NCBI GenBank assembly: GCA_041660165.1
Contig: JBAZWW010000006.1
Span: 10,337-74,336 of the forward strand
DNA: 64,000 nt
Source: Patescibacteria group bacterium
GTDB lineage: Bacteria; Patescibacteriota; Patescibacteriia; UBA9934
Reading direction: 5' to 3'
How positions within the stretch are numbered: position 1 is the first letter of the stretch; every line of letters starts with the position of its first letter. Both the position numbers and the translations under genes were made by a program. Below, piece by piece: positions 1 through 64,000 of the stretch. The notes under the pieces are model-generated. The model was not told the origin of the DNA. It worked only from the letters and a program-made list of their open reading frames with translations, and searched no databases.

Positions 1-87
1 GGATAGATAAGACGGGAAAAACACTCTATACCCTCCAAACCGTGAACGGCGTCCCCACCCTTTACCGAAGGAAACTGGTGAAGTAAT

Positions 88-939
88 GTGGGAGTGAATA
101 TGACTGACATCACCATTGTCTTCGTAAATTTCCGCATGAAATCAGACATTCTTCGCGCAGCGAAGGCTGTTTTTGCGGATATTGCGGGCGGTCCGGTAAC
201 GGCCAGCGTGGTGGTTGTTGATAACTCAGATAATGTTGACGGGATCAAAGAGGCGCTAGCCTCTGAGGTTCCGGAAGCCCATTACCTTGATGCCGGCGGA
301 AACATCGGCTTCGGCAAGGGAAACACCTTGGGCTTCAAAGCCTTTCCGGCGAGATATTATTTCGCTTTGAATCGGGATACGGACATTGCTCCTGGCACAA
401 AGGTAATCGAGCGACTCGTCACCTTTATGGATGAGCATCCAACCGTTGGCATCTGCGGGCCCAAACTGCACTATCCGGACGGCCGTCTGCAGTACTCTTG
501 CTATCGATTTGACCTGCCATCGCTCCTCATAAAACCGCTCCGCCACATGGAGATTGATAAGCGTCTTCCCTTTTCAAAAAAATACGTGGACAGATTGCTC
601 ATGACGGACTTCAATCATGAAGAAACCCGGCCCGTTGATTGGGTGCTTGGCGCGGCGCTTGTAGCCCGAAGCGAAGCCGTCCAACAGGTTGGCTGGTTTG
701 ATGACCGCTATTTCATGTACCTTGAGGATGCCGACTGGTGCCATTCCATGTGGGAAAGTGGCTGGAAGGTTTACTATGTACATAACATAGCCATCATGCA
801 TGTGTATGAACGCCAGAGCGCGCAGGTGCCGGGGTTCTTCCGCGCGGTCCTCAAAAATAAACTGGCGAGAATTCACGGCGCAAGCTGGATCCGTTATCTT
901 TTGAAATGGTTTGGCAAACACCGTTCTTATGCCGAGTAA
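88..939 (+). CDS. Glycosyltransferase family 2
   Basis: 283-aa ORF with GT2 hallmarks (VVVDNSDN DXD-type motif, GICGPKL, YLEDADWC). First gene of the glycan locus. Confidence 0.8.
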   Translation: MGVNMTDITIVFVNFRMKSDILRAAKAVFADIAGGPVTASVVVVDNSDNVDGIKEALASEVPEAHYLDAGGNIGFGKGNTLGFKAFPARYYFALNRDTDIAPGTKVIERLVTFMDEHPTVGICGPKLHYPDGRLQYSCYRFDLPSLLIKPLRHMEIDKRLPFSKKYVDRLLMTDFNHEETRPVDWVLGAALVARSEAVQQVGWFDDRYFMYLEDADWCHSMWESGWKVYYVHNIAIMHVYERQSAQVPGFFRAVLKNKLARIHGASWIRYLLKWFGKHRSYAE

Positions 940-2023
940 AAAAGTGGCTGTCATTTACCTCTCTTTTCATTCGGAGCCTTATTTCCCCGATGTAGTTGAG
1001 GCTTTGAAACAACTTAACTACCCCAAAGAACTTGTCGAGTTTGTCATCGTTGATAATCCGCATCCCGTTCATGGCCTGTCTAAGAAATATGTTCAGGATC
1101 TCATCCTGCCAATCTCTGGCACGGAAATCCCTCACGTTACCTATCTCCCCCAGCCAGAGAATGGCGGATTCGGCATTGGCAATAACGCCGGCGTAGCTTG
1201 GGCGCTGGAGCACGGCTTTGACTACGTCTTTTTTCACAACAATGATGCTGCCTTGGGCGAGGATTGTATCCTAAAACTGGTTGAGGCCATGGAGGTAGAC
1301 GCCACGATTGGCATCGCTCAATCAATGGTTCTCCTCTTCAATAACAAAGAGCTCGTGAATACGTCCGGCAATGCTTTTCACTATCTTGGCTTTGGCTACT
1401 GCAATGACTACAAGAAAAATATTGCCGAGCTGAACCTCCCGCCCGTGTATGACGTTCCGTACGCCAGCGGAGCCGCGCTCATGGTGCGCTCAAACATGAT
1501 TCGCGAATACGGCGCGTGGGATGAAAACTTTTTCATGTACCATGAAGATTTGGAATGGTCCTTCCGGCTCAGAATTAACAAATACCGGGCGGTTTGCGTG
1601 CGCGACTCCATCTTCTATCACAAATACGAATTCTCAAAGTCCATTACGAAGTTTTACTGGATGGAGCGGAATCGCTTTGCCATTCTGCTCATGTTCTACA
1701 AATGGCCGACGCTTCTTCTTATTTTGCCGATCCTGATTCCGCTCGAACTCGGCCTCTGGTTCTCCGCCTGGAGAGGCGGATGGTTCAAGGAGCGGGTGAA
1801 AGTGCTCCAATATTGGATTAAACCAAGCACCTGGAACCTTTGGCTGGCCAAGCGCCAGAAGACACAGGCCATGCGTCAGATTCCCGACTCCGCTCTTCTG
1901 GCTAACGCCACAGGCGAGATTCTCTTCCAAGAAGCTGCCATGGAATCCCCGCTGGTCACTAAACTGGCCAACCCAGTCATGAACTTTTATTTCAAGATTC
2001 TCAAATTTATTGTGCGGTGGTGA
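911..2023 (+). CDS. Glycosyltransferase family 2 with C-terminal membrane segments
   Basis: 370-aa ORF (VIVDNPHP, FFMYHEDLEWSFRLR, hydrophobic C-terminal helices). Likely true start at MPSKK (~929), overlapping the upstream stop in ATGCCGAGTAA. Confidence 0.75.
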   Translation: MANTVLMPSKKVAVIYLSFHSEPYFPDVVEALKQLNYPKELVEFVIVDNPHPVHGLSKKYVQDLILPISGTEIPHVTYLPQPENGGFGIGNNAGVAWALEHGFDYVFFHNNDAALGEDCILKLVEAMEVDATIGIAQSMVLLFNNKELVNTSGNAFHYLGFGYCNDYKKNIAELNLPPVYDVPYASGAALMVRSNMIREYGAWDENFFMYHEDLEWSFRLRINKYRAVCVRDSIFYHKYEFSKSITKFYWMERNRFAILLMFYKWPTLLLILPILIPLELGLWFSAWRGGWFKERVKVLQYWIKPSTWNLWLAKRQKTQAMRQIPDSALLANATGEILFQEAAMESPLVTKLANPVMNFYFKILKFIVRW

Positions 2024-2078
2024 GCCTGAGGAGAGTCTTTAAAATAAAGGGAGTGGCCCTCTGGCGAGAGAGGGTCCC

Positions 2079-2102
2079 AGACCCTGACGTGAGGAAGGGT
2101 CT
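2079..2102. repeat. Family-1 hairpin element (stem AGACCCT / AGGGTCT, loop GACGTGAGGA)
   Basis: One of six copies of a short hairpin with a conserved 10-nt loop and variable stems (see findings). Confidence 0.6.
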
Positions 2103-2228
2103 AGAGGTGATGTAAACGGCTTCGCTGTGTTGAGTGCCCGCTGGTCTCCTCGACGAGAATAAATAACTGCGAGCCTGAGACATTAGGCGAATGGGAGGGA
2201 AAGAATCATCATCCGGGAACAAGACACT

Positions 2229-2254
2229 CTGGTGTACACTTAAGTGTACACCAG
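2229..2254. repeat. 26-bp perfect palindrome CTGGTGTACACTTAAGTGTACACCAG
   Basis: Read directly from the sequence; lies in the convergent intergenic region between the GT2 gene and the relE-like gene. Confidence 0.8.
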
Positions 2255-2403
2255 GAAAGAACGCCTTTTTTACATACTACCCCCGCCATATCCGCGTCTA
2301 TTCCCCCTTTGGCCTCCCCCTTTTAAAAGAATCAGAAAATTGCCTCAAGCTCTAAAAGCTTTCGAGCGGAACGGCGGGCGTTCTGCTTTTATCAACTTGA
2401 GAA

Positions 2404-2670
2404 CTAGCCTCGCTTGTACGCATCGTGGTCATCAATAGCCATTAGATAAGCACGGCGGGGATTCCCAATATAGCGGAAGATGATCCGTATCTTATAGTTC
2501 ACGGAAAACGCGTGACGATCATTCATACGCCCATGCAGTTTATGCACCTTTAGCGTCTTGTGATTTTCCGTATCGGCAAAGAGATCGATTTTCTCTAATC
2601 CTTCTTTCTGAAGAGTGACGGGCAACGAATGAAAAGCGCGCAGAAAACTTAGAGCATAGGAAACCTCCAT
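2404..2670 (-). CDS. Type II toxin, RelE/ParE family
   Basis: 88 aa; C-terminal pattern HKLHGRMNDRHAFSVNYKIRIIFRY...AYLMAIDDHDAY is typical of RelE/ParE. Sits immediately downstream of an RHH antitoxin gene. Confidence 0.65.
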   Translation of the reverse strand: MEVSYALSFLRAFHSLPVTLQKEGLEKIDLFADTENHKTLKVHKLHGRMNDRHAFSVNYKIRIIFRYIGNPRRAYLMAIDDHDAYKRG

Positions 2671-2675
2671 ACGGC

Positions 2676-2897
2676 TTACCGCATCCGCTTCAGAATCTCC
2701 CGGAGATCTCCCCGAACCTCCTTCCCTTCCTTCAATTCTTGTTCAGCAAGAAGAACCGACTCGACGAGTTTTTCTTCAGCATAGCGCGAAAGCGCTTGGC
2801 GCACTACCTCGGCCTTCGTTGAGGCAGAGCCATTTTTCACCATGCGATTCACAAATCGTTCAAGCTGGAGCGGGACGGGGATCGAAAGAGTAATCAT
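2676..2897 (-). CDS. Ribbon-helix-helix antitoxin (ParD/CopG-like)
   Basis: 73 aa; N-terminal RHH-like segment (ITLSIPVPLQLERFVNRMVKNG) followed by a helical tail; 5-nt gap to the toxin gene. Confidence 0.6.
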   Translation of the reverse strand: MITLSIPVPLQLERFVNRMVKNGSASTKAEVVRQALSRYAEEKLVESVLLAEQELKEGKEVRGDLREILKRMR

Positions 2898-2915
2898 ATG
2901 ATATGATCATATCAT
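2898..2915. promoter_or_regulatory. 18-bp perfect palindrome ATGATATGATCATATCAT abutting the antitoxin start codon (putative TA operator)
   Basis: Perfect inverted repeat seen in the sequence directly 5' of the antitoxin ATG, the classic position for an autoregulatory operator. Confidence 0.5.
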
Positions 2916-2946
2916 ATCTATCATTCAAAGGACAACGCGTCGGGGT

Positions 2947-4023
2947 CTAGAGCTCTACCCGCGCGTGATCACCTACTACAAGTTTATGCCCGTGCGGTAA
3001 GGATTCCTCGACCCTAGTAACAACGGCATTCTTTCCAATGAGACTGTCAACAATGCGCTTGTTCGCTCTGATGGCGGCGCCGTCAAAAACGATAGAGTGT
3101 TCAATTTCAGTGCCATCGACCACCACGGAATTGCCGATAGAAGTGTAAGGGCCGATGTAGGCGTCATTGATGACGCAACCCTCGCCGATCACGACAGGAC
3201 CTCGGATCAGTACTCGCGAACCAATCTTCGTGCCAGCGCCAATACTAACCTTGCCCTGAATAATCGCGCCGTCCGCAACTTCGCCCTGCATGACCACGCG
3301 CTCCATGGGCATCTCATTTAAGAACAGCGCATTGCCTTCAAGCAAATCTTCTGGGTTGCCCGTGTCCTTCCACCAACCAGTAATTTCCTCGTGCCCGACG
3401 TTATAATTGTTCTGCAAAAGCCAAGTGTGAATGTCCGAGATTTCATACTCGCCCCGGGCCGAAGGCTGGATGTGCTTGAACGCCTCAAAGAAGCTCTTGT
3501 CATACACGTAAATACCGGTCACGGCGTACTGGCTCTTCGGCTCAGCCGGCTTTTCTTCGACACGCACAATCTTGCCGTTCTCAAACACCGGCACGCCAAA
3601 ACGGTTCGGATTCTTTACCTTTGAAAGGGCGAGTAGACAGTTCAATTTCTCGGACTCAAATTTCTCGACAAATCGCCGAAGACTGCCGAGCACAATGTTA
3701 TCGCCCAAAAAGAAAATAAATGGTTCATCCCCAATAAATGCTCTTTGCGCATTGACCGCATGAGCAATGCCGAGCGGACCGCCTGGCTGTTCGAGGTACG
3801 AAAGCTTCGCCCCGTACTTTGATCCGTCACCAAAAGCACCCTGAATTTCTGTGTCGCCAATGTTGACGTTAATACCAATCTCGGTAATTCCAGCATCGAC
3901 CAGTTTCTCAATTGCATAGCCTAACATCGGCCGGTTGGCCAAGGGAATCAGATGCTTGTTCAAGGTCCACGTAATAGGACGCAAGCGCGTGGCGCGCCCT
4001 CCGGCGGTCAAAAGTGCTTTCAT
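2947..4023 (-). CDS. rfbA: Glucose-1-phosphate thymidylyltransferase-like sugar nucleotidyltransferase fused to a C-terminal hexapeptide-repeat (LbH) domain
   Basis: N-terminus MKALLTAGGRATRLRP..., GGPLGIAHAV; C-terminal ~120 aa of left-handed beta-helix repeats (IGxxVxIxxGAVI-type); 358 aa against ~290 for a plain RmlA. Confidence 0.8.
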   Translation of the reverse strand: MKALLTAGGRATRLRPITWTLNKHLIPLANRPMLGYAIEKLVDAGITEIGINVNIGDTEIQGAFGDGSKYGAKLSYLEQPGGPLGIAHAVNAQRAFIGDEPFIFFLGDNIVLGSLRRFVEKFESEKLNCLLALSKVKNPNRFGVPVFENGKIVRVEEKPAEPKSQYAVTGIYVYDKSFFEAFKHIQPSARGEYEISDIHTWLLQNNYNVGHEEITGWWKDTGNPEDLLEGNALFLNEMPMERVVMQGEVADGAIIQGKVSIGAGTKIGSRVLIRGPVVIGEGCVINDAYIGPYTSIGNSVVVDGTEIEHSIVFDGAAIRANKRIVDSLIGKNAVVTRVEESLPHGHKLVVGDHARVEL

Positions 4024-4877
4024 AATTGTTGCGCTTTAATACGAACTGCATATTTTTCCATGGTGTCTCGCAAGGCAATTGCGATGGGTCTCATTGAAAT
4101 TCCAAACTGCGCCAAACGTTCAGACGCCAGAAAATTATTCGAGCGCAGTTTAGTTGCCAGTCCTTGAGCTACAAGATCCTCGGCCGTGATCCACTCATTT
4201 GTATGCGAAGGATCAACCAGCTCAACATACAGCGCCATGAGATCACGGTGCTTCATAGTTCCAGGATTCGTCACGTGAAAAATGCCGGGCGCTTTCTGTT
4301 CAAGCAACTGGTGAAACACCTCGAGCATGTCATCAATCACGGTGACAGAATTCTCAACATCAATAATCTTTGGATAACGCGCCAGCTTGTCAATCAAATT
4401 TCTTGAACCGGGAATGTGATCAATCGGCATGCGCACACGGGCAATGCCCACATTCGGTAAAGTCGACAAAACCAAATCCGCCGCCAGCTTGGTGCGCGAG
4501 TACACTGGCTCCGGATTGCCATGATCATGTTCACGCCAGGCCTTGTCCGGATGCGGGGAGTCCCCGTAATAAATACAACCCGAACCCATATGCAAAAAAT
4601 AAACGCCCGCTTCCTGGCATGCCTCAGCCATAACAATCGGCAAAAGTGTGTTGCCATGGATGGTGGCCAGCCGGTTGTCCGTTACGTCGCACCAATCCAC
4701 ATTCGGCTTTCCAGTAACACCAACGGCATTCAAAACGGCGTCCGGCTGGTACCTGGCAATTTCTGCGAGTGCGTCCTCACGACTTGAAATCCTCTGATCG
4801 GATAGCACCGCCTCGTCTCCCCACGCGTTCTTGGCGCGCTGACCCAAATAGCCTTTGCCGAAAATGAGAATCTTCAT
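4020..4877 (-). CDS. rfbD: dTDP-4-dehydrorhamnose reductase
   Basis: 285 aa; RmlD-like (MKILIFGKGYLG Rossmann motif, YSRTK active-site region). 4-nt overlap with rfbA. Confidence 0.8.
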   Translation of the reverse strand: MKILIFGKGYLGQRAKNAWGDEAVLSDQRISSREDALAEIARYQPDAVLNAVGVTGKPNVDWCDVTDNRLATIHGNTLLPIVMAEACQEAGVYFLHMGSGCIYYGDSPHPDKAWREHDHGNPEPVYSRTKLAADLVLSTLPNVGIARVRMPIDHIPGSRNLIDKLARYPKIIDVENSVTVIDDMLEVFHQLLEQKAPGIFHVTNPGTMKHRDLMALYVELVDPSHTNEWITAEDLVAQGLATKLRSNNFLASERLAQFGISMRPIAIALRDTMEKYAVRIKAQQL

Positions 4878-5893
4878 AGCGAAATGTGATTATTGATGTC
4901 CTTCACGCGCTCAACTGCCCTAGCTGTCCAATCTTGATGCGCCAAAAACCACTCAACCGTCTCTTTCAAACCTTGTTCAAACATCTCGCTCCCGTACTTC
5001 GGCCTCCAGCCAAGCTCGCGCCGAATCTTTTCACTCGATAGCGAGTAACGGCGGTCATGGCCGGGGCGATCAGCTACATAAGCGAGCAAGGTCTCAGGCT
5101 TGCCGAGAATACCCAAAATCATTTTCGCGATATCTATGTTCGCTCGCTCATTGTCCGCGCCGATATTATAAACCCCGCCAAAGACCCCGCGTTCCAGCAC
5201 GGCCAAAATGGCCGAGCAATGATCCCCAACGTGCAGCCAATCACGCACATACTTGCCGTCGCCATAAAGCGGTAACGGTTGATCAGCAAGTGCCTTCGAA
5301 ATAAAAAATGGGATGATCTTTTCCGGGAAATGATACGGGCCGTAATTGTTCGCCGCGTGCGTGACCATCACTGGCGTGCCGTAGGTTTTGAAATACGCTC
5401 GGCACAGCAAATCTCCGCCAGCCTTGCTGGCCGAGTACGGAGAATTCGGCTCGAACGTGTCAGTCTCCACACTCGGAAAACCGGAGTCGAGCGGGTGCGC
5501 GCCAAAGACCTCGTCCGTAGAAATATGTACGAAAGCGGTTGTCTTATGTTTCTTCACGGCCTCGAGCAGAACCTGTACGCCGAGCACGTTCGTGCGCACA
5601 AAATCCGCCGCTCCCCCATGGATAGAACGATCAACGTGCGTTTCCGCGGCAAAGTTCACAATGGCATCCGGTTTAAAATCTTCAAAGACTTTATCGACGA
5701 GTCCAACACTCGTAATGTCCCCCTTCACAAATCTATACCGAGGATCCGACTCAATATCCTGTAAATTTTCCGAATTCCCCGCATACGTCAGCAGGTCATA
5801 ATTCAGCACCTGCACAAACCTCCGCTCATGCAAAACATGACGAACAAAGTTCGACCCAATAAACCCCGCGCCTCCTGTAACGAGCAATTTCAT
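4874..5893 (-). CDS. rfbB: dTDP-glucose 4,6-dehydratase
   Basis: 339 aa; TGGAGFIGSNFV, YSASKAGGDLL (YxxxK), a typical RmlB short-chain dehydrogenase. 4-nt overlap with rfbD. Confidence 0.85.
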   Translation of the reverse strand: MKLLVTGGAGFIGSNFVRHVLHERRFVQVLNYDLLTYAGNSENLQDIESDPRYRFVKGDITSVGLVDKVFEDFKPDAIVNFAAETHVDRSIHGGAADFVRTNVLGVQVLLEAVKKHKTTAFVHISTDEVFGAHPLDSGFPSVETDTFEPNSPYSASKAGGDLLCRAYFKTYGTPVMVTHAANNYGPYHFPEKIIPFFISKALADQPLPLYGDGKYVRDWLHVGDHCSAILAVLERGVFGGVYNIGADNERANIDIAKMILGILGKPETLLAYVADRPGHDRRYSLSSEKIRRELGWRPKYGSEMFEQGLKETVEWFLAHQDWTARAVERVKDINNHISL

Positions 5894-5953
5894 ATCACCC
5901 TATACCTTACTGGAAAACGCCCTTGCCGGTCAATCCTGAATACCTATCTAGGA

Positions 5954-6547
5954 TTAGCCTTGTTTCTGTTCCGCAATAATCTCAAGCGCCTTCTTTTTCG
6001 CAATAGTCCATGTAGCGAGCGACCAGCCATTCGTGATTCTTCCCTCAGCAATCATTTGGTCGATTTCTGCGGGGGTGAACCAAAAGAGCTCAAAATCTTC
6101 CGTTTCGTCTTTAGCTATCGAACATGGAGAGAGATCATAGGCCACAAAAACAGAAGCAACCTGATCAGTGAGCCCGGAACTTGCTTCAAAAAACCCGGCC
6201 CGGTCAACATGCTTTGCTGAGAACTGCGTCTCCTCTGCAAACTCAGCTGAGGCAGTTTCCTCCTCGGTCTTCCCTGATTGCTTGCCACCAGCGGGAAATT
6301 CTAATGATTCCTTATCAATCACCGGGCGGAACTGGTTCACCATGGCAATTTTACCCTCAGCATTCACTCCCACAATCATTGATCCGCCGGCATCATGCGC
6401 GTAGTAGTACTTCACTTCTTTGCCGGAAGAAAGAAGGTGCCTGCTCAGGCGATATTCCCAATAAGGATTTCGAGCGAGTAATTCATCGCTCACTTTTTCC
6501 CATTTCTTGAGAGGCATATTACAACTTACCCCGAATCTCTTCAGCAA
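5954..6547 (-). CDS. NUDIX hydrolase (ADP-ribose / nucleotide-sugar pyrophosphatase-like)
   Basis: 197 aa; degenerate Nudix box GGKQSGKTEEETASAEFAEETQF (GX5EX7..EExG-like). Confidence 0.55.
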   Translation of the reverse strand: MLKRFGVSCNMPLKKWEKVSDELLARNPYWEYRLSRHLLSSGKEVKYYYAHDAGGSMIVGVNAEGKIAMVNQFRPVIDKESLEFPAGGKQSGKTEEETASAEFAEETQFSAKHVDRAGFFEASSGLTDQVASVFVAYDLSPCSIAKDETEDFELFWFTPAEIDQMIAEGRITNGWSLATWTIAKKKALEIIAEQKQG

Positions 6548-7091
6548 CTTTTGCGAGCTCTTCTTGGCTTGGATGCGTCTTTACAAATTTGCGCTCGTCG
6601 CCGTTGTAGCGGGGCATGATATGGAGGTGCGTGTGGAGGACGTCTTGACCGGCGTCTAGGCCGTGGTTCATGCCAAGGTTATAGCCGGAGGCGCCGATGG
6701 CCTTAGTAATTTTTGGGGCGAGGTCATGAATGACGCGCATCAGTTCAACCGCATCCTCCATGGAACTGGCGGCCAGGTCTTGAGCGTGGGCCTTCGGGAT
6801 TAACAGCGTGTGGCCTTTGCTCACCGGGAAGATGTCCAGGAAGGCCAGGACTTTTTCATTCTCATAAATCTTGTGACATGGGATCTCGCCGGACACAATC
6901 TGACAGAAGAGACAGGACATAATTGGGGGCGGGGCCAGCCTTGACCAAAAAGCAAGGAAGCCAGTTAGAAGAATTAAGAGTGGAAAGGGGAAGACGTAGC
7001 TCACAAAGCCCGGGGCTCGCCACTCAATCAGTCCAAAGATGATGGTCGAGATGAACGAAACGAGGAACGCGAATTGGTAGTACTTTTGCAT
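6519..7091 (-). CDS. HIT-family hydrolase with an N-terminal ~57-aa two-helix membrane extension
   Basis: The C-terminal 133 aa form a canonical HIT domain (MSCLFCQIVSGEIPC..., HTHLHIMPR histidine triad). The N-terminal 57 aa are hydrophobic (two predicted TM helices). A soluble form could start at the internal Met (~6920). Confidence 0.7.
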   Translation of the reverse strand: MQKYYQFAFLVSFISTIIFGLIEWRAPGFVSYVFPFPLLILLTGFLAFWSRLAPPPIMSCLFCQIVSGEIPCHKIYENEKVLAFLDIFPVSKGHTLLIPKAHAQDLAASSMEDAVELMRVIHDLAPKITKAIGASGYNLGMNHGLDAGQDVLHTHLHIMPRYNGDERKFVKTHPSQEELAKVAEEIRGKL

Positions 7092-7095
7092 AAGA

Positions 7096-8574
7096 TCAAA
7101 TCAGCTGGAGGACAAAAGCCTTAAGCGCGGATAGGAACGAGTGGAAGGTCATAGCCGGCTTGCGGAACGTGATGTCAATGGAGTGAATGTCCACGTTCCC
7201 CGCGGTCTCTTTTACAAACGGCGCCGAAAGCACGAACTTGTATGCTCCGCGTTCTTTGGCGAGCGTACGCAAATCAAACTGCGCTGAAGCGTCGCGCCAC
7301 TGGCCGTTCCTTAACTGCGGAGGAAAGTACGCCACGAGCGCTTTATACTCGTCCGGCGCCGTCACAAAATTTGAAAAGCCCGCCGGTTCTGGCGACCAGA
7401 ATGAGGCATTCGCCAGGGCAAAGAATCCCTCGGCGGTTATTTTTTCGCTCCCCCCCGGTAAGACGAGCGGAGAAATAACTCGATGCACGGACGTACCCGT
7501 CATTTTCTTATGAACGGTCTCAAGCATGATCGGCGACCCGCCAAACATAGCCGAACCGAGCCCTTCGGATGCGAGAGGCTCAAGTGTTACTTTCTTGGCG
7601 TTGGTGTTGAGGGCGATTGCTCCTGTCTGTGGTGCCAGCGTGAGAGCATTTTTTGCCACAAGATATTTCGCCTTGGTCACAAATTCGTCGAACACAATGT
7701 CAGAGGTGGACGAAAGCGTAATGCGGTACACGCCAGCCGGAAGTCCCTCGGGAGCGATCGTCACCGATCTTTCTGCCGTACTCGCAGAATCACCGAGCGC
7801 GTCCCCGTCATCAGCAAACGGCGCTTCAGCCAGCATCTCGCCGTTTTGGGCGAATATTCGAACAGTCCCCTCATCAGAACCAACGGCCTGATTGAGGTCA
7901 TGGAATTTCACCTCAACTCGCAGGGCTTCTTTATTGCCAACGGCTGTGAACAGCTCTTGGGAACCCTTGAGCGGAAGGGCGTACGTGTTGTCCTTCTTGG
8001 TCATGGTTGCACCCGTTGGCATGGCCCAGGGAAGCGAAGCGCGGTAAACGGCGATATCTGTATCCTTAATAGCAGAAGGATCAGCACCGAGATATTCGTT
8101 GCGAAGAAAGACGTTCACATTCGGGCCGAGCTTCACCAAGGGACGGCCGGTCCAACCATGCGTTTCCAGGTGCTCCACGATCGTATTAGCAAACGGCCGG
8201 AAATCAAAGGCTTGCGCGAACAAATCCTTTAAGGCGCCAAGCTCAAGCACCGCACTGTCCCCCGTATGAAATGAGACCTGCACGTCTGCCGTTTGCCAGT
8301 TGCCTGGAGGAGCGAACACGGAAAAATACACCGGCTCGTCCACGAGCGACACAAACTTGCCGTCTTTCGAGTCCATGACCTGGCTCACTCTGTCATTCGG
8401 CAAAAGGCTTTGCACAAAGGGCGAGGAGTCACCGGCGGTGTAATGCACGATCTTATCGCCATTCATGCCGAGATAATTCCAGAGAAGACCGCCAAATAGA
8501 ATAACCGGCAATAGCACGATAAATATATATAAGAATCTTATATATTTTATTCGGAGAAGAAGCCGGTTCAACAT
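7096..8574 (-). CDS. Hypothetical membrane-anchored (signal-anchor) extracytoplasmic protein
   Basis: 492 aa; one N-terminal TM helix followed by a large non-repetitive domain; no recognisable motifs; lies inside the glycan locus. Confidence 0.4.
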   Translation of the reverse strand: MLNRLLLRIKYIRFLYIFIVLLPVILFGGLLWNYLGMNGDKIVHYTAGDSSPFVQSLLPNDRVSQVMDSKDGKFVSLVDEPVYFSVFAPPGNWQTADVQVSFHTGDSAVLELGALKDLFAQAFDFRPFANTIVEHLETHGWTGRPLVKLGPNVNVFLRNEYLGADPSAIKDTDIAVYRASLPWAMPTGATMTKKDNTYALPLKGSQELFTAVGNKEALRVEVKFHDLNQAVGSDEGTVRIFAQNGEMLAEAPFADDGDALGDSASTAERSVTIAPEGLPAGVYRITLSSTSDIVFDEFVTKAKYLVAKNALTLAPQTGAIALNTNAKKVTLEPLASEGLGSAMFGGSPIMLETVHKKMTGTSVHRVISPLVLPGGSEKITAEGFFALANASFWSPEPAGFSNFVTAPDEYKALVAYFPPQLRNGQWRDASAQFDLRTLAKERGAYKFVLSAPFVKETAGNVDIHSIDITFRKPAMTFHSFLSALKAFVLQLI

Positions 8575-8576
8575 AA

Positions 8577-10253
8577 TTATTTACTCTTCGTTATCCGATA
8601 AAGGCTTTCCTCGTCCATGGTTTGCACCAGCTCGAACCTCAGCTCATCGGCCTTGAATCTCTCATTGTTCAAGAAATCAAGGTCTGTCTGCGGGAAGGTA
8701 ATACCAAAGTAATACGTTGGAGCGTGAGCCACAAGGGCCGGCAGTGCAGAATATGTTTGGTCATCACGAAGCGGTGTGACAACTGCCCGCTTGGGAAATA
8801 GATATTTATCTGCACGATCAACCACGATAATCGAGTTCAGTTCTGTGTGCGAGAGAATCTGATAGCGTTTGCTGATGAATGAATTGAGCGCCGAGCGAGA
8901 TTCGATAAGGCCATCGTGGCCGTTCAAAACAAGATCTGTCGAGTTCACACAACCGGCGAGGACTAGGACTGCAAGCATCGCTCGCCAAGCCATTTTGTAC
9001 ATTTTGTACATTTCGTATCTGATCGAGATGTAACGCCATGCGGATATGAACAGGTACCCGGCGAATGGCATCGATAAGGCAAACATGGGCAGCCAATAGC
9101 GAACGTAGGAATTTCCTATGGAAATAATCTTCAGATCCGGGTTGTCATGAATATTCGCGCTTCCATAAAAAGCTACGAGCCAAGCGCTTACAAAAACCGT
9201 AATCGCGAACAGCACCTTCCAGGCCTTCTTTTTTTCAAATTTTCGGACAATGAGCAGAAGCGCGCCAAGGAGAGACGGGATGGTCATCCATGGGTACAAC
9301 ACAATGCCGTAGGACCAGAAGTTGCGGAGAATAGCGCGGGGGTGGAGGCCGAAGGGAAGTGAGAAGGTTAGAAAGGGTGAGAGAGGGTGAGAGAGGGTTG
9401 AATCCGAGGCGGTACTTGAAATCACGGTGGCTACAGGGGCGGAGACATGAACCGTGTACCCCGTGGTAAGCATGGAGCCGTATACCCAGGAGTTCATTCC
9501 TAAAATCACCACGCAAAGCGCGCCAAAGCCAAGGAGCGAGTAAAAAATATTGCGCCAGCCCAGTTCATTGCGATAGACAATGAGTAAGATTGCAAAAACC
9601 GGGATCACCCACGGCGCCTCGGCCGTCCGAATGAGAAGAGCTGTACCGATCATGGTGCCGGCCAAGAAAAACTCGATCCTGCGGAAATCCTTTGCCAGCA
9701 CTGATTTCAATCCCAGCGGGCGGGCCACGGCAAAATATAGACCAAAAATAACGAAGGCGAGAAAAGCAACATTGTGAAGCATCACTCGCCCGCTGAAATA
9801 AAGGAACGAGGGATGGATCATGAGGAACAGCGCGGACAGATCCGCCAGCGCTTCATCCTCAAAGAGTTTGTTAATGACTGATCGAAAGGCAAGGACAGCG
9901 AGCAGTGCGAGAAACGGAGTGACGAGAAGCGCGCCCGTGTCCCCCGCGAATCGGTACACAGCGCCGGCCAAGAGAGGCAGGCCAAGAAAACTTCCTGGCA
10001 ATAATCGCTCGCCAACGGCCACTATGCTTCGGGGGTGTAATACTTCGGTGTTCAGATTGCCACGCGTTCCCGAATCAGGCATGACCGGCGCGGACAGCTC
10101 CCCCGTATTTCCAAATGTTTGGGCAAAGTAGAAATTAGCGCTTTCGTCAGGAGAGAGGAAGACGCGTTCGGAAAAACTCGACAAAAAAAGCGTGGACACA
10201 AAAAACGCCACCAAAAGCGCACCGCGCAACAGATCCTTCAGCCACGTTTGCAT
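8577..10253 (-). CDS. Polytopic membrane protein, putative GT-C-fold glycosyltransferase (PMT/ArnT-like)
   Basis: 558 aa with >=10 predicted TM helices; DE-containing first loop (SPDESANFYFAQTF) reminiscent of GT39/GT83 enzymes; context among glycosyltransferases. Confidence 0.4.
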   Translation of the reverse strand: MQTWLKDLLRGALLVAFFVSTLFLSSFSERVFLSPDESANFYFAQTFGNTGELSAPVMPDSGTRGNLNTEVLHPRSIVAVGERLLPGSFLGLPLLAGAVYRFAGDTGALLVTPFLALLAVLAFRSVINKLFEDEALADLSALFLMIHPSFLYFSGRVMLHNVAFLAFVIFGLYFAVARPLGLKSVLAKDFRRIEFFLAGTMIGTALLIRTAEAPWVIPVFAILLIVYRNELGWRNIFYSLLGFGALCVVILGMNSWVYGSMLTTGYTVHVSAPVATVISSTASDSTLSHPLSPFLTFSLPFGLHPRAILRNFWSYGIVLYPWMTIPSLLGALLLIVRKFEKKKAWKVLFAITVFVSAWLVAFYGSANIHDNPDLKIISIGNSYVRYWLPMFALSMPFAGYLFISAWRYISIRYEMYKMYKMAWRAMLAVLVLAGCVNSTDLVLNGHDGLIESRSALNSFISKRYQILSHTELNSIIVVDRADKYLFPKRAVVTPLRDDQTYSALPALVAHAPTYYFGITFPQTDLDFLNNERFKADELRFELVQTMDEESLYRITKSK

Positions 10254-10270
10254 AGGAAATCCAGAGGAGC

Positions 10271-10858
10271 TTACAAGGAATACGTGATCACGGCAATAAG
10301 AGAGAAAACAAGCGCCACGGCCAATACCGCCTGGCCTAGGCTGATAAGAACGGGCAGGCTTAAAAGAATGCCAAAAAGAAGCAGGGTAATTGAAGAAACC
10401 TGGAGCACCATTTTTATCTTACCCCAAATGTTCGCCATCATAATCATGCCGGATCGCCGGGTACTTGCCCAAAGGACGGACGGAAGAATATCCAAAATAA
10501 TCGCGGTGAAGATTAAGACGGGATGAAAATATTTGAGCGCCACCACAAGCGCTACTCCGCCAATCAATAATTTATCCGCTACGGGATCAAAGAAAATACC
10601 CCATGCAGTAATCTGGTTCCGGACACGAGCAATTGATCCATCAAGCGCATCCGTAAAGGCGGCGAATAAAAAGACAGGAATGCCAATGGCATAATTTTCG
10701 CTGAACAGAAGCCAAAGTACAAACGGAATCAACAGCAACCGCAAAGCGGTCACGTGATTCGGCCGAACAAACTGCGGAACGAACGGCAGGATGACTGCCT
10801 TCATAACGCGGTCATGCGGATAGAGCTTTGGATGATTGTATTGCGAAGAACCGTCCAT
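10271..10858 (-). CDS. CDP-alcohol phosphatidyltransferase family protein
   Basis: 195 aa; motif DALDGSIARVRNQITAWGIFFDPVADKL matches D-G-x2-A-R...G-x3-D-x3-D. Confidence 0.8.
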   Translation of the reverse strand: MDGSSQYNHPKLYPHDRVMKAVILPFVPQFVRPNHVTALRLLLIPFVLWLLFSENYAIGIPVFLFAAFTDALDGSIARVRNQITAWGIFFDPVADKLLIGGVALVVALKYFHPVLIFTAIILDILPSVLWASTRRSGMIMMANIWGKIKMVLQVSSITLLLFGILLSLPVLISLGQAVLAVALVFSLIAVITYSL

Positions 10859-10877
10859 AGTGTAAGATCATTTTCAC

Positions 10878-12854
10878 ATGTTTAGCCGTCTTCTTCAAGT
10901 GATTATAGCAATAGGCGCCGGAATCGCCCTTTTTAGCGTGCTCTCAACGGGAATGTACTACGTCATGCCGGTGACGAGTGCAGGACTCGCCATCTGTGCA
11001 GTCGTAGCCGTCGGGCTCATCATCGTCATCCCGAGGAGCTCAAACCCACCCCCTTTAACCCGTCAAACAGGTTTCAGGATGACAACAGCGCTTCTTCTCT
11101 TCATCTCGCTCGTCTCCCTCACCTTCTGGTGGCACGCAGTTCTTACACATCCTATCGTCGAGTCCATTCGGTCGCCGTGGCTCGCAATTGATCCCTCAAA
11201 TCTCATCACGCTCTTTGTCCCGTTTGTAATCGGCGTGGTGCTCTTCAACAAATCGCGCACGGCGAGTTTTTTGATCTTCGTGCTTACCATATTTTCGGCG
11301 CTCTCACTGGTGGCTGTTGCGTATCCGCTTGGCTACGGGTTTGATCCATTTTTACACAGGGCAACAATTCAACACATAGCGGACTATGGAACCATCACAC
11401 CAAAACCGCTCTACTACATTGGCGAGTACATGATCGAGTTATTTGCGCTGAAGATTCTGCATCTGCCATTATTTTTGGTGGATGTGTATTTGGTGCCATT
11501 GCTTGCGTCCATCCTGATTCCAACGGCGGTGTTCGTTGGGATGGGGTCGGGATCCGAGACGGGGTCGATACATGGATCGACCCCTACGGCGATGCTCGTT
11601 CTCCTCTTTCTTCCCCTCTCTACGTTCATCCAAACCACTCCGCAGGCGTTGGCGTTTGTGTTCACGGCGGTGGTAATTTTTCTGACGGCGCCTGAATTAT
11701 TTCGCGGACCAAAAGACGGGCCAACGCATTGGTCGGCCCCTACGTCGCTTGCGCTTCCGGGGATTTTCGCACTCGCGGCGCTTGTTGCCCACCCGCTCGC
11801 TGGTCTCTCAGCGGTGTTTTACGTGGCCATGATTGCGGTTGCGTCATTGAAATTTACGCGGGGTGGCGGGGTTAAAACCCCCGCCTTGGCGGTTGGTGTT
11901 GTCGCGTGTGTCTCGGCGGTCGCCCTACCGATGGCGTTCATGGTGCAATCCATCAAAGCGCATCTCCCGCTTGGGTTCGCGTTACCAACCCTCGGAAAAA
12001 TTTCCTCGCTTCCATTGACGGCTTTTTTGGGAACGCATTTCAATGCCTGGGGCGATACGGCGTATCTGGTGATTGGCAATTTATTTTTGGTGACGGTCGG
12101 CCTGGGAATTTTCGGGGCGTGGCGAATGCGCGGAGCAATGGGGACGAGGCGAGCCTCGTCCGTACGGCAATTCATTCCATTGATCGCCGCCGGCATTGCC
12201 TTCGCGAATTTCCTGATCCTTGGTCTCTTCTTTGATTTTCCGTTCTTGATCGCTTACGAACGAGCGGATTTTGCGGGCAGGATGCTGACGCTAACGGCGT
12301 TGTTCCTGTTGCCGTATGTGCCGGATGCGTTGCGTCGTAGGGGAGGGTCTGAGACCCTCCCCTACGCCACGCAACGCACGTTCACAACGATCATCATCGG
12401 CATCGTTTTTGTGTCGAGCGTCTATGGCGCATATCCGCGGTATGACGCCTACGCCAGCTCGGCAGGATTCAATGTGACAAAGGCAGATGTTGAAGCCGTG
12501 CAAGCCATTGAGAAATATGCAGCCGGTCGCGACTACGTTGTGCTCGCAAACCAAGCTACCTCATCTTCGGCAATTTCAGAACTCGGCTTCAAAAAATATT
12601 ATCACGGGGATATGTTCTTCTACCCTATCCCCACCGGCGGTCCCCTCTATCAGCTTTTTCTTACAATGAGCAGTACGCCAAATAAAACGACAATTGAAAA
12701 AGCCCGCGAAATCACGGGCGCTCATCTGGTCTTCTTTGTCATGAGCGATTACTGGTGGGACGCGAATCGAGTGATCGAACAAACAAAACCGCTCGCAGAT
12801 GCTGTGTGGACTTTTGAAAATGGAAACGTAACGGTGATGGTGTTTGAAAAATAA
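10878..12854 (+). CDS. Large polytopic membrane protein with C-terminal soluble domain (possible GT-C-type transferase)
   Basis: 658 aa; ~12 N-terminal TM helices plus a ~190-aa C-terminal domain; no diagnostic motifs recognised. Confidence 0.35.
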   Translation: MFSRLLQVIIAIGAGIALFSVLSTGMYYVMPVTSAGLAICAVVAVGLIIVIPRSSNPPPLTRQTGFRMTTALLLFISLVSLTFWWHAVLTHPIVESIRSPWLAIDPSNLITLFVPFVIGVVLFNKSRTASFLIFVLTIFSALSLVAVAYPLGYGFDPFLHRATIQHIADYGTITPKPLYYIGEYMIELFALKILHLPLFLVDVYLVPLLASILIPTAVFVGMGSGSETGSIHGSTPTAMLVLLFLPLSTFIQTTPQALAFVFTAVVIFLTAPELFRGPKDGPTHWSAPTSLALPGIFALAALVAHPLAGLSAVFYVAMIAVASLKFTRGGGVKTPALAVGVVACVSAVALPMAFMVQSIKAHLPLGFALPTLGKISSLPLTAFLGTHFNAWGDTAYLVIGNLFLVTVGLGIFGAWRMRGAMGTRRASSVRQFIPLIAAGIAFANFLILGLFFDFPFLIAYERADFAGRMLTLTALFLLPYVPDALRRRGGSETLPYATQRTFTTIIIGIVFVSSVYGAYPRYDAYASSAGFNVTKADVEAVQAIEKYAAGRDYVVLANQATSSSAISELGFKKYYHGDMFFYPIPTGGPLYQLFLTMSSTPNKTTIEKAREITGAHLVFFVMSDYWWDANRVIEQTKPLADAVWTFENGNVTVMVFEK

Positions 12855-13018
12855 ACAGGAACTGTCTTATCGCGACTGAGTTGCGTTAGCAAAAGCTACA
12901 GTGTAGCGATAACATAAGACACCGGAGAGCAAACCAATAACCCACCTGTAGATCCTTCGTCTACACTCAGGATCTGGCTCACGGTATGGCCCTTCCCACT
13001 TTAAAAGTTCCCTACTGA

Positions 13019-14233
13019 TTACGTCCCACTGTGCTTGCGGATCGCCTCCTCACACGCCTTCACCAAACGCTCAGCATACTTTGGCAATGAGTAGTCGGCC
13101 ACAGTTTCTCTGATGATATTCCGATTATTCGCAAAGTCGTCTTTTCTAGCGTCGAGCAAAGAAAGTGCCCGGAGAAAATCTCCTTTGTCCCCCGGCGTGA
13201 ACAAATAGCCATTCTTGCCCTCTTCAACCAGCTCGCCCACTCCCCCGATTCTCGACGCAAGAATCGGCAGACCTGCTTGAAGTCCCTCATAGATTACTGT
13301 TGGCGAGTTTTCATAACACAGGCTTGGCACCACAAGCGCGTCAGCTACTCGCAACACATTAACCAGCTCTTCCGGGGGCATGTAACCCAGATAGGTGATC
13401 CGCTTGCTTGTGGCCGAGTGTTTCTCCGTCCACTTGCGAAGCGGGCCATCCCCCGCTATCAACAGGCTCATTTCACCCGGCAAAGATTCCACCGCTTCAA
13501 TCAAAAAAACTAAACCTTTATGCTGGCTCAGCTGGCCAACAAACAACAGCTTGATCGGCCCTTCCGGACGTCCGATTTTTGGCGTCACGTCATACGTTGG
13601 CGCCGGATTCGGAATGACTTCAATGTTTGTCCCGCGGAAAAAACCCGCTTCCCGATACATCTTTTCTAAATAGTGTGAAGGAGAAATCACCATGTCCGGG
13701 TTCTTAAACTTCAGCCGGCAAATGAGCTGATACAATTTATAAAATGGCTTGGCAAACCACGGCGTCTCTTCATGGCCGAACATGACCAGTCCGGAAGGAA
13801 CCACCAGTTGGAGATCATGGATGACGTGAATGTGCGGGACTCCGCGCGCGCGAATGGCCCTTGGGATAGAGAGACCGAGTCCTTTTAAATTGTGCGTGAT
13901 GACCACGTCCGGCTGTTCATTACCCAAAATGGTGCTCACCACATCTCTGCCATATCCGGAAAATCCATCAATCGCGTGCCAAAAAAAACGGACAAACCAG
14001 GGATACTTATAATCGTTTAGCGTGAAATAAATATTTTTGGCAAAGAATCTATAAATCCGCTCTGTGCTTGATCTGTCGAGTTTGATTTCTTTCCCCTCGC
14101 TCCGCGGTTGGCCCGTGATCACAAAAACATCATGGCCCTTGGCCAAGAGTTCTTCAACGGTGCGTACAATAACCGCCTCTGCGCCACCTCTGGCAAACGG
14201 CGGATACAGGTTTGTGATGATGCCTATCTTCAT
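13019..14233 (-). CDS. Glycosyltransferase family 4
   Basis: 404 aa; GT4 C-terminal signature EGLQAGLPILASRIGGVGELVEEGKNGYLF. Confidence 0.8.
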   Translation of the reverse strand: MKIGIITNLYPPFARGGAEAVIVRTVEELLAKGHDVFVITGQPRSEGKEIKLDRSSTERIYRFFAKNIYFTLNDYKYPWFVRFFWHAIDGFSGYGRDVVSTILGNEQPDVVITHNLKGLGLSIPRAIRARGVPHIHVIHDLQLVVPSGLVMFGHEETPWFAKPFYKLYQLICRLKFKNPDMVISPSHYLEKMYREAGFFRGTNIEVIPNPAPTYDVTPKIGRPEGPIKLLFVGQLSQHKGLVFLIEAVESLPGEMSLLIAGDGPLRKWTEKHSATSKRITYLGYMPPEELVNVLRVADALVVPSLCYENSPTVIYEGLQAGLPILASRIGGVGELVEEGKNGYLFTPGDKGDFLRALSLLDARKDDFANNRNIIRETVADYSLPKYAERLVKACEEAIRKHSGT

Positions 14234-14243
14234 AATCCGGTTC

Positions 14244-14267
14244 CCATCCCGACGTGAGGAGGGATAG
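14244..14267. repeat. Family-1 hairpin element (CCATCCC-GACGTGAGGA-GGGATAG), 11 nt upstream of the GT4 start on the minus strand
   Basis: Identical 25-mer also present at 45131-45155. Confidence 0.6.
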
Positions 14268-14285
14268 AATTGGATGCATCCTTGC

Positions 14286-14310
14286 TACCCCTCCTATCGT
14301 CGGGGTGGGA
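14286..14310. repeat. Family-1 hairpin element, inverted copy (ACCCC-TCCTATCGTC-GGGGT)
   Basis: Second copy in opposite orientation ~20 nt from the first; the stem covaries (ACCCC/GGGGT). Confidence 0.55.
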
Positions 14311-14313
14311 GCA

Positions 14314-15396
14314 TTAGCGCTCTCCTTGTAGAATTCCGTTATACGCCTGCAGTAATGAGCGCGCAAGAGCGCTGTTGTCATATCTTTCCATGACGCGGGC
14401 GCGGGCAGCTGCGCCCATAATCACAGCGTCTTCTGGATGCTCTACAAATCGGCATATTTGGAGCGCCAAATCTGCGGGATCGCCAGCTTTTGCTACATAT
14501 CCTGTTCGCTTGGCGTCAACCAGTGTTCTGACACCTGGGAGGTCGCTGACAATTGACGGCAAACCGGAAGCCGCGGCCTCCAGCGTAACCAACCCGAAGG
14601 CCTCTCCCCGATTTATCGCTGGCAGCACATGAACATCTGCGGAGCGATAGGCACCCGGCAATTCCTCAGCCGAGATCCCGCCAAGGAAATGCACGCGCTC
14701 GTTTATCATGAGCTCGACGGCCAGCTTTTCATAGAACGGTTTAAGATCGCCACTGCCAACAATCGTCAGATGCACACTTGTCGGGACCATCAAGAGTGCT
14801 CGAAGCAACACGTCAACACCCTTAAAATCATGCGCCTTATCAAGCCCGCCGACAAAAATAATGTTCAACGCCTCCCGCGGAATGCCGAGCGTCTCTCGCA
14901 GTGCACTATTTTGTCCCGGAGAGAATCGGGTAGCGTCTACGCCGAAGGGCATCTGTATAAGACGCTTGTGTTTTATGTTTGCTTCTTGTGCGTATTCTGA
15001 CGAGCTCACGAATACGCATTTTGCAACTGCAAAGATAATCGGTTCAATCACCGCTCGGTGGATAGAGAAAATAACATTTCGCCAATCACTCGAGACCGCC
15101 TTCATATGATACGTAAGGACGAGCGGGGTGCGCCAGATGACTGAGGCAATGGCCGAAAAAATATCCATGCCATAACACGGATAGTGGACATGAATGATGT
15201 CGAAACCTTTCAACGCTCGAACGAGCCCCGGCATAACAGCGGCGTTGCCATAGGCGAAAAGTGGCCGAGCGGTACTCGGCGCAAACACTCTAACCTCATG
15301 GCCGATGGCCTTGAGTGCATTGGCCTGGGCCTCAGCCACAGCGCCAATCCCGCCCTTATACGGAGGAAAAACGGGAGTAACGATGGCGATTTTCAT
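14314..15396 (-). CDS. Glycosyltransferase family 4
   Basis: 360 aa; MKIAIVTPVFPPYKGGIG..., EAFGLVTLEAAASGLPSIVSD. Confidence 0.8.
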   Translation of the reverse strand: MKIAIVTPVFPPYKGGIGAVAEAQANALKAIGHEVRVFAPSTARPLFAYGNAAVMPGLVRALKGFDIIHVHYPCYGMDIFSAIASVIWRTPLVLTYHMKAVSSDWRNVIFSIHRAVIEPIIFAVAKCVFVSSSEYAQEANIKHKRLIQMPFGVDATRFSPGQNSALRETLGIPREALNIIFVGGLDKAHDFKGVDVLLRALLMVPTSVHLTIVGSGDLKPFYEKLAVELMINERVHFLGGISAEELPGAYRSADVHVLPAINRGEAFGLVTLEAAASGLPSIVSDLPGVRTLVDAKRTGYVAKAGDPADLALQICRFVEHPEDAVIMGAAARARVMERYDNSALARSLLQAYNGILQGER

Positions 15397-15412
15397 AAAA
15401 TCTTCTTATCTC

Positions 15413-15482
15413 CACCCTGAACGACAGTGAAGGGTCCGACCCTCACCAGTGAAAGTCGGATCCTTCGCATAGCTCAGGATGG
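15413..15482. repeat. Family-2 ~70-nt imperfect palindromic intergenic element
   Basis: CCACCCTGAAC...GAAGGGTCCGAC-CCTCACCAGTGAAA-GTCGGATCCTTC...GCTCAGGATGG; related copies at 31248-31319 and 32175-32247. Confidence 0.65.
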
Positions 15483-15495
15483 TAACCATTCAGAG

Positions 15496-15840
15496 TTAAC
15501 CCCCTTTTTCAACATTCTGAATAGCAATCGCCCGCACAAGATCCGTCATCTCCGCAGACAGCTTTTGCTGTTTCAACATGAGCCGGTAGACAACATAGGT
15601 GAGAATGACGATGGCCGAGTACACAATCACGTCAGCGCCACGGCCAACACCAACGGCGTTAGCAACGATGCTCGTGATATTCGGAACCGCAACCACGATG
15701 ATGACCACCGTCCACAGAATGGAAAAAGCAATGACCCAATATTTTGAAGCTTCTTTTTTCTGATACTGCTTCCACGTTTTCAAGATGGCAAAAAGGGCAA
15801 AGGCGATGAGGGCAATTTGAAAAATCATATTAGCCAACAA
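15496..15840 (-). CDS. DUF2304-like small membrane protein (companion of GT2 genes)
   Basis: 114 aa, 3-4 TM helices; 11-nt overlap with the adjacent GT2 gene. Confidence 0.5.
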   Translation of the reverse strand: MLANMIFQIALIAFALFAILKTWKQYQKKEASKYWVIAFSILWTVVIIVVAVPNITSIVANAVGVGRGADVIVYSAIVILTYVVYRLMLKQQKLSAEMTDLVRAIAIQNVEKGG

Positions 15841-16507
15841 ATTTCTTTTTCAAAATATCAATCGCCGTGGCCACCGCCTTAAAGGTGGACTGTCCTTTAC
15901 CGAGTGTTTCTGCCGAGTACCAAATGGTAACGGGACGCTCGACATACCTTAAGCGCTTGGCCACAATGAGATCAAGAATTTCCGAAGCGTGCGCCATTCT
16001 GTCGAGCGTAATCCTAATCAACTTTGCACCACTGGCCGAAAAAGCTCGAAAACCATTATGCGTGTCCGTCACTCGAATACCCGAAAGAAGAACAGTAAAC
16101 AACACGCCAAGCCGAATCATCATCTGCCGAACGGCCGGCATGTTTTCTGCCGAGCGCCCAAGAAAACGGGAGCCAAGCACCGCCTCAGCCTCGCCCTTTT
16201 CTATCGGCTCTAGCATCATGGGAATTTCACTGCCGAGCATCTGGCCATCTGCGTCAAAATGAACAATCGCCTCAGCACCGAGTACCTGTAAAGCATAATC
16301 CATGCCTGTCTGGAGCGCCGCCCCCTGCCCGCGGTTAATAATATGAGTCAGCACATGCGCGCCCGCCTCCTTGGCCCGCTGACCGCTCTGATCACGGCTC
16401 CCGTCATCAACCACCACCACGGCCGACACATACGGCAAAGCATCGCGAACACTCGCGGAAATTCTGACTTCTTCATTATAACAAGCGATGACGGCAACAG
16501 CTCTCAT
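15830..16507 (-). CDS. Glycosyltransferase family 2, dolichyl/polyprenyl-phosphate sugar synthase-like
   Basis: 225 aa; AVIACYNEE, VVVDDGSRD, DADGQ (DPM1-like GT2). Confidence 0.8.
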   Translation of the reverse strand: MRAVAVIACYNEEVRISASVRDALPYVSAVVVVDDGSRDQSGQRAKEAGAHVLTHIINRGQGAALQTGMDYALQVLGAEAIVHFDADGQMLGSEIPMMLEPIEKGEAEAVLGSRFLGRSAENMPAVRQMMIRLGVLFTVLLSGIRVTDTHNGFRAFSASGAKLIRITLDRMAHASEILDLIVAKRLRYVERPVTIWYSAETLGKGQSTFKAVATAIDILKKKFVG

Positions 16508-16519
16508 ACTCGCCCTCTT

Positions 16520-17536
16520 TTACCCTCCATTCCCTCCATTTGTCAAAAGCAATTTGTTGGCGCGAACGTAGTCAATCGTTTTCTTCAAACCGTCCTCAAG
16601 CCTGACCAGCGGAATCCAGCCCAGCTGTTCCCTGGCTTTATCAAGAGCGGGCAAACCCAGGTTCACCATGTGCGGAGGAAGATTTTCATACTCAATATCT
16701 ACTTTAGATTCCGCAAGCTCCATGATCATCTTTGCCACATCAGAAATCTTCATCTCCACATCACTGCCAAGGTTCACGGGACCAATGGTTTTTCCGGCGC
16801 GCAAAAGACGAATCATCCCATCCACAATATCCGTTGCGTACGACAGAGAGGTAGTCGAATTTTCATCCCCCATAATAACCACCGGCTTGCCATCAAGAAC
16901 GTTCAACACGAAATCGGGAATCTGATGGCCCTGAAATAACGGCATCCTTGGTCCATACGTTCGGAAAATTCGGGCGATCTTTGCATCAATCCCGTGGACG
17001 TCTGCATACGTCTGGAACATGGTCTCCGCAAATTTCTTTCCTTCGTTGAAGCAAGCCCGAGGGTTCAAGTGATCCATAACCCCAAGCTCAGCCTCATGAA
17101 TGCCGGTTCCAGTCTTTGCCTCATGGTTTCCGTAGACAGTAGCTGACGACGCCAACAAAATTTTCGCCTTATATTTAACAGCTATCTCCAGCGCGTTCCT
17201 GGTTCCCACTGAATTCGTGAGAAGCGCAGACATGCGGAATTTTTCAAAACCTTTAACCGCCGTAGGGAGCGCCAAGTGATAAATCTCTTGCACGCCAAGG
17301 AACTTCACCTTAAAAGGTTCGAGTTCCGGATATGCTTCAAGGTCAAACGGCTGGCTAATGTCGAGCTTGAGAAATTGAAAATCGGGATTACGCAACAACG
17401 GCTCCACGTTGCGAACATGACCGGTTGAAAAATTATCAATTGCAATCACGTGGTTACCCTCCTTCAATAATGCGTCGCAGAGGAATGAACCAAGAAATCC
17501 CGCTCCGCCCGTCACGAGTACATTTTTTTTGTCCAT
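16520..17536 (-). CDS. UDP-glucuronate decarboxylase (UDP-xylose synthase)-like NAD-dependent epimerase/dehydratase
   Basis: 338 aa; VLVTGGAGFLGS, PRACFNEGKKFAETM and ARIFRTYGPRM closely resemble UXS enzymes. Confidence 0.75.
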   Translation of the reverse strand: MDKKNVLVTGGAGFLGSFLCDALLKEGNHVIAIDNFSTGHVRNVEPLLRNPDFQFLKLDISQPFDLEAYPELEPFKVKFLGVQEIYHLALPTAVKGFEKFRMSALLTNSVGTRNALEIAVKYKAKILLASSATVYGNHEAKTGTGIHEAELGVMDHLNPRACFNEGKKFAETMFQTYADVHGIDAKIARIFRTYGPRMPLFQGHQIPDFVLNVLDGKPVVIMGDENSTTSLSYATDIVDGMIRLLRAGKTIGPVNLGSDVEMKISDVAKMIMELAESKVDIEYENLPPHMVNLGLPALDKAREQLGWIPLVRLEDGLKKTIDYVRANKLLLTNGGNGG

Positions 17537-17546
17537 AAAATGTGTA

Positions 17547-19658
17547 TTACCAAGCAGAAAGTTCTGTTCCTTTTAAACCTACAAGATTCGTGCCAATGAT
17601 TCCTTCAAGCTTGCCGTGCGGGCCAAAGACTCGAACATTTCCCGACCCGCCAGCGGGCGCAACCACAATGTCATTCTGGCCATCCACGTCAATATCCGTA
17701 ACAGAGACTACGGCGCCGGTAGTCACGGTTTGCGAAGCGGCAATAAAATCTCCCCACAGCGAGCCAATCTTGTTAAAGGCGCGGATATGCTCTGATCCGC
17801 CGTTGCCCGGAGAGACCACAATCTCATCGCGAGAGTCTCCATCAAGGTCGCCAGCAGAAAGCGAGATGCCCGCGGTCATGTTTTGCGCATAGGCCAGGAA
17901 GGCCACAATGGCTTTGCCGTCATTATCATACACGGAAACGCGCGGTTCACCCGAACGGGGCGCCACCACAAACTCGGATTCAAAATCCTCATCAACATCC
18001 GCCAGGATGGCGGTCAATGGAATACCCGCCGAATACCCGCTTGCGGTAAAGCGAAATTTCTCAATTCCGTCGAGTCCGTACACTATTACGTCATCACTCA
18101 CGCCTGCACCAACTGAGGTCAGAATGTCCAGACTTTTGTCGCCATCCCAGTCGCCAAGCGCCACGCTCACGCCCGCGCGGGAGTCCGGATCATACGCCAT
18201 GAAGGACCTGATGAGCGCGCCCGAAGCTGTGAAGACGCGCACATTTGGCCCTCCGCCCGCGCCCGCGCCGGCCACAATTTCCGGAATTCCATCGCCATCA
18301 AGATCACCCACGGCAACATGAACACCGCCCAAGAAGGCGGGCGCATAAGCCATAAACTCCGCATACGGGGTTCCGTTGGCCTTATACACTCTGATGAGCG
18401 GAGGCTCTCCCTTCTTGGCGCCGAGAGCTATGAACGAGTAGGCCGAACGCGTGAGAAAATCGTCCGTGTTCGTGATGGGCTTCGCCGTTGGGACGGGCGT
18501 AGGTGCCGAAGCGATTGGCGGAGCGCCGTGCGAGAGGCCCCCGGCAACCGTGAGCGACTTGGCCACGTTCAATCGGCCAACGCCAAGCGCGCCACTACCG
18601 GAAACCGTTTGATAGATGGGATCGACTGAGAGTTTGATGGCGCTCCTTACTTCATTCGGCGTTAAGTCGGGGTAGACCGAAAGAATGAGCGCCACGGCTC
18701 CGGCCACCATCGGACTCGCTGCCGACGTGCCATCCCACAGCGATTGCGCATCAGAGAGACCAATGGAACCGTCGCTCAAACCAAGACCCTGGATGCCCGT
18801 TCCCGGGGCGCTCAAGTCCGCACAGTTACTGCCAAAATTTGTAAACTCCGTCTCCGTGTCATTCTCATCCGTGGCCGTCACGCCAATCACCCAGTCTTCA
18901 ATGTCGCTCCTGTAGCAGGCGGGATAGACCGGGGCAATATTCACGTCCCGGCCATCATTTCCAAGAGCGGCTACAATCACCACGCCGGCGTTATGCGCAT
19001 TTTCCACGGCGTTCTTCAGTGCCGGTCCGGATTCATCGCCCACAAAACTCAAATTGATTACCTTGGCCCCGTTTTTAACTGCGTAGTTAATGGCTGCTGT
19101 GGCTTCCCCCTCTCCCCCAGCGCCTGCTTCATCCAAAATACGCAAGGGCATTATTTTGGCATGCCAATCAATGCCCGCATAACCAATGGCGTTGTTTGTT
19201 TGCGCCCCAATGATGCCGGCAATGAGCGTGCCATGGGACAAAGCCGCGTCTGAAGCATTCGGCGCCAGTCCCCCACCAGTAGGCGTAGGGTCATTATCAT
19301 CATCAACAAAATCCCAACCGTTCACATCATCAATATAACCGTTGCCGTCATCATCAGCTCCGTTCCCCGGTATTTCTTTCGAGTTCTTCCACAAATTGCC
19401 GACAAGGTCAGGATGATCAAGATCAACCCCGGTATCGAGTACCGCCACAATCACGCCCGCACCTTCTGAGGTGTCCCAGGCGCTTGGCGCTTGAATCTTA
19501 TCTAAATACCATTGATCAGAAAAAAACGGATCATTCGGCGTCCTGGCAAAAACCGGCAAAGCTGTTGAAAGAAAAACCGTTCCCACGGCTATCACCGCGG
19601 AAAACTTCCGGAGAGAGGGCATATGGGGGAAGTATACCTGAAATAGGTTATAACCCAC
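17547..19658 (-). CDS. Secreted subtilisin-like serine protease (S8) with C-terminal FG-GAP/VCBS repeats
   Basis: 703 aa; signal peptide; Asp (VLDTGVDLDHPDL), His (HGTLIAGIIGA), Ser (GTSAASPMVAGAVALI) triad motifs; four DGDG-containing FG-GAP-like repeats (VGDLDGDGIPEIV, LGDWDGDKSLDIL, AGDLDGDSRDEIVV, TDIDVDGQNDIVV). Confidence 0.85.
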   Translation of the reverse strand: MGYNLFQVYFPHMPSLRKFSAVIAVGTVFLSTALPVFARTPNDPFFSDQWYLDKIQAPSAWDTSEGAGVIVAVLDTGVDLDHPDLVGNLWKNSKEIPGNGADDDGNGYIDDVNGWDFVDDDNDPTPTGGGLAPNASDAALSHGTLIAGIIGAQTNNAIGYAGIDWHAKIMPLRILDEAGAGGEGEATAAINYAVKNGAKVINLSFVGDESGPALKNAVENAHNAGVVIVAALGNDGRDVNIAPVYPACYRSDIEDWVIGVTATDENDTETEFTNFGSNCADLSAPGTGIQGLGLSDGSIGLSDAQSLWDGTSAASPMVAGAVALILSVYPDLTPNEVRSAIKLSVDPIYQTVSGSGALGVGRLNVAKSLTVAGGLSHGAPPIASAPTPVPTAKPITNTDDFLTRSAYSFIALGAKKGEPPLIRVYKANGTPYAEFMAYAPAFLGGVHVAVGDLDGDGIPEIVAGAGAGGGPNVRVFTASGALIRSFMAYDPDSRAGVSVALGDWDGDKSLDILTSVGAGVSDDVIVYGLDGIEKFRFTASGYSAGIPLTAILADVDEDFESEFVVAPRSGEPRVSVYDNDGKAIVAFLAYAQNMTAGISLSAGDLDGDSRDEIVVSPGNGGSEHIRAFNKIGSLWGDFIAASQTVTTGAVVSVTDIDVDGQNDIVVAPAGGSGNVRVFGPHGKLEGIIGTNLVGLKGTELSAW

Positions 19659-19664
19659 TCTCTC

Positions 19665-20387
19665 TTACTTACACGTCCCTTCTATTGTCTGAAGCTCCTC
19701 TCCAATAGACGTATTCTTAGGCGAAAGTGATTGCGCTACTTTGAAGTGCTCAATGGCTGACTGACAGTCGCCATGTACGTTATACCAACGGCCGAGCATG
19801 ACCATGTTCCAAGAGGTCTGGCCTTTGGTGGACAGAGCGAGCTCAAGCACGGCCTTGATCTTATCTTGCTCGCCGGCAAAATGCGCTTCAAGGATGTTCA
19901 CCTCATCAATGTAAAACTTTTCCGGGCCCTTCCCTGCACTCACGTCCAGCGCCTTCTCGTAGGATGCTCGAGCGTTCTTAAAATCGCCCATGGCTTCAAG
20001 AACTGATCCCAAGTTATTCCAAGCGCCGTAGTTAATCGGGTTAGCCTTCAGCTCGGCGTCTAGAGCTTCTTTTGACACAGCCAGCCAACCCAAAGAGTAG
20101 GCGTTGGAGCTGATGGATGCGTAAAGGTTCAGATCAACCTCCTTGCCAGCAAGTTTGGCCGCGTTTACGGATGCTTGGTCAGTCTTGATCTGGTTTTCAA
20201 GGTAGGCGCGAGTAGCGTCATCTATCTGCACGTCAAGGCGCGTGGTCAGTCCCCGGTACTTGGCCGAGGGGCCAAATTGGAGCCAACCTCCGTACAGAAT
20301 TGCCACCAAGCACACAAGTACCAAAACACCACCAATCATCTTTTCTCTAGAGAAAGCCATATGGGGGAAAGTATAGAAAAAGTCCAT
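19665..20387 (-). CDS. Membrane-anchored tetratricopeptide-repeat protein
   Basis: 240 aa; N-terminal TM helix; TPR-like helices (AWNNLGSVLEAMGDFKNARASYEKAL). Confidence 0.6.
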   Translation of the reverse strand: MDFFYTFPHMAFSREKMIGGVLVLVCLVAILYGGWLQFGPSAKYRGLTTRLDVQIDDATRAYLENQIKTDQASVNAAKLAGKEVDLNLYASISSNAYSLGWLAVSKEALDAELKANPINYGAWNNLGSVLEAMGDFKNARASYEKALDVSAGKGPEKFYIDEVNILEAHFAGEQDKIKAVLELALSTKGQTSWNMVMLGRWYNVHGDCQSAIEHFKVAQSLSPKNTSIGEELQTIEGTCK

Positions 20388-20473
20388 AAAATAAGCAATA
20401 CCGCCAACCTGCTTGCGCTATGTCCTCCAAATCGTTGGAGGGGCAAACAAGGGGCGGTATTTCGTGCCAGACG

Positions 20474-23122
20474 TCAGAACGACGCCCGGCTAAACCAAAG
20501 GTGTGTCAGACTGCCAGAACCTGTCCAGCGTCCGGTGCAGATGATCAGATCAAGCGCCGTCTGCGCCGACCCCGTCGTAAACCCACCCACCACGCGCACC
20601 TCGCTGTTGGCAGACGGAGCCTCTTGCTCATTCCACAGCGTGCTGGAGGGAGTCCAGCTGGCTCCGTTGTACACCTGTACGAAGTTTCCTACAGCGGAAC
20701 TCGCATTACGGACCACGAAGCTGAATCCGTACTTGGTGCTCGGTAGAACCACCAGGCTCTTGAGCGAGACGCACTCCGTGGCGCCGAAACCTGGAGAAGC
20801 CGGCACAAGCACCCCGAGCGCGTTTACGGAGAGGCCGGTCAAACCGCCCGCCACCGTACCCGCATAGGGAGCAACCGTGAGCGCGGTGGATGTGTACCCG
20901 GAAGCCGAGTAATGCACGACCCAGTTACCCCTGGTTCCACCCGGGAAGTAGGACGACTCTGCCCCGAACTGGCTCTCAATGAGGTTTGGTCCAGTGTAGG
21001 TCACTGGACCAGCATCGGAGGTTGCACCCCCGTACGCCAAACCATCATCCATCGCCTTGCCGTTGCAATCGTCATCCCACACACTCGCTGGCCGCTCAGC
21101 CACGCCGGGGTTCACCGCCGCCAGACTGTCGTTACAGTCGCCGGCCACCGCCACGTATCCCGCTGGTTGTGAACAGGCGGTGACGTTCTTGGTTGCGTCC
21201 CCATACGTATCGGTATCAAGGTCTGCGTAGTACGCAGTAGCACCGACGCCATCGTCAATCAGCACATTGCAGTTGTCATCCTTCCCGTTGCACGTCTCTA
21301 CGGCCCCGGGGTGAATGAGATTCGTGGTGTCATCGCAGTCAGAACTATTGGTCGAGTATCCCGTTGGCACGGAGCACGCGTCCTTTGTCCCGAGCGGGGT
21401 ACCGTACGTGTCATTGTCGTTGTCCACGTAGTACGTGATCTTCACGCCTTCGTCAGTTCCACCTGCGCAGTTGTCGTCTTTCCCGTTACAAACTTCCGTC
21501 TGCCCGGGATACACGAACTTGTCGCTGTCAAGGCAATCCGTAGGATCAAGCACATACCCCGCGGGAGGCGAACACTGGACGGCTGACTTGGTGATGTCAC
21601 CGTAGCCGTCCTTGTCACTGTCCGCATAGTACGTATTACTGCCAATGGCCCCGTTGTCCACGGCGCCATCACAGTTATCATCCTTCCCGTTGCAGACTTC
21701 CGTGCCCGTGGGACTCACGCTCACATTGGCGTCATCGCAGTCCGTGGAAGTGGACACATACCCGGCTGGCGCCAGGCACGCTTTGGTCGAGGTAGAACCC
21801 CCGTACCCATCTTTGTCCGCATCCTGGTACCACGTTTTCGCATCTACCGCACCAATGTCAGTCGTGCCATCGCAGTTGTCGTCCTTGCCGTTGCAAGTTT
21901 CAACCGCGCCCGGAAACACGAGTTTGTCCGTATCATTGCAGTCGCTCTCATTGGCCACGTACCCAGCCGGCGGAGTGCAGGCTTCCGTAGAAGTCCCGCC
22001 CCCGAACCCGTCCGTATCTGCGTCCTTGTAGAACGTCAGCAACACGCCTTCGTCAATGACGCTGTTACAATCGTCATCCCGATCGTTGCAGACCTCGCTG
22101 GCACCAGGGTTCACCGTGGCCCGCGCGTCGTCGCAATCCCCGCTCTGAAGCACGTAGCCCGCAGGCGCGGAACATGCCTCCTTGGCCGGGCCAGATCCGT
22201 AACCGTCCTGATCCGCGTCTTGGTAATAGGCGGTCAAGACGCCATTATCGATTCCACCGACGCAGTCATTGTCCGTCCCGTCGCACACCTCTGTGGCGCC
22301 GGGATTCACTGCAAAGTTGGAATCATCGCATTCCTGGCAAGCAAAGTAGCCATCGCCGTCATTGTCCGTAGCCCCGTACGAGCCATCGCAATTCAGATCT
22401 ACGAAGTCCGTACAGGTCTCAACCGCACCGGGATGAACAGTGTAATCACCGTCATCGCAGTCCTCGTTGTTCGTTGCATAACCGTCCGGCAACTTACAGG
22501 CCATGACCGTCCTGTCGGCCCGTCCGTAGCCGTCTTTGTCCGAGTCCTTGTAGAACTCGTCCTGGCCGGCCACGCCCGTGTCCGCGTCATCCGTCAGCTC
22601 ATCACAGTCGTCGTCAAACCCGTTACAGGTTTCAACGGCGTCCGGATGAATGGCTGAATTGTCATCATTGCAGTCAACGTCGGCGCTGTAACCGTCCTCG
22701 TCTGCATCGATGATTTCGATCTCGCCATCTTTCCCGTCACAGTCCTCGTCAATCCCGTTTCCGGGAACCTCGACCGCGTCAGGATTGATATCCGGGTCCG
22801 CGTCATCGCAATCGCTCGCGTTCTGCACGAGTCCGGCCATGACGAGCGCGTCGCAACCCTCAAAATACGATGCGCTGTCGCCGAAACCATCGCCGTCTAC
22901 GTCCGAATACCAGAGCAAGCGCGGAACCGCTTCGTCTGGCTGTCCGTCACAATCCTCATCCACCCCGTTGCACGGAATCTCTTCCGCGCCCGGGTTGATG
23001 TCCGCGTTGTCGTCATTGCAATCCTCATAGCTCCAGAAGCCGTCGCCGTCCGCGTCCACCAGCGGGTGGCGCCCAACACAGCCGGCAAGCAACAGAAGAA
23101 CTGAACACGTAAAAGAACGCAT
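20474..23122 (-). CDS. Secreted/lipoprotein-like protein with ~10 tandem MopE-type putative metal-binding repeats
   Basis: 882 aa; signal peptide with LLLLAGC; ~70-aa repeat YxDxDxDGYG...AC..P.GYV....DC.D......PG..E.CNG.DDNCDG..D.G, iterated; non-repetitive ~280-aa C-terminal domain. Confidence 0.75.
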   Translation of the reverse strand: MRSFTCSVLLLLAGCVGRHPLVDADGDGFWSYEDCNDDNADINPGAEEIPCNGVDEDCDGQPDEAVPRLLWYSDVDGDGFGDSASYFEGCDALVMAGLVQNASDCDDADPDINPDAVEVPGNGIDEDCDGKDGEIEIIDADEDGYSADVDCNDDNSAIHPDAVETCNGFDDDCDELTDDADTGVAGQDEFYKDSDKDGYGRADRTVMACKLPDGYATNNEDCDDGDYTVHPGAVETCTDFVDLNCDGSYGATDNDGDGYFACQECDDSNFAVNPGATEVCDGTDNDCVGGIDNGVLTAYYQDADQDGYGSGPAKEACSAPAGYVLQSGDCDDARATVNPGASEVCNDRDDDCNSVIDEGVLLTFYKDADTDGFGGGTSTEACTPPAGYVANESDCNDTDKLVFPGAVETCNGKDDNCDGTTDIGAVDAKTWYQDADKDGYGGSTSTKACLAPAGYVSTSTDCDDANVSVSPTGTEVCNGKDDNCDGAVDNGAIGSNTYYADSDKDGYGDITKSAVQCSPPAGYVLDPTDCLDSDKFVYPGQTEVCNGKDDNCAGGTDEGVKITYYVDNDNDTYGTPLGTKDACSVPTGYSTNSSDCDDTTNLIHPGAVETCNGKDDNCNVLIDDGVGATAYYADLDTDTYGDATKNVTACSQPAGYVAVAGDCNDSLAAVNPGVAERPASVWDDDCNGKAMDDGLAYGGATSDAGPVTYTGPNLIESQFGAESSYFPGGTRGNWVVHYSASGYTSTALTVAPYAGTVAGGLTGLSVNALGVLVPASPGFGATECVSLKSLVVLPSTKYGFSFVVRNASSAVGNFVQVYNGASWTPSSTLWNEQEAPSANSEVRVVGGFTTGSAQTALDLIICTGRWTGSGSLTHLWFSRASF

Positions 23123-23404
23123 TGAAGCACCCCTAAAAAGGCCCCCTAAAATTAGCCCAAAAACGGGGCTTCGTCAATAAATACCGGTCCAATCTCCGAG
23201 CTGAGGATGAAGAGGAGAGAGAGGAACGAATGAGAAAATTCTTTAAAGAATTGATTCCATCCTCTCTCTCCTCTCCATCCTCAGTCGACGGCGCTTAGTT
23301 ACAAAACCAAACTCCCTCACACCTTTCGGCATGAGGGAGCTGGTAGACCCGTCGAACGGGTCTAGGGCTGAGAACCTTTCGGCTGTCAGGCAGGCAAGCG
23401 AGTC

Positions 23405-26400
23405 TTAGAAGACCAGCGTACCGCCGTTGACCGTCAAGTTATCAACCAAGTAGGAACCCCAGAAATCATCAACGCTACCAGTAACGCCCGTTACGCCGTC
23501 ATCCTTCCAGACCAATGAGCTTGGCATGCGGAGGATAGCGTCGTTAACGCTTACGTTGGCTGCGATGGCGTGCAACGTGTTCAGGTAACCGCGGACAACC
23601 GAGATGGTGTCAGTGGCGACCAAGGTCACGAGCATAGCTTCGTCACCAGAGGAGAACAAGCTATTGTCATCTACGTCGAGAACCAGGATATCACCCACTG
23701 TGTACGAGGCTCCAAGACCACCGTCTACGTCAAAGCTTGTGGCTGTAGCTGCAAGTGATGCAGTAGCCATACCGGCGTCGTTGACTACGAGGTACGTGGA
23801 GTTAATCGGATCAGTTGGGAGATCTACGCGGATGGAGTCATCCGAGCTTGAGCTTGCGCCAGTTGTATCAATGTACAAGGCGAAGGTCTGAGAAACGCCC
23901 TTTGGCACGATTTCAACCGATGGGAGAGTGATACGAGCAAAGCCCACTGAAGCTTCAGTCGTGTCACAAACTGCACCGGACGCCTTCATGAGGGTCCAAT
24001 CAGCATCAGCCGTATCCAACGTGGTGGAAGTTCCATCCGTGGTCAGGTTGTAGAGATCGAAGTCAGACGTGCGCATTTCGCCAAGGTCCTGATCCGTGTC
24101 ACAAGCGTTCCAAGAGGCAGTTGCGATTGGCGCGTTGTCCGTGGTGCTGAGCTTGAAGATAAGCTCCTGGAGCACAACGTCTTCGTTTGCGGAAGCAGCT
24201 ACGTTGAAGCGCAAAACCTCTGAACGGCCCACCACTGCGCTACCCGATGGGGATGAAGCGCTGAGCGTGATGGTTGGCTTTGTTTCCTTCACCACGAAGG
24301 TGGCTACACCGTCCGTGGAGAATGGATCATTACCAACTGCAGCCTGGTCATCATCATCAAGCGTAGCACCTGAGCCAGCGCCGACGATCTTATAGTTGTC
24401 GTCATTCGTGGTGTCAACGAAGAGACCCATGCGGATCCTTTCATTTGACGTGGCAGAGCCACCGGAATCACGGTCAGTTCCCGGAACGTTCACGTATACC
24501 TTTACATCCTTAGGAGTACCGGTTGGGACGTACATGAGCAGGCTTGAGAACTTAGCCTCATTGCCTGACATGCCCGTAGTAGCCGTACCCGTTGTGCCGT
24601 CAGCCTTAGGATAGGTGATGGTCACAAGTGAGATGTTGTTAGCGTAGGTGCTCTCGTTGGTGTTCGTCGTTACGCCGACGCCGTTTGTGTCATCTTCGGC
24701 CTGCTCTTCAGAGAAGGTCAAAGTCTGCACGTTAAAGGCTTCGTTCGTAGCGGTGAAGCGGTACGTAGCTACCTGGTTGTTGTTGCTTCCGTCAAGCACA
24801 AAGTCAGCGCTTGGCGTATCTGCGCCTACAGCCACTGCCAATGTACCAGAGTCAGCAAGCGTTACGAAGCGAGTAGCCGCAGTAGCCGTTGCACCCGCGG
24901 TGAGATCACCGTTCAGGTCGCTACCCGTTACCGTAAACGTATCGCCGGAAGAATCTTCCGCAACCACATCAGTGGAAGCATCCTCAATGTCAAACGCGAA
25001 GTACGCGCTTCCGGAAGTAGAAGTGTTGGCAAAGTTACACTTCGCGGTCAACTGCTTCACGGAGCCGTGTGCAAGCGTCCAACGGATGGTGTCAAACCTG
25101 ACGGTCTGTCCGTTCGTGCTTGGAGCCTCAGGGCCGGCCAAGAGCGTGGTGCCGTCATAGAGTGAGCAAGATTCAACGTAGTCGTTGATATCTGATGCCG
25201 TTTCTCCACCAGAGGTCATGGAGGCGTTTGCCGCGTCATCACCGTATGCGTTCAAGGTGAAGTCCGTGACCGTCACGTCAGAAGCATCGCCAGCCGTAGC
25301 CGTGAAGCCAATGACAGAAACGTTCTGCGTACCGTCAACCGTGGTCACGCTGGAAGGCGTGCTGGCCAAGGCAAAGGCCAAGGTAGCGGCACGGGCAACC
25401 TGGTTGTAACCAGTCATGTCTGATCCCGGAACGATATCTGAAGTGGCCAAGGCATCACCGTTGGAATCTTCCGTGGTCAAGCCACTGATGTCGAAGATGG
25501 CGGCAACTGCCGTAGCGGAAGCGATACCGTTGTCAATATCCGCAGTGACAGCCAAATTGATGGTTTCACCTGCGTTTGCTGACCAATCATCAGTGAAGTC
25601 AATGGTCTGGCGGGCATCATTTGTGCCATCAGCGCCACAAACCAACGTTACGCAGTCAAGCTCCATCGGACCCATGACCACAGCTCCGGTGTCGGAGTTA
25701 ATGATCTTGATGTCCTTAAGGTTTCCTTCTGCGCCCGTGTTGATAAGACCTGCGGTGTCATCTGAAGAATCATCACCGGTATCGGTAGCATCACCATCAG
25801 CGTCGTCATCGGCGCCAACAATAATGTCCATATCCTTAATAGTGACGAACTGGGAAGCTGTCATGGAAAACTTCAGGAGAACCTGATCCTGGGAATCCGT
25901 CTGGATGTCTCCAGCAGACGGGCCATTGAAAGCAAACGTCAGTTTGCCTCCCTTAACCGTGCTCCAGGAGCACTTGCCAGAAGCGGACGTACAGGTTGTA
26001 CCGTCATAGGTACCGGAGGTACCCGTGTCAACGGAGAGTCCAAAGCCGAAGTCACCGCCAATGGCGATCACGTCAACATCATTGTCAATGAAGACATGGA
26101 CTTCATCATTTGCCTGACCGCCAACGTCTGCAGTAACGGAGAAGATGTTATTTCCACCTTCTGCGATTGCAAACGGATGAGCGGAGAGATCAAACAATAC
26201 TGCATCACCAGACGTGTTCACGCCCTGTGCCACGAGGACGGTGCCGTCCCAAAGGCGGTAATCAGCGTGATCAGCTGCATTATCAATCTTGAGCGTGACG
26301 CTCGTGACGGATGCAGACTCAGAACCGTTAGCAGCTATCTTGAATTCACCAATCTTGGCGTCCTGCTGGCCAATCGTCGGGCTGGAAATGGTTCCAGTCT

Positions 26401-27610
26401 TTGTGATGAGCAACGTGCCTGCATCAGAACCGGTGAAGGTAAAGATGTTGCCCGTGATTGGGAAGGAACCGGAAACCGCGCCTCCTGACACAACGTCAGC
26501 AGCGGCGGTGATCTTGAAACCAATGGTATCAGCGGCTACCTGGGAGGTGGAAGTGGTGATGCGCACCGTGTAGGTGTGCGTTGCACCGGCCGCGATAGCC
26601 TTGTTCAAGTTGTTGAAGGAAACCTGGCGAGTGGAAGAGTTCACCGTGCGGGACTCCGTCAAACGCGTGCTGCCCTCATAGAGGTACGTGTTGCTGATGT
26701 TGTTGGTGGAACCAGCTCCAATCATGGAGAGGGTTACGCCATTGAACGTAGCAGCTTCCGTACCTGCCTTCACCGTGAAGCGGAAAGCCTCAACAGCGTT
26801 GGCGCCACCCGGGAGGGAAGCACCGGCGGGCATGGAGGAAGCAGCGGAGACCGTGAGGCCACCCGTTGTTACACCAGAACCCGATTCTGTCTGAGCGCCA
26901 TCAACCACGGAGAGTTCCTTGATTGTGAGGTCAGTACCTGCGGTAAGAGCGGCGTCATCAACTCCGGATCCATCCATGACGAACATGGTGTTAAATCCGT
27001 TAGCTGAGAAACCAGCCGTGGAAACCAAGCGCTTTGCACCATCCCACGCGAGATAGGTGTTGCCGGCCTTGGAGTACAACATACCGTTATACGCCGTGGA
27101 GGTCATGAGTGACGTACCAACGGTGTAATCCGTGAAGAACACATCTGGGACGTCAGTGATACGCTGATTCCAGTCGGAACCTGCGTAACCAACTGCTACG
27201 GCCTCAGATTCAATCCAATGCATCATACCGTTGCGAGCAACGGCGTATACCTTTGGATCTGAAGTCACCTTTACCCAATACGTACCCGGGCGCATTTCTA
27301 CGTTACCACCAAGGGTGATATCGGAGATCGTGCTGTCAGAAACCGTCATGACATGGCTGAAATCCGGAGCTCCGGAGGCAGTCATGTACCAAGACTTATA
27401 GGTGCTCACGTTTGGAAACGTGTAGCGCATACCATCGTAACCGTAGTAGTAGACCGTTGAGAGCGAAGCGCTCCTAATCAGGTCTCCAGCGGAGGCTGCT
27501 TGTGTCGTACCAGGGTTCACGAGAACGCCAGCACCGATAGAGAAAGCGATCGTGGCCGCAGCTACTGCTGCGGAAAGCGCGCGCTTACCCGTGTCTAGAA
27601 CATGTTGCAT
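23405..27610 (-). CDS. Giant secreted cell-surface protein (1401 aa; T/S/G/A/D-rich, Ig-like/beta-rich repeats)
   Basis: Signal peptide MQHVLDTGKRALSAAVAAATIAFSIGAGVLVNPGTTQAASA; long low-complexity beta-strand-rich sequence. Confidence 0.7.
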   Translation of the reverse strand: MQHVLDTGKRALSAAVAAATIAFSIGAGVLVNPGTTQAASAGDLIRSASLSTVYYYGYDGMRYTFPNVSTYKSWYMTASGAPDFSHVMTVSDSTISDITLGGNVEMRPGTYWVKVTSDPKVYAVARNGMMHWIESEAVAVGYAGSDWNQRITDVPDVFFTDYTVGTSLMTSTAYNGMLYSKAGNTYLAWDGAKRLVSTAGFSANGFNTMFVMDGSGVDDAALTAGTDLTIKELSVVDGAQTESGSGVTTGGLTVSAASSMPAGASLPGGANAVEAFRFTVKAGTEAATFNGVTLSMIGAGSTNNISNTYLYEGSTRLTESRTVNSSTRQVSFNNLNKAIAAGATHTYTVRITTSTSQVAADTIGFKITAAADVVSGGAVSGSFPITGNIFTFTGSDAGTLLITKTGTISSPTIGQQDAKIGEFKIAANGSESASVTSVTLKIDNAADHADYRLWDGTVLVAQGVNTSGDAVLFDLSAHPFAIAEGGNNIFSVTADVGGQANDEVHVFIDNDVDVIAIGGDFGFGLSVDTGTSGTYDGTTCTSASGKCSWSTVKGGKLTFAFNGPSAGDIQTDSQDQVLLKFSMTASQFVTIKDMDIIVGADDDADGDATDTGDDSSDDTAGLINTGAEGNLKDIKIINSDTGAVVMGPMELDCVTLVCGADGTNDARQTIDFTDDWSANAGETINLAVTADIDNGIASATAVAAIFDISGLTTEDSNGDALATSDIVPGSDMTGYNQVARAATLAFALASTPSSVTTVDGTQNVSVIGFTATAGDASDVTVTDFTLNAYGDDAANASMTSGGETASDINDYVESCSLYDGTTLLAGPEAPSTNGQTVRFDTIRWTLAHGSVKQLTAKCNFANTSTSGSAYFAFDIEDASTDVVAEDSSGDTFTVTGSDLNGDLTAGATATAATRFVTLADSGTLAVAVGADTPSADFVLDGSNNNQVATYRFTATNEAFNVQTLTFSEEQAEDDTNGVGVTTNTNESTYANNISLVTITYPKADGTTGTATTGMSGNEAKFSSLLMYVPTGTPKDVKVYVNVPGTDRDSGGSATSNERIRMGLFVDTTNDDNYKIVGAGSGATLDDDDQAAVGNDPFSTDGVATFVVKETKPTITLSASSPSGSAVVGRSEVLRFNVAASANEDVVLQELIFKLSTTDNAPIATASWNACDTDQDLGEMRTSDFDLYNLTTDGTSTTLDTADADWTLMKASGAVCDTTEASVGFARITLPSVEIVPKGVSQTFALYIDTTGASSSSDDSIRVDLPTDPINSTYLVVNDAGMATASLAATATSFDVDGGLGASYTVGDILVLDVDDNSLFSSGDEAMLVTLVATDTISVVRGYLNTLHAIAANVSVNDAILRMPSSLVWKDDGVTGVTGSVDDFWGSYLVDNLTVNGGTLVF

Positions 27611-27803
27611 AAATTTACCTAATCCTTTTTATCCCCGTAAAGGGGTAAAGAATAGAGGCAATCACCAGACCATGCGGTCTCGACCTTTGAAAGTGTTACC
27701 CGGGACGCGATAACGCGATCCCTTTCCGAGAGACGTCTGTGGGACATCTCCCGTGAAGGAAGTGGGTTATGAGGTGGGTTATTGAGTAGGTTATGGAGTG
27801 GGT

Positions 27804-27829
27804 TAGACCCTGACGCTAGGAAGGGTCTA
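27804..27829. repeat. Family-1 hairpin element (TAGACCCT-GACGCTAGGA-AGGGTCTA) containing the anti-sigma gene stop codon in its loop
   Basis: 8-bp stem; loop variant GACGCTAGGA; followed by GAGGTG as at 2103. Confidence 0.6.
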
Positions 27830-28961
27830 GAGGTGGTGCTATTGGAACTTCTTTTTTGACGGCTTCCTCAGTTGCTTTCGCGGCGGCTGCGGTGGCGGCA
27901 TCTTTAGCGGCCTGGACGTCATCAAGCGTGGTTGTAATCATGAACTCTATGTCGGCAAGTTTTCCTTCAAGGGCTAAGAGCTCGCTGTCCACTCCTTGTA
28001 ATGTGTCAAAGGCTGATCTGTATCCTCCGGCTGCAAAGCCGTTCATGGCTTCCGGAATTTGCAGGCGGGTTTGTTTAATGATGAGGGTCATGTGCCGGAG
28101 ATCATCCGCCGTTGGCACTCCACCAATGCCTTTGAAGACCACGTTGCCACTGATGGTGTCGGTAATTGTGGCGATTCTATGCTCGTCAAATGTTTGTCTT
28201 GCCTCAATTGCGCCAAGTTCTTTCTTAAACATTTCTTTCAATTCTTGGCCTGAGCGCTGGGTGGCTGAAGCTTCATGGACGTCTACCGCAACGGTAGTGG
28301 CGGCTTCCTGTGTATCTTTTGCGGCCTGTTTGGCTACCAGCGCTTCCTGCCCCGCCTCTGGCTGTTCACTAGCGGCCGCGTTCTGATCAATCACGGTCTT
28401 CATGGCATCAATTTTGTTCTGCACATCTGTAACAACCGCAAGGGCTTGGCCAGATTCAACCGTGCCCTTCAAACTCTTGAGATCGGCTGAAGCCTGAGAA
28501 AGTTCAGTAGCGTATTCATGCATTGCAGTCTTGGCCAATTCGAGGTGGGCGACGCGAGCGTCGCCCGTACTACGCAGTTGCGTTGCTTCGTCCAATCGGC
28601 GCTCAGCGAATTCCGTGTGGAGGACTGCCCTTCTATCAAGTGAGGCAAGTCTTAGCTGGGCTTGTTCAGTGATTCGCTTCACCGAGTAGAGCGTATCGCC
28701 AGGAAGGCTGTTTGAGGCCGCGCTCACGGTAGAAAGACTGCCGGAGAAAAGGACAAGGGCGGAGACACCAATGGTGACGGGCTTTGAGATGAAAGAACCA
28801 AGATACCAAGAGACATATGAAGGAGCGGTCTTCTGAACTGGAGCATCAACAGAAATACGGGCCATGAGGCGGGACTTCATTGCCTCATGCGCAGAAAACG
28901 AAAGCGCCCCGGCCTTGGGGTCATTTTTCAAACTGCTTAATTTAGCGAAGAGGTTTGACAC
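27816..28961 (-). CDS. Putative anti-sigma factor (single-pass membrane, DUF5667-like extracytoplasmic helical domain)
   Basis: 381 aa; cytoplasmic N-terminus, one TM (VTIGVSALVLFSGSLSTVSAA), helical/coiled-coil C-terminal domain; 25-nt overlap with the upstream ECF sigma gene. Confidence 0.55.
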   Translation of the reverse strand: MSNLFAKLSSLKNDPKAGALSFSAHEAMKSRLMARISVDAPVQKTAPSYVSWYLGSFISKPVTIGVSALVLFSGSLSTVSAASNSLPGDTLYSVKRITEQAQLRLASLDRRAVLHTEFAERRLDEATQLRSTGDARVAHLELAKTAMHEYATELSQASADLKSLKGTVESGQALAVVTDVQNKIDAMKTVIDQNAAASEQPEAGQEALVAKQAAKDTQEAATTVAVDVHEASATQRSGQELKEMFKKELGAIEARQTFDEHRIATITDTISGNVVFKGIGGVPTADDLRHMTLIIKQTRLQIPEAMNGFAAGGYRSAFDTLQGVDSELLALEGKLADIEFMITTTLDDVQAAKDAATAAAAKATEEAVKKEVPIAPPLDPS

Positions 28962-29485
28962 AGGTCTTGTAGGGCTTTTTTTGCTCGGTGAAGTAAGACG
29001 CGGACACTATTAGGAGTTCTGTCGAGTATGCCGGCCATCTCACCCACGCTCATCTCATTTAAGTAACGGAGGACGAGTACTTCTCTAAACTCGTCTTTCA
29101 AGGACTTGAGCTTGTCGAGCAAATCGTCACTCTCAAGCTTGCTAGCTACGTTGTCTTCGAGCGCTTCTTTCGAGGGGACCCGTTCAAGGACTTCCTCAGA
29201 CACTTGATCCACGGGCGAGTTTCGACGATAGAAATCGGCGACAAGGTTTCGAGCTATGCGAAAGAACAGGGCGCCAGCGTTATCAACACTGCTTGAAGTC
29301 ATGTACTCCCAGCTTCTCAAAAATACCTCGCTTGTCAGCTCATCTGCATCTTCTGCGCGCGGGACCTTGAACACAAGGAACCGGCGGACGCGATCAGCGT
29401 GCATGTCATAGAGCTGGCCATACGCGTCTGTGTCTTTAAAACGATAGACGCGGAAGGCAAGAAATTTTTGGCGGTACGCTGACAT
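28937..29485 (-). CDS. RNA polymerase sigma-70 ECF-subfamily sigma factor
   Basis: Region 2 (YGQLYDMHADRVRRFLVFKVPRAEDADELTSEVFLRSW) and region 4 (LRYLNEMSVGEMAGILDRTPNSVRVLLHRAKKAL). Start reassigned to Met28 (~29485) because the longer ORF would run into its own promoter. Confidence 0.8.
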   Translation of the reverse strand: MSAYRQKFLAFRVYRFKDTDAYGQLYDMHADRVRRFLVFKVPRAEDADELTSEVFLRSWEYMTSSSVDNAGALFFRIARNLVADFYRRNSPVDQVSEEVLERVPSKEALEDNVASKLESDDLLDKLKSLKDEFREVLVLRYLNEMSVGEMAGILDRTPNSVRVLLHRAKKALQDLCQTSSLN

Positions 29486-29537
29486 GTATATAGTCGTTTG
29501 GAAAGAGAAAACATTACAGCCGGAGTAATAAGGGGCT

Positions 29538-29566
29538 AATGTAACAAGCGAATCGTGCATGGTCAA
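29538..29566 (-). promoter_or_regulatory. Sigma-70-like promoter TTGACC-17-TACATT for the ECF sigma operon
   Basis: Read on the minus strand; ~50 nt upstream of the reassigned start. Confidence 0.4.
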
Positions 29567-29586
29567 CGGTTCTGCTCATTACACGC

Positions 29587-29615
29587 TTGACCACTCCCCC
29601 AGCATTGTCTACACT
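29587..29615 (+). promoter_or_regulatory. Sigma-70-like promoter TTGACC-17-TACACT for the HTH gene
   Basis: Divergent from the ECF promoter; a GCATGGTCAA decamer occurs twice (29556-29565, 29618-29627). Confidence 0.4.
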
Positions 29616-29658
29616 GGCATGGTCAAAGAAAAAGTTTGTCCACACTAGTGTAACGCTT

Positions 29659-29934
29659 ATGCAAACCCCTATCCGCCTCTCAGTCTCAGAAGCTGCTAAA
29701 CTTTTTGGCGTAAGTGCCAGAACTGTTCGGCGAGCGATCACAGACGGGGCTGTAACCTATATAGTCGTTCAAGGGCGGTATAAAATTACATTCGACTCCC
29801 TTTTGAAGTGGAGCCAGGAAACCACCACAGTCAAAAACAAGATGAACAAAACCGGCCTTGGCCAATACGTAGACCGCTGGAAGATCAAGAACAGGCTGTA
29901 CTCGCCCAATCCGAAGGCGCTGGAAAATGAGTAA
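29659..29934 (+). CDS. Helix-turn-helix DNA-binding protein, excisionase/MerR-like (HTH_17)
   Basis: LSVSEAAKLFGVSARTVRRAITDGAV...; ~91 aa from the internal Met. Confidence 0.6.
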   Translation: MQTPIRLSVSEAAKLFGVSARTVRRAITDGAVTYIVVQGRYKITFDSLLKWSQETTTVKNKMNKTGLGQYVDRWKIKNRLYSPNPKALENE

Positions 29935-29935
29935 T

Positions 29936-29968
29936 ACAAAAACCGCCACTTCAGGCGGTTTTTGTATT
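29936..29968. terminator. Bidirectional intrinsic terminator AAAAACCGCC-ACTTCA-GGCGGTTTTT
   Basis: 10-bp GC-rich stem flanked by an A-tract and a T-tract, between convergent genes. Confidence 0.8.
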
Positions 29969-31136
29969 ACTCAACCGCCAGTGCGGGCTTGAGGTGCGAG
30001 GTCTTGTCCTCGTAAACCTTCACCGTCTTTTGCGCGATGCCGTCCCAGTTGAAAGTGTCTTCTACGTAGGTGCGGGCCACGTGGCCTATGGCGGCGGCTT
30101 TCATAGGTTCAGCCGTGAGCTCAATCATTTTGTTCTTAAGATCGTCGATGTTGCCGACCTTGAATGGCAAGCCGTTGTCACCTATGGCTTCCATGTTCTC
30201 AGGAATGTCTGAGGCAATAACGGCCTTGCCATAACTCATAGCTTCAAGAAGCGCAATGGACATGCCCTCGCTCGTGGACGGATTCACAATAAAGCGAGCG
30301 CCCATAAAAAGAGATTCAAGCGTGTCCCCGCGCTGGTAGCCGGTGAAGACCACAGATTCATCGCCAGTAGACATGCCCTTCAGTTCGCGCACATAGTCAT
30401 CTGTAAAGGCGGAGTCGCCAACAATCGCGAGTTTAAGCGAGTGAAAAAGCTTTGGCTGTTCAGCGCGCGCTTTCTGCCAAGCGGAAATGAGCGTGTGCTG
30501 ACCCTTGTGACGGACAAGACGAGCAACAACAGCAATATAGCCAAAAGGTTCAAGGCCAAAAGGCTTGAGCAAAATAGGGTCAGCAGAACAACGGCGCGGA
30601 GTGATACCGTTTGGAATAAACGTGGCCTGCACGCCGTATTCTGCAAGTACGTAATCTCGAAGTACTTTAGAGACCGTAATTGTTTCGTGCGGAAACGTCA
30701 CCGCGGCCCGCTCGCCCATACGCAAGACCCAACGCGCAAAGCGGTTCCACTTTTCATGGAAGCGATCAATAGCATGGAAGGTCACAATCACTCTGGCACC
30801 CGGAGCAAGAATTCTTGGAATAAACGAAAGCAAGGCCTGGCCTACGCTGTGAAAATGGTACACATCTGGACGCACGAAAAGCACGGCGTGCATAGTGGCC
30901 AAAAACGTATGCGAAATTGCATCAAAATATTTTGTCTTAATGGACGGCAAGCGAATAATGCGAATGCCGTTATAGGCCTTCGTTCCACGGGGCGTGTACC
31001 AGTTTCTGGCATACGCAATGACCGTGTGGCCAGAGCGCACCAGGCGAGTACTCAATTCAGTGACGTGGGTTTCCACCCCGCCAAAGATACTCGGCACACC
31101 TTTTTGTCCAATCATGACAATTTTCATAACCGCCAA
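29967..31136 (-). CDS. Glycosyltransferase family 4
   Basis: 389 aa; STSEGMSIALLEAMSYGKAVIASDIPENMEAIGDNG. Confidence 0.8.
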   Translation of the reverse strand: MAVMKIVMIGQKGVPSIFGGVETHVTELSTRLVRSGHTVIAYARNWYTPRGTKAYNGIRIIRLPSIKTKYFDAISHTFLATMHAVLFVRPDVYHFHSVGQALLSFIPRILAPGARVIVTFHAIDRFHEKWNRFARWVLRMGERAAVTFPHETITVSKVLRDYVLAEYGVQATFIPNGITPRRCSADPILLKPFGLEPFGYIAVVARLVRHKGQHTLISAWQKARAEQPKLFHSLKLAIVGDSAFTDDYVRELKGMSTGDESVVFTGYQRGDTLESLFMGARFIVNPSTSEGMSIALLEAMSYGKAVIASDIPENMEAIGDNGLPFKVGNIDDLKNKMIELTAEPMKAAAIGHVARTYVEDTFNWDGIAQKTVKVYEDKTSHLKPALAVE

Positions 31137-31247
31137 TCTTAGCAGAAAAATGGGCTTTTGTCAAGCCAAAAACCACATTTCTTCGCTATTGTCAGCGGCA
31201 AGTATACCCTGATTCAAATGCTTGAAATTCCCATATCCCTCTCTTCT

Positions 31248-31319
31248 CCATCCTGAGCGAGAGCGAAGGATCCGCCCCTCACACGTGAAAGTCGGACCCT
31301 TCGCATAGCTCAGGGTGGG
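31248..31319. repeat. Family-2 ~72-nt palindromic intergenic element
   Basis: CCATCCTGAGCGAGAGCGAAGGATCCG-CCCCTCACACGTGAAAGT-CGGACCCTTCGCATAGCTCAGGGTGGG. Confidence 0.65.
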
Positions 31320-31332
31320 AATAATACTCAAG

Positions 31333-32166
31333 CTATTTGGGTTCAAGGACAATCACCCTCTTCGCGCCGTGTTCAGGATCCCCGCTGTTCCAATCGCCAA
31401 TGGCGTTCATGAAGACGGAAGTGTTGTAGGAATAATTCTCGCCGTGCCTGGTGCCGGGGTCATTCGTAATGAAGGTGTCTTTCGTGTACCCGCGGATGAC
31501 AAGCATGTGATAGAGCGGGCCCTCGCCAGTGAAAAACGGGTTGCCCAGCTTCCGGCCGGCAGCGGGAGCAACGATGGGATCGCCTTTTTTGATCAAGGCT
31601 TTAAGCTCGTCAACTGTCGGATTATCGATCACCCTGGCCGTAAACTTATCCGAATATTTTTCGAGTGTGGCCACCGTCTCGGCCGACGTCATACTCAAAC
31701 CATAGCCGAGTGAATTCTCGATGTCCGTCATCTTGGCGTATTCATCTTCTGCAAACTGCGGGTCAAGCGTTTCAGCTTTTGTGCCTTGGTAATACTCGAC
31801 GGCCATTAACAGCGAGGCCTCTTCACATGTTTCTTCATGGTAGGCGTCCCATTTCATAAAGGGAGCCTGCGAAGAGAACGGGACGGAGAGATTGAATTCG
31901 ACGGCTGAGGGAGGAGGAACCACCGGTGGAGCTGTTGGAATTATCGAGGGGACCAATGCCGGAGGCAAGGCTACCCCTCCTGGCGTCGGGGTGGGAGTGG
32001 TTGAGTTATCGCTAGAAACAACCTCGTCGTGCGTAACCGAAGGGACAGTGGCGGTGGGAACGGTGGGACGCGAAAAGTACGCCTGGATTCTTAATCCGCC
32101 GGCCACCACAAGAACAATGAGAAGCGGAATAAATGCCTTCCAAGAAATCGGTGTTCGCGTTTGCAT
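31333..32166 (-). CDS. Membrane-anchored peptidase C39-like (YvpB-like) domain protein
   Basis: 277 aa; N-terminal TM, Pro/Thr-rich linker, then SQAPFMKWDAYHEETCEEASLLMAVEYY (Gln/Cys of the C39_2 fold) and a later His (HMLVIRGY). Confidence 0.5.
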   Translation of the reverse strand: MQTRTPISWKAFIPLLIVLVVAGGLRIQAYFSRPTVPTATVPSVTHDEVVSSDNSTTPTPTPGGVALPPALVPSIIPTAPPVVPPPSAVEFNLSVPFSSQAPFMKWDAYHEETCEEASLLMAVEYYQGTKAETLDPQFAEDEYAKMTDIENSLGYGLSMTSAETVATLEKYSDKFTARVIDNPTVDELKALIKKGDPIVAPAAGRKLGNPFFTGEGPLYHMLVIRGYTKDTFITNDPGTRHGENYSYNTSVFMNAIGDWNSGDPEHGAKRVIVLEPK

Positions 32167-32174
32167 ATAAGTTT

Positions 32175-32247
32175 CCCATCCCGAGCCATGCGAGGGATCC
32201 GACTCTCACATGTGAGGGGCGGATCCTTCGCTCTCGCTCAGGATGGG
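32175..32247. repeat. Family-2 ~73-nt palindromic element, inverted relative to the 31248 copy
   Basis: The reverse complement is ~90% identical to the 31248-31319 element; lies 8 nt upstream of the C39-like gene start. Confidence 0.65.
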
Positions 32248-32256
32248 AACCGTCAA

Positions 32257-33642
32257 TTATCTAAGATGTTTCTCGGCCCATTCTTTCAAAACGAGCGTGG
32301 CCCGCACGTCATCTTCGTTGTACTCGATAATATCTTTGAGCGAGGCCTCATCAGCCTGTGTCAACCACTTCTCAAACCATAGCACGGAATTCAAACCAGA
32401 GGCATCTTCATGGCGCCAGCGGAAACCAAGAAACTGAGCAATATCCTTGAGGCTGTAAAACGACAGCGGGAAAACCACGGCCTCGCGCAGACGCACAAGC
32501 AAATCTACGCCCTGCTCTTCGAGCATGGAAATGACTTCAATCGGCGTGTCATATTTCTCGCCCAGCTCTTTGAAAGTCGCTTGTTCGCTCCAGCCGTAGT
32601 GATACATGGGCACGCCGGGATACTTTTTCATGAAATCAACAAACTCTTCCCAGGCTCGGCGTTCATCCTTCGGATCTTTCGCCAGGAAGGAGTGATACAC
32701 ATCAATGCCATGACCCTTCTCAAGCACTCCAAAAAGATAATGCACGTTGCGCAAGGGATCGCTTTCTACATCGACAATAAGAATGAGTTCTGACTCCGGC
32801 AGATCAATTGCGCCAACGCGAAGATACCGGTTTTCAGCGAGTGCTCGCGCCTGGAGATGCAGGAAGTCGAGACGATCCCTCGTCACGCCGGTAACTCGAG
32901 CCGCCACGAGATCAACGTTCACGCGAGCGAGCTCGGACACCGTTTTGAAACCGGCAGATTCAAGCTCCTTCACTTCGCTTCGCCAGATGCGGTTCAACCT
33001 GGAGAGCGAGTCGCACTCGATTGATTCATTTTTGCAGACAGAAAACCAAGGCGACTGTTTGCAATCGCTCGTCAAAAAATGGGGCTCTTCGCTTCCGTCG
33101 AGGATCCGCTCAATCGCATCGAGGGTCAACCGGTATTTCACAAGCGTGTCCTCGAGCAAGTATGACTCTATCTCCCCCGTGGCCCGCATCACGTACCCCT
33201 GCACTGGTTTTGTCCCCTGGAGCAGGCCGAGCAATTCCGCGTAAAAACAACCCTGCATTCTGAACTCGTCCTTCAAGTGTCTTGAGCGCTTGATGTCGCA
33301 CGCTACATAGTAATAGTTGCCGAGCTTGGACTTCCCTTCTACGCGCTCTAACAGGTCAGGACGAGCCACAAATCGGCCGTGCACAAGAGCCCCCGAGTAG
33401 ATGCTCGGCGTTCCCTTTTTCATTTCAGCGAGGGTTTGCTCAAAAGCGAGTTCAATATCGTCGGCCGAAATTTCCACAACATTGCGAGTCTTCAAAAGCT
33501 CGCGCTCTACAACTGGCAAAAGACCGTCCTGCTGGAGACGGTCTTTCAAATCGTTCTCTCTGCCCTCCCCCTTGGCGTCATGCGCAATCCAAGATGGGCA
33601 TTTGAGATACTGGTAGAAATGTCTTTCGCTGATGGTTTTCAT
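32257..33642 (-). CDS. TM0106-family predicted nuclease (RecB-like PD-(D/E)xK domain plus RNase-H-like/DnaQ-like domain)
   Basis: 461 aa; YYVACDIKRS (D/E-x-K), ILIVDVESDP and YNEDDV exonuclease-like motifs. Confidence 0.5.
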   Translation of the reverse strand: MKTISERHFYQYLKCPSWIAHDAKGEGRENDLKDRLQQDGLLPVVERELLKTRNVVEISADDIELAFEQTLAEMKKGTPSIYSGALVHGRFVARPDLLERVEGKSKLGNYYYVACDIKRSRHLKDEFRMQGCFYAELLGLLQGTKPVQGYVMRATGEIESYLLEDTLVKYRLTLDAIERILDGSEEPHFLTSDCKQSPWFSVCKNESIECDSLSRLNRIWRSEVKELESAGFKTVSELARVNVDLVAARVTGVTRDRLDFLHLQARALAENRYLRVGAIDLPESELILIVDVESDPLRNVHYLFGVLEKGHGIDVYHSFLAKDPKDERRAWEEFVDFMKKYPGVPMYHYGWSEQATFKELGEKYDTPIEVISMLEEQGVDLLVRLREAVVFPLSFYSLKDIAQFLGFRWRHEDASGLNSVLWFEKWLTQADEASLKDIIEYNEDDVRATLVLKEWAEKHLR

Positions 33643-34319
33643 TTTGCATCTTCAACCGTCACTTTCACCATCTTCTGTTCTGCACGCGGACGGTCACTGC
33701 CGTCAACGGGAGTTTCTGCGATGGCATCCACGAACTCCATGCCCGAAATCACTTTGCCAAAAATGGTGTAGAGATGATCCAACGGTACGTCTTTATGCAT
33801 GATGAAGAACTGACTGCCATTGGTATTCGAACCGGCATTAGCCATAGCGAGTGTTCCGCGCGTATACGTTCTGGCGTCCTTCAGCTCGTCAGCGAACTGG
33901 TAGCCAGGACCGCCGGATCCCGTTCCTGTTGGATCTCCGCCCTGGATCATAAAATCTTTGATCACTCGATGAAAAATCAGGCCATCGTAATAGCCCTGCT
34001 TAGCCAGCGAGATAAAGTTGGACACGGCCAGCGGAGCGGTGTCCGGATAAAGTTCGAGCACGACGTCGCCCTTTGCGGTAGTGATGCGAACTTGCTTCTT
34101 CTCAATTTCGCTTGCCGGCAACTTACCAACTGACGAATATGCCTTCATAGGTTCGGTTGTTTTTTGAGACAAAGAATCCGACGCTGGTTTTACCACAACA
34201 TCGGAAATTCCGGTAGGTTCGTCTTTCGAGGTCGTCAAATCAGTCGTAGAACTCTGGACACAACCGGCGCCCAGCGTCATGACAAGAAAGGCAACAGAAA
34301 CAAGAGGCGCGAATCGCAT
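33639..34319 (-). CDS. Secreted peptidyl-prolyl cis-trans isomerase, cyclophilin type
   Basis: 226 aa; signal/lipoprotein N-terminus (LGAGC); FHRVIKDFMIQGGDPTGTGSGGPGYQF. Confidence 0.85.
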   Translation of the reverse strand: MRFAPLVSVAFLVMTLGAGCVQSSTTDLTTSKDEPTGISDVVVKPASDSLSQKTTEPMKAYSSVGKLPASEIEKKQVRITTAKGDVVLELYPDTAPLAVSNFISLAKQGYYDGLIFHRVIKDFMIQGGDPTGTGSGGPGYQFADELKDARTYTRGTLAMANAGSNTNGSQFFIMHKDVPLDHLYTIFGKVISGMEFVDAIAETPVDGSDRPRAEQKMVKVTVEDAK

Positions 34320-34330
34320 ATTGTGGAAAA

Positions 34331-34585
34331 TTATCTGGAAGAAAGCATGGTCTGAAGCTGAGCAACCTTGGCCTGCTGGAGGTTCAGAGCGTAGACCGTA
34401 GTAAAGAGCACAGCGGAGAGCGAGAAGACCAGAACGAGCATGAGCGCAGTCAGATCATGAGAGCCGATCGGCAACATGTTACAGCTAGAACACGTACCGC
34501 CGGCATGTGATTTTGCGGACACGGACACGGTTTTTGTTTTCATAGATGCGCGCGGTTTTTTGATTGATGTAATAGGTGTAGACAT
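34331..34585 (-). CDS. Small tail-anchored membrane protein (hypothetical)
   Basis: ~84 aa from the Met preceded by AAGGAGG; single C-terminal TM (LTALMLVLVFSLSAVLFTTVYAL). Confidence 0.4.
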   Translation of the reverse strand: MSTPITSIKKPRASMKTKTVSVSAKSHAGGTCSSCNMLPIGSHDLTALMLVLVFSLSAVLFTTVYALNLQQAKVAQLQTMLSSR

Positions 34586-34694
34586 AGCCTCCTTGTTATT
34601 AAACGGGGACAAAGAAAATTTCGTCCCTGAAGAATGTTGATTACCGCGAAAGTATATCATAGCTCTTAGCGCTCATTATACACGCCCTCTGCTC

Positions 34695-34718
34695 CCACCC
34701 CGACGTGAGGAGGGGTAG
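34695..34718. repeat. Family-1 hairpin element (ACCCC-GACGTGAGGA-GGGGT)
   Basis: ~110 nt upstream of the small membrane protein start; followed by a perfect TATAAT. Confidence 0.55.
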
Positions 34719-34741
34719 TATTTCTAGGGCTCGAGGTTTGT

Positions 34742-35572
34742 TTAGGCGATACTCTTTTTTGTTGGCTGTTTCAAAAAGTTTTGCTTTGACACAATCGGCC
34801 GGCCAAGTTTTTTCTCAAGTTGTTTTCTTGCACCGCCGGCAATTGTGCCACCGGCTCTGGCGTCGGCTTTGAGTTTCTTTACGCCTTTCGAATTCTCGTT
34901 GCGATGGATCTCCGTAGTCGAACGCTCACCGAGCATGTTAAAGATGAGCTCGAAATCATCCATATGATCGCGCAGATTCTCGCGTTTCAAGCCCTTGAGC
35001 TTTTTGTACTCAGTTGGCGTAACCCCAAAAGTGGCTTTAGAGATTTCTGCCGTCAAAATCTCATAATCGCCACTTTCTTTGGCCCCGCGATTTTTCCATT
35101 CGTCCGTAAGCTCTTCGCGGATGACGATTCCGCGCATGCGCTTCTCAATCCAGTCTTCGTTGTATCCCTTCAGCTTGTAGAGTATGCGGGTACGCTTTGT
35201 TGCGAGTTCGGGATTCTCGATCTCCTGCACACGCTCAAATCCAACCTTGGCAAGCCAACGCTTGAAGGGTTCTGCTTTAGGAGAAGGAACAGATTGAATT
35301 ATGCGAAACATGCCCTCAATATCAGCACAATCCGTCTCTCGCATCTTCCCGTCCGGAGCTTCCAATTTCAACTGGTGACATTTTGTCACCACTTCACTTC
35401 CCTCTTCTCGTAGCCGTTGAGATAACTTATTCCAATATTTTCTCGCCACATAATCATCCTCCTGGTCAATGAGCGCCCGAATAACATCCACCACCGAAAA
35501 CCACCACTCACCATTGACAAGTGCCTTGCGTATCTCCTTACCCTTGAACAATGCAATGTGGTTGTTCGTCAT
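34742..35572 (-). CDS. DinD-like DNA-damage-inducible protein (N-terminal Bro-N domain)
   Basis: 276 aa; Bro-N signature LFKGKEIRKALVNGEWWFSVVDVIRAL; C-terminal half parallels E. coli DinD (GLKRENLRDHMDDFELIFNMLGERSTTEI...). Confidence 0.65.
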   Translation of the reverse strand: MTNNHIALFKGKEIRKALVNGEWWFSVVDVIRALIDQEDDYVARKYWNKLSQRLREEGSEVVTKCHQLKLEAPDGKMRETDCADIEGMFRIIQSVPSPKAEPFKRWLAKVGFERVQEIENPELATKRTRILYKLKGYNEDWIEKRMRGIVIREELTDEWKNRGAKESGDYEILTAEISKATFGVTPTEYKKLKGLKRENLRDHMDDFELIFNMLGERSTTEIHRNENSKGVKKLKADARAGGTIAGGARKQLEKKLGRPIVSKQNFLKQPTKKSIA

Positions 35573-35581
35573 ATGTTCGTA

Positions 35582-35806
35582 TCATACCACATCTGAAACA
35601 CTTCCCTGCCAGCCCCAATCTTTAATAACTTTCGCCAGCTCCTCCTTCAAATCCGCTTTGCCAAGTTTGCACTCCTGAAACGGCCCGCTAAAAAATGGCT
35701 TCATCTTGTCCCATATAATGCCGTAGGCTTCCTGGATACGAGCCGAGAATTTCGGCGAGAGAAGCGTCATGCCGTCGGCGTCAAAGAGAATAGCCTTGTA
35801 GGTCAT
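35582..35806 (-). pseudogene. HAD-superfamily hydrolase N-terminal fragment (74 aa; motif I only)
   Basis: AILFDADGMTLL is HAD motif I (DxDG[TV]); the ORF stops before cap/motifs II-IV; wedged between the Fic and DinD-like genes with 3-nt and 9-nt gaps. Confidence 0.4.
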
Positions 35807-35809
35807 AAA

Positions 35810-36427
35810 CTATGATTTTGGTTTTCGACTCAGCCCGGCGTAAACAATCCTCTCCATCGGTAAATACTGCTTGGACATGCCTTTAATACACGCATGGATA
35901 TATTCATCTTGAGTTTTCTTGGCCCAGTCAATCGGATAGTATCCACTGTTTACTACCAAGAGATCAAGGAACAGACGAATCGTTCGGCCATTTCCTTCCC
36001 GGAAAGGATGAATCGCATTCAGCTCGCTATGTAAGAACGCAACCTTCTTTGCCATCTGCCTCTTAGTATCACTGTCCTTCGGGGTGTTGAGCTTAAAACT
36101 AGCCTCAAACTCTTTCAGTGAGGTTGGCAAATGAGCCAAAGCGGCAAACTGCATTCCATTCTTAGCAATGTCCACCGTTCTCACCTTTCCTGCCCAAGTA
36201 TAGAGCGGGGAAAGAAAATACTGATGAATCTCAAAAAGTGTCTTGGGGCCAAATCTCATTCTACCCTGAGCAAGCAAATCAAAAAAATACTCGTATGCAT
36301 CAGAAAAAAGATGTGTTTCGGCATCATCAAGCGCTGCTTGAGTATGAATTCCGAGTTTATTTTTCAAAACTTTACCATCCATCCCAGATGCTTCACCGCC
36401 TACACTATAGCGAGAATGCTCTGCCAT
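35810..36427 (-). CDS. Fic/Doc-family protein (putative AMP/phospho-transferase)
   Basis: 205 aa; canonical Fic motif HPFREGNGRTIRLFLDLL. Confidence 0.8.
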   Translation of the reverse strand: MAEHSRYSVGGEASGMDGKVLKNKLGIHTQAALDDAETHLFSDAYEYFFDLLAQGRMRFGPKTLFEIHQYFLSPLYTWAGKVRTVDIAKNGMQFAALAHLPTSLKEFEASFKLNTPKDSDTKRQMAKKVAFLHSELNAIHPFREGNGRTIRLFLDLLVVNSGYYPIDWAKKTQDEYIHACIKGMSKQYLPMERIVYAGLSRKPKS

Positions 36428-36616
36428 AGCGTTTTAATACCTTAATAATTGAGGCGTTATTCCTCGCTCTGGCCACGCTCTGCCCCTCCATTTTTGAAGA
36501 TTGAGCCACGGCCTTCTTTATAGCAATTTTGGAAATTGAGACGCCTTTGGTCATACAAAAACCATCTTTATATTATCTATATTCTATCATTAGCTACTTA
36601 TAATATCAATCTACCC

Positions 36617-37162
36617 TTAGCGTTTCAAATATTCCTCCCGGCTCATCACCTTTCTCAGGTCAGTAAATTTGTCGAGACAGACGATTCCCTGCAGATGATC
36701 ATACTCATGCTGAATACATTTTGCGAGTAAGCCGTCCGCGGAAACGGTGAACGGTTTTCCGTCAGCATCGTATGCTTGAATGGTAATTTTTGACGGTCGT
36801 TTCACGGGACCGAATAATTGGCCATGCGCTAAACTTCCGCAACCTTCGTACAGGAGAGTTTTGGTTTTCGATAAAGCAATGATCCGCGGATTTATGTAGA
36901 CGCAAAGTACTGAAGCTTCTTTGACTGCTTTTCGCGTAGCGGTCTTTCGTATTTCCGTCACAAAAATCTGCAACTCACTCCCAATCTGCGGGCCGGCCAT
37001 GCCGATCAATCCGTGATGGCGCATGTGGGCAATGAGGGACGCAATGACTGATCGAGTTTCTGGCGAGGAAATATCTGTCACTCGACGAGCCTTCTGTCGG
37101 ATAATCGAGTTCCCCACTTGAATGATGGGTTTCATTTTGAGGCTCATAGAATGTTGCATCAT
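36617..37162 (-). CDS. def: Peptide deformylase
   Basis: 181 aa; GLIGMAGPQIG (motif 1), EGCGSL (motif 2), QHEYDHLQG (motif 3). Confidence 0.85.
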   Translation of the reverse strand: MMQHSMSLKMKPIIQVGNSIIRQKARRVTDISSPETRSVIASLIAHMRHHGLIGMAGPQIGSELQIFVTEIRKTATRKAVKEASVLCVYINPRIIALSKTKTLLYEGCGSLAHGQLFGPVKRPSKITIQAYDADGKPFTVSADGLLAKCIQHEYDHLQGIVCLDKFTDLRKVMSREEYLKR

Positions 37163-37278
37163 CTAAAGCTACACGGTAGCGATAGCGGAACTACCGTCTT
37201 CACAATAGATACATAAGACTCTTATGTATTTTTATTTCGCCCTCATTTTCCCCCTTCCTTTAGAAGATTCAGGATGAC

Positions 37279-38316
37279 CTATTCCTCCCACGGCACTCCC
37301 CCACGGCCGAACATTCCATACGTCGCAGACGCGGCATATAACGGCCGACGGAGATTGAAACGCTCGACAATAGCTTCGGCGCGGAAATCAAAACGGTCTT
37401 TGACGAGATCCGAGAGATCCGTGCCGTCGCCACCGAGGGCCGAAAGCAAAACGGGATCGGCAATGCCAACGGCGTAGACGGCGTGAACAAGAACATTATT
37501 AGCGAGACCTTCTTTCACAAGTTCGCGCGCCACGTAGCGCGCCATGTACGTGCCGGCACGCGCGGGCTTCTGCGGGTCTTTGCCGGCCAGGGCCATACCG
37601 CCGTGCGGGAGCAAACCGCCGTACGCATCGGCGAGAATTTTTCGACCGCTAACTCCGGCGTTCAACGAAAAACCGCCGGCAGTAAACGGCCCGCCGGGGT
37701 TAATGAATAATTTTGCGCCTTCAACATCGCCAAGGATTGGTTTGACGGCATGCTCGAGCAAAAGATTTTGCACTTGCGAAAGCTCCATGTCTGCGCGGTG
37801 AGCGGCAATGACGGTCACGTGCTCGATTTTCTTTCCCGACATAGCCAACTGAATTTTGCCATCGGGCTTGAGCCAGGCAAAGTTCGGATCGCTACGCCGT
37901 AGATCGTCGATCCTTCGCGCGAGCGCGTGCGCGAAGACAACCGCGGGCGGAAGCATCTCACGCGTTTCGCGCGTAGCGTAACCATAAATGATCGCCGTGC
38001 CGTGCGCGCCCGCCACCCTGGGCATCATGGGCTTCAAGTTGTGCGTTGAGCTGGGTTTTTCAAGGTTTACAAAAAATTCAACTGGCTCGTTATAGCCCAC
38101 GTCTTCATAGGCTTTGCGGGCAATCTCAGCCACGTCAAAGTCGGCCTTGGACTCGGCCACTCCCCCAAGCATGACCATCCCGTTAGAACCAAGGGCCTGA
38201 ATGTCCATCCGGCTGACCGGATCCCGGCGCAAATACTCGTCCACCACGGATTCAACAATAATGTCGCAAATTTTGTCAGGATGACCAGCGAGCGGTGCCT
38301 CAACAGCCTTGAACAT
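37279..38316 (-). CDS. metK: S-adenosylmethionine synthetase
   Basis: MFKAVEAPLAGHPDKICD...GGGAFSGKD-like core and C-terminal FGRGGVPWEE. The 484-aa track ORF has a ~139-aa spurious N-terminal extension; true start at MFKAV (~38316). Confidence 0.85.
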   Translation of the reverse strand: MFKAVEAPLAGHPDKICDIIVESVVDEYLRRDPVSRMDIQALGSNGMVMLGGVAESKADFDVAEIARKAYEDVGYNEPVEFFVNLEKPSSTHNLKPMMPRVAGAHGTAIIYGYATRETREMLPPAVVFAHALARRIDDLRRSDPNFAWLKPDGKIQLAMSGKKIEHVTVIAAHRADMELSQVQNLLLEHAVKPILGDVEGAKLFINPGGPFTAGGFSLNAGVSGRKILADAYGGLLPHGGMALAGKDPQKPARAGTYMARYVARELVKEGLANNVLVHAVYAVGIADPVLLSALGGDGTDLSDLVKDRFDFRAEAIVERFNLRRPLYAASATYGMFGRGGVPWEE

Positions 38317-38377
38317 AGATAGGGAGAGTTTAGAGCAGGCCGTCCATTGACGCAATGCCCTCTTTTCCTTAGGATCT

Positions 38378-39367
38378 TTGTCTCGTTCCTTCCCACAGGA
38401 GTTTCCCATGGTCCCCAAGCGAGCAGACCCTGCGCGCCTGGCCAGGCCGCGCGCGAAAACCAAGACCCAACAGAACCGCGAGCTCTTTGAAGAGTTGGCT
38501 AAAGCCGACAAAGCCACGGCGGTCAGGCTACGGAATGAAATAGCTACTTTCAATCTGCCGCTCGTGACCACCCTGGCGAAGCAACAGCTTTGGCGCGCCG
38601 AGATGTCCAATATGACCCTGGAAGATCTCATCCAGGAGGGCTGTTTTGGCCTCATGACAGCCATAGACAAATTCGACCTCAGCCGGAACAAAGCGTTTAG
38701 CACCCACGCGGGCTGGTGGATCAGGCAGGTCATTTGCCGAAAGCTCGACGAAAATAGCGGTCAGCATGGCGGACGCATGCCCACCACCAAAGCCCAATTG
38801 ATCGCCACGGTTAGGCGAGAGAAAACAAAGTTGGAACAGCAACTTGGCCGAATGCCCACGGAACAGGAGATCGTTAATCGCTTCGTGGATCCCGCTGATG
38901 CGGGCCAAAGGCGGTACAACACCGCGCAAAAGAACGTTCGCGGAGCACTCCGCCTGGCGGAACAACGCATCTTTGCTCTAGACATGGCAAATGATGAGGG
39001 CGAATTCCCTGGCCACAGCCTGATCCCGAGCGAGATAATATCGCCCGAAACGATTGCTACCGCCAGATCGGAACTAGCTGAACTCAATGATCTGCTGGCC
39101 ACCATAAAAAGCCTCCTGGAAACACATGGCCACCGTGACGCGGATATCATGCGTCTCCGTCTAGGGATGGACGACGAAGAGATCCCTCCCCTTGAGTCCC
39201 TGGGAGAAAAATACGGCGTGAGTCGCGAAAGAATCCGGCAAGTGGAGCTGAAGGTCAATCGGCACATTAACCGCGTCATTCGCCCAAGAACAAGCTCATC
39301 GGCCGCTGAGCTGGTGCGTCGCCGTAGAAAAATCCTTGACCTTCTCAAGGGCAGTTACGTCTTTTAG
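38378..39367 (+). CDS. RNA polymerase sigma factor, sigma-70 family (compact RpoD/group-3-like)
   Basis: 329 aa; region 2 (QEGCFGLMTAIDKFDLSRNKAFSTHAGWWIRQ), regions 3 and 4 (LESLGEKYGVSRERIRQVELKVNRHINRV). Confidence 0.75.
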   Translation: MSRSFPQEFPMVPKRADPARLARPRAKTKTQQNRELFEELAKADKATAVRLRNEIATFNLPLVTTLAKQQLWRAEMSNMTLEDLIQEGCFGLMTAIDKFDLSRNKAFSTHAGWWIRQVICRKLDENSGQHGGRMPTTKAQLIATVRREKTKLEQQLGRMPTEQEIVNRFVDPADAGQRRYNTAQKNVRGALRLAEQRIFALDMANDEGEFPGHSLIPSEIISPETIATARSELAELNDLLATIKSLLETHGHRDADIMRLRLGMDDEEIPPLESLGEKYGVSRERIRQVELKVNRHINRVIRPRTSSSAAELVRRRRKILDLLKGSYVF

Positions 39368-39429
39368 CGCCCCGCCTCTCACCGGTCGATACCGGAACGG
39401 AGAGATGCCCGGGGCGTTTGTTGTTTTAT
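39366..39429. repeat. 64-bp direct repeat copy 1 (embedded intrinsic terminator: long GC hairpin + TTTGTTGTTTT)
   Basis: AGCGCCCCGCCTCTCACCGGTCGATACCGGAACGGAGAGATGCCCGGGGCGTTTGTTGTTTTAT; identical copy at 40468-40531. Confidence 0.85.
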
Positions 39430-39503
39430 TGACTTTTTCTCTTATTTTTGTTATTATTTTTGGTTACTCGTTCTGTAAAAAACCCTTTTGTTCGGAGGAT
39501 GCT

Positions 39504-40445
39504 GTGAACAATAAATCCACGCTCAACGCCTGGCGGAACCCTACGGCCGTGCAGATGATCGCGGAAACCTGCCCGCACGACCAGGGAGACCTGATCAGCC
39601 TGCGGCAGCTCATCATGCTCGCCGTGGAAATCGAAGAGTGGTCGCGTTTTGAACGCCTGCTTTTCGCCGTTGCTGACCTGGCCGTGAAGCGCGCCGGCAG
39701 CAACGACTGGCGCGCAAAAAGCGTCCTCGACATGGGCACGGCATGGGGCATCGCAAAAACGAATGACGGATTCGCGCTGAAGCTCTCAGATGAGATCAGC
39801 CTGAAACTCATGCCCGAAATCATGCCCAAGGAATACCGGGACTCCCCAGCCCTGCGGGCCATCCTGCAGTTCCCGAACGGGAAGGCCGGCAAAAAGTTCA
39901 AAGACGCCGTGACCGAGCGCAAGAAACTGAACCGCTCCGTGTTCGGCAACGTCATCATGGGAGGCGTTCAGTTCTCTCCTGAACTCTACGTTCAAGGTAC
40001 AGATGAATACGACATGATCTTCAGCCGGGAAGGCAGGGAACGGCTCGGCGGGCGCGCAACCGTAGTCAACCAGAACGTCTGGAATCGCGGTTCGTCAATC
40101 TTCATGATCGAACCGCTCCCCGGCGAAGCGCCAATCGTCTTCTACACGAACGGAAACGCCACCGGCCTGCTCGGCCTTCCCGAACCAAGCGAAGGAGTGA
40201 AACTCGTGCACTCCGACACGAGCGTGTTCGCCTCCGTGGGCCCGTTCTCGCTCGCCCTGCAGATCGATGACCGGCCTCAGCGATTCGCGCATCAGCGTCG
40301 GCGCGACCTGATCGCAGTCTTCGAGGACATGACGTTGCCCGTCGTTCCTACACGGCATGAGGACGAACTCGCAGGACTCGAAATGAGCTACGAGGATCTT
40401 CAGCCGAATCCGGATATTCGGGAACCGTCCGAAGACGAATACTAG
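39504..40445 (+). CDS. Hypothetical protein (no recognisable domain; acidic C-terminus), bracketed by the duplicated terminator
   Basis: GTG start 7 nt after a GGAGG RBS (the ATG of the longer track ORF lies inside the terminator); ~313 aa. Confidence 0.5.
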   Translation: MNNKSTLNAWRNPTAVQMIAETCPHDQGDLISLRQLIMLAVEIEEWSRFERLLFAVADLAVKRAGSNDWRAKSVLDMGTAWGIAKTNDGFALKLSDEISLKLMPEIMPKEYRDSPALRAILQFPNGKAGKKFKDAVTERKKLNRSVFGNVIMGGVQFSPELYVQGTDEYDMIFSREGRERLGGRATVVNQNVWNRGSSIFMIEPLPGEAPIVFYTNGNATGLLGLPEPSEGVKLVHSDTSVFASVGPFSLALQIDDRPQRFAHQRRRDLIAVFEDMTLPVVPTRHEDELAGLEMSYEDLQPNPDIREPSEDEY

Positions 40446-40467
40446 CGCGAAAAAATACACGCGCCTG

Positions 40468-40531
40468 AGCGCCCCGCCTCTCACCGGTCGATACCGGAAC
40501 GGAGAGATGCCCGGGGCGTTTGTTGTTTTAT
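40468..40531. repeat. 64-bp direct repeat copy 2 (terminator), shared convergently with hicA
   Basis: Identical to 39366-39429; ends at the hicA stop codon. Confidence 0.85.
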
Positions 40532-40758
40532 AACAGCTTTATAAACTCCTCACGGCTCAAACCTGCTTGGACCATAATTGATGCAACCACATCTCCGGGT
40601 AAATCAAACTTTGTATGAAAAGGAATCGTTACTCGAAGGGCGGATTTTGAAGAATGGCGAAGTTGGACATGGCTTCCCTTCTGATGATGGATGACGAACC
40701 CGGCGCGGAGCAGGGCTTGCAATACTTTTTTCGGCTTCAAGGACGGCAGCTTGCTCAT
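40528..40758 (-). CDS. hicA: HicA-family mRNA interferase toxin
   Basis: From the internal Met: MSKLPSLKPKKVLQALLRAGFVIHHQKGSHVQLRH... (YcfA/HicA fold with the GSH motif). The N-terminal 47 aa of the track ORF are probably not translated. Confidence 0.7.
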   Translation of the reverse strand: MSKLPSLKPKKVLQALLRAGFVIHHQKGSHVQLRHSSKSALRVTIPFHTKFDLPGDVVASIMVQAGLSREEFIKLL

Positions 40759-40762
40759 ATCA

Positions 40763-41011
40763 CTAGACTGCAACAAGCATCTCTTCATGAATGAACGAGC
40801 GAGACGGGTGGAGCGTTTGCTTATCTTTACGTAAACCCTCAAGATGGCACGCAATCGCCTCATGAGCCATGTCACGAGCCTCTTCAAACGTTCGACCAAA
40901 AGTCACTACTCCTGGCAACGAGGGAGCCGTTACCTGATAACCCCCGCGCACTTTTTCATAAAGCACGGTCACCGCAAATTCTTCTGTGGTTGTAACCGGT
41001 TTAGACTTCAT
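40763..41011 (-). CDS. hicB: HicB-family antitoxin (UPF0150)
   Basis: 82 aa; YQVTAPSLPGVVTFGRTFEEARDMAHEAIACHLEGL matches the HicB RNase-H-like fold; 4-nt gap to hicA. Confidence 0.7.
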   Translation of the reverse strand: MKSKPVTTTEEFAVTVLYEKVRGGYQVTAPSLPGVVTFGRTFEEARDMAHEAIACHLEGLRKDKQTLHPSRSFIHEEMLVAV

Positions 41012-41048
41012 ATATTCAAAGAATAGCGGATGGAAGCAGGAGCGTCAA

Positions 41049-41078
41049 TTTGACCGTTCTCTGTTTCTCGTGTATACT
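41049..41078 (+). promoter_or_regulatory. Sigma-70-like promoter TTGACC-18-TATACT upstream of the DEAD-box helicase gene
   Basis: Followed by a ~100-nt structured 5' UTR. Confidence 0.45.
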
Positions 41079-41178
41079 CCTCTCTTAGATATTTGTGCCA
41101 TTTCAGGCACCTCGAACTCCGTTTTTTTGCAGATTTTGCAGCTAAAACATAGGGGTCCGGGTATCATCTAATACCCCT

Positions 41179-42693
41179 ATGGTTAACGCCTCAGAGGCCC
41201 AAAGCGTCAGCTTTGATGACCTCCCATTGGCGCCCCAGATCAAAGAGATCTTGGCCGCCCTCAAGTTTGTTACGGCTACTCCTATTCAAGCAAAAGCAAT
41301 TCCCGTGGCCATGGCCGGCACGGACGTTATTGGCATTGCGCAAACCGGCACGGGCAAAACGCTTGCGTTTGGCGTGCCAATGATTGAACGCCTGGCGCGC
41401 CACAAGGGTCGAGGCCTCGTAATCCTGCCAACGCGCGAGCTTGCCCTCCAAGTTGAGGAAGAGCTCCACAAAATTGGCGGAAAAATTGGCATGAAGACGG
41501 TTGTCCTGATCGGCGGTGCCAACATGGGCAAGCAGATTCGTGATCTAAAAGCCAAGCCCCACGTCATCGTGGCTACTCCCGGTCGTTTGATTGACCACAT
41601 GGAGCAGAAGACCGTCAGACTCGACGAAGTAAAAATTCTTGTCCTCGACGAAGCTGACCGCATGCTGGACATGGGTTTCGCTCCCCAGCTTAATAAAATT
41701 TTGATGACGGTGCCGAAGGAACGCCAGACGCTCCTTTTCTCTGCCACTATGCCCCAGGACATTGTGTCCATTGCCACCAAACACATGAAGACGCCGGTCC
41801 GCGTGGAAGTGGCCCAACAGGGTACGGCCGCTGAACGTGTTACGCAGGAACTCATCATGACGGAAAAAGTAAACAAGCTGTCATTGCTCGCGGCCCTTCT
41901 TAAGGAGTACGCCGGCACAGTCCTTGTCTTCTCCCGTACCAAACACGGTGCTACCAAAATTTGCACGGCCGTAAAAAAGATGGGCCACACAGCTGCCGAG
42001 TTGCACGCTAACCGCTCACTCAGTCAGCGCCGTGAGGCATTAGACGGTTTCAAGATTGGCAAATACCGCGTCTTGATTGCTACGGACATCGCCGCTCGCG
42101 GAATCGATGTTAAGGGAATCGAACTGGTTATCAACTACGATCTCCCTGATGCTTCAGAAGATTACGTCCACCGCATTGGCCGTACCGGCCGTGCTGGTAA
42201 GGAAGGTAAGGCAATTTCTTTTGCTACACCTGACCAGATGCAGGATATTCGTTCGATCGAGCGCCTCATCCGCATGAAGCTCCCGGTGTCCCGCCGTACA
42301 AACTTGCCGCGCGTGGATTTCCCCGCCTCTACGTACGCTCCATCAGCACCTACGTCATCCCGCCCACCGTACCGGAAATTCGGTTCGTCTCAGGGAGGAG
42401 AGCGTTCAGCTCCGCGTTCACGCCCGTTTGGTGCCAAGCGGTTTGCACCCGACCAAGGCGGGGTTTCAAGCCCCGCATTCGTACAGGGCAAAACAACCCC
42501 AACCGTGGCGCAATCAACCGCCCCGCGTACTGAAGGCTCCCGCCCGCCGTTCAAACGCGACGGCTTCAAAAAGTCCGGCCCAGGAGGCAAAAAGCCCCGC
42601 GGTTTCCGCAAGTATGAACCCGCCGCCCGCTTTGATGAAGACTCTGACAAGGGTCCCTCAACCGGCCAGTACTCGTTCAAGACAACGATCTAA
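41179..42693 (+). CDS. DEAD-box ATP-dependent RNA helicase with RG/P-rich C-terminal tail
   Basis: Q-motif, AQTGTGKT, PTRELA, DEAD (VLDEADRMLDMGF), SAT, HRIGRTGRAG; ~130-aa basic Arg/Gly/Pro-rich C-terminus. Confidence 0.9.
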   Translation: MVNASEAQSVSFDDLPLAPQIKEILAALKFVTATPIQAKAIPVAMAGTDVIGIAQTGTGKTLAFGVPMIERLARHKGRGLVILPTRELALQVEEELHKIGGKIGMKTVVLIGGANMGKQIRDLKAKPHVIVATPGRLIDHMEQKTVRLDEVKILVLDEADRMLDMGFAPQLNKILMTVPKERQTLLFSATMPQDIVSIATKHMKTPVRVEVAQQGTAAERVTQELIMTEKVNKLSLLAALLKEYAGTVLVFSRTKHGATKICTAVKKMGHTAAELHANRSLSQRREALDGFKIGKYRVLIATDIAARGIDVKGIELVINYDLPDASEDYVHRIGRTGRAGKEGKAISFATPDQMQDIRSIERLIRMKLPVSRRTNLPRVDFPASTYAPSAPTSSRPPYRKFGSSQGGERSAPRSRPFGAKRFAPDQGGVSSPAFVQGKTTPTVAQSTAPRTEGSRPPFKRDGFKKSGPGGKKPRGFRKYEPAARFDEDSDKGPSTGQYSFKTTI

Positions 42694-42733
42694 ATAACCG
42701 AAAACCACTCGCCATAAACGAGTGGTTTTCTCT

Positions 42734-42901
42734 TTATCCCCACCTCGATAACGAATCGCTTAAAACCATGTTGCAATAGAAGGGTCAGAAATAGCAAACT
42801 CCCCATTTAGTTGGCGGAGTTTTTGTTTGTTTTATTCGATAAAAGGAGGCCTATGTAGAAAACTATCCGTGAGCTATACTTTATTCAGTAATACCTTTCG
42901 T
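42734..42901. repeat. ~165-bp direct repeat copy 1 (promoter/leader region of a small-protein gene)
   Basis: ~90% identical to 43723-43889 (TTATCCCCACCTCG...ACCATGTTGCAATAGAAGGGTCAGAAATA...TTTTGTTTGTTTTATTCG.TAAAAGGAGGCCTATGTA...). Confidence 0.8.
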
Positions 42902-43108
42902 ATGGATAAACAGGAATTTACACAGATACTCACCCAGGCTCTCTCCGACCAATCTCGCGATCTGCGCGAGTACACTGATCAGCGCGTCTCTGCTTCGGAA
43001 AGACGAATCCTTGATGGCGTGGGCGAAATGTTCGATGGCCTGAGTCCGCAGTTCAACAATCACGAGCGCCGAATTCTAAAACTTGAGAAACTCGTCCACG
43101 CCACATAA
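42902..43108 (+). CDS. Small conserved hypothetical protein, paralog 1 (68 aa)
   Basis: C-terminal 38 aa nearly identical to the paralog at 43890-44153 (DQSRDLREYTD...GVGEMFDGLSPQFNNHERRILKLEKLVHA). Confidence 0.6.
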   Translation: MDKQEFTQILTQALSDQSRDLREYTDQRVSASERRILDGVGEMFDGLSPQFNNHERRILKLEKLVHAT

Positions 43109-43119
43109 TGCCCCACAAA

Positions 43120-43150
43120 AATCCCGCCGTGAGGCGGGGTTTTGTTATTT
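43120..43150. terminator. Bidirectional intrinsic terminator (CCCGCCGTGAGGCGGGG + TTTTGTTATTT)
   Basis: Between the convergent small gene and lipoprotein gene. Confidence 0.7.
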
Positions 43151-43675
43151 CGCCTTGAACGAAGCGAAGATTTGATCAATGTCCTTCATCTGCTCCACAT
43201 ACTTGTCCTGCCGACCGTCATAAATGTAGGACCAAGGACCGGTTTTCGCCACGACGCCTCCGTAGAAAGCGCTCGTCGCATTACTGCCGAGGAGTTTCTC
43301 TGTTGGGTACTTGGCCATCTTTGACTGGTCTTTCAAGTCGATCGACATGATGGCAAACAAGTACAACAAGTCCTCGCCCTTTGGTTCGTAATAAAATGCG
43401 CGGGATTTTCCAGGCACGTCATAGGCCAAAAATTCTTCCTTTGGCCCATAGCCGTCAAAGTCCTCAAAGTTCTTAATCCCCATCCAACGTTCCGGAAATG
43501 AAAACGAATAGCGAGGATCCTCCGTAAACTCGAAGGTCAAAACCTTGCTCGGTGGTGTCTCAATGACAACGTCAGGAACAGTGTAGTTCGAAGCCGGCGC
43601 TGGAATGGTCGAGGACTGAGCGCACCCGACGCCGAGGAGCATGAGAAGCGCGATCGACAAAAGTGATTTTTGCAT
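43145..43675 (-). CDS. Putative lipoprotein / secreted protein
   Basis: From the internal Met: MQKSLLSIALLMLLGVGCAQSS (signal peptide with Cys). The longer track ORF runs into the repeat. Confidence 0.55.
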   Translation of the reverse strand: MQKSLLSIALLMLLGVGCAQSSTIPAPASNYTVPDVVIETPPSKVLTFEFTEDPRYSFSFPERWMGIKNFEDFDGYGPKEEFLAYDVPGKSRAFYYEPKGEDLLYLFAIMSIDLKDQSKMAKYPTEKLLGSNATSAFYGGVVAKTGPWSYIYDGRQDKYVEQMKDIDQIFASFKAK

Positions 43676-43722
43676 ATGGGGAGATGGTAGCACAAAAATA
43701 GCCAGCGGACGGAGAAGTAAAC

Positions 43723-43889
43723 TTATCCCCACCTCGCCCAGCAAACACCTTAAACCATGTTGCAATAGAAGGGTCAGAAATATCAAACTCCCCATTTACT
43801 TGGCGGGGTTTTTGTTTGTTTTATTCGGTAAAAGGAGGCCTATGTAAGAAATCGTCAGTGCGTTATACTTTATTCAATAAGCATCTCAT
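43723..43889. repeat. ~165-bp direct repeat copy 2
   Basis: See copy 1. Confidence 0.8.
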
Positions 43890-44153
43890 ATGAATGAACA
43901 GATAATTCAGAAATTACTAACCCAGGCGCTTACGACCAATAACAAGGTCCTTCTTGGCCAAGTCAAGGAATATACCAATCAGGCCTTGGCCGATCAATCC
44001 CGAGATCTCCGAGAATATACCGATATGGAACTTAAAAGAACAAGGCAAGAAATCCTCGAAGGCGTAGGCGAAATGTTTGATGGCCTGAGCCCGCAGTTCA
44101 ATAACCACGAACGGAGAATTCTCAAACTAGAAAAACTTGTTCATGCATCGTAA
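43890..44153 (+). CDS. Small conserved hypothetical protein, paralog 2 (87 aa)
   Basis: Same family as 42902-43108 with a 20-aa insertion; followed by the terminator CTCCGCTCCACATGGGCGGAG + TTTTAG. Confidence 0.6.
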   Translation: MNEQIIQKLLTQALTTNNKVLLGQVKEYTNQALADQSRDLREYTDMELKRTRQEILEGVGEMFDGLSPQFNNHERRILKLEKLVHAS

Positions 44154-44210
44154 CAACCTAGCAAAACTCCGCTCCACATGGGCGGAGTTTTAGTTATCCC
44201 CATGACATTC

Positions 44211-44265
44211 TTGCGTTCGGTTTCCGTTCGGTTATGATAAGGGTAGACAAGAACAGATCGCGAAC
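44211..44265 (+). promoter_or_regulatory. lexA promoter (TTGCGT-16-TATGAT) overlapped by two direct-repeat boxes, GTTC-N7-GTTC (44215-44229) and GAAC-N7-GAAC (44251-44265): candidate LexA operators
   Basis: Motifs read from the sequence. GTTC-N7-GTTC is the alphaproteobacterial-type LexA box (established knowledge); its relevance here is inferred. Confidence 0.4.
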
Positions 44266-44292
44266 AAGTGATCTGAGATAATTTACACATAT

Positions 44293-44913
44293 ATGGCTCC
44301 TCTGCCGCCACTCACTAAGAGACAGCGAGACGTGCTCGACTGTATAGAAGCCTTTGTGAGAAAGAACAGCTACACGCCGTCGTACCGAGAGATCGCCGAG
44401 AAGCTGGGTCTCTCTTCACCGGCCACTGTTCATCAGCACATTAAGGCGCTGTGTGAGAAGGGCATCATCAATACGGGCGAGCACGGGATCGCGCGCTCGA
44501 TCGAAGTCGTCGAGACAGAACTCGTCTCCCCGCTCGCCATCATGCTCCCGCTTTCAGGATTGATTACCGCGGGCGAACCGATCGAAGCGATCGAAGACAG
44601 GGAGACGATCGCCGTGCCAACAGACTTCGTGCTTGACCCAATGAATTCGTACGTGCTCAAAGTGAAAGGACGATCAATGATTGAGGACGGGATTTTTGAC
44701 GGAGACTTCGTCGTCATCGAAAGAAATCCTTCGCCGAAAAATGGAGACATTGTCGTGGCCTTACTCGACAATGCATACGCAACGCTCAAACGTTTCTACC
44801 GAGAGAAAGACCATATCCGTTTACAACCCGCCAACAGCTCAATGAAACCTTTCATTATCAAAGGGGACATCAATATCCAGGGAATAGTAAGAGCAGTGTT
44901 AAGAAAGTTCTAA
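44293..44913 (+). CDS. lexA: LexA repressor (S24 peptidase)
   Basis: 206 aa; N-terminal winged HTH (YREIAEKLGLSSPATVHQHIKAL); C-terminal S24 domain with Ser (VKGRSM) and Lys (TLKRF). Confidence 0.9.
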   Translation: MAPLPPLTKRQRDVLDCIEAFVRKNSYTPSYREIAEKLGLSSPATVHQHIKALCEKGIINTGEHGIARSIEVVETELVSPLAIMLPLSGLITAGEPIEAIEDRETIAVPTDFVLDPMNSYVLKVKGRSMIEDGIFDGDFVVIERNPSPKNGDIVVALLDNAYATLKRFYREKDHIRLQPANSSMKPFIIKGDINIQGIVRAVLRKF

Positions 44914-45130
44914 AAAACTCATATGTCAATCCTCGCCTTACGCCGCTACCAAGTGGCGCCGGATTATTGCATCTCAGTTGTGACCGTGAGGGATAAGAAA
45001 CAGCGAGTTTCAAAACTCAGAATTCACCGCCGAAGAATAAGACAAACGTTTCGAACGATCCTCGCGCAGGTTTCGCTGCCCCGATACGTCACGTTCAAGC
45101 ATAAGCTCCGATAATTCATAGCAACCAATA

Positions 45131-45154
45131 CTATCCCTCCTCACGTCGGGATGG
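45131..45154. repeat. Family-1 hairpin element (CTATCCC-TCCTCACGTC-GGGATGG), 12 nt upstream of the orfX start codon
   Basis: Reverse complement identical to 14243-14267. Confidence 0.6.
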
Positions 45155-45411
45155 GAATAAATCCTATGCACGAATACGTGAATGATCCGATTGATGTGTC
45201 CGTGGATTTTGCGGGACGGAAGGTACGGCCCAATAAGGTTCGCTGGGGGCAACGGGATTACTTGATCAATAAGATCAATTTAGTTCACGGCGCCAGAGAG
45301 GGAGCCAAGCGAATCTTTTACTTCTCGGTCTCGGACGCCGCGAACTTTATGAAATTACGGCTTGATACGGAAACGCTTGAGTGGAGGCTGGTCGAGGTTT
45401 ATTCGTCCTGA
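45151..45411 (+). CDS. Hypothetical 86-aa protein, translationally coupled to dinB (orfX)
   Basis: Stop TGA overlaps/abuts the dinB start (TGATATG); no domain recognised. Confidence 0.45.
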   Translation: MGINPMHEYVNDPIDVSVDFAGRKVRPNKVRWGQRDYLINKINLVHGAREGAKRIFYFSVSDAANFMKLRLDTETLEWRLVEVYSS

Positions 45412-45412
45412 T

Positions 45413-46708
45413 ATGCCCATCATCCTGCACATCGACTTCAACTCATTCTTTGCGTCAGTCGAACAGCAGGCGAATCCCTTTCTTAGAGGAAAAGCAATCG
45501 CTGTAGCGGGTAAGGGCCGAGAGACCATCGACCCCCTCCCGGCCTCCCCCTTGGAAAGGTGGAGGGGCCATACTGAACGAGTCGACATCGGCAAACTTCA
45601 GTTTGCTAGATCTGTAGTCACTACTGCCTCACGCGAGGCGAAGAAGCGCGGGGTAAAAACCGCCATGGCCACGTGGGAAGCCAGGAAACTGGTACCCGAT
45701 TTACTCATCATCCCCGGAGATCCGCACAAATACAGCGAAATCACCGCCCGGATGATGGCCATTCTTCGCAGATACGGTGACGCGGTAGAACAGTTCAGTG
45801 CGGATGAAGCCTTTGCGGACATCACCTGCGCCTCAGGCGGAGATTATTTTGGCGCAGCTCTTTTAGCCGAACGCATTCGCGCGGATGTGCGCGCAGAATG
45901 CGGAGAGTGGTGCACCGCCTCACTCGGAGTCGCGCCAAACCGCCTTGTAGCAAAACTGGCAAGCGAATCTCAGAAGCCGGACGGACTGACGATTGTCCCG
46001 CCGGATGACGTGCTTTCTTTTATTGACTCTCGACCGCTCGCTGATTTCTGCGGTATCGGCCCGCGCATCGAACAGAGGCTCGCGTCTCTTGGCGCAACCT
46101 CAACAAAAACTCTGCGAGAACTTCCCCGCGAAAGACTGCTCGTAGCCTTCAAAAAGAGTTACGGTGACTGGCTGTACTTCGCGGCTCGCGGTATGAGCGA
46201 CGACAGAGTGGTTGACGAAACCGAGGATCCCAAATCTGTCGGTCACTCGTACACCTTTCCGCAAAGTCTAGAAACCGAAAATGACGTTCGCCGTCACCTC
46301 CTTGGTCTGGCCGATCGCGTCTCTTGGCGGATGCGAAAACAGGGACTCGCCGGAACGCACATCAGCGTCTATGTCCGCTATGACGACATGGACAGTGTGG
46401 GGCTCGGCAAAAAATATAAAGAGCCAATGTTTGATGGCTTAACGATTACAAAAACGGCGCTCGCCCTTCTTCTCCCTCGGCTATCCCTCCCACGAGGGAT
46501 CCGTCTCCTTGGCGTCTCAGTATCCGGCCTCGTGAAACTTCCTGGAGCGAATCCGCTTTTGCGAGCTGAGGCAAGAAACCAAAGCGCGCTCCGGTCGCTC
46601 GACAAAATCTCCGAGAGATATGGCAACGGGACATGGCAACGCTTGAGTACGCTTGGCGTCATCTTTAAGGAGCGGACAAGCGGATGGCATTATGACCATG
46701 AAGTTTAA
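45413..46708 (+). CDS. dinB: DNA polymerase IV (Y-family)
   Basis: MPIILHIDFNSFFASVEQ (DxD motif), SADEAFADIT, thumb/little-finger region; ~25-aa insertion after AVAGKG relative to canonical DinB. Confidence 0.85.
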   Translation: MPIILHIDFNSFFASVEQQANPFLRGKAIAVAGKGRETIDPLPASPLERWRGHTERVDIGKLQFARSVVTTASREAKKRGVKTAMATWEARKLVPDLLIIPGDPHKYSEITARMMAILRRYGDAVEQFSADEAFADITCASGGDYFGAALLAERIRADVRAECGEWCTASLGVAPNRLVAKLASESQKPDGLTIVPPDDVLSFIDSRPLADFCGIGPRIEQRLASLGATSTKTLRELPRERLLVAFKKSYGDWLYFAARGMSDDRVVDETEDPKSVGHSYTFPQSLETENDVRRHLLGLADRVSWRMRKQGLAGTHISVYVRYDDMDSVGLGKKYKEPMFDGLTITKTALALLLPRLSLPRGIRLLGVSVSGLVKLPGANPLLRAEARNQSALRSLDKISERYGNGTWQRLSTLGVIFKERTSGWHYDHEV

Positions 46709-47970
46709 CCGCCCACTTCTTCTTCAATCTCAAGCAGTCTATTATATTTTGCCAACCGTTCAGATCGCGACGGCGCGCCCGTCTTGATGTACTCGGCATT
46801 CACGGCAACCGCAAGATCAGCAATGGTTGTATCAGTTGTTTCTCCCGAACGGTGCGAGATGACAATTTTGTAGCCGTTTTTTTGCGAGTACTGAATAGTG
46901 TCCATGGTCTCAGATAGCGTGCCAATTTGATTGGGTTTGACGAGAACCGCATTAGCAATCCCCTCGCTAACCCCGCGCTTCACGCGCTCAATGTTCGTTA
47001 CGAACAGATCGTCCCCGATAAGCAACAACTGGTCGTTAAGCCGTTTGGTCATCTTCTTCCACTCATCCCACGAATCCTCAGACAAACCATCCTCGATGGA
47101 TAGCATTGGGTACTTTTCAAGCCACTCTTCATACAGCGCGATCATTTGATCGGCGGTAAGTTTTCGGCGATCGGTATTCAAAATGTACAGGCCGGTGCGC
47201 TCGTCAAAAAACTCGCTGGCCGCTACGTCAATACCAAAATGAATCTGCTTGCCCGGTTTGTAGCCGGCCGACTTAACCGCTTTGAGCAAATACTCGAGCG
47301 CCTGCTCGGTCTTGCCAACATCCGGCGCGTATCCGCCCTCGTTGCCGACATCTGTATCGAGCCCATCCTTCTTCAAGACATCGCCGAGCGCGTGGAAAAT
47401 CTCACTCCCTGCCTGTAACTGTTTCGAGTACTTCTTAATGCCGTCGGGAATGATGATGAACTCCTGCATGTCGAGGTTAGTATCCGCATGACGCCCGCCG
47501 TTAAAAACGTTCATGAGCGGGATCGGCAACTTATAGGTTCTGTGCTTAATGCTGTAAACATCGCGCAAGTACACATACAGCGGAAGCTTCGCTCGGCGAG
47601 CACCCGCGTGCGCACAGGCCATGGAGACGCCAAGGATAGCGTTCGCACCCAGCTTACGTTTGTTATCCGTGCCGTCGAGAACGCGCATCGCATCATCGAT
47701 ACCTTTCAAATCGAAAACATCCATCCCCCGCAACGCTTTGTTGATCGGCCCGTTCACATTCGCCACCGCTTTCAATACGCCCAGCCCGCGATAGCGCTTC
47801 TTATCGCCATCGCGTAATTCTAGCGCCTCATGCACGCCAGTCGACGCGCCCGAAGGAACGGAAGCGTTCCCTCTGGTGCCATCTCGAAGCGTCACCGTGA
47901 CGTGAACGGTGGGGTTGCCTCTTGAATCGAGGATCTCATGCGCATGAATGTTATCTAGGCGATCTAGCAC
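46705..47970 (-). CDS. eno: Enolase
   Basis: 421 aa; HAHEILDSRGNPTV..., SHRSGETTDTTIADLAV. Confidence 0.95.
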   Translation of the reverse strand: MLDRLDNIHAHEILDSRGNPTVHVTVTLRDGTRGNASVPSGASTGVHEALELRDGDKKRYRGLGVLKAVANVNGPINKALRGMDVFDLKGIDDAMRVLDGTDNKRKLGANAILGVSMACAHAGARRAKLPLYVYLRDVYSIKHRTYKLPIPLMNVFNGGRHADTNLDMQEFIIIPDGIKKYSKQLQAGSEIFHALGDVLKKDGLDTDVGNEGGYAPDVGKTEQALEYLLKAVKSAGYKPGKQIHFGIDVAASEFFDERTGLYILNTDRRKLTADQMIALYEEWLEKYPMLSIEDGLSEDSWDEWKKMTKRLNDQLLLIGDDLFVTNIERVKRGVSEGIANAVLVKPNQIGTLSETMDTIQYSQKNGYKIVISHRSGETTDTTIADLAVAVNAEYIKTGAPSRSERLAKYNRLLEIEEEVGG

Positions 47971-47975
47971 AGTAA

Positions 47976-48761
47976 TTATTGAATGGCGAACTCGATAGTT
48001 ACGGTCTTGGAAACTTCCGTCTGGCCTGGCTGTAAAGAAGGAACCATACCGTTGCCGGCACCTCCCAACATATCCTTAGAAGAAAAATACGGAAGTGGCG
48101 AAGAGTTGTCGTATTCCGAATAGGAAATAACATGGCCGAGCTTGGCGTGCATAGCAGTGGCAATAGCCGTCCCCTGTTCGTAGGCTTTGGCGATAGCATT
48201 CTGTCTGGCTTCCGCTTCAACCGCCGCTGGATCATCCACCGTGTATTGCAAACCGTTAATATTCGTAGCGCCAAGAGAGAGCGCCTTATTCAAAATGGCT
48301 CCTGCATCTGCCGTCTTCCTAACCTTCACCGTGATTGTTTCATTAGCCTCATAGCCAACTACTTTGGCCGGCGAGGAGTTGTAATCATAAGAAGGGTTCA
48401 CGCTGTAGTTGCTAGTCTGAATATCCTTTGCGTCAACGCCCATGGCCTTGACCGCCTCAACGATCAAGTTCGTCTTTACGGCATTGTCACTGCCGGCTTT
48501 CTCAGCAGTTGAGGCAGTATTGGTAACGCCAAGATCTGCTGTCACTACATTCGGCGTAGCGCTGGCCTTATCTGTGGCCGAAACTGAAATCATCGGCGCT
48601 TGGCGATCCGCAATACCAACATGGTTCAGCTCAAGCATTTGCTTCTTGATGAGCACTCCCGCATAGACAATTCCGTACACCAGCGCAATGGCAAGCAACA
48701 GCGCAAACAATTTATTTTCCTGCCACTGTGGCCAAAACCCGCCCGAGGATTCTTTTGCCAT
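47976..48761 (-). CDS. SIMPL-domain (DUF541) periplasmic protein
   Basis: From MAKESSGG: signal anchor, then a SIMPL-like domain (NLIVEAVKAMGVDAKDIQTSNYSVNP...ARQNAIAKAYEQG). Confidence 0.55.
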   Translation of the reverse strand: MAKESSGGFWPQWQENKLFALLLAIALVYGIVYAGVLIKKQMLELNHVGIADRQAPMISVSATDKASATPNVVTADLGVTNTASTAEKAGSDNAVKTNLIVEAVKAMGVDAKDIQTSNYSVNPSYDYNSSPAKVVGYEANETITVKVRKTADAGAILNKALSLGATNINGLQYTVDDPAAVEAEARQNAIAKAYEQGTAIATAMHAKLGHVISYSEYDNSSPLPYFSSKDMLGGAGNGMVPSLQPGQTEVSKTVTIEFAIQ

Positions 48762-48861
48762 AAGAAAAAAATAATGAAGATTTGATAAAAGTATAACATG
48801 CAAAGATCCTCCGGCATCCGCGCGAGCGAATCCGGAGGATTGAAAATTGAACGAGGACTAA

Positions 48862-49449
48862 CTACCGGCGGAAAACCACCGTGCCGAACCGAGAACTCGC
48901 AACGCGAACGCTACCCCCAACGCTACACAACTTCGGCACGCCGTACCATATGCCGAGGTCCGCACAATGGCGACGAACAACTGAACCGGGGAGAGTCATG
49001 TAATGCTCGTTCTCCACTACCACGTTCTTGTCCTTGTGATGAATGTAGATGGCGAGTCCAACCTCGGCGGTCCCGGCGTAAAGCCCACGCTTAATAGCTT
49101 CAGCACGGCATTCGTTCGGTCTCTTCATGTGATTCACACGACCGTCAAGCGCGCAGATCCAATGAGGGTATGCCGGGGTAACGTCACGCAGGCTGTACGG
49201 CGCCAGTTTGGCCGTACCAAGGCCTCTGACCTGAGCCAACGACAAAGATCTCATGAGCCCCGGTCGCGGATCCACCAGCGCGAGCAATGGGAATTCGCCA
49301 TCATGCGCCATTCCCGGAGGCACCAAAGGAATGGACGCCAGGTAGACGTCGATTGACGCAATGCGGAGCGCGTCCGCAAACCCGAGGCGAAAATTGCGCT
49401 CCATCTGCTCTTCTCGAACTTCAGCCAAGCTGGCCATAAAACACCTCAC
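48862..49449 (-). CDS. Hypothetical protein (possible dUTPase/dCTP-deaminase-like beta-barrel; weak)
   Basis: 195 aa; SIDVYL... and GLAIYIHHKDKNVVVENEHYMTLPG are faintly reminiscent of the Dcd/Dut fold; candidate promoter TTGACG-17-TAGTAT upstream (minus strand, 49480-49508). Confidence 0.3.
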   Translation of the reverse strand: MRCFMASLAEVREEQMERNFRLGFADALRIASIDVYLASIPLVPPGMAHDGEFPLLALVDPRPGLMRSLSLAQVRGLGTAKLAPYSLRDVTPAYPHWICALDGRVNHMKRPNECRAEAIKRGLYAGTAEVGLAIYIHHKDKNVVVENEHYMTLPGSVVRRHCADLGIWYGVPKLCSVGGSVRVASSRFGTVVFRR

Positions 49450-49533
49450 GCAAATGGGTTTTAGAAAGAAACTAGCCGGATACTAGCCAAAAACGGAGGC
49501 TTCGTCAACCTCAAGTGTCCTTCCCTAAATAAA

Positions 49534-49585
49534 CTCGACAAGTAAGAAAAATGTGGTATGATGCAAATATCACCACGAAAAAGAC
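49534..49585. terminator. Hairpin + T-tract terminator downstream of the NYN gene (bidirectional-looking)
   Basis: AAAAAGACCCTTATACGG-TTCCGT-CCGTATCGGGGGCTTTTTCTTTTT. Confidence 0.5.
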
Positions 49586-49587
49586 CC

Positions 49588-50112
49588 TTATACGGTTCCG
49601 TCCGTATCGGGGGCTTTTTCTTTTTGGATATGAGATTGAACGGAGGTCAAATACGTAATAGGAGCGCCGGTTCGCTTTAACAAAATTGAGCATTTCCGCT
49701 CGTTCGCCGGAGACAAAACCGCTCGTAAAGCCAGACGAGCCTTCAAGAATGAAACGAGGCTCGCATAATCGCCGTCGCTCGTAACTAGGACTATTTGCTC
49801 ACATGTCTTTTGAAAATGGTCGGCCATAGCCCGCACTACAAGATCAGCATCACAATTTCCCTTTGGCTTTCCGGCGCTGTCATACACTACCTCTTTGTAG
49901 ACCAATAAAAATCCAGCCTTCTGCAAATCTTCATAAAGTTTCTTGTACTTGGGGATCAAACCGATAAATAAGTAGGCCTCAGATACGCCATATTTTTCTC
50001 TCAACCATACTCGGAATCTTTCATAATCCAAAATCCATCCCTGGGCATGGATGCCCTTATGGAGATTTGCTCCGTCAACGTACGCAAAAGTTTTCTTGCT
50101 CGATTGATGCAT
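49588..50112 (-). CDS. NYN-domain (LabA-like PIN-fold) protein
   Basis: 174 aa; FAYVDGANL, NCDADLVV, LVTSDGDYASL acidic motifs of NYN/LabA. Confidence 0.7.
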   Translation of the reverse strand: MHQSSKKTFAYVDGANLHKGIHAQGWILDYERFRVWLREKYGVSEAYLFIGLIPKYKKLYEDLQKAGFLLVYKEVVYDSAGKPKGNCDADLVVRAMADHFQKTCEQIVLVTSDGDYASLVSFLKARLALRAVLSPANERKCSILLKRTGAPITYLTSVQSHIQKEKAPDTDGTV

Positions 50113-50118
50113 AAAAGG

Positions 50119-51246
50119 CTAAACACGTAGCGCCTCAAGTCCTGGCAATTTCTCACCGGAAAGGAAGGCGAGCATAGCGCCTCCGCCAGTAGAAACATGA
50201 GTAAAGCCACCGAGCAATTTTGCAGACTCAAGGAACTCGATTGAGTCTCCCCCGCCAACAATCGAGTGATCTAGTTTGCGCTTGAGAATTGCTCGGCCAA
50301 TAGCTTTAGTGCCGGCCCTGCCTTTTGCTTCTTCAATGATTCCCATGGGGCCGTTCCACAAAACGGATCTGGCGCGCTCGATCTCCGCTGTAAAAAGAGC
50401 AATCGAGTTCAGGCCAATGTCTGAGGCCCGGCCCTTGCTGTCAATGACAAGATCTTCGGGAAGTACGAGCTTATCCATAAAATCGCGCAGAACTCTTTCA
50501 GCACCCCGCACATCTTCTTTGTCGATAGTCTTCTTAACGCTCGCGGGAACAGGCCGATTAAGCGCAAGCAAGAATGGGAGCGAGATGGCCCCGCCGAGCA
50601 AGATACGATCAGTCTTCCCGCCGAGATGCTGAAGAATCGGGATTTTCGTTTTTAGCTTTGCTCCGCCCATGATGAGCAGAAATGGATGGGTTGGCGGTTC
50701 GTCGAGTTCTCGAATCTCGCGTTCAACGAGCTCGCCGGCAAAGCTTGGTAAGTATTTTGTGATACCGGCAACCGAAGCATGAGCTCGATGACAGACGCCA
50801 AAGGCATTGTTCACATACACGTCCGCCAGGTGCGCGAGGGATTTTGCAAACGCCGGATCATTCGCCTCCTCACCCGGATCAAAGCGCAAATTTTCGATCA
50901 TCAAAATCTCACCCGCGTCTGCGCCCAGAATTTCGCGCTCAATTGAGGCACCGATGAGACCGTCAAGTACTCTGATAGGCCGGCCGAGCTTTTGCGCAAG
51001 CAACTTTGCGACGGGTTTTACCGAAAACTTCGGATCAACCTTCCCGCCGGGGTCGCCCAAATGCGTAGCGAGAATAATGCGCGCGCCATGTGCTCGCAGT
51101 TTCACAATCTCAGGGATAGTTTGCGAAAGCCGTCCCCTGGAACCGTCAAAAGCTCGACCATTTTTCAAAGGTACGTTGCCATCAATACGCAAAAAGACTC
51201 TGGTGCCGAGATGCAGATCTTTGCTTGTCCACGTTTTCAATTTCAT
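50119..51246 (-). CDS. pgk: Phosphoglycerate kinase
   Basis: MKLKTWTSKDLHLGTRVFLRIDGNVP..., hinge and ATP-binding motifs. Confidence 0.95.
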   Translation of the reverse strand: MKLKTWTSKDLHLGTRVFLRIDGNVPLKNGRAFDGSRGRLSQTIPEIVKLRAHGARIILATHLGDPGGKVDPKFSVKPVAKLLAQKLGRPIRVLDGLIGASIEREILGADAGEILMIENLRFDPGEEANDPAFAKSLAHLADVYVNNAFGVCHRAHASVAGITKYLPSFAGELVEREIRELDEPPTHPFLLIMGGAKLKTKIPILQHLGGKTDRILLGGAISLPFLLALNRPVPASVKKTIDKEDVRGAERVLRDFMDKLVLPEDLVIDSKGRASDIGLNSIALFTAEIERARSVLWNGPMGIIEEAKGRAGTKAIGRAILKRKLDHSIVGGGDSIEFLESAKLLGGFTHVSTGGGAMLAFLSGEKLPGLEALRV

Positions 51247-51251
51247 ACAAA

Positions 51252-52517
51252 TCACGCATCATTCTTATCGTAGATAATAACGCCCCTCAGCCACTTCTTA
51301 AGCGCCATTGGCCACGGCAAAATGTGAAAGAAATACCGAAAGTCAACAAAACGACGCAAATAAAAAGCGAGCGGACCGGAAAAAGTAATGCCCCTAATAT
51401 TTCCTACGCCAAATTTTCCGCTAAGCGCAATCAGCACGTCCCAACGCTTGCGGAACGGAAACGGCTTCAAAGGCAATCCCTTGAGATCCCGCAAAATATT
51501 TACAGCGATCCATCGCCCCTGTCCTATGGCCGATTGGGCAGTCATAGGTTCAAGCGTGTTCGTCAAAGGGTTGCAAAACGCAATGCAATCGCCGGCCGCA
51601 TAAACGTGATCTGCATCCTTCACCGCAAAAGTCGGCTCAACAAGTATTCGGCCCTTCTCATCATGAGGAAAAACCATGTCTCTGGATACTTTCCCCGGCG
51701 TAACCCCCCCGGCCCAAACGCAAAGGTCGCACGGAAGGTCTGCAATCGACCCATCTTTCTCTTTCAAAACGAGCATCTTCGGCCTGGCCTCCATAACAGA
51801 AAAACCAGACAACACATGGACACCAATTTTCTTTAATCGCTTCACAGCAATTCGCGACATCGCTTTTGGAAAAACGGATAAGGGCGCCAATCGGTCAACA
51901 AGCGAAACACGAACCGTTCCCCGAATAAGCTGCTCCATTCTCTCTAACCGAGTCACGGCTCCCATGATCTCCCCGGCCAATTCAACGCCCGTTGGCCCTC
52001 CCCCCACAATAACAATGTTCCGCCGGTCATGCTTCATAGCGCCCTTCATGATCTCAGATGCCCGACGTTCAATCGCTATGGCGTCAGACGCGGACTTAAG
52101 CGGAAAACAATGCTCCGGAAATCCGGGAATTCCAAAATAGTTTACTTCAGAGCCAAGCGCTACCACCAGCGTGTCATAGGCAATAGTCAAACCATCTTCT
52201 AAGAAAACAATCTTCCGTGCGGGATCAACGCTTTTCACGCTCTCATGGCGGAAATGCACCTGCTGATATCCGGGAATTCCATGGAATGGAACGCTCGCAG
52301 AAACAAAAAGCGCATCATGATCTTTTTTTTGTCCTTGGGCATCGAGTATGCCCGAAGCAACCTCATACAGCCACGGCGTATACGCGTGCGCCGGCGAGCG
52401 GTCGATAATTGTTACCTCGCACGTCTTGCCGACTACCCCAGCCTGCACCAGCCTCCTGGCCGTCATCAAACCCGCAAACCCTCCGCCAAGAATGACAATT
52501 TTCGGGAGCGCGGACAT
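51252..52517 (-). CDS. ndh: Type II NADH dehydrogenase (NDH-2) / FAD-dependent pyridine nucleotide-disulfide oxidoreductase
   Basis: 421 aa; two Rossmann GxGxxG motifs (ILGGGFAGL, IVGGGPTGVE); C-terminal membrane-anchoring helices. Confidence 0.8.
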   Translation of the reverse strand: MSALPKIVILGGGFAGLMTARRLVQAGVVGKTCEVTIIDRSPAHAYTPWLYEVASGILDAQGQKKDHDALFVSASVPFHGIPGYQQVHFRHESVKSVDPARKIVFLEDGLTIAYDTLVVALGSEVNYFGIPGFPEHCFPLKSASDAIAIERRASEIMKGAMKHDRRNIVIVGGGPTGVELAGEIMGAVTRLERMEQLIRGTVRVSLVDRLAPLSVFPKAMSRIAVKRLKKIGVHVLSGFSVMEARPKMLVLKEKDGSIADLPCDLCVWAGGVTPGKVSRDMVFPHDEKGRILVEPTFAVKDADHVYAAGDCIAFCNPLTNTLEPMTAQSAIGQGRWIAVNILRDLKGLPLKPFPFRKRWDVLIALSGKFGVGNIRGITFSGPLAFYLRRFVDFRYFFHILPWPMALKKWLRGVIIYDKNDA

Positions 52518-52520
52518 AGG

Positions 52521-53012
52521 TTATGAAAACAATGTTCGGACAATCATGCCCGGATGTGAAATGTTGCGCAGTATCAAACCGTTAAGTCCGGCAGCGTGGC
52601 CTAGTCCGCCTGATAAACCCATAAGCGCCAGGCTCATCATCATGAGTTCTGGCCAGAAAATTGTTTTCACCGTGACCAAAGGCAAAAGCACTGTGTCAAT
52701 AACTGCCAATATTATGAATATCAGGATGCTCGCTGGCTTAGTGAATAGGCCGAGCACGAAACAGACCGCCACGACCAACAAAGGAAGCACTAACCAAGAA
52801 ATAGTTGAGGCGTGAGGAACTGCCAGAGATCTCACTATATCAAGTGGCAAAATCCCGTTAGCCATAGGCGTATGACCATGGGCCCAAGCGATCTCAAGTG
52901 AGAATTTCGCTAGAGTAGCCCCAAAGGCAACACGCAAGAGTACTAATGCTGGACCAAAAAATTTTTCGTTTGTACCGGCCGAAATTCTACCAAACATTGT
53001 TTGCACGCGCAT
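52521..53012 (-). CDS. DoxX-family membrane protein
   Basis: 163 aa, four TM helices, LLRVAFG motif. Confidence 0.5.
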   Translation of the reverse strand: MRVQTMFGRISAGTNEKFFGPALVLLRVAFGATLAKFSLEIAWAHGHTPMANGILPLDIVRSLAVPHASTISWLVLPLLVVAVCFVLGLFTKPASILIFIILAVIDTVLLPLVTVKTIFWPELMMMSLALMGLSGGLGHAAGLNGLILRNISHPGMIVRTLFS

Positions 53013-53013
53013 A

Positions 53014-54051
53014 TTAAAGATTCCGCGCTCCGGCCATCAAAACAACCTCGACTAATCTGTTCGAGTACCCCCACTCATTGTCATACCACGCCACAACCTT
53101 AACAAGATTACCTGCCACCACGTTCGTCAGCTCAGCATCAACGATAGCTGATCGTGTATCGCCGATATAGTCACTCGACACGAGCGGTTCAAAACTGACG
53201 CCAAGAATCCCTTTGAAGCGCGGGGTCTCACTTGCTTTGACGAGTGCCTCATTCACTTCGTCAATGGTGACGTCTCGCTTCAGCACAAAGGTCATGTCAG
53301 ACAGCGACACCGTTGGCAACGGAACACGAATCGAGAGACCATCGAACTTCTCTTTGAGCGAAGGAATGGTTTCGGTTACGGCGATGGCGGCTCCCGTTGA
53401 GGTTGGCACGAGGTTCTCTGCGGCGGCCCTCCCCTCACGCACGTCCTTCCTTGGCGAATCTACAAGAGCTTGCGAGGCAGTGTAGCCGTGAACCGTGGTC
53501 ATGATCGCTTTTTCTATGCCGAACGCTTCCTCAATGACTGCAGTCACGGGCGCCACGCAATTGGTGGTGCAAGAGGCATTGTTAATGACCGCGTGACGAT
53601 CCGTTTTTATCCCCTCGCAGTTCACTCCGCGAACATACGTAGGCACGTCTCCGCCCTTAGCTGGGGCCGACATCACGACACCCTTAGCACCAGCCTTAAT
53701 GTGGGCCTCGGCTTTTTCTTGCGTGGTAAACAAACCCGTTGACTCGATGACAATATCAATCCCCATCTTCTTCCACGGCAACATGGCCGGATCTTTTTCG
53801 GCAAGCAACTCGACCTTCTTCCCGTCAATCATGAGCGAGTTCCCCTCAGCCACAACTGGCACCTTCCATTTCCCATAGTTCGTATCATGTGTCAGCAAAT
53901 AGGCGAGTGTTTTCGCATCAGTTAAATCGTTGATCGCTACCACCTCAAACCCCGGCTGTCCCCAACCAACCTTAAGCGCACTCCGACCGATTCTTCCAAA
54001 TCCGTTAATCGCAATTTTTGGCATAGAAAAAAAGAATGCTGTTGCTTGCAT
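53014..54051 (-). CDS. gap: Glyceraldehyde-3-phosphate dehydrogenase, type I
   Basis: 345 aa; INGFGRIGR, ASCTTNCVAPV. Confidence 0.95.
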   Translation of the reverse strand: MQATAFFFSMPKIAINGFGRIGRSALKVGWGQPGFEVVAINDLTDAKTLAYLLTHDTNYGKWKVPVVAEGNSLMIDGKKVELLAEKDPAMLPWKKMGIDIVIESTGLFTTQEKAEAHIKAGAKGVVMSAPAKGGDVPTYVRGVNCEGIKTDRHAVINNASCTTNCVAPVTAVIEEAFGIEKAIMTTVHGYTASQALVDSPRKDVREGRAAAENLVPTSTGAAIAVTETIPSLKEKFDGLSIRVPLPTVSLSDMTFVLKRDVTIDEVNEALVKASETPRFKGILGVSFEPLVSSDYIGDTRSAIVDAELTNVVAGNLVKVVAWYDNEWGYSNRLVEVVLMAGARNL

Positions 54052-54098
54052 TTTATCACACTATATGAGAATATTCTCTGTTCGAAAAGGAGTGCTTC

Positions 54099-54527
54099 AT
54101 GAAACGTCTTCTCTGCCTTTGTTTTGGAAACACGTGCCGGAGCCCGCTCATGCAGGTAGTATTCCAGCGCGAGCTTGGCGAGGGCTGGATCGTGGAATCG
54201 GCCGGGCTCATTGAAAAAAGGGTGCTCGCTAAGCACGCCACGGACGAATCAATCCTCGTGGCCGCGGAACGCGGTCTGGACGTCAGCAATCATCGTCCCC
54301 GGTCAATCCGCGGGCTGACTGAGGCATACGACTTCGATCGCTACCTCGTCACGGATCAGGACATCTGCCACGGGCTAGTCACAGTCGGGATCCAACGGCA
54401 CAGAATCATGATCCTGAACGGATCAATCGGGATTCCCAGTCCGTGGCATCGATCGATAGAAGATTACCGCTTGTACATGGATCGGCTTGAAGCCACCGCG
54501 AAGGAACTCGCCGTGCGCCTCGCGTGA
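54099..54527 (+). CDS. Low-molecular-weight protein-tyrosine phosphatase / arsenate-reductase-fold protein
   Basis: 142 aa; P-loop CLCFGNTCRS (CX5R). Confidence 0.8.
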   Translation: MKRLLCLCFGNTCRSPLMQVVFQRELGEGWIVESAGLIEKRVLAKHATDESILVAAERGLDVSNHRPRSIRGLTEAYDFDRYLVTDQDICHGLVTVGIQRHRIMILNGSIGIPSPWHRSIEDYRLYMDRLEATAKELAVRLA

Positions 54528-54587
54528 TCCAGAAATACATCGCGTCGGAAGAGGGAGCCCCTAAGCTCCCTCTTATGTATTACAAAA

Positions 54588-54618
54588 GCGGACCCTTCTG
54601 GATCCGCGTTTTGTTGTT
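54588..54618. terminator. Bidirectional intrinsic terminator (GCGGACCCTTCTGGATCCGC flanked by A- and T-tracts)
   Basis: Between the convergent LMW-PTP and tsf genes; a second 10-bp-stem hairpin lies just upstream at 54547-54576. Confidence 0.7.
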
Positions 54619-55210
54619 AGGCCCCAAGTTGCATGCGAACGAACCGTCCAATTTTGAGACTCTCGCCAATAGAGAGCACCTTGCTATCTATGAGCTGAGT
54701 GATGGTCATTGAGTCATCTTTGACGAAGGCCTGATCCATGAGACAAATTTCCGAGAAATACTTGGCCAGCTTGCCCTCAATGATCTTGGCCGTCACTTCT
54801 GCCGGCTTGCCTTCGGCTGCCAACTGCTCTTGATAGATTGCTTTCTCCCTATCAACCACCTCCTGCGGGACTTCGTCCTTGGTGCGGTACATTGGCGCCG
54901 CGGCCGCAATATGCATAGCCAGGTCCTGACAGAGGTCTTGGAACTGTGAGGTGCGGGCCACAAAGTCCGTCTCGCACATCACCTCTACCATCACTGAGAG
55001 CTTGCCTGTGCCATGCGTGTAGCAATGCACTCGGCCCTCAGCAGTTACTCTGTCAGATTTCTTAGCCGCCTTCATGGCGCCGGACTTTCGCAAAATATCA
55101 ATCGCCTTCTCCATGTCTCCGTCAGCCTCCGTGAGCGCTTTCTTGGCATCCATCATGCCCGCGCCCGTCATGTCACGCAGTTTAGCTACGTCACCTGCGG
55201 TAATTGTCAT
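54617..55210 (-). CDS. tsf: Elongation factor Ts
   Basis: MTITAGDVAKLRDMTGAGMMDAKKAL...; start reassigned to the Met preceded by AAGGAGG (7-nt spacer). Confidence 0.95.
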   Translation of the reverse strand: MTITAGDVAKLRDMTGAGMMDAKKALTEADGDMEKAIDILRKSGAMKAAKKSDRVTAEGRVHCYTHGTGKLSVMVEVMCETDFVARTSQFQDLCQDLAMHIAAAAPMYRTKDEVPQEVVDREKAIYQEQLAAEGKPAEVTAKIIEGKLAKYFSEICLMDQAFVKDDSMTITQLIDSKVLSIGESLKIGRFVRMQLGA

Positions 55211-55226
55211 AGTGTGCCTCCTTTTT

Positions 55227-56063
55227 TTAAGCCTTAGTGGCCTCACGAGCCTTGGCCGCGAGTTCTTCCTTCACTTTCTCATCCATGTCTTCAACCAGGT
55301 TCTGCGCTTTCTCAGAAACCTTCATATCCTCTTCCGCGGACTGTTGGACCGGAAGAGAAGCGGCGCGCATAGTGAGCGCTTTTTCCCCTCCTTCCTTGAC
55401 TGCCTCTGAAACAAGTTTCGTAATCATCTCGATGCTGGCGGATGCGTCATCGTTACCTGGAATGATATGCGCAATTCCGGTCGGGTTCACGTTGCTATCA
55501 ACAAGGGCCACAATTGGGATGTGAACGCTGGTCGCTTCACGAACCACGGTCTTCTCAGCACGGGCGTCAAGAATGAAGACGGCGTCAGGCAGACGGGTCA
55601 TGATAGAAATACCGCCGATCTTTTCGTCGAGTTCGGCAATTTCACGATCAAACTGCAACTGTTCCAGCTTTGTGTACTTACGCAACTCACCCTTCTCGCG
55701 CTTATCTTTAAGGTCGAGATAGTGACGGATCAAGCGCTGAATCTGTGGGAAGTTCGTCAAAGTTCCACCGAGCCAACGGACGTTCACGTACGGCATACCG
55801 CACTCTGAGGCGTACTTGGCCACAATTTCTTGCGCCTGGCGCTTGGTACCAACAAAAAGAATATTTCCGCCCTTCGCCACCACGTTCGTCACAAACGACA
55901 ACGTCTTCTCAAGCTCAATCTGCGTCTTCTCAACGTTGATGACGTGAACGCCCTGACGCTCGCCAAAAATGAACTGCTTCATCTTAGGGTGCCACTTTGA
56001 GGACTGGTGTCCAAAGTGCACGCCTGCCTTTAACATTTCAACCACGCTTGGAATCTTAACCAT
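55227..56063 (-). CDS. rpsB: 30S ribosomal protein S2 (with acidic C-terminal extension)
   Basis: 278 aa; HFGHQSSKWHPKM...; ~40-aa E/D/K-rich tail. Confidence 0.95.
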   Translation of the reverse strand: MVKIPSVVEMLKAGVHFGHQSSKWHPKMKQFIFGERQGVHVINVEKTQIELEKTLSFVTNVVAKGGNILFVGTKRQAQEIVAKYASECGMPYVNVRWLGGTLTNFPQIQRLIRHYLDLKDKREKGELRKYTKLEQLQFDREIAELDEKIGGISIMTRLPDAVFILDARAEKTVVREATSVHIPIVALVDSNVNPTGIAHIIPGNDDASASIEMITKLVSEAVKEGGEKALTMRAASLPVQQSAEEDMKVSEKAQNLVEDMDEKVKEELAAKAREATKA

Positions 56064-56228
56064 AGGTACTTTTCCTTTTTAACCTCGATCCCCGGTGGTG
56101 CGCCCGCAATGCGGGAAGGTGCAGCCACGATTTTGGTGGGAATCTGTGAGATAACATGTATTAAATGCCCCGAATGGGACGGCGGAAGAGTACGCCCGCC
56201 CTGCTGTACCGTCAAGTTTTCGCTCGGG
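56064..56228 (-). promoter_or_regulatory. rpsB-tsf promoter and ~130-nt structured leader (candidate S2 autoregulatory element)
   Basis: TTGACG-17-TACTCT on the minus strand; GC hairpins (CCCGCATTGCGGG) in the leader. The S2 leader feedback mechanism is known from other bacteria. Confidence 0.3.
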
Positions 56229-57236
56229 TTAGCGGATAAACATGGCATCACCGAACGAGAAAAAACGATAACCATTTTCCTTCGCCTCTTCGTAGGCATG
56301 CAAAATATGCTCCCGCGTAGAGAAGGCTGAGACTAAAACGAGCAACGTCGATTTCGGCAAATGGAAATTTGTGATCAAGCCGTCTATCACTTTGAACTCA
56401 AAACCCGGAGTAATGAAGATGTTTATTTCTCCTTCATATCCGGAAAGCATGCCTTGGGTCGCCACAATCCCTTCAAGCACTCGCGTCGTGGTCGTACCGA
56501 CTGCAATCACTCGGCGTCCCTCGCGCTTGGCAGTGTTGAGGCGTTCGGCGGTCTTGCTCGAAAGACTGACCCACTCTGAGTGCATCTCGTGTTCTTCGAG
56601 CGTCTCGGTCTTGACCGGACGAAACGTACCGATGCCGACGTGAAGGATGACGTGCTCGATCTGAACGCTCTTCGCTTTTATCTTTTCGAGGAGTTCCTCG
56701 GTGAAATGAAAACCCGCGGTAGGGGCCGCCACCGAGCCGACCTGCTTTGCGTAAACGGTTTGATACTGAGAGGGATCTTTTATAGAAGAAGAAACGTAGG
56801 GAGGCGTGGGGATCTGACCATGTTCATCACAAAAAGCGTGCATCTCGGGGGCGGTCATGTTGGTTCTGAGAGTGACGATTCCTAATTGCAACATTGTAGC
56901 GATAAGGAAATCATGACCGTACAAAGAGATAGTGTCCCCCGGCTTGAACTTTCGACCGGGCTTGATTAAGGCCTCGACCTCCCCATCTTTTATTCTCAAA
57001 ATGAAGACTTCAACTCCCTCCTTTAAAAGACGGGCCTTAAAGACTTTTGAGGTATTAAAAACGAGCACGTCCCCGGCCACTAGCTCGTCCAAAATGGCGT
57101 CAAAGCGGGTATGGCGGATCTCCCCCGTTATTCTATCGAGAATCATCAATTTACTGTGATCCCGAGGCTCAACCGAAGATTGGGCAATAAAATGCTCCGG
57201 AAGATCATAGGAGAAGAGGCCGATGGGCGTGGACAT
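56229..57236 (-). CDS. queA: S-adenosylmethionine:tRNA ribosyltransferase-isomerase
   Basis: 335 aa; LFSYDLPEHFIAQ..., VGTTTTRVLE. Confidence 0.9.
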   Translation of the reverse strand: MSTPIGLFSYDLPEHFIAQSSVEPRDHSKLMILDRITGEIRHTRFDAILDELVAGDVLVFNTSKVFKARLLKEGVEVFILRIKDGEVEALIKPGRKFKPGDTISLYGHDFLIATMLQLGIVTLRTNMTAPEMHAFCDEHGQIPTPPYVSSSIKDPSQYQTVYAKQVGSVAAPTAGFHFTEELLEKIKAKSVQIEHVILHVGIGTFRPVKTETLEEHEMHSEWVSLSSKTAERLNTAKREGRRVIAVGTTTTRVLEGIVATQGMLSGYEGEINIFITPGFEFKVIDGLITNFHLPKSTLLVLVSAFSTREHILHAYEEAKENGYRFFSFGDAMFIR

Positions 57237-57286
57237 AGTTGACAGAAGATAGCCTATTTTGTACTATTTCGGCAATCATTTCCCCT

Positions 57287-57601
57287 ATGAAAGCCGATAT
57301 CCACCCAAAGTATTTCCCAAACGCCGTCATCGCTTGCGCCTGCGGTGCTCAATATAAGACCGGTTCCACCCAGGAACGGATTGAGATTGAACTTTGCGCC
57401 GCCTGCCACCCATTCTTCACGGGCAAGCAAAAGATCATTGACTCCGCGCGCCGGGTGGAAAAGTTCGGCACCCGCACGGAAGCCAAATCCGTCACAGTCA
57501 AAAACGCTGCGGATAAGGCGGCAGACCGAGTTGTTCGCGCCAAGGCAAAGGAAGCGAAGCGCGCTGCCCGGGACACGAGCATCAAATCTACACGCGTTTA
57601 G
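57287..57601 (+). CDS. rpmE: 50S ribosomal protein L31 with Lys/Ala-rich C-terminal extension
   Basis: MKADIHPKY...CACGAQYK...CAACHPFFTGKQK (zinc ribbon); ~35 extra C-terminal residues. Confidence 0.9.
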   Translation: MKADIHPKYFPNAVIACACGAQYKTGSTQERIEIELCAACHPFFTGKQKIIDSARRVEKFGTRTEAKSVTVKNAADKAADRVVRAKAKEAKRAARDTSIKSTRV

Positions 57602-57664
57602 CTACGGAAAACACAACGCTTCGCCAACAGGTGAAGCGTTTTGTTATTCTATGAGCAACACCCT

Positions 57665-58753
57665 ATGGAATTCGCAAACATCATCAAAGAAAAACGTGCG
57701 GAATACGCCCGCCTAGAACAGGCCCTCATGAGTCCTGAAATTTTGGGCGATCGAAAAAAACTCAAGGAGACAAACCAGGCGTATCAAGGAATGCGCAAAA
57801 CCATTGAGGCCTCGGATGCATATGAACACGTGGTGAGCGATCTGAAATCTGCTCGCGCAACTCTGCAGGATCCGGATCCTGATATGCGCGCCCTAGCGCA
57901 AGCAGAAATTGACGAACTTGAACCAAAGCTCCCCGCGCTTGAAAAAACGCTTGAACTTGCCCTCGTTCCCAAAGATCCCATGGACGATAATGACGCGATC
58001 GTGGAAATTCGCGCCGGAGCAGGGGGTGATGAAGCCGCCCTCTTTGCATCTGAGCTATTCCGCATGTACGTACGCTATGCTGAACGTCATAACTGGAAGG
58101 CCTCGGTTATTTCCCAAAGTCAAAACGACCTGGGCGGATTTAAAGAAGTCATCCTTGAAATAAAAGGGCCGGGCGCTTACGGCACCATGAAACTTGAAAG
58201 CGGTGTCCACCGAGTACAGCGAGTGCCAGAGACTGAAAAGGCCGGGCGTATCCATACCTCGACCGTCACTGTTGCTGTTTTGCCGAAACTTGAAGAAGAG
58301 GATTTCGCCTTAAACCCCAAGGACGTTACGGTTGAAGCAACCACGAGCCAAGGCGCAGGAGGGCAGTCAGTCAACACCACCTACTCGGCCTGCAGACTTG
58401 TGCACATCCCAACGGGCACCATGGTGACCTGTCAGGACGAACGCTCCTTCAGCCAAAACAAAGAACGCGCCATGTCCGTACTCCGGGCTCGCGTCTACGC
58501 ACTTGAACAGGAAAAGAAACGCGCCGCGCTTGAAGCCGAGCGCCGGGGTCAGATTGGCACAGGCGACCGGTCCGAAAAAATCCGCACATATAACTTCCCG
58601 CAAGACCGCGTTACCGATCACCGCCTAAAACAGTCCTGGCATAATTTGCCCGGCATCATGGACGGCGATATTGCAGAAATCCTAGAAGCCTTGCGCCTGG
58701 CCAGCCGTGATGAGAAATTCGGAGCGATCTCTGAAAGTGAAGATGAAGAGTGA
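57665..58753 (+). CDS. prfA: Peptide chain release factor 1
   Basis: GGQ motif ([13 protein letters not shown]); the tripeptide anticodon region reads PET ([16 protein letters not shown]) in place of the canonical PxT (PAT/PVT). Confidence 0.9.
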
Positions 58754-58761
58754 TTCTGAAC

Positions 58762-58853
58762 GGGCGGGAGCATATGTTATTTCTAAAATTTGAGTCGGCT
58801 TCGCGCTGGAAGGGCCCTCCTAAAAATTTTATAAACAACATATGCTCCCGCCC
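58762..58853. repeat. 17-bp perfect inverted repeat (GGGCGGGAGCATATGTT ... AACATATGCTCCCGCCC) with 58-nt spacer between prfA and prmC
   Basis: Read directly; predicts a long-stem hairpin in the prfA-prmC intergenic region. Confidence 0.8.
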
Positions 58854-58966
58854 TTAAAAACCCTGATCTGACGATATTCGAAGCACTTAATTCCGGGGCC
58901 GAGCAGCTCAAAGCTACTCTGCACGAAAAACACCAGGCCCCGGGCAATCCCAAGCTGGATGCTCAG

Positions 58967-59764
58967 GTGCTTTTGTCGCACCTCATCAAGAAGCCATCAA
59001 GCTATTTGTTCGCACATGGCGAAGAAGTTCTCTCGTCGGAAATCGAACATTCATACCTCGAACTCATCGCCAGGCGAACTCTTCATGAACCCGTAGCCTA
59101 CATTACGGGTGAGAAAGAATTCTTCGGCCGAGCATTCCAAGTGAACCAAGCAACCCTGATCCCTCGTCCCGAAACCGAGCTCCTAGTCGAACGTGCTCTC
59201 GATGGCGCGGGCTTTGCACCCGTGTTCGCGGACATTGGCACAGGAAGCGGAGCGATCGCCGTGACACTCGCAGCTCAATCCGGTGGGTTTGTCTTCGCAA
59301 CGGACGTCTCGAAAGACGCACTCGATGTTGCAAAAACCAACGCCGCCATACATGACGTCAGCGACCGCATCTTTTTCCTGGAAGGCGATCTCCTCCTCCC
59401 CTTTTTACAAGATCTTCAGGCCTGGATGAAGCGCGCTGAACTCAAGGCGCTGACCATTGTTGCGAACCTCCCCTATATCTCCAGACGCCAGTACGAAAAT
59501 CTGGACCCCGACGTCAAAAATTTTGAACCACAATCCGCACTGCTCGCCGGAATAGACGGACTCGACCTGTACGACCGCCTGCTCCAACAACTAAAAAACG
59601 CCCGGGGATTATTCCCCGCGCGCCTCAAGCTCCTCATGGAAATTGACCCGGCCCAATCATTTTCGGCCGTGCGCTTAGTCCTTCACTATTTCCCGCGGGC
59701 CACGACTACAACAATAAACGACCTATCAGGCAAAGCCAGAATTATTGAAGCGTTTATTCCGTAA
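58967..59764 (+). CDS. prmC: Release-factor glutamine N5-methyltransferase
   Basis: IGTGSGAIAVTLA (SAM binding), NLPY (NPPY variant). The homologous N-terminal helix (TIFEALNSGAEQLKATLHEKHQAPGNPKLDAQVLL) is encoded in-frame upstream from ~58868 but has no ATG/GTG/TTG start. Confidence 0.8.
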   Translation: MLLSHLIKKPSSYLFAHGEEVLSSEIEHSYLELIARRTLHEPVAYITGEKEFFGRAFQVNQATLIPRPETELLVERALDGAGFAPVFADIGTGSGAIAVTLAAQSGGFVFATDVSKDALDVAKTNAAIHDVSDRIFFLEGDLLLPFLQDLQAWMKRAELKALTIVANLPYISRRQYENLDPDVKNFEPQSALLAGIDGLDLYDRLLQQLKNARGLFPARLKLLMEIDPAQSFSAVRLVLHYFPRATTTTINDLSGKARIIEAFIP

Positions 59765-60746
59765 CTGCCGTGATGTCCGGTACGACCTCAATCCACGTCT
59801 TGCCGGCGTTCATCACGATCTCCTTTCCTGCTTGGTCGAAAAACTTTAAACGATCCGTGCGCGTGGGCTTTTTCCACGTTCCAACAATCTTCGTCCCGTT
59901 CTCATAAACAATGGCGTCGCCCTGGCCAACGGTGCGGATGTGACGCCGACCGGTTGCATCAACCACCGTAATGTCAGAAGCGATCACGGCAACGTTGTTC
60001 GCTTCGATGGTTGAACCGGAGCTAGTTTTTACATCTGACCAGCCGCTCATTCTGATATACAGATTCTTATCCGTTGCGTATTCCCAAATAACGTCATACA
60101 CACTGCCACTGGCCCAATTAATCTTGGGCGACAATCTTTCACCAGACGGTACGCCATCCTTGAACTGCCAAGGATCAATTATCTTTACAGTTTTGCCAAC
60201 TTCTTTGACCGCATCATCAAGCAAGGCACCCGAGGTGTAGACATTGTGCGGAGCAAAACGGTTAACCTCATCCCGCCAGAAATACTCGCTCTGAAAAAAT
60301 TGGTTCAAATCTTTGGTCGTGCCGTTTGCCTTGATGAGATCAAGGGCCTCAGGGCTGCCACCGACATGAGCATAAATCGCTCCGAGTTCGTCAGCCCAAT
60401 CCAGGTAATACGGCCGAGCAGAACGAACGGGACCGATCTTTTTTACGTCAGTCCCCTGCTCAAAGAAAGAGATGAAACGCGGAATGTTTCCTTCAACGGG
60501 CGCTTCAATCACTAGAAAAGCCTGATCAAGCCCAGACAACGGCCAGGCTTCATACGAGTTTTCAACCATGACGGCAAATACCTGAGGTAACTCAACTAAC
60601 GGCGCCGCAAGCTTGGCGCCTGTCAGCGGATTGCGATTCTCTACGGTGCTCGGTATCTGCTGGTCAATGACCGCCAACGAATTATTCTGTGCGTTGAATG
60701 ATCGGTGAAGAAAAAAAGCGGACGCGACCAGCGTGAGAAACGCCAC
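59754..60746 (-). CDS. DUF3048-domain (YerB-like) secreted/membrane-anchored protein
   Basis: 330 aa; N-terminal anchor; NPLTG, conserved RP/GLDQA-type segments of DUF3048 N- and C-domains. Confidence 0.6.
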   Translation of the reverse strand: MAFLTLVASAFFLHRSFNAQNNSLAVIDQQIPSTVENRNPLTGAKLAAPLVELPQVFAVMVENSYEAWPLSGLDQAFLVIEAPVEGNIPRFISFFEQGTDVKKIGPVRSARPYYLDWADELGAIYAHVGGSPEALDLIKANGTTKDLNQFFQSEYFWRDEVNRFAPHNVYTSGALLDDAVKEVGKTVKIIDPWQFKDGVPSGERLSPKINWASGSVYDVIWEYATDKNLYIRMSGWSDVKTSSGSTIEANNVAVIASDITVVDATGRRHIRTVGQGDAIVYENGTKIVGTWKKPTRTDRLKFFDQAGKEIVMNAGKTWIEVVPDITAVTE

Positions 60747-60887
60747 GGCACCAAGTCCGCCAAGTACCTTAGGCCATGATGCCTTTTTAGCAAAACCGAC
60801 AAACGCTCCACGGAGTTCGGGGAGCGTTTGCTTGAATCTTCCTTGAATGTATTTAATGCGGGGCGTGATAGGAGACTAGTATACCTC

Positions 60888-61607
60888 TTACTTTTTCTCC
60901 TTTTTCTCTGGCTTTTTGTCAGCCTTCTCTGTCTTGTCTCCGGCGGAAGCAGTTTCGCCCTCAGCACCCGGCTCTTCCTTCTTCTCTGTTAATACCTCAA
61001 CCTTTGAAACGTCTGCGTCAACAGCTACATCAAGTTCAGCCATTTCAGCTTCAGAACGAGGCGGTTGAACGGAAGCGACCAGCATATCCAAACCGGTCTT
61101 CAGTTCAATACCCTCTGGGACAACAACGTCCTTCACACGGAGCACCTGTTCAAAATCTGAAAGGGATGAGATATCGATAGTGATTTCGTGAACAAGCGCG
61201 TCCGGAAGCGACATCACATCTAACTCTTCCATAGCCTGCACAAGAATTCCGCCAAGAGTCTTCACGGCAAAACTCTCGCCGATAAGCTTCAACGGAATCT
61301 TGGCTTCAATCTTTCGCTTCGGGTCAACCCGGCGGAAGTCCACATGCGTGAAAAAGTCCGTCAACGGATCGCGCTGAATTTCCGCAATGAGCACAATGTG
61401 CGTCTTGCCATCTACAGCGAGTTCCACCACCGTTGATTCTCCGGACTGGGCGTAGACCTTGCCAAAAGCATTCCGATCAACTGTCAGGTTGATTGGTTCC
61501 GTTTCAAAACCGTACATCACCGCAGGGACTTTTCCCTCTGCGCGCAAAATGTTCGTTTTACCTCCCTTCTCTTGCCGGGTTACGGCTTCCATGCGTGCGT
61601 GCGTCAT
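60888..61607 (-). CDS. rplY: 50S ribosomal protein L25 / general stress protein Ctc
   Basis: MEAVTRQEKGGKTNILRAEGKVPAVMYG...; acidic/lysine-rich C-terminal tail; the upstream part of the track ORF would overlap rodA. Confidence 0.85.
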   Translation of the reverse strand: MTHARMEAVTRQEKGGKTNILRAEGKVPAVMYGFETEPINLTVDRNAFGKVYAQSGESTVVELAVDGKTHIVLIAEIQRDPLTDFFTHVDFRRVDPKRKIEAKIPLKLIGESFAVKTLGGILVQAMEELDVMSLPDALVHEITIDISSLSDFEQVLRVKDVVVPEGIELKTGLDMLVASVQPPRSEAEMAELDVAVDADVSKVEVLTEKKEEPGAEGETASAGDKTEKADKKPEKKEKK

Positions 61608-61641
61608 AATGCGCGGTATTTTACTGAAGTTGGCGGTAATG

Positions 61642-62709
61642 TCAAGTTCGAGCAGCCACACTCTCCACCGTACCTAAAAGAGCCAAAGAAAGAAGGAGTG
61701 AAGTTCCTCCATAGCTCACCAAAGGAAGCGGGATGCCTGTAGCCGGCATAACGGCCAAATTAGCCCCAATGTGGATAACGATCTGCATAAAAAAGAGAGC
61801 AAAAATACCGATCACGAGCGAAGAGGCAAAGTAATCCCGGCTTTGATAGGCAAGCTTAAGCATCCTTGATAGCAAAAGTGCATAACCGGTAAAAATGAGG
61901 AGGATGCCCAAAAATCCAAGTTCCTCGGCAATAACGGCAAAAATAAAGTCCGACTGGCTTTCCGGCAGAAAACGAAGCTGGCTCTGACTGCCACCGCCTA
62001 AACCTCGACCAATAAAACCGCCGGCTCCAATAGCCACCTCCGCCTGCAAGACGTTATAGCCGGACACGAGCGGATCTGAGGCTGGGTACAAAAAGTTTCG
62101 AATACGATCCTTTTGATAATCCTGAAAGAGCCCAAACCAACCAATCAGAAAGCCAAGGGCAACGATGGCTGCCAGAACGGCGGCGTGCCGGAGTTCAAGC
62201 CCCGCAAAGAAAGCCGTAATCGCCCAAATGCCAAGAAGCAGGATGGCACTGCCGAAATCTGGTTGAAGAAGAACAAGGAAAAGCGGAACCGCCAGACGGA
62301 TGCCGCTTCCTAAAAACTCCCGCGAACCAAACGGGCGCCGAGCATCATCTGCAAAATAGCGGGCAAGTTCCAAAATGAGGCCAAGCTTCATGACCTCAAC
62401 AGGCTGAAAAGCGAATCCACCGATGATATACCAACCAGTGGTTCCGTTTAGCGTAGAGCCAAAAAGAAAGAGGCCCAAAAGCAGAATGATTCCTCCAAAA
62501 TACGCTATCCGAGCATATGACCTGAAGAGCTGAAAGTTTGCCCGAGCAGCAAAAACACCAAGAGCAAGTCCGATGCCAAGAGCAACGAGCTGTTTTTCAA
62601 CGAACGCAAAATGCCCCCCGCGGGATAGTTCAACGGAGGCAATGGCTGCCAAGCCAAGGGAAAACAACAAAAAGGCTGCTAAGATGAGAATCCAGTCGTA
62701 CCGGCGCAT
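61642..62709 (-). CDS. SEDS-family peptidoglycan polymerase (RodA/FtsW)
   Basis: 355 aa; ~10 TM helices; QPVEVMKLGLIL, conserved C-terminal PLPLVSYGGTSLL. Confidence 0.85.
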   Translation of the reverse strand: MRRYDWILILAAFLLFSLGLAAIASVELSRGGHFAFVEKQLVALGIGLALGVFAARANFQLFRSYARIAYFGGIILLLGLFLFGSTLNGTTGWYIIGGFAFQPVEVMKLGLILELARYFADDARRPFGSREFLGSGIRLAVPLFLVLLQPDFGSAILLLGIWAITAFFAGLELRHAAVLAAIVALGFLIGWFGLFQDYQKDRIRNFLYPASDPLVSGYNVLQAEVAIGAGGFIGRGLGGGSQSQLRFLPESQSDFIFAVIAEELGFLGILLIFTGYALLLSRMLKLAYQSRDYFASSLVIGIFALFFMQIVIHIGANLAVMPATGIPLPLVSYGGTSLLLSLALLGTVESVAART

Positions 62710-62724
62710 ACAGGATCTATCCTG

Positions 62725-63618
62725 CTACGACTGAGGCTTCATGTAAACAGCGGGGTCAAACAAGTTCAGCACAGGAACAACACGGACAGTGGCACCCGTA
62801 GGAATGGTTTGGAACCAACGCACGCTGACCGGGCGGGATTCATCAGACAAAAATTGAGACAACGTGACTTCTGAAACGGAAACGGCAGACCCTCCCCGCT
62901 CAAGAAGAATGAGAAACCTTGGATCCCAATAGCTATACGCCGTCTTATTCGCCACCGTAAAATTTGTCTCCCCCAAAGCGCCATGATCAAGCGCGATACT
63001 TGAGGTAGAAACCGCGGAGATAGGGAACGCGTCATGTTCCGCCAGCCATCTAGTGATTTCCGGCACCGCGTGGCGGTCAACCCGATGCCAAGCAAGATTT
63101 TCAATCACAAGACGGGCATTGCGCGGGACAGCGTCATTCTTTATGCCAAGCTGGGCGAGCGGACGAGATTCTGAAGGATTCAAAAATCCCGGCATCTTTT
63201 CCGTTCCCCCTCCGTCAAAACTAAATGAGTAGGAAAATGTAACGTACCAGTTTGCATTTGGATTGCTGGCATCGGCCAAAAAGTCATATGCCCCCGGAGC
63301 ACCCGTCAGCGTCTTTGCGGAACCAAGCGTGAGCGATGCCGGAGCTTGGGCAAGCGATAACGAGTGTGTTGTGACAGCATTCCGCACAAGTCCAGCCGTG
63401 CTTCTCACGTCCACAAAATTTCCGGACACAATATACAAAGGAGCGCCAATGACAAAAACGACCAGGAGGGCGATATCAATCACCGCCCAAAGTCCAAAAG
63501 CCACCCGCTCCACCTTTGGAACATTCTCCAAAATAGCCACGTCTCGGCGATACTGGCTTTCAATTGCTTGATACTCTTGCTCAAGCGGGGTTTTGACAAT
63601 CTTTTTTTTCTCCTCCAT
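62725..63618 (-). CDS. Hypothetical bitopic membrane protein (cytoplasmic N-terminus, one TM, extracytoplasmic domain)
   Basis: 297 aa; immediately upstream of the SEDS gene. Confidence 0.4.
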
Positions 63619-63706
63619 AAACTCATTGCTCAGGCCATTTTACCACATCTTCTCCTTGTTCGGTCTTAACGGTCATGGTAATGTATTGCCGATATCCCAT
63701 ATCCCT

Positions 63707-64000
63707 ATGCCCCCAAAACCCGACGCAAAATCATCGTCTTACAGCGCGAAAAACATTACCGTCCTTGAAGGACTTGATCCGGTGCGCAAGCGCCCGGGCA
63801 TGTACATTGGCTCAACCGGCCCAGAAGGACTTCATCATCTTATCTGGGAAGTTGTTGACAACTGTTTTGATGAAGCCATGGCCGGCCACGCCACCATGAT
63901 CACGGTTCACGTCCAGGCAGATAACTGGATGAGCGTTGAAGATGATGGCCGAGGAATCCCTGTGGACATTCACCCGGAGCAGAAAATCTCGGCCCTTGAG
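63707..64000 (+). CDS. gyrB: DNA gyrase subunit B (N-terminal fragment; continues beyond the window)
   Basis: ...[51 protein letters not shown]...[11 protein letters not shown]; frame not listed in the ORF track because it runs off the end. Confidence 0.85.

Follow-up and report, generated by a model that had tools for sequence, protein, structure and literature searches.

Catalogues of REP-type repeats (repetitive extragenic palindromes) mainly cover Proteobacteria and a handful of other phyla, and our literature search found no report of such repeats in Patescibacteria. Rickettsia palindromic elements (RPEs) are longer (about 100–150 bp) and A+T-rich. According to the text of the survey by Di Nocera, De Gregorio & Rocco (2013; PMC3733652), the CGTC/TGTC-tagged REPs (CGTC-1 to -4) include Neisseria dRS3 and Rickettsia RPE-4/-6, some RPEs being classed as CGTC REPs. 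Their terminal tag is described there as CGTC (variants TGTC and CCTC), their tail is mostly CCA, and their 8–9 bp stem opens with A-T and then T-A and carries a loop of 4–5 nt. The same text presents them mostly as head-to-head (HH) dimers with no linked transposase, in phyla that include Bacteroidetes, and reports intragenic copies, many of them in Rickettsia conorii (PMC3733652).

The sequence covered here comprises a window of 64 kb on a 78-kb contig, together with related loci. The contig comes from a Patescibacteria bacterium near Ca. Uhrbacteria, and the genome is roughly 1 Mb. We interpret the hairpins in this window as a family of REP-type elements in a Patescibacteria chromosome, a reading to which we give a probability of roughly 0.75; they are best read as comparable to the REP-like elements of E. 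coli, Neisseria and Rickettsia. The general features of REPs are present, namely a short (20–40 bp) imperfect palindrome in many copies, a mainly extragenic position after genes, and inverted dimers. A REP-like repeat had been the last alternative listed in a preliminary description of the hairpins, and the evidence supports that reading.

The first sub-family, Family-1, has seven hairpins in the window. A structural scan for a stem of at least 5 bp enclosing GA-N-GNNA-N'-GA gave an expectation of 0.02 from shuffled sequences, with a shuffle maximum of 1. The string GACGHKAGGA has 7 matches in the window against 0.73 expected, and 0/100 shuffles reached 7; the match at 11150 is without a stem and lies within coding sequence. 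When the 78-kb contig was searched with the loop alone (GACGNNAGGA), 8 sites were obtained, and stems of at least 5 bp with three different sequences were found at 7 of them. The preliminary description had listed six copies, each of which was recovered with its position, loop and stem, and the seventh, at 31973–31992, was added. A covariance model scored the seven copies at 34–41 bits and seven sister hairpins at 11–18 bits, with both groups and the background set apart.

The copy at 2079–2102 (+) is of type B (AGACCCT-GACGTGAGGA-AGGGTCT with tail AGAGGTG; 34.5 bits) and is located in a convergent intergenic region, 55 nt past the stop of a GT2 gene (911–2023). Two type A copies form a head-to-head doublet (14242–14310) that occupies the whole 80-nt gap between two glycosyltransferase genes: the left unit at 14242–14267 (+) reads TCCC-ATCCC-GACGTGAGGA-GGGAT-AG (40.8 bits), and the right unit at 14285–14310 (−), with an ACCCC stem and the loop GACGATAGGA (41.5 bits), lies 7 nt past the stop at 14314. 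The type B copy at 27803–27830 (+) has a TTAGACCCT stem and the loop GACGCTAGGA (36 bits); as had been recognised, this loop contains the stop codon TAG of an anti-sigma-like (DUF5667) ORF at 27816–28961 (−). The seventh copy (31969–31996, −; ACCCC stem, loop GACGCCAGGA; 40.6 bits) is inserted in frame in the linker of a Peptidase_C39_2 gene (31333–32166, −), where it encodes TPTPTPGGVA. The type A copy at 34693–34720 (+; ACCCC stem, loop GACGTGAGGA; 40.4 bits) is 25 nt past the stop of a Bro-N gene (34742–35572, −). The last type A copy, at 45129–45156 (−; ATCCC stem; 40.4 bits), lies 18 nt past the stop of an uncalled 63-aa ORF (44923–45114) and 13 nt before the ATG of orfX at 45166. The copies preceding the GT4 gene and orfX do share an identical stretch, and its length is 27 nt rather than the 25 nt first given.

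Each unit consists of a short unpaired 5' tag, a G+C-rich stem of 5–7 bp, GA, an inner stem-loop, GA, the returning stem and a short tail. What had been described as a 10-nt loop in Family-1 looks structured, with tandem G·A/A·G mismatches, one C-G pair and a GNNA tetraloop. If ATCCCGAC/GGAGGGAT is read as the stem, it spans 8 positions, two of them invariably G·A/A·G mismatches, and GNNA becomes the loop. The 5' tag of Family-1 is TCCC in the window and TCC or CCC before the stem in relatives. The tail is AG(T/A/C) in type A, AGAGGTG in type B, CT or CC in TGTC-tagged copies and CC in the sister doublets of the window. At the 3' end of Family-1, (G/A)TAG overlaps the stem, as GGG-GTAG in copies with an ACCCC stem and as ATAG in the others.

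Compensatory changes occur at every stem pair among 18 distinct copies, in agreement with the preliminary description. The covariation score was 0.455 versus 0.17 for shuffled sequences (0/500 shuffles reached 0.455), and slid controls gave 0.03–0.14. At the second stem pair, either T-A or C-G is found; the first is A-T in 16 of the 18 copies. The covariation had also been put forward as an argument for RNA over DNA, a distinction it does not make, since single-stranded DNA hairpins covary likewise. Tandem G·A mismatches with a GNNA loop are a classic RNA motif, and a primary RNA role is possible for this reason. Single units are modestly stable (z of −1 to −2 as RNA and about 0 to −1 as DNA), and the region of the Family-1 doublet (14236–14316) folds as one long hairpin at −51.9 kcal/mol (z −7.7). 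In the window and 18 related loci, Rfam gave no gathering-level match overlapping the motif, and an E-value search returned only spurious matches elsewhere.

A site recognised in double-stranded DNA, whether for DNA uptake by the competence machinery of an episymbiont or for binding of a nucleoid or topoisomerase protein, is extremely unlikely. Neisseria DUS and Haemophilus USS also occur as inverted pairs after genes, both orientations are found here, and an asymmetric core is conserved at 8 of 10 positions (GACGNNAGGA). However, the stems covary with pairing kept, G-C takes the place of the inner C-G pair in a relative (L013), and the inner stem-loops differ widely in length across the hairpin set, all of which indicates a folded single strand rather than duplex read-out. 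In addition, the sole occurrence of the core without a stem (11150) sits in coding DNA.

Family-1 is one sub-family of a larger hairpin set. The seven sister hairpins in the window follow the same order of parts (tag, stem, GA, inner stem-loop, GA, returning stem, tail), and most of them are paired head to head, these doublets folding into long hairpins. The single unit at 12950–12975 (−), AGATCCT-GA-GT-GTAG-AC-GA-AGGATCT, has a 2-bp inner stem, scores 18 bits and lies in a convergent intergenic region. The doublet at 15410–15484 combines ACCCT-GA-AC-GACA-GT-GA-AGGGT at 15414–15435 (+) with ATCCT-GA-GC-TAT-GC-GA-AGGAT at 15460–15480 (−). Another at 31246–31320 (31250–31271, +; 31296–31316, −) is bordered by a GT4 start on one side and a peptidase stop on the other, and that at 32173–32248 (32178–32198, +; 32223–32244, −) by the stop of a RecB-like nuclease gene and a peptidase start. 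Doublets, one of Family-1 and three of sister hairpins in the window and others at L013, L129, L131, L134 and L136, are all head to head with the tags outside. Elsewhere on this contig (L123, 2052–2088), a sister hairpin has a TGTC tag, and its inner stem-loop is different and longer.

Six of the seven Family-1 copies are between genes or at a gene end, one is intragenic and none lies in a divergent region. Most are closer to the upstream stop than to any start, typically 7–55 nt past the stop, and five of the seven overlap a stop codon or lie no more than 56 nt past one. This placement, together with the stability of the hairpins, doublets above all, as RNA in either orientation, is what a functional 3'-end RNA element (a hairpin that stabilises or terminates transcripts, or a signal for processing by an RNase) put in place by selection and not by transposition would show, and the text of PMC3733652 credits such roles to REPs elsewhere. 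We nevertheless consider this explanation unlikely. No T run on the transcribed strand follows any copy in the flanking sequences inspected, which is not the pattern of an intrinsic terminator; copies occur inside operons a few nucleotides before the next start codon, one copy is intragenic, and elements are missing at three orthologous sites. Furthermore, a simple stabilising stem needs no strongly conserved asymmetric apical sequence. A 3'-end RNA role is more likely a secondary consequence of the REP than a competing identity.

The preliminary description had also drawn attention to GAGGAGG on one strand and CCTCCTC on the other. These strings are present because the loop sequence AGGA adjoins a GGG stem; they are absent from the copies with an AGACCCT stem, and the Shine-Dalgarno (SD) and anti-SD meaning attached to them was not supported. 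It had counted four of six copies as co-directional with and upstream of a start codon. The count is right, and the bias disappears with more copies: over the window and relatives, about 7 are sense and 7 antisense to transcription. A cis-regulatory RNA hairpin acting on translation, whose CCUCCU strand upstream of a start would mimic the anti-SD or sequester the ribosome binding site, is very unlikely. Two copies and one sister doublet do end with GGGATGGGAA 6–8 nt before an ATG (GT4 at 14233, orfX at 45166 and the peptidase at 32166), and the tandem-GA/GNNA fold of the apex is RNA-like; however, an element of 80–90 nt that fills an operon junction is inevitably near a start codon. Mixed orientation, placement after stops, the doublets and the existence of intragenic and convergent-intergenic copies all speak against such an operator, and the flanking genes are functionally unrelated. 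An SD-like motif precedes only 15 of 71 genes on the contig, near a rough chance level estimated at about 16%, suggesting that SD pairing is not the main initiation route in this genome. The motif is also abundant in Bacteroidota, a phylum that makes little use of SD.

In relatives, elements of the superfamily are absent from three orthologous sites. L132 is without the whole block of ~89 nt that contains the doublet at 32173–32248, and stop and start overlap there (TAATATG); no target duplication was found at this junction, the cleanest of those compared. The orfX site in L141 is without the hairpin at 45129–45156 and has a canonical AAAGGAGGAC, indicating that insertion of the hairpin replaced the SD at orfX, a replacement that also counts in favour of the translational explanation above. 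L144 is without a TGTC hairpin near rplA. The in-frame intragenic copy (31969–31996) is kept at the orthologous site in L132. Neither a Y1/HUH protein nor another transposase or mobilising protein was detected in the 78-kb contig or the related loci by Pfam domains and a crude tblastn of the loci with two query sequences. The case for mobility therefore rests on presence and absence between fairly diverged relatives (about 75–88% nucleotide identity), and these differences could partly reflect deletion. The apical motif occurs with TGTC or CGTC tags in related metagenome contigs (L131 at 1465, L136 at 9184 and 10517, and L133 at 3306). Contigs also break at these elements.

Judged by the text of PMC3733652 and one back-translated supplementary peptide, the layout resembles that of the CGTC/TGTC-tagged REPs. 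Both are short stem-loops that carry an unpaired tag on one side and a short tail on the other. The first stem pair here is mostly A-T, as in the published families, and the loop measures 4 nt when only GNNA is counted. Complementary stem changes between sub-families, a predominance of head-to-head dimers (often heterodimers) and the lack of a linked transposase are further features in common with the published description. Both sets also lie past gene ends, where the flanking ORFs run in the same direction or converge, and occasionally in frame within a gene. TGTC/CGTC-tagged copies with the same apical motif in related contigs, and the TGTC-tagged sister hairpin on this contig, are another likeness. 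The intragenic CGTC-superfamily peptide VIPAKAGI of the supplement, in our own back-translation GTC ATT CCC GCG AAA GCG GGA ATC, matches GTC ATC CCG ACG NNA GGA GGG ATC in layout. In contrast to the REPs described in that text, Family-1 in the window has the tag TCCC/YCC instead of CGTC/TGTC and the tail AG instead of CCA, its “8-bp stem” holds the invariant tandem G·A/A·G mismatch, and its second stem pair is Y-R and not always T-A. The host belongs to Patescibacteria, a phylum outside the survey as its text presents it (PMC3733652).

The GTAG REPs, REPINs and RAYTs of E. coli and Pseudomonas (Bertels & Rainey, 2011, PMC3116915; Nunvar et al., 2013, PMC3686654) are likewise dense intergenic palindromes, with inverted doublets that fold long, sub-families with compensatory stem changes, and a single-strand hairpin with a conserved unpaired motif as the presumed recognition element. 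The insertion junction without target duplication is another likeness. Here, however, there is no 5' GTAG at the hairpin foot (the flank is TCCC), GTAG being found only at the opposite end by overlap, and no RAYT gene was found in the 78 kb or related loci. RPEs share the setting of a reduced genome and insertion both in frame into protein genes and between genes, and differ in their length and A+T-richness.

If these are REPs, they would be small, non-coding, non-autonomous palindromic repeats that spread into, and turn over in, short gaps between genes, and whose head-to-head units can fold together as one long hairpin, in the manner of REPINs or BIMEs. The GA-C-GNNA-G-GA motif conserved at the apex may serve as a recognition surface for a trans-acting protein, which would move or maintain the element via the single-stranded hairpin, on the model of Y1/HUH enzymes acting on GTAG REPs. 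Copies are transcribed within operons and for that reason probably have a role as RNA hairpins too, both in 3' UTRs and at gene junctions, where they would alter mRNA stability or downstream translation; such effects are probably a side effect and not a designed function. The finding is an incremental addition to a known class and not a new mechanism. Even so, REP-type elements at about ten loci in 64 kb are notably dense for a genome of this size under strong streamlining. The elements occupy operon junctions, replace an SD once, extend or end ORFs and supply in-frame linker residues, and they therefore matter for gene calling, assembly and the understanding of genome evolution.

The conserved tandem-GA/GNNA tip offers a handle for finding the protein that recognises the transposase-less CGTC class of REPs. 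At least 12 Bacteroidota genomes carry the apical motif with TGTC or CGTC tags, in part arranged as doublets. Its occurrence in both Patescibacteria and many Bacteroidota, in hairpins whose stems, tags and tails differ, could conceivably mark a hairpin-specific enzyme or host factor, so far unrecognised, by which “orphan” CGTC-type REPs are mobilised or maintained, a proposal we regard as doubtful; in that case, an active population of such elements would be sustained in episymbiont genomes of roughly 1 Mb and would reshape their operon junctions and protein linkers.

The hairpin family of the preliminary description was confirmed and proved to be wider than described, with seven copies, a structured tip and a larger family around it. 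A REP-like repeat had been the last alternative given there, after a favored translational operator or RBS-sequestering element, and the interpretation shifts to it here: we estimate a probability of about three in four that the hairpins are a repetitive extragenic palindrome (REP)-type repeat family in a Patescibacteria genome. The positions, loops and stems of the six claimed hairpins were all as described. The six listed copies stand but the total does not, as a scan with two loop mismatches allowed and stems scored located a seventh true copy at 31973–31992 on the minus strand (ACCCC-GACGCCAGGA-GGGGT). The window has 7 occurrences of the pattern GACGHKAGGA where 0.73 are expected, a count that 0 of 100 shuffles reached; one of these occurrences, at 11150, is stem-less and lies within coding DNA. 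With a structural definition (a stem of at least 5 bp and GA-N-GNNA-N'-GA), 7 copies were found in the window compared with 0.02 in shuffles. A loop-only search of the 78-kb contig gave 8 sites, 7 of them stemmed, with three different stem sequences, and no further copies were found in 14 kb of the same contig beyond the window. The type A layout, TCCC-AYCCC-GACGNNAGGA-GGGRT-AG, is found at 14246, 14287 (minus strand), 31973 (minus strand), 34697 and 45133 (minus strand), and the type B layout, AGACCCT-GACGNNAGGA-AGGGTCT-AGAGGTG, at 2079 and 27803.

The sequence of the reported 10-nt loop is correct, but the segment looks structured; it reads as G·A, A·G and C-G, followed by a GNNA tetraloop. 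The ViennaRNA fold has the C-G paired and a 4-nt loop, and variation falls at the two central tetraloop positions. The loop in L013, a related locus, is GAGGCCACGA, indicating that the C-G pair is swapped to G-C there. Compensatory stem substitution was seen at every stem pair among 18 distinct copies, and the covariation score was 0.455 compared with 0.17 for shuffled alignments (0 of 500 shuffles matched it) and 0.03–0.14 for slid controls. The search methods behind many of the 18 copies select for paired stems, so the information lies solely in the diversity of pair types and not in the fraction that is paired. A unit on its own has modest stability (z of −1 to −2 for RNA, about 0 to −1 for DNA), and the doublet at 14236–14316 folds as one long hairpin (−51.9 kcal/mol, z −7.7). 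Wobble pairs, as a guide to the strand, gave few informative cases and these point in opposite directions. A K-turn, raised by the tandem G·A, was ruled out from the sequence by the absence of a 3-nt bulge.

Family-1 belongs to a larger hairpin family. A generalized scan of the contig (stem, GA, inner stem of 1–3 bp, loop of 3–5 nt, GA, stem) gave 35 matches against 11 in shuffles, and among the matches seven additional window hairpins bear the same tags and stems. These sister hairpins are a single one at 12950–12975 (minus strand) and doublets at 15414–15435/15460–15480, 31250–31271/31296–31316 and 32178–32198/32223–32244, the three doublets being ~75-bp repeats also shown by blastn. A Family-1 covariance model scored the seven Family-1 copies at 34–41 bits and the sister hairpins at 11–18 bits. 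Variants whose tag is a true TGTC or CGTC and whose inner stem is long were found in L123, a locus of this contig just beyond the window (2052–2088, TGTC-ATCCT-GA-GCCCGTC...GACGGGC-GA-AGGAT), in the related locus L133 (3306, CGTC tag) and in L140 (1675).

Copies 2079, 34697 and 14287 lie 55, 25 and 7 nt past a stop, respectively. Copy 14246, the partner of 14287, is located 12 nt before the GT4 start, and this doublet occupies the entire 80-nt intergenic gap. In copy 27803 the DUF5667 gene has its stop codon within the loop, in agreement with the earlier observation on an anti-sigma gene. Copy 45133 is 18 nt past the stop of a 63-aa ORF (44923–45114) and 13 nt before the ATG of orfX. Copy 31973 is in frame in a Peptidase_C39_2 gene and contributes the residues TPTPTPGGVA to a Pro/Thr linker that follows the hydrophobic N-terminal segment of the protein; it is kept at the same place in the relative's locus L132, reading VPTPTTGGVV. 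Divergent, promoter-type regions hold none of the copies. The 63-aa ORF itself, uncalled, basic and on the plus strand (MSILALRRYQVAPDYCISVVTVRDKKQRVSKLRIHRRRIRQTFRTILAQVSLPRYVTFKHKLR), separates lexA from the dinB-coupled orfX. It is also conserved in the related locus L141, and the lexA–orfX–dinB cluster is thus probably one gene larger than annotated.

Presence/absence differences were seen in three orthologous comparisons. A ~89-nt block with the doublet (32173–32248) is missing from L132, where the nuclease stop overlaps the peptidase start (GATAATATG); one base at most is common to the junctions, and there is therefore no target duplication. In place of copy 45133 and its conserved tail (~42 nt), L141 has AAAGGAGGAC, a canonical SD that ends 5 nt ahead of the ATG of orfX. 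The relative's locus L144 lacks the TGTC hairpin that precedes rplA and has two sister doublets at other places. L132 also has an unrelated palindrome at the position of the window doublet 31250–31316. Truncated and nested copies are also present in relatives. Specifically, truncated left halves directly adjoin complete copies, and the inner loop of one copy is interrupted by ~40 inserted nt (L133 ~2440–2500; L136 ~5740–5790; L129 1938–2006), which suggests nested insertion or recombination between elements. Mobilization is what we infer, and it would be carried out by an enzyme that recognizes the hairpin. A Logan contig of the same organism ends within hairpin 2079–2102 (L128 5174–5195, equivalent to window 2080–2102), indicating that short-read assembly is interrupted here, in keeping with a repeat of the dispersed kind. 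L141 (~8613–9090) lacks the Bro-N, Fic and peptide deformylase genes that the window has between the PPIase gene and metK (34586–37278), and has a DUF1294 gene instead; this region appears to be a variable islet with hairpin 34697 at one border.

The regulatory reading was not supported by orientation, as single copies between or inside same-strand genes in the window and relatives are ~7 sense and 7 antisense to transcription. GGAG, GAGG or AGGA was present in the 17 nt upstream of 15 of the 71 called genes on the contig (gene starts of its loci L120, L123 and L126), close to a rough chance estimate of ~16%. SD pairing is thus not the general initiation route here, and on this sequence count the genome seems to initiate translation mostly without it. 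The SD- and anti-SD-like strings noted earlier, GAGGAGG and CCTCCTC, arise from the loop AGGA plus the GGG stem and type B copies lack them. In three elements the end does read GGGATGGGAA, 6–8 nt ahead of an ATG, a placement that results from an 80–90 nt element filling an operon junction, and doublets have that end at both sides. The insertion at orfX removed an SD, so local translation effects are plausible; they look like consequences and not the purpose of the element.

Rfam searches (gathering and E-value) on the window and 18 related loci gave nothing at the hairpins, and no Rfam family matches Family-1. A tRNA/tmRNA scan found none. An intrinsic terminator was ruled out by the absence of a U run, and a CRISPR repeat (arrays absent), an attC site (R/L boxes absent) and a DUS were rejected on layout including the covarying stems. 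Pfam tables showed no Y1 transposase on the contig, and a crude tblastn of the loci with approximate IS608 TnpA and E. coli RAYT (REP-associated Y1 transposase) queries returned only an unrelated IS200-like gene at the chance locus L043. GTAG REPs with RAYTs have a logic in common with the window hairpins but not the tag. The closest described class, compared by description, is the CGTC/TGTC-tagged REPs (Di Nocera et al., 2013; PMC3733652), to which the hairpin family is related in layout. By that description, these REPs have a terminal CGTC, TGTC or CCTC tag, an 8–9 bp stem with AT at its start, a 4–5 nt loop and a short tail, and their sub-families differ by complementary stem changes. They form predominantly head-to-head dimers, often heterodimers, are sited after genes with some intragenic copies in frame, and are described there from five phyla including Bacteroidetes, without an associated transposase. 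The intragenic peptide VIPAKAGI from the supplement back-translates, in our reading, to GTC ATT CCC GCG AAA GCG GGA ATC, which has the same layout as GTC ATC CCG ACG NNA GGA GGG ATC, position for position. Compared with that description, the window copies have TCCC/YCC in place of CGTC/TGTC, different tails, and invariant G·A/A·G mismatches at two "stem" positions. No report of REPs in Patescibacteria was found in the literature searched.

The 64-kb window comes from an ENA metagenome contig of 80,028 bp. GyrB homologues placed the contig in Patescibacteria near Ca. Uhrbacteria, and the gene content agrees (DUF5671, PEGA, NYN, and toxin-antitoxin genes located amid those for ribosomal proteins). 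A scan of metagenomes with the type A consensus gave 12 contigs from three samples with 24 strict copies, to which the generalized scan added sister hairpins; the stems there include ATATC/GATAT and GCCT/AGGC, and some copies have TGTC tags or form head-to-head doublets. A genome-collection scan with a 14-specified-base pattern, whose listed matches are mostly chance, still revealed a Bacteroidota family and one relative (L013). The extended context tGTCATCCCGACGNNAGGAGGGATCt was present in ~16 of 119 loci among the matches listed, from Cytophagales, Chitinophagales, Sphingobacteriales, Flavobacteriales and Bacteroidales, with perfect inverted doublets in, for example, L006 and L038. Viral contigs had no match to AYCCCGACGNNAGGAGGGRT, giving no sign of phage carriage. 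Noteworthy here are the phylum of the host, how densely the elements occur for a genome of ~1 Mb, and an apical motif shared across phyla, through which the partner protein of transposase-less REPs could be found. GCA_964348985.1 (CAYGEQ01; L013 and L141) carries the title "uncultured Gammaproteobacteria bacterium"; L141 shares synteny and about 70–77% identity with this Patescibacteria contig, L013 bears the same doublet, and the title looks wrong from these sequences.

Other repeats were observed in the window. A perfect 64-bp direct repeat (39366–39429 and 40468–40531) flanks a gene for a 346-aa protein of unknown function, which closely follows a sigma-70-like gene; the repeat could mark where an insertion ends or stem from a recent duplication. 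Direct repeats of ~220 bp, 82% identical (42734–42953 and 43723–43940), flank the gene at 43145–43795; each contains a small ORF, and by sequence they look like tandem paralogous small genes. A purine-rich inverted repeat at 23201–23284 (31-nt arms, 90% complementary), which separates the MopE-repeat protein gene from a 1401-aa gene, is unrelated to Family-1 and yields spurious miRNA-precursor matches in Rfam.

Follow-up and report, generated by a model that had tools for sequence, protein, structure and literature searches.

Results

Palindromic elements in tight gene junctions

The window analysed here, a 64,000-nt stretch of contig JBAZWW010000006.1 of a Patescibacteria group bacterium (assembly GCA_041660165.1), contains three copies of a palindromic element (family 2), two of which lie on either side of a gene for a C39-like peptidase. 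The features at these sites are as follows.

15412..15485, minus strand: family-2 copy 1, an inverted doublet of two hairpin units with a central hairpin
31136..31164, minus strand: promoter-like site TTGACA-17-(TG)TAAGAT of a GT4 gene, transcriptionally downstream of copy 2
31248..31321, minus strand: family-2 copy 2, preceding the GT4 promoter, 11 nt past the stop codon of C39
31333..32166, minus strand: C39-like peptidase gene (Pfam PF13529), between copies 2 and 3
32173..32246, plus strand: family-2 copy 3, inverted in orientation, the core of a ~89-nt insertion

A repeat finder called these three imperfect palindromes of ~74 nt each; a 38-nt degenerate core pattern matched the same three sites only (0 matches in 100 shuffles), and an nhmmer model of family 2 found no further match in the window. 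An earlier note on this DNA had described three related elements, each with an outer stem, an inner stem and a loop, and both the elements and this description were confirmed. Copy 1 is flanked by the stop codon of a DUF2304 gene (15496) and the start codon of a GT4 gene (15396), and copy 3 by a RecB-like stop (32257) and the C39 start (32166). Each element does lie directly upstream of a minus-strand gene, as had been stated, but each also lies 10-11 nt past the preceding co-directional stop codon, and copy 2 precedes the GT4 promoter, a block conserved in a relative, so that it falls outside the leader of that gene. In the nhmmer comparison the copies at 15412 and 31248 share one polarity and that at 32173 has the other (~87-90 versus ~45 bits). 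Copies 2 and 3, which had been noted as reverse complements around the C39 gene, are indeed 91% reverse-complementary, the value for copies 1 and 3 being 82%. Each copy folds on both strands into one long hairpin, with energies of -37 to -53 kcal/mol as RNA (z -6 to -7.5) and -16 to -27 kcal/mol as DNA.

A search elsewhere in the genome, which the earlier note had proposed, yielded two more full copies. One (L114:18913-18992) is on the window's contig, where pyrG and an EamA gene flank it, and the other lies 75 nt upstream of a GIY-YIG gene on a second contig (L003:676-762). In the same two assemblies, the NCBI accessions of the GIY-YIG protein there and the C39 protein of the window differ by 174 and 297, and the contigs with both proteins trace to one run (SRR6484324), which places the second contig in the same genome as the window. 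This genome therefore holds at least five full copies within the ~120 kb inspected. All five begin 7-11 nt past a stop codon; two are in sense and three in antisense orientation relative to transcription, and the genes downstream (GT4, GT4, C39, EamA and ssn) are unrelated. Counted as hairpin units, there are 16 on the 80-kb contig and 3 on the second contig, one of them within an ORF.

Covariation in the arm hairpins

Each family-2 doublet has two arms in opposed orientation, with a third hairpin (CCGACTTTCAC..GTGAGGGGCGG) at the centre between them. An arm is a ~22-nt hairpin in which a 5-bp stem is separated on either side by GA from a 7-8-nt loop with a G-C/C-G closing pair; its 5' flank is oriented and pyrimidine-rich (TTCCC/TCTCC), and its 3' neighbour is C. 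When 22 units were compared, all five stem pairs were Watson-Crick in 22/22, with double changes at three of the pairs (10, 3 and 7 sequences), no single-sided changes, and no G-U pair in 110 stem cells. The covariation score of 0.513 exceeded that of shuffled alignments (0.213 +/- 0.028; 0/500 reached it), slid-window controls paired at <=52%, and pairing at the same positions was Watson-Crick in 60/60 cases within arms versus 42/60 between arms. The folding and covariation analysis suggested earlier thus returned both long hairpins and covarying arm stems. Isolated arms fold into exactly the proposed hairpin, albeit weakly (-3.5 to -3.7 kcal/mol, no better than shuffles), and the thermodynamic preference of the doublets is for one long hairpin, so that covariation is the sole evidence for the arm fold. 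On this evidence the arm hairpin is maintained by compensatory change, and the structure conserved in this way is the small arm hairpin, to the exclusion of the long stem.

Recent insertion of the elements around a resident C39 gene

The gene order PPIase, RecB-like, C39 and GT4 is kept in three relatives at 85%, 66% and 62% identity, and synteny around the C39 gene was seen at loci L004, L005, L007 and L008. In these relatives the RecB-like stop abuts the C39 start (TAATATG) and the element is absent: the alignment gives GATAATATG as the empty site of copy 3 in L004 and L005, and the same genes abut in L007 and L008. Copy 1 is likewise missing at the orthologous DUF2304/GT4 junction, where the gap is 7 nt in L128 and 2 nt in L129. 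Where the window has copy 2, the 85% relative has an unrelated hairpin (-50.8 kcal/mol, z -8.1), and one relative has a family-1 unit where the genes of the window overlap. Since the relatives keep the gene order, with genes abutting and without the element, the copies open to comparison at orthologous sites (1-3) are lineage-specific and recent, having entered gene junctions that were tight before. The insert at copy 3 includes ~6 non-palindromic nt per side. No clear target-site duplication was found, the empty-site comparison being close at copy 3 only; a possible 2-nt duplication (AT) at this sole close site may be due to chance.

Because the RecB-like and C39 genes abut in relatives that lack the element, the C39 gene is a resident of the syntenic block and not cargo, and the elements came later. 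The comparison of orthologous loci thus went against a presence of C39 tied to the elements. The earlier description of the arrangement as "MITE- or cassette-like" can be kept in its first half, as the elements resemble MITEs in that they appear to be ORF-less palindromic derivatives of a gene-carrying element (see below), but its second half fails on the synteny of C39.

Family 1 and other single units

Related hairpin units occur at seven further sites in the window.

2079..2112, plus strand: third unit variant (AGACCCT-GA-CGTGAG-GA-AGGGTCTAGAGGTG), just past a GT2 gene
12952..12973, minus strand: solo unit (ATCCT-GA-GTGTAGAC-GA-AGGAT), in the 164-nt spacer past the second GT4 gene
14241..14313, no strand assigned: family-1 doublet, two inverted units forming a 73-nt hairpin between two GT4 genes
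27805..27838, plus strand: second copy of the third unit variant
31971..31995, minus strand: family-1 unit, in frame within the Pro/Thr-rich linker of the C39 ORF
34694..34718, plus strand: family-1 single unit (ACCCC-GA-CGTGAG-GA-GGGGT), intergenic
45131..45155, minus strand: family-1 single unit, intergenic, in a LexA / DinB-like region

The family-1 motifs are real (5 sites versus 0 expected). The family-1 doublet (-51.9 kcal/mol, z -7.6) has the same architecture as family 2 and is missing at the orthologous sites of L128 and L129, and the unit inside the C39 ORF is also present in the 85% relative (L005:1371-1395) and missing from L007 and L008. In L128, a family-2 element carrying an ssn (GIY-YIG) gene takes the position of the solo unit. 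The base 3' of the palindrome is C in 14/14 family-2 arms and in 3 other C-type units, and A in five family-1 units. The earlier note had likened the family-2 loop core to the family-1 loop and suggested that the families may be related; they are related, but family 1 matches one arm of family 2 rather than its loop, and it is a single-unit version of the family-2 hairpin.

A GIY-YIG nuclease gene at the apex of the hairpin

In L128, two arms (6425-6464 and 6781-6825) can be aligned with family 2 over their full length and enclose a 303-nt GIY-YIG ORF (6477-6779), which lies between ..CTTTCACC and GGTGGAGGGG...; an ORF-less family-2 copy (6330-6405, 68.7 bits) adjoins this filled one. The gene-carrying form of the element holds a ~100-aa stand-alone GIY-YIG gene, an Ssn homologue, at the apex of the central hairpin. 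In the genome of the window, a full copy and a degenerate arm lie directly upstream of the GIY-YIG gene P0121, whose right arm is lost. This genome encodes an Ssn-type nuclease homologue on another contig, beside the fifth family-2 copy, in a degraded version of the gene-carrying form.

The P0121 protein has 103 aa, with PF01541 at residues 6-78 and no other domain. Across 30 homologues, Y9, Y20 and E67 do not vary, nor do R30, H34 and N86, giving an invariant set of Y, Y-G, R, H, E and N; among solved structures, the UPF0213 proteins 1zg2 and 1ywl come nearest. It matches an N. gonorrhoeae ORF at 49% identity without gaps (tblastn 8e-22, BLASTP 2e-33). This ORF sits in NTS arrays, with 8 NTS matches flanking it, and was taken as ssnA by this context, not by name. 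The match lies beyond the threshold used for homology to Neisseria SsnA (E<1e-10; PMC11893778), and the catalytic residues Y6, Y17 and E64 of SsnA are conserved, so that P0121 is predicted to be an Ssn-family nuclease homologue.

In many phyla, ssn homologues lie embedded in such units: further ones were found within or between them at L014, L069, L073, L120-127, L132 and L139, and likewise in cultured Neisseria, Sinorhizobium and Planktothrix. When ORFs <=400 nt from the half-arm motif were clustered without bias across 100 GTDB loci, GIY-YIG was the sole family present in at least three loci.

Comparison with the SRM-ssn system, NIMEs and homing endonucleases

The pairing of Ssn nucleases with SRM repeats, the NTS-ssnA-NTS architecture and the underlying biochemistry were described by Chenal et al. 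(Nat Commun 2025; PMC11893778). An SRM is a semi-palindrome of 20-50 nt with hairpin-forming potential, for which the degenerate search pattern is HGTCWYN(0-2)YYVSBRHN(0-5)WNVSBRGN(0-2)RNCYNB; SRMs are present in many copies per genome, rarely within genes, and flank the ssn homologue (PMC11893778). Ssn proteins (cd10448) are single-domain GIY-YIG proteins of ~95-100 aa that bind and cut ssDNA, not dsDNA or RNA, a few nt upstream of the motif; a GTC directly 5' of the palindrome is critical for cleavage by N. meningitidis SsnA, and a C directly 3' is the most important base for Ssn binding (PMC11893778).

The units described here resemble SRM/NTS repeats as short, oriented hairpin repeats, apparently in many copies and mostly intergenic as judged from the ~120 kb inspected, with a C 3' of the palindrome in family-2 arms and C-type units, a repeat-gene-repeat layout around a ~95-100-aa single-domain GIY-YIG gene, and clusters near envelope or surface genes. 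Their conserved, oriented 5' flank (TTCCC/TCTCC/TTACC), however, has CCC or TCC in place of GTC. Their stem is broken by a tandem GA..GA and the loop is GNNA-like, which accounts for the failure of the published pattern to match at all in the window, L003, L114 or L128, whereas in control loci it matched 8 times in Neisseria and once in Sinorhizobium. They also differ in being paired as ~74-nt inverted doublets around a third, central hairpin, in placing the ssn ORF at the hairpin apex, and in their host, Patescibacteria being a phylum unmentioned in PMC11893778. Biochemistry exists for Neisseria, whereas the nuclease-repeat pair here is known from sequence alone; insertion polymorphism between relatives is documented here. 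The family-2/ssn pair thus appears to be a divergent form of the known SRM-ssn system, newly seen in an uncultured Patescibacteria genome.

In Neisseria, the dRS3 core is the NTS palindrome and dRS3/NIME arrays surround the gonococcal ssn homologue; the dRS3 stem (ATTCCCGC..GCGGGAAT) is, however, uninterrupted, and NIMEs have repeat units interposed between the dRS3 copies of an array, whereas family 2 forms compact doublets. Free-standing GIY-YIG homing endonuclease genes, such as those of the phage T4 Seg proteins, are similar in that a small GIY-YIG gene occupies a defined site, here the apex, with empty and filled versions adjoining (L128, L139). Unlike these, the ssn protein has no DNA-binding domain, its target is a multi-copy genomic repeat instead of a single-copy gene, and the characterised Ssn enzymes cut ssDNA only.

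Discussion

Taken together, these data make it likely that each family-2 element is a pair of Ssn-related hairpin motifs in inverted orientation, without an ORF and tied to a form that carries the ssn gene; the hairpin repeat looks selfish. By analogy with the characterised enzymes (PMC11893778), the cognate Ssn would bind the arm hairpin in single-stranded DNA, on the strand bearing the forward unit, and nick a few nt 5' of it. As a doublet presents a forward unit on both strands, both outer borders would then be nicking sites. Given the absent GTC triplet and the unmatched SRM pattern, recognition by this genome's own Ssn is an assumption. More tentatively, nicking followed by repair or recombination may spread the elements and the ssn gene, although we know of no strand-transfer activity in a hydrolytic GIY-YIG nuclease. 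The repeats cluster around envelope-glycosylation genes, where they may bias the recombination of incoming ssDNA, as NTS do in Neisseria. Any effect on neighbouring genes is probably limited to the strong hairpin added to the transcript.

E. coli REP sequences can attenuate or terminate transcription or stabilise mRNA 3' ends, and the elements could similarly be host-serving hairpins at gene ends, a role that could coexist with an Ssn-linked origin. The distance of 7-11 nt between each of the five full copies and a co-directional stop codon fits this reading, as do very stable hairpins in either orientation and the different, equally strong hairpin of the 85% relative at the copy-2 site, which suggests that a hairpin is tolerated or useful there. 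Nevertheless, neither strand has a U-tract or T-run after any copy and a terminator scan reported none at the elements, copies 1 and 3 entered overlapping or abutting, presumably co-translated junctions where termination would be harmful, and covariation conserves the small arm hairpin instead of the long stem; we therefore regard this reading as unlikely, if by no means negligible.

REP and REPIN sequences and their RAYT transposases were reportedly the subject of work by Nunvar in 2010, Bertels and Rainey in 2011 and Ton-Hoang in 2012, as cited in PMC11893778. REPs are usually genus-specific and have a GTAG tag, and RAYT is a Y1/HUH transposase. The elements resemble them in their small hairpin unit, in occurring both as singlets (family 1) and as inverted doublets that form long hairpins (the family-1 doublet and family 2), in lying intergenically after genes, in repeats flanking the cognate gene and in presumed recognition of an ssDNA hairpin. 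A classical REP/REPIN or MITE, mobilised by a RAYT or DDE transposase encoded elsewhere and with the GIY-YIG gene as a mere passenger, would share this doublet architecture and the terminal inverted repeats inherent to a palindrome, would gain from the possible AT duplication at copy 3, and could have its transposase in the larger part of the genome beyond the ~120 kb inspected. We find it improbable, however, as Pfam assignments gave no transposase or Y1_Tnp domain in that ~120 kb, no transposase family recurs near the motif among 100 loci while GIY-YIG does, the units lack the GTAG tag, and such units flank ssn homologues in every lineage examined. The partner protein would instead be a hydrolytic GIY-YIG nuclease, and the unit core is conserved across phyla.

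That the elements are cis-regulatory RNAs in the 5' leaders of the GT and C39 genes, as the earlier note implied, or bracket a C39 cassette, is very improbable: each copy lies upstream of a minus-strand gene and copies 2 and 3 flank C39 in opposite orientation, but the copies differ in their orientation to transcription and precede unrelated genes, copy 2 precedes a promoter, orthologous leaders and junctions lack the elements, the synteny of C39 already contradicts a cassette, Rfam 15 gave no gathering-score match in the window or 15 related loci and, for the surroundings of copies 2 and 3, none even at E<=1, and stems without G-U pairs are atypical of RNA structure.

The reading as ssn-linked doublets can be extended, in a form that we consider possible but on balance doubtful. 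SRM-ssn units may be mobile and the family-2 doublets their non-autonomous, REPIN-like derivatives, spread by a hydrolytic GIY-YIG ssDNA nuclease in place of a transposase, as a counterpart of RAYT/REPIN; recognition specificities may co-evolve (here with CCC-flanked, GA-bulged hairpins), and much of the family, across phyla, may escape the published SRM pattern.

How the repeats multiply, and whether the repeat-ssn-repeat unit is mobile or domesticated, were left open by the 2025 study (PMC11893778). The locus bears on both questions, as it offers clean filled and empty orthologous sites and a form with the ORF at the apex beside ORF-less copies, and its covariation identifies the small arm hairpin as the structure under selection; the ORF-less doublets and insertion polymorphism bear on the mobility of SRM-ssn units. 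The SRM-ssn system is apparently extended to Patescibacteria, and since a widespread class of units (GTCATCCTGAGCGnnAGCGAAGGATC and relatives) falls outside the published search pattern, genome-wide counts of Ssn motifs are probably too low, as is the catalogue of cleavage specificities that Ssn enzymes may have, a matter of interest for ssDNA tools. In annotation, the elements explain a common source of spurious small ORFs and assembly breaks.

Family-2 elements are inverted doublets dispersed through one genome

Three family-2 copies lie in spacers between co-directional genes in the window, which is part of an 80-kb contig from a Patescibacteria MAG:

15412-15485: copy 1, between the DUF2304 and GT4 genes (minus strand)
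31248-31321: copy 2, between the C39 peptidase and GT4 genes (minus strand)
32173-32246: copy 3, between the RecB-like (RNase_H_2 domain) and C39 genes (minus strand)

An earlier note had described three palindromic elements here, and its account of the sequence was accurate. A repeat finder run on the window returned 74-nt arms at these positions, with copies 2 and 3 reverse-complementary at 91% and copies 1 and 3 at 82%, and a 38-nt degenerate core pattern matched these three sites only, with 0 matches in 100 shuffles. Searched with an nhmmer model of the copies, the window gave no further match; the scores revealed a polarity (~87-90 bits in one orientation, ~45 bits in the other), by which copy 3 is inverted relative to the co-oriented copies 1 and 2. 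Each copy folds into one long hairpin on either strand, both as RNA (z = -6 to -7.5) and as DNA (-16 to -27 kcal/mol). Rfam gave no match at the gathering score in the window and 15 related loci; with E<=1, the regions of copies 2 and 3 gave none either.

The wider search proposed in the note yielded two more full copies in the same genome. The fourth copy, 7 nt past the pyrG stop (L114:18913-18992), is on the window's contig but not in the window itself; the fifth, on locus L003, has a small internal duplication and a half copy 1 kb beyond it. In JGI metagenomes, this locus alone matched the strict core pattern; it is assigned to the window's genome because, in two assemblies that contain both, the NCBI accessions of its GIY-YIG protein are 174 and 297 away from those of the C39 protein of the window. 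Short-read contigs of the L003 locus end inside the element, as expected of a repeat. The strict pattern had 0 matches in 185,579 GTDB representative genomes, and viral contigs contained no match to it or to family 1, a single-unit hairpin repeat. Along the contig, we counted 11 insertion events in the envelope/accessory two-thirds and 0 in the ~25-kb housekeeping third, a clustering with a chance probability of roughly 0.015 by our own estimate. Units are confined to the part with glycosyltransferase, envelope and accessory genes; none of any family was found in window 46000-64000 and L116:1-7400, which encode ribosomal proteins, gyrB, enolase, RF-1 and EF-Ts.

Covariation maintains a small arm hairpin

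Each family-2 arm has a 5-nt stem, GA, a 6-8-nt loop, GA, the complementary 5-nt stem and then C, preceded by a pyrimidine-rich flank (TTCCC or TCTCC). The A arm carries GCGAGAGC and the B arm GCYATGC. Family 1 (ATCCC-GA-CGTGAG-GA-GGGAT) is a single unit built to this plan, bearing out the suspicion that the two families are related. A third variant reads ACCCT-GA-CGYNAG-GA-AGGGT, and a solo unit lies at 12952.

All five stem pairs are Watson-Crick in 22/22 units, which use five different stem sequences, with compensatory double changes at three stem positions, no single-sided changes and no G-U pairs. The covariation score was 0.513; shuffles gave 0.213 +/- 0.028, and the score collapsed in slid controls. 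In the full elements, intra-arm pairing was Watson-Crick at 60/60 positions, whereas inter-arm pairing at the same positions reached 42/60, because the two arms of each full element carry different stem variants. The palindromes do fold into a long hairpin on both strands and their arm stems do covary, as the note had proposed to check, but the structure that covariation maintains is the small arm hairpin. By nearest-neighbour energies, however, the long hairpin is preferred, and arms taken singly fold only weakly. The absence of wobble pairs points more to a DNA than to an RNA structure.

Insertion polymorphism at orthologous sites

The C39 proteins of three relatives are 85%, 66% and 62% identical to that of the window. 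In all three, the order PPIase, RecB-like, C39, ..., GT4, HTH, sigma factor is kept, and the RecB-like stop and C39 start are a single base apart, so that C39 is present without copy 3 between the two genes. By alignment (~88% nucleotide identity), copy 3 forms the core of a ~89-nt insert in the window, exactly between GATAAT and ATG. This synteny rules out the cassette-like reading of C39 suggested in the note: C39 is not cargo. The note's term "MITE-like" was close.

In two relatives of the DUF2304-GT4 locus, the DUF2304-to-GT4 gap is 7 and 2 nt, and the two GT4 genes overlap or are 21 nt apart. By these tight junctions, copy 1 is lineage-specific, as is the 73-nt family-1 doublet (two inverted units, 14241-14313); the relatives are too divergent to give exact insertion borders for copy 1. 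The reverse case also occurs: one relative has a family-1 unit between its PPIase and RecB-like genes, which overlap in the window.

The site in the 85% relative (L005:2019-2100) orthologous to copy 2 (window ~31250-31330) is occupied by an unrelated palindrome of very high stability (19-bp stem; -50.8 kcal/mol, z -8.1), after which comes TTAAAAAA; sister genomes carry different hairpin elements in one and the same C39/GT4 spacer. Within the C39 ORF, a family-1 unit (window 31971-31995, minus strand; L005:1371-1395) lies in frame in a Pro/Thr-rich linker, where it encodes ..TPTPGGV.. and is common to the window and this relative. The 66% and 62% relatives have different linkers without the unit. 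Coding sequence seems here to have taken up a repeat unit.

Elements follow stop codons

Copies 1-3 begin 10-11 nt past the stop codon of the upstream gene. As copy 2 lies ~80 nt upstream of a good GT4 promoter (TTGACA-17-TG-TAAGAT), it is a 3' element of C39, not a GT4 leader. The regulatory reading implied by the 5' position given in the note was wrong, and a riboswitch-like 5'-leader role falls with it, given the orientation, the promoter position and the orthologues without an element. An intrinsic terminator is likewise rejected, since no copy is followed by a T-run. For the host, the element may serve as a hairpin in the transcript past the stop codon, which could account for where insertions are tolerated.

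The GT4 gene after copy 2 appears leaderless or nearly so: its annotated ATG, at 31127, comes shortly after the end of the -10 hexamer TAAGAT at 31136. This block (window 31127-31164, minus strand) is conserved in the relative.

An ssn homologue is nested in a family-2 element

A half-arm pattern matched at least 100 loci in GTDB representatives, against ~9 expected by chance on our own estimate. The matches listed include Acidobacteriota, Chloroflexota, Gemmatimonadota, Planctomycetota, Bacteroidota, Firmicutes, Proteobacteria and Parcubacteria; among them the consensus is GTCATCCTGAGCGAnAGCGAAGGATCCG, a variable stretch and an inverted copy, and compensatory stem variants recur across these phyla. 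Clustering of all ORFs within 400 nt of the listed matches singled out one family, a ~95-aa GIY-YIG protein, as recurring in at least three loci.

At L128, a relative of the DUF2304-GT4 locus, the GIY-YIG ORF is enclosed by a pair of arms aligning end to end with family 2; it takes the place of the central-hairpin apex, and an empty copy adjoins it. L139 has the same ORF-at-apex form beside an empty copy, and at L014 the ORF lies between inverted arms at a distance of 105-130 nt. In other lineages the gene has complete elements or arrays on either side, as in cultured Neisseria gonorrhoeae, Sinorhizobium meliloti and Planktothrix agardhii. Pfam detected no transposase or RAYT in ~30 window ORFs or in the precomputed tables of all loci compared.

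The L128 arrangement (6303-6845; empty element plus ssn nested in a second) lies between the second GT4 gene and a 656-aa gene; the window counterpart (12855-13018) is a 164-nt spacer with one solo unit and no ssn. In the window's genome, ssn lies between GT2-like and RIO1 kinase genes (L003/L118). On a Planktothrix agardhii plasmid (L151; NZ_LR882964.1, 18062-19913), the ssn homologue has hairpin-unit arrays on both sides and sits inside a defence island, between an MmeI-type restriction-modification gene and DISARM drmA.

The protein encoded on L003, P0121, has 103 aa, PF01541 as its sole domain and conserved catalytic Y, Y and E residues. It is 49% identical, without gaps, to a gonococcal ORF among eight matches to the Neisseria NTS repeat, which fits membership of the Ssn family. 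NCBIfam gave it no family name, its nearest solved structures are uncharacterised UPF0213 proteins, and PADLOC defence systems showed sub-threshold GIY-YIG domain similarity only.

A divergent variant of the Ssn/SRM system

The literature on GIY-YIG proteins with palindromic repeats yielded nothing relevant until the Neisseria repeat dRS3 led to the description of the Ssn family (Chenal et al. 2025, PMC11893778). The repeat-nuclease link is already described there and is thus not new. In that paper, Ssn are single-domain GIY-YIG proteins (cd10448), whose homologues across phyla have Ssn-related motifs (SRM) on their flanks, in 71% of cases by the published figure. In N. meningitidis, binding of SsnA to the oriented NTS hairpin, CGTC-ATTCCCGCGMAVGCGGGAAT-CYRG, is confined to single-stranded DNA, and the nick falls a few nucleotides upstream; the GTC triplet is important to cutting and the C after the palindrome to binding. 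In Neisseria, the system restricts integration of transforming ssDNA with NTS, and NTS repeats cluster near surface-protein genes; the authors liken NTS-ssnA-NTS to an insertion sequence (PMC11893778).

The elements analysed here belong to this recently described system as a divergent variant, and their value lies in the evidence they provide on its mobility and structure. Unlike NTS and SRM, they have CCC or TCC at the GTC position and occur as compact doublets, two inverted arms around a third, central hairpin. Their host is a member of the Patescibacteria, a phylum that the paper does not mention, and filled and empty orthologous sites are seen here, with no report of such sites in Results parts 1-2, the Discussion or the SRM methods. 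Units of the window's genome fail the published SRM search pattern, as do GA-bulged GTCATCCTGAGCG-type units flanking ssn homologues in five other lineages. Since the widespread unit GTCATCCTGAGCGAnAGCGAAGGATC (tandem-GA stem, GNNA-like loop), which flanks ssn homologues in several phyla (among the matches listed in L009-L108; L139, L151, L014, L069, L073), does not match that pattern either, published Ssn-motif counts are likely underestimates.

By analogy with the published enzymology, the genome's Ssn would recognise each arm in single-stranded DNA and nick 5' of it. Since each strand of a doublet offers a forward unit, nicking would be expected at both of its outer borders. How nicking might lead to new copies is speculative, since to our knowledge a hydrolytic nuclease alone cannot transfer strands. 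An influence of the repeats on recombination around glycosyltransferase and envelope genes is equally speculative.

Other repeats in the window

Two identical 64-nt direct repeats (39366-39429 and 40468-40531; 100%), each a GC-rich, terminator-like hairpin followed by a T-run, flank a ~1.1-kb segment with one hypothetical gene. Just upstream of the LexA gene lies a ~1-kb tandem duplication with small ORFs (42734-43127 and 43723-44172), comprising 158-nt and 122-nt blocks of 86% and 78% identity. The 882-aa Cu-binding MopE-like gene contains coding repeats with a ~200-nt period (21055-22972; repeat-finder families D2, D4 and D10). Between its start and the stop of a 1401-aa gene is an imperfect palindrome outside families 1 and 2 (23201-23284), purine/pyrimidine-rich, with 31-nt arms that are 90% complementary.

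Follow-up and report, generated by a model that had tools for sequence, protein, structure and literature searches.

Four ORFs lie close together on the minus strand next to def in the window, i.e., the whole 64,000-nucleotide stretch of a Patescibacteria metagenome-assembled genome (MAG) that was analyzed. Starting from def, the features are the following.

36617-37162: def, the neighbor of ficA across a 62-nt gap.
36555-36616, minus strand: the true def-ficA intergenic region, 62 nt with 24% GC, the probable ficA-ficT promoter.
36405-36554, minus strand: ficA, a 49-aa ORF (MTKGVSISKIAIKKAVAQSSKMEGQSVARARNNASIIKVLKRYGRAFSL), predicted class I Fic antitoxin.
35810-36427, minus strand: ficT, 205 aa, predicted single-domain class I Fic toxin.
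35582-35806, minus strand: truncated HAD-hydrolase gene, 74 aa, with motif I only, starting 3 nt after the ficT stop codon.
34742-35572, minus strand: gene for a DinD-family protein, 276 aa, with an N-terminal Bro-N domain and a helical C-terminal domain; 9 nt separate the gene from the stop codon of the HAD fragment.

The initial annotation of this DNA had described the Fic ORF with a canonical HPFREGNGR motif, the 74-aa ORF with HAD motif I only, and the DinD-like Bro-N ORF. The positions, the spacing and the motifs were all borne out.

FicT carries the Fic signature HPFREGNGRTIR at residues 140 to 151 (H140-P-F-R-E144-G-N-G-R148-T-I-R151), which satisfies HxFx(D/E)GNGRxxR. It scored 59.9 bits against the Pfam Fic model (cutoff, 24), and the PADLOC PDC-S04 model PDLC04839 matched it with an E value of 2.8e-55. 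The best PDB matches were 8wt0 (Fic-1; E = 1.4e-23) and VbhT (3zcb/3shg; 1.4e-19), with EcFicT at 3.2e-12. The NCBIfam equivalog scores were far below the cutoffs for VbhT (85.7 versus 800), NmFic (81.4 versus 230) and EcFic (78 versus 181), and the target of FicT is therefore not transferable by orthology. Judged by these matches, FicT is a member of the Fic family and not an orthologue of VbhT, NmFic or EcFic. At E ≤ 1e-10, 1,766 relatives of FicT were detected; across 27 relatives, the Fic motif and the N-terminal residues M1, S5, R6 and Y7 were invariant. The dN/dS ratio of ficT was 0.08, indicating purifying selection.

The lack of an intrinsic inhibitory helix separates class I Fic proteins from classes II and III (PMC5033356). 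A regular-expression search for the inhibitory motif [ST]xxxE[GN] over the 205-aa Fic protein gave no match, indicating that FicT belongs to class I and requires a separate partner. The need for a partner, which the initial annotation had assumed, thus stands. Its other premise, that no antitoxin was visible, was wrong because the 49-aa ficA ORF lies in what had been taken for a 190-bp AT-rich spacer (36428-36616). This region is actually 189 nt long with 37.6% GC, and ficA occupies 150 of the 189 nt. According to the ORF list, ficA overlaps the start of ficT by 23 nt.

FicA contains the inhibition motif S19-SKM-E23-G24 (SSKMEG, residues 19 to 24), and among the four ORFs, [ST]xxxE[GN] is confined to it; FicT, the HAD fragment and the Bro-N protein have none. 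By chance, the motif occurs in 2.2% of the 40- to 60-aa stop-to-stop segments in the window. Every close Fic relative that was examined (six other loci) has a small gene homologous to ficA in front of it. The overlap with Fic is an identical 23 nt in five of these, L166, L167, L086, L087 and L107, and 8 nt in L006. The representative library yielded 12 matches to FicA. In 15 FicA sequences, S19, E23 and G24 were invariant and made up three of the six invariant columns; the subfamily consensus is …KAVAQSSKMEG.S..RAKKN…GRAFS. An AF2 model of FicA placed helices at residues 9 to 23, 27 to 32 and 34 to 44, with helix 1 ending at E23, albeit at low confidence (pLDDT, 62; pTM, 0.29), and a fold search with this low-confidence model returned no matches.

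The 49-aa ORF might instead have arisen by chance in an AT-rich leader, leaving Fic uninhibited or nontoxic. No Pfam or NCBIfam model matched FicA at E ≤ 0.1, a PDB sequence search with FicA alone and with the family profile returned only chance-level matches to histone H2B, and some gene callers skipped the ORF (L001, L003 and L166). However, more than 15 sequences show conservation of the gene at the protein level, the motif residues being invariant, and its frame and overlap are identical in independent loci. The dN/dS ratio against L166 was 0.28, which indicates purifying selection. Several NCBI and JGI records also call the ORF as a gene, and the NCBI annotation of the MAG includes it (L002, 5874-6023). 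A chance origin is therefore exceedingly improbable. Motif, position, size and conservation point to the 49-aa ORF as FicA in function. Significant similarity to known FicA proteins was not detected: alignment of the FicA family with VbhA and EcFicA by hhalign gave a probability of <1%, both reference sequences being approximate. Querying metagenomes with the Fic protein alone gave no matches. Profile scans of genomes and metagenomes recovered, among the matches listed, mostly distant Fic relatives with 30 to 40% identity. Many of the distant relatives listed had no upstream motif ORF, and these presumably represent other classes of Fic protein or other gene arrangements.

The 62-nt gap between def and ficA probably holds the promoter of the ficA-ficT transcript, as suggested by two overlapping promoter-like -35/-10 sites at 36628-36600 and 36609-36581. 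Both are TG-extended with 10 of 12 positions in agreement, and both are consensus matches only. DNA homology with L166 sets in some 35 nt before the ATG of ficA. No Rfam family matched the window or the supposed spacer.

The 74-aa ORF corresponds to the first ~37% of a protein of ~200 aa. It has the native start, motif I (the DxD nucleophile; FDADGMT at residues 8 to 14, within ILFDADGMT) and part of the cap; motifs II (S/T), III (K) and IV (DD) are missing along with ~125 C-terminal residues. The fragment is collinear with the N-terminal part of full-length HAD-superfamily phosphatases (PF00702/PF13419), and FDADG is kept. Three relatives were found, two of which are also broken. One relative, L004, continues with motifs II to IV (TTNQ, GHTK and SDDHEEN) as a full gene of ~200 aa, and its repaired protein matches PF00702 over positions 1 to 191 of 191. 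The remaining HAD C terminus was sought across the 64-kb window and not found, and the fragment itself had no match in Pfam, NCBIfam, PADLOC, PHROG or the PDB. In the junction alignment, the ORF ends where it meets the leader of the Bro-N gene, at about 35585-35592. The syntenic relative L166 has no HAD fragment; between its ficT and Bro-N genes, the slot is taken by an α/β-hydrolase gene.

The initial annotation had left open whether this ORF is a gene remnant or a small protein repurposed as the Fic partner, and had named a full-length HAD gene in a relative as evidence against the latter. L004 carries such a gene, and the remnant half of the proposal stands. A repurposed partner within a Fic-HAD-DinD operon, with Fic having no dedicated antitoxin, would accord with the position of the ORF 3 nt behind Fic, with its intact reading from the native start codon and with the small number of relatives of its N-terminal part, most of them broken too. 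However, the ORF has no [ST]xxxE[GN] motif and is absent from L166 and every other Fic locus that was searched, and a proper antitoxin gene is already located upstream of ficT. Its location downstream of Fic also differs from the upstream position described for FicA genes (PMC5033356). Its sequence is collinear with a normal HAD hydrolase N terminus and breaks off at a recombination junction. A partner role is very unlikely on these grounds and is already largely refuted. Since L166 has an α/β-hydrolase gene in the same place, the 74-aa ORF is, as far as its sequence tells, a 3'-truncated and catalytically dead HAD remnant in a variable slot and not a Fic partner.

The Bro-N domain (PF02498) of the last ORF spans residues 14 to 109 (E = 1.5e-12; 48.4 bits versus a cutoff of 25.6). 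The PADLOC PDC-S13 model PDLC04920 matched the protein at positions 1 to 273 of 286 (E = 2.7e-117), PDLC04919 matched it at 3.5e-5, and phrog_15286 matched at 5e-91. E. coli DinD, in turn, matched PDLC04919 at 2.4e-121 and PDLC04920 at 2.2e-16. The two proteins thus belong to different submodels of PDC-S13, and they resemble each other only weakly in direct alignment (BLASTP E = 0.015; hhalign probability, 3%). They are alike in length (274 aa in E. coli DinD, 276 aa here), in the location of the Bro-N domain (residues 10 to 105 in E. coli DinD) and in a common C-terminal KGLK…L(R/L)DHM…EL motif. Because of the reciprocal cross-matches on the PDC-S13 models, the Bro-N protein is, by sequence, a real DinD-family member. 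PADLOC PDC families are candidates for phage defense only, and no experimental test of PDC-S13 was found in the literature. A PDB sequence search with the Bro-N protein gave no matches.

At least 8,000 relatives of the Bro-N protein were detected at E ≤ 1e-5. L166 has a copy with 87% identity at the same site, and the protein is ~80% identical between Patescibacteria and Nitrospinae despite saturated synonymous sites, evolving at a slower rate than MetK, which is encoded at the same locus. The gene occurs alone in many unrelated contexts and was found beside Fic only in this lineage and at one other locus (L107). A hairpin after the gene was no better than in shuffled sequence (z = -0.16) and gives no support for a terminator. 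The DinD-family gene was repeatedly found beside toxin-antitoxin (TA), CRISPR and other defense-type genes. The predicted fold of the DinD-like protein resembles that of DdrC. DdrC has been described as specific to Deinococcus.

The initial annotation had treated Fic, the HAD fragment and the DinD-like gene as one tight operon. FicA-FicT and the DinD-like protein could form one unit in which, for instance, Bro-N senses phage or DNA damage and controls Fic toxin release, while the HAD fragment would be incidental. All four ORFs follow closely on one another on a single strand, uninterrupted by any predicted terminator, and the order ficA-ficT-(slot)-Bro-N is retained in L166. At the nonsyntenic locus L107, a Bro-N homologue with 49% identity is located 1 kb upstream of ficA-ficT. 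The PADLOC model PDLC04841 (PDC-S04, 292 positions) was matched by the Bro-N protein at 5 to 111 and by Fic at 124 to 257, which implies that Bro-N-Fic fusion proteins exist, and both proteins fall in PADLOC families of phage defense candidates.

However, no Fic gene was found within 4 kb of ~40 loci anchored on DinD-like genes (genomes, plasmids and viral contigs), and no DinD-like gene was found within 4 kb of ~150 more distant Fic loci. The FicA-FicT pairs of L086, L087, L006, L167 and the P0009 contigs likewise occur without a DinD-like gene, so the co-occurrence check did not bear out a conserved Fic-HAD-DinD unit. The window and L166 count as one event because they are syntenic; the ficT of L107 is truncated, and what the fusion model has in common with the DinD-like protein is only a generic Bro-N domain and not the DinD C-terminal domain. 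A single functional unit is thus unlikely. Judging from its sequence and neighborhoods, the Bro-N gene is a strongly conserved member of the DinD family that stands on its own, a same-strand passenger and not a conserved part of FicTA modules; the L107 neighborhood and the PDLC04841 fusion model leave some doubt about its complete independence. A bolder proposal, which we likewise regard as doubtful, is that the Bro-N protein is a widespread and extremely constrained counterpart of DdrC that senses or binds DNA breaks or ends and is coupled here, as a sensor or regulator, to a FicA-FicT gyrase poison. The Bro-N-Fic fusion profile in PADLOC would foreshadow such coupling. In the literature search, no paper was found linking Bro-N with a Fic domain, or DdrC with DinD or Bro-N.

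The region had also been read as a mobile or defense-type island, i.e., one acquired horizontally together with the HTH_17, C39-like and nuclease genes and now without its integrase. The GC content of ficT (0.439) is the lowest among the 44 window ORFs of ≥200 aa (mean, 0.519; standard deviation, 0.027), and two TA modules, hicBA and ficAT, are located within 5 kb of each other. Relatives also differ in the genes they carry at three slots (that of def, the one separating ficT from the Bro-N gene, and the one behind the Bro-N gene), and Fic and the DinD-like protein match defense candidate models. Against this, no tRNA was found in the whole 64 kb, and the called genes include no integrase or recombinase, the latter in agreement with the initial annotation. 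No convincing flanking repeats were found, the only candidate being one 17-nt pair of marginal significance. Housekeeping genes (metK, def, and those for PPIase and a sigma factor) are interleaved. Comparison of the def-metK neighborhood with that of L166 showed synteny of the flanking genes (helicase, hicBA, metK, membrane protein and PPIase). Since L166 has ficA, ficT and the Bro-N gene at the corresponding positions and the synonymous divergence is saturated, these genes are old residents and not a recent insertion, and the island interpretation is distinctly improbable.

Because of the small upstream gene and the S/E/G motif that is invariant in its relatives, the core of the locus is very probably a complete class I Fic toxin-antitoxin module (type II TA, FicA-FicT), and the downstream ORFs are passengers. 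The module is an ordinary one: a two-gene Fic TA with a broken hydrolase gene and, separately, a DinD-like gene as neighbors, and no new three-gene system. The definition of class I Fic proteins, the FicA motif and the salt bridge from its glutamate to the second arginine of the Fic motif have been described previously (PMC5033356).

Transcription of ficA (49 aa) and ficT (205 aa) probably starts from a promoter in the AT-rich 62-nt gap that follows def, and all four ORFs may be cotranscribed. Translation of the two genes would be coupled, which is consistent with the 23-nt overlap. FicA would then bind FicT and set E23 of S19xxxE23G24 against R151, the second arginine of the Fic motif, and this contact would block productive ATP binding. 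The complex may also take AMP off again, by analogy with Fic-1/AntF. We infer the binding of FicA to FicT, the toxicity of FicT and its target, GyrB/ParE. AMPylation of GyrB/ParE, neutralized by the antitoxin, would follow the precedent of VbhT, BtrFicT and Fic-1. FicT toxins have been reported to AMPylate gyrase and topoisomerase IV (PMC5675462); EcFicT, also of class I, has no demonstrated AMPylation activity (PMC5033356), and deletion of a PDC-S04 (Fic) gene gave no phage defense phenotype in one study (10.1101/2024.12.20.629700).

No paper linking Fic TA modules with Patescibacteria was found in the literature search. If FicT indeed poisons gyrase or topoisomerase IV, the module would be another growth arrest switch in bacteria with tiny genomes rich in TA systems. 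A Fic gene that seems to have no antitoxin may simply have a missed gene call of ~50 aa, and a profile for this FicA subfamily would improve the annotation of Fic TA modules in Patescibacteria and related metagenomic lineages. The DinD-family neighbor is the more interesting lead, being unusually conserved and recurrently close to defense-type genes.

The nearest solved relative of FicT is Fic-1 of the Fic-1-AntF pair from Pseudomonas bijieensis 2P24 (PDB 8WT0), matched over residues 6 to 195. Both toxins are 205 aa long and share the HxFx(D/E)GNGRxxR signature. Both antitoxins are separate small proteins of ~50 aa, and S24 and E28 of AntF correspond to S19 and E23 of FicA. [quoted passage not shown] The two systems differ in that no PDB chain is detectably similar to FicA in sequence and in that the D-x-Y segment near the N terminus of Fic-1 is missing in FicT, which has the invariant S5-R6-Y7 instead. 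The hosts also differ, a Pseudomonas strain for Fic-1-AntF and a Patescibacteria MAG for FicT.

VbhT-VbhA of Bartonella schoenbuchensis and EcFicT-EcFicA of E. coli (Fic-YhfG) are more distant. VbhT has a C-terminal BID domain, which FicT does not have, and the Fic motif of EcFicT is degenerate, whereas that of FicT is canonical. By hhalign against the approximate reference sequences, FicA is not recognizably homologous to VbhA or EcFicA. Nevertheless, both systems have the same class I architecture as the module described here and a similar Fic domain, and VbhA and EcFicA are likewise encoded by a small upstream antitoxin gene, with [S/T]xxxE[G/N] at the end of the first helix (PMC5033356).

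All of the open reading frames (ORFs) named in the initial annotation were recovered on the minus strand at the positions listed here, and the Fic, Bro-N and Pep_deformylase assignments were backed by Pfam. The "190-bp AT-rich spacer" (36428-36616) proposed between Fic and def measured 189 nt, had a GC content of 37.6% and was mostly coding, as it is crossed by a 49-aa ORF, here designated ficA.

34742-35572, minus strand: Bro-N protein (Pfam Bro-N), start 9 nt past the 74-aa ORF
35582-35806, minus strand: 74-aa ORF, start 3 nt past the Fic stop
35810-36427, minus strand: Fic protein FicT (Pfam Fic), 205 aa, with HPFREGNGRTIR at residues 140-151
36405-36554, minus strand: ficA, 49-aa ORF, MTKGVSISKIAIKKAVAQSSKMEGQSVARARNNASIIKVLKRYGRAFSL, overlapping the Fic ATG by 23 nt
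36617-37162, minus strand: def (Pfam Pep_deformylase)

The 49-aa ORF was also called in the NCBI annotation of the Patescibacteria MAG GCA_041666805.1 (contig JBAYGE010000005.1). The true intergenic gap between ficA and def is 62 nt long with 24% GC and contains two overlapping promoter-like sites, each with 10 of 12 matches.

The sequence SSKMEG in the 49-aa ORF fits [S/T]xxxE[G/N], the defining motif of Fic antitoxins and inhibitory helices (PMC5033356). A motif search of the Fic, 74-aa and Bro-N proteins did not find it in any of them, and its chance rate was 2.2% of the 40- to 60-aa stop-to-stop segments in the window. A homologous ORF of about 49 aa was located directly upstream in every close Fic relative with DNA examined. 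The 23-nt overlap of ficA and ficT was the same in the syntenic relative L166 (Fic 65% identical), in the nonsyntenic locus L107 and in the loci L167, L086 and L087, and was 8 nt in L006. Gene callers reported a small gene 5' of Fic on the P0009 contigs (49 aa) and, with a called length of 58 aa, at the P0016 locus L167. When 1.84 billion cluster representatives were searched exhaustively with HMMER, 12 FicA relatives were returned, mostly of about 50 aa. Only six columns were invariant in the alignment of 15 FicA sequences, and S19, E23 and G24 are three of them. The dN/dS of ficA against L166 was 0.28 (41 nonoverlapping codons). The AF2 model of FicA, of low confidence (pLDDT 62), was all-helical, and its helix 1 ended at the motif glutamate E23, the geometry described for EcFicA (PMC5033356).

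FicA had no match in Pfam, NCBIfam, PADLOC or PHROG models or in any PDB chain, and hhalign against VbhA and EcFicA was not significant, so the predicted antitoxin is named FicA by function-defining features and not by demonstrated common descent. A FicA subfamily outside current profile libraries is the sole new element here and its newness is modest. The pS of ficA against L166 (36405-36554 versus 4874-5023) was 0.36, roughly half the 0.72-0.78 seen in the neighbouring genes; being derived from 41 codons only, this value hints at an extra RNA or DNA constraint, e.g., an operator or a translational-coupling structure.

For the 74-aa ORF, which the initial annotation suggested might be either a HAD gene remnant or a small partner of Fic, only three relatives were found. 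At L004, one of their loci, a 91-aa homologous ORF is followed by a frameshift and then by 113 aa with TTNQ, GHTK and SDDHEEN, i.e., HAD motifs II-IV; a relative therefore has the remaining part of the full-length gene that the initial annotation associated with simple pseudogenization. The repaired L004 protein (198 aa) matches PF00702 over positions 1-191 of 191. The 74-aa ORF aligns collinearly with this protein over the first ~37% of its length, keeps the native start and motif I, and stops at ~35585-35592, the point from which the sequence is homologous to the leader of the Bro-N gene. The missing C-terminal part was not found elsewhere in the 64 kb, and the fragment alone gave no profile match. 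By sequence, the 74-aa ORF is a 3'-truncated gene remnant, as the continuation of L004 with motifs II-IV indicates; a role as a small Fic partner was not supported, since it has no inhibition motif and is absent from L166. None of the three known members of this HAD subfamily is intact: in the window the gene breaks off at residue 74, the L005 copy (50-382) stops at residue 110, just past the motif II position, and the L004 copy (2028-2641) is split by the frameshift, possibly a sequencing error.

The window and L166 have a common backbone of helicase, hicB, hicA, metK, ficA, ficT, Bro-N gene, small membrane protein and PPIase, with 70-77% nucleotide identity in blocks. Three slots differ: def occurs in the window but not in L166, the ficT/Bro-N slot holds the HAD fragment in the window versus a 199-aa α/β Ser_hydrolase in L166, and L166 has two extra genes past the Bro-N gene. 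Synonymous sites of ficT, metK and the Bro-N gene were near or at saturation relative to L166, indicating that the Bro-N gene and the toxin-antitoxin (TA) pair have long resided at the site. No tRNA was found in the window, no integrase among its called genes, and only one marginal 17-nt repeat pair. Together with the synteny, this argues against the mobile or defence island suggested initially. At 0.439, the GC content of ficT was below that of every other large ORF in the window (44 ORFs in total, mean 0.519 ± 0.027), which fits an ultimately foreign origin, but there is no recognisable island. The direct repeat TGATGG(T/G)TTTCATTTTG (37123-37139 and 33630-33646; 16/17 identical, 3493 nt apart) overlies the regions around the start codons of def and a 461-aa RNase_H_2-like gene and is probably a chance similarity of translation-start contexts. 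In the window, def sits between metK and ficA; in the DNA alignment, L166 lacks it there and the two genes are ~22 nt apart. The hicB-hicA TA pair (~40528-41011, minus strand; 1417-1900 of L002, the NCBI-annotated record covering the window) lies ~4 kb from ficA-ficT and adjoins a DEAD/ResIII helicase, an arrangement also kept in L166.

The Bro-N protein matched PDLC04920, a model of the PADLOC phage-defence candidate family PDC-S13, over its full length (E=2.7e-117), and phrog_15286 (E=5e-91). E. coli DinD matched the PDC-S13 models PDLC04919 (2.4e-121) and PDLC04920 (2.2e-16), has its Bro-N domain at the same position and, like the window protein, carries a C-terminal KGLK…LxDHM…EL motif, although direct pairwise scores were weak. 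These likenesses justify the earlier label "DinD-like". The family is very large, with at least 8000 proteins at E≤1e-5; the best 120 share 76-87% identity and belong to Patescibacteria, Nitrospinae, Omnitrophica, Desantisbacteria and other groups. Gene contexts were mutually unrelated and included housekeeping neighbourhoods, a position beside parB in Chlorohelix and 32 IMG/VR viral contigs. On the Arcobacter cloacae plasmid pACLO (L176, 3992-4888), a 49%-identical gene is flanked by cas4 and cas1b within a type I-B cas operon, and a Parabacteroides homologue adjoins a nucleotidyltransferase/DUF86 gene pair. E. coli DinD also matched the first 267 positions of the 717-position type I specificity-subunit model PDLC03083 (E=3e-114), which implies putative DinD-HsdS fusions.

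The DinD-like protein has 80-85% amino acid identity to homologues in Nitrospinae, Magasanikbacteria and other MAGs (L169, L170, L172), with saturated pS of 0.78-0.85. Its dN against L166 was 0.09, below that of MetK (0.16), and the apparent constraint is unusually strong for a patchily distributed protein of unassigned function. The only PDB fold matches of its AF2 model (pLDDT 68) were six chains of Deinococcus DdrC (E 1e-4 to 3e-3, target-normalised TM 0.36-0.52), a protein described as Deinococcus-specific and without structural homologues (PMC9303277). A search for a sequence-level link to DdrC found none, and in a viral structure library the model matched Bro-N, KilA-N and "repressor domain" proteins with similar significance. 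The conservation and the DdrC resemblance are leads rather than findings.

Co-occurrence of Fic and DinD-like genes, which the initial annotation proposed to look for in other genomes, was conserved only in L166, where the gene order is kept but the shared synteny makes it one event, and at L107, where ficA and a truncated ficT have a 49%-identical Bro-N homologue 1 kb upstream. A model of the phage-defence candidate family PDC-S04, PDLC04841 (292 positions), is matched by the Bro-N domain at 5-111 and by Fic at 124-257, implying that fusions exist. However, ~40 DinD-like-anchored loci had no Fic within 4 kb, and no DinD-like gene was found within 4 kb for ~150 other Fic loci, nor for L086, L087, L006, L167 or the P0009 contigs. 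Functional coupling of FicA-FicT with the Bro-N gene is thus improbable; the conserved unit is FicA-FicT, and the Bro-N gene is most likely its neighbour because both have come to occupy the same TA-rich, variable spots. A literature search found no paper naming the Fic domain together with Bro-N. At L107, a metagenome contig (3880-5630) where ficT is cut at about residue 150-178, the next genes are an XRE-HTH/SocA_Panacea antitoxin-like gene and then a 111-aa ORF, which suggests disruption of one TA module by another.

FicT is a single-domain protein of 205 aa. Its signature is complete, and the check for an intrinsic inhibitory helix suggested initially was negative, placing it in class I. 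The subfamily is large (1766 matches at E≤1e-10), and its named sources are mostly Patescibacteria. PADLOC classed FicT in PDC-S04 (E=2.8e-55); deletion of a PDC-S04 gene gave no defence phenotype in one study (10.1101/2024.12.20.629700). Residues M1, S5, R6 and Y7 were invariant among relatives. In the overlap (36405-36427), one frame gives the FicA tail GRAFSL and the other MAEHSRY, the invariant N-terminus of Fic, and across the family the tail GRAFS(L/V/I) overlaps the Fic N-terminal codons. The constraint in the overlap probably comes from the Fic N-terminus, because in L006 FicA stops earlier while Fic still begins with MPEHSRY. [quoted passage not shown]

Given the observed gene structure, motif, conservation and family membership, the locus is very likely a type II FicA-FicT module, for which we infer binding, toxicity, a target and a transcript shared with the downstream ORFs. 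The promoter would sit in the 62-nt gap, and ficA and ficT would be translationally coupled via their overlap. E23 of FicA would block ATP binding at R151, free FicT would AMPylate GyrB and ParE and cause growth arrest, and the FicA-FicT complex might undo the modification. FicT scored well under the NCBIfam equivalog cutoffs of VbhT, NmFic and EcFic, so we infer its target rather than transfer it by orthology. The closest solved relatives were 8wt0 (E=1.4e-23) and VbhT (1.4e-19). Gyrase and topoisomerase IV are the AMPylation targets of VbhT and BtrFicT (PMC5675462). The best match, 8wt0, is Pseudomonas bijieensis Fic-1 bound to its antitoxin AntF, whose S24 and E28 contact R146 of Fic-1; Fic-1 AMPylates GyrB, which is also deAMPylated by the Fic-1/AntF complex (PMC13327609).
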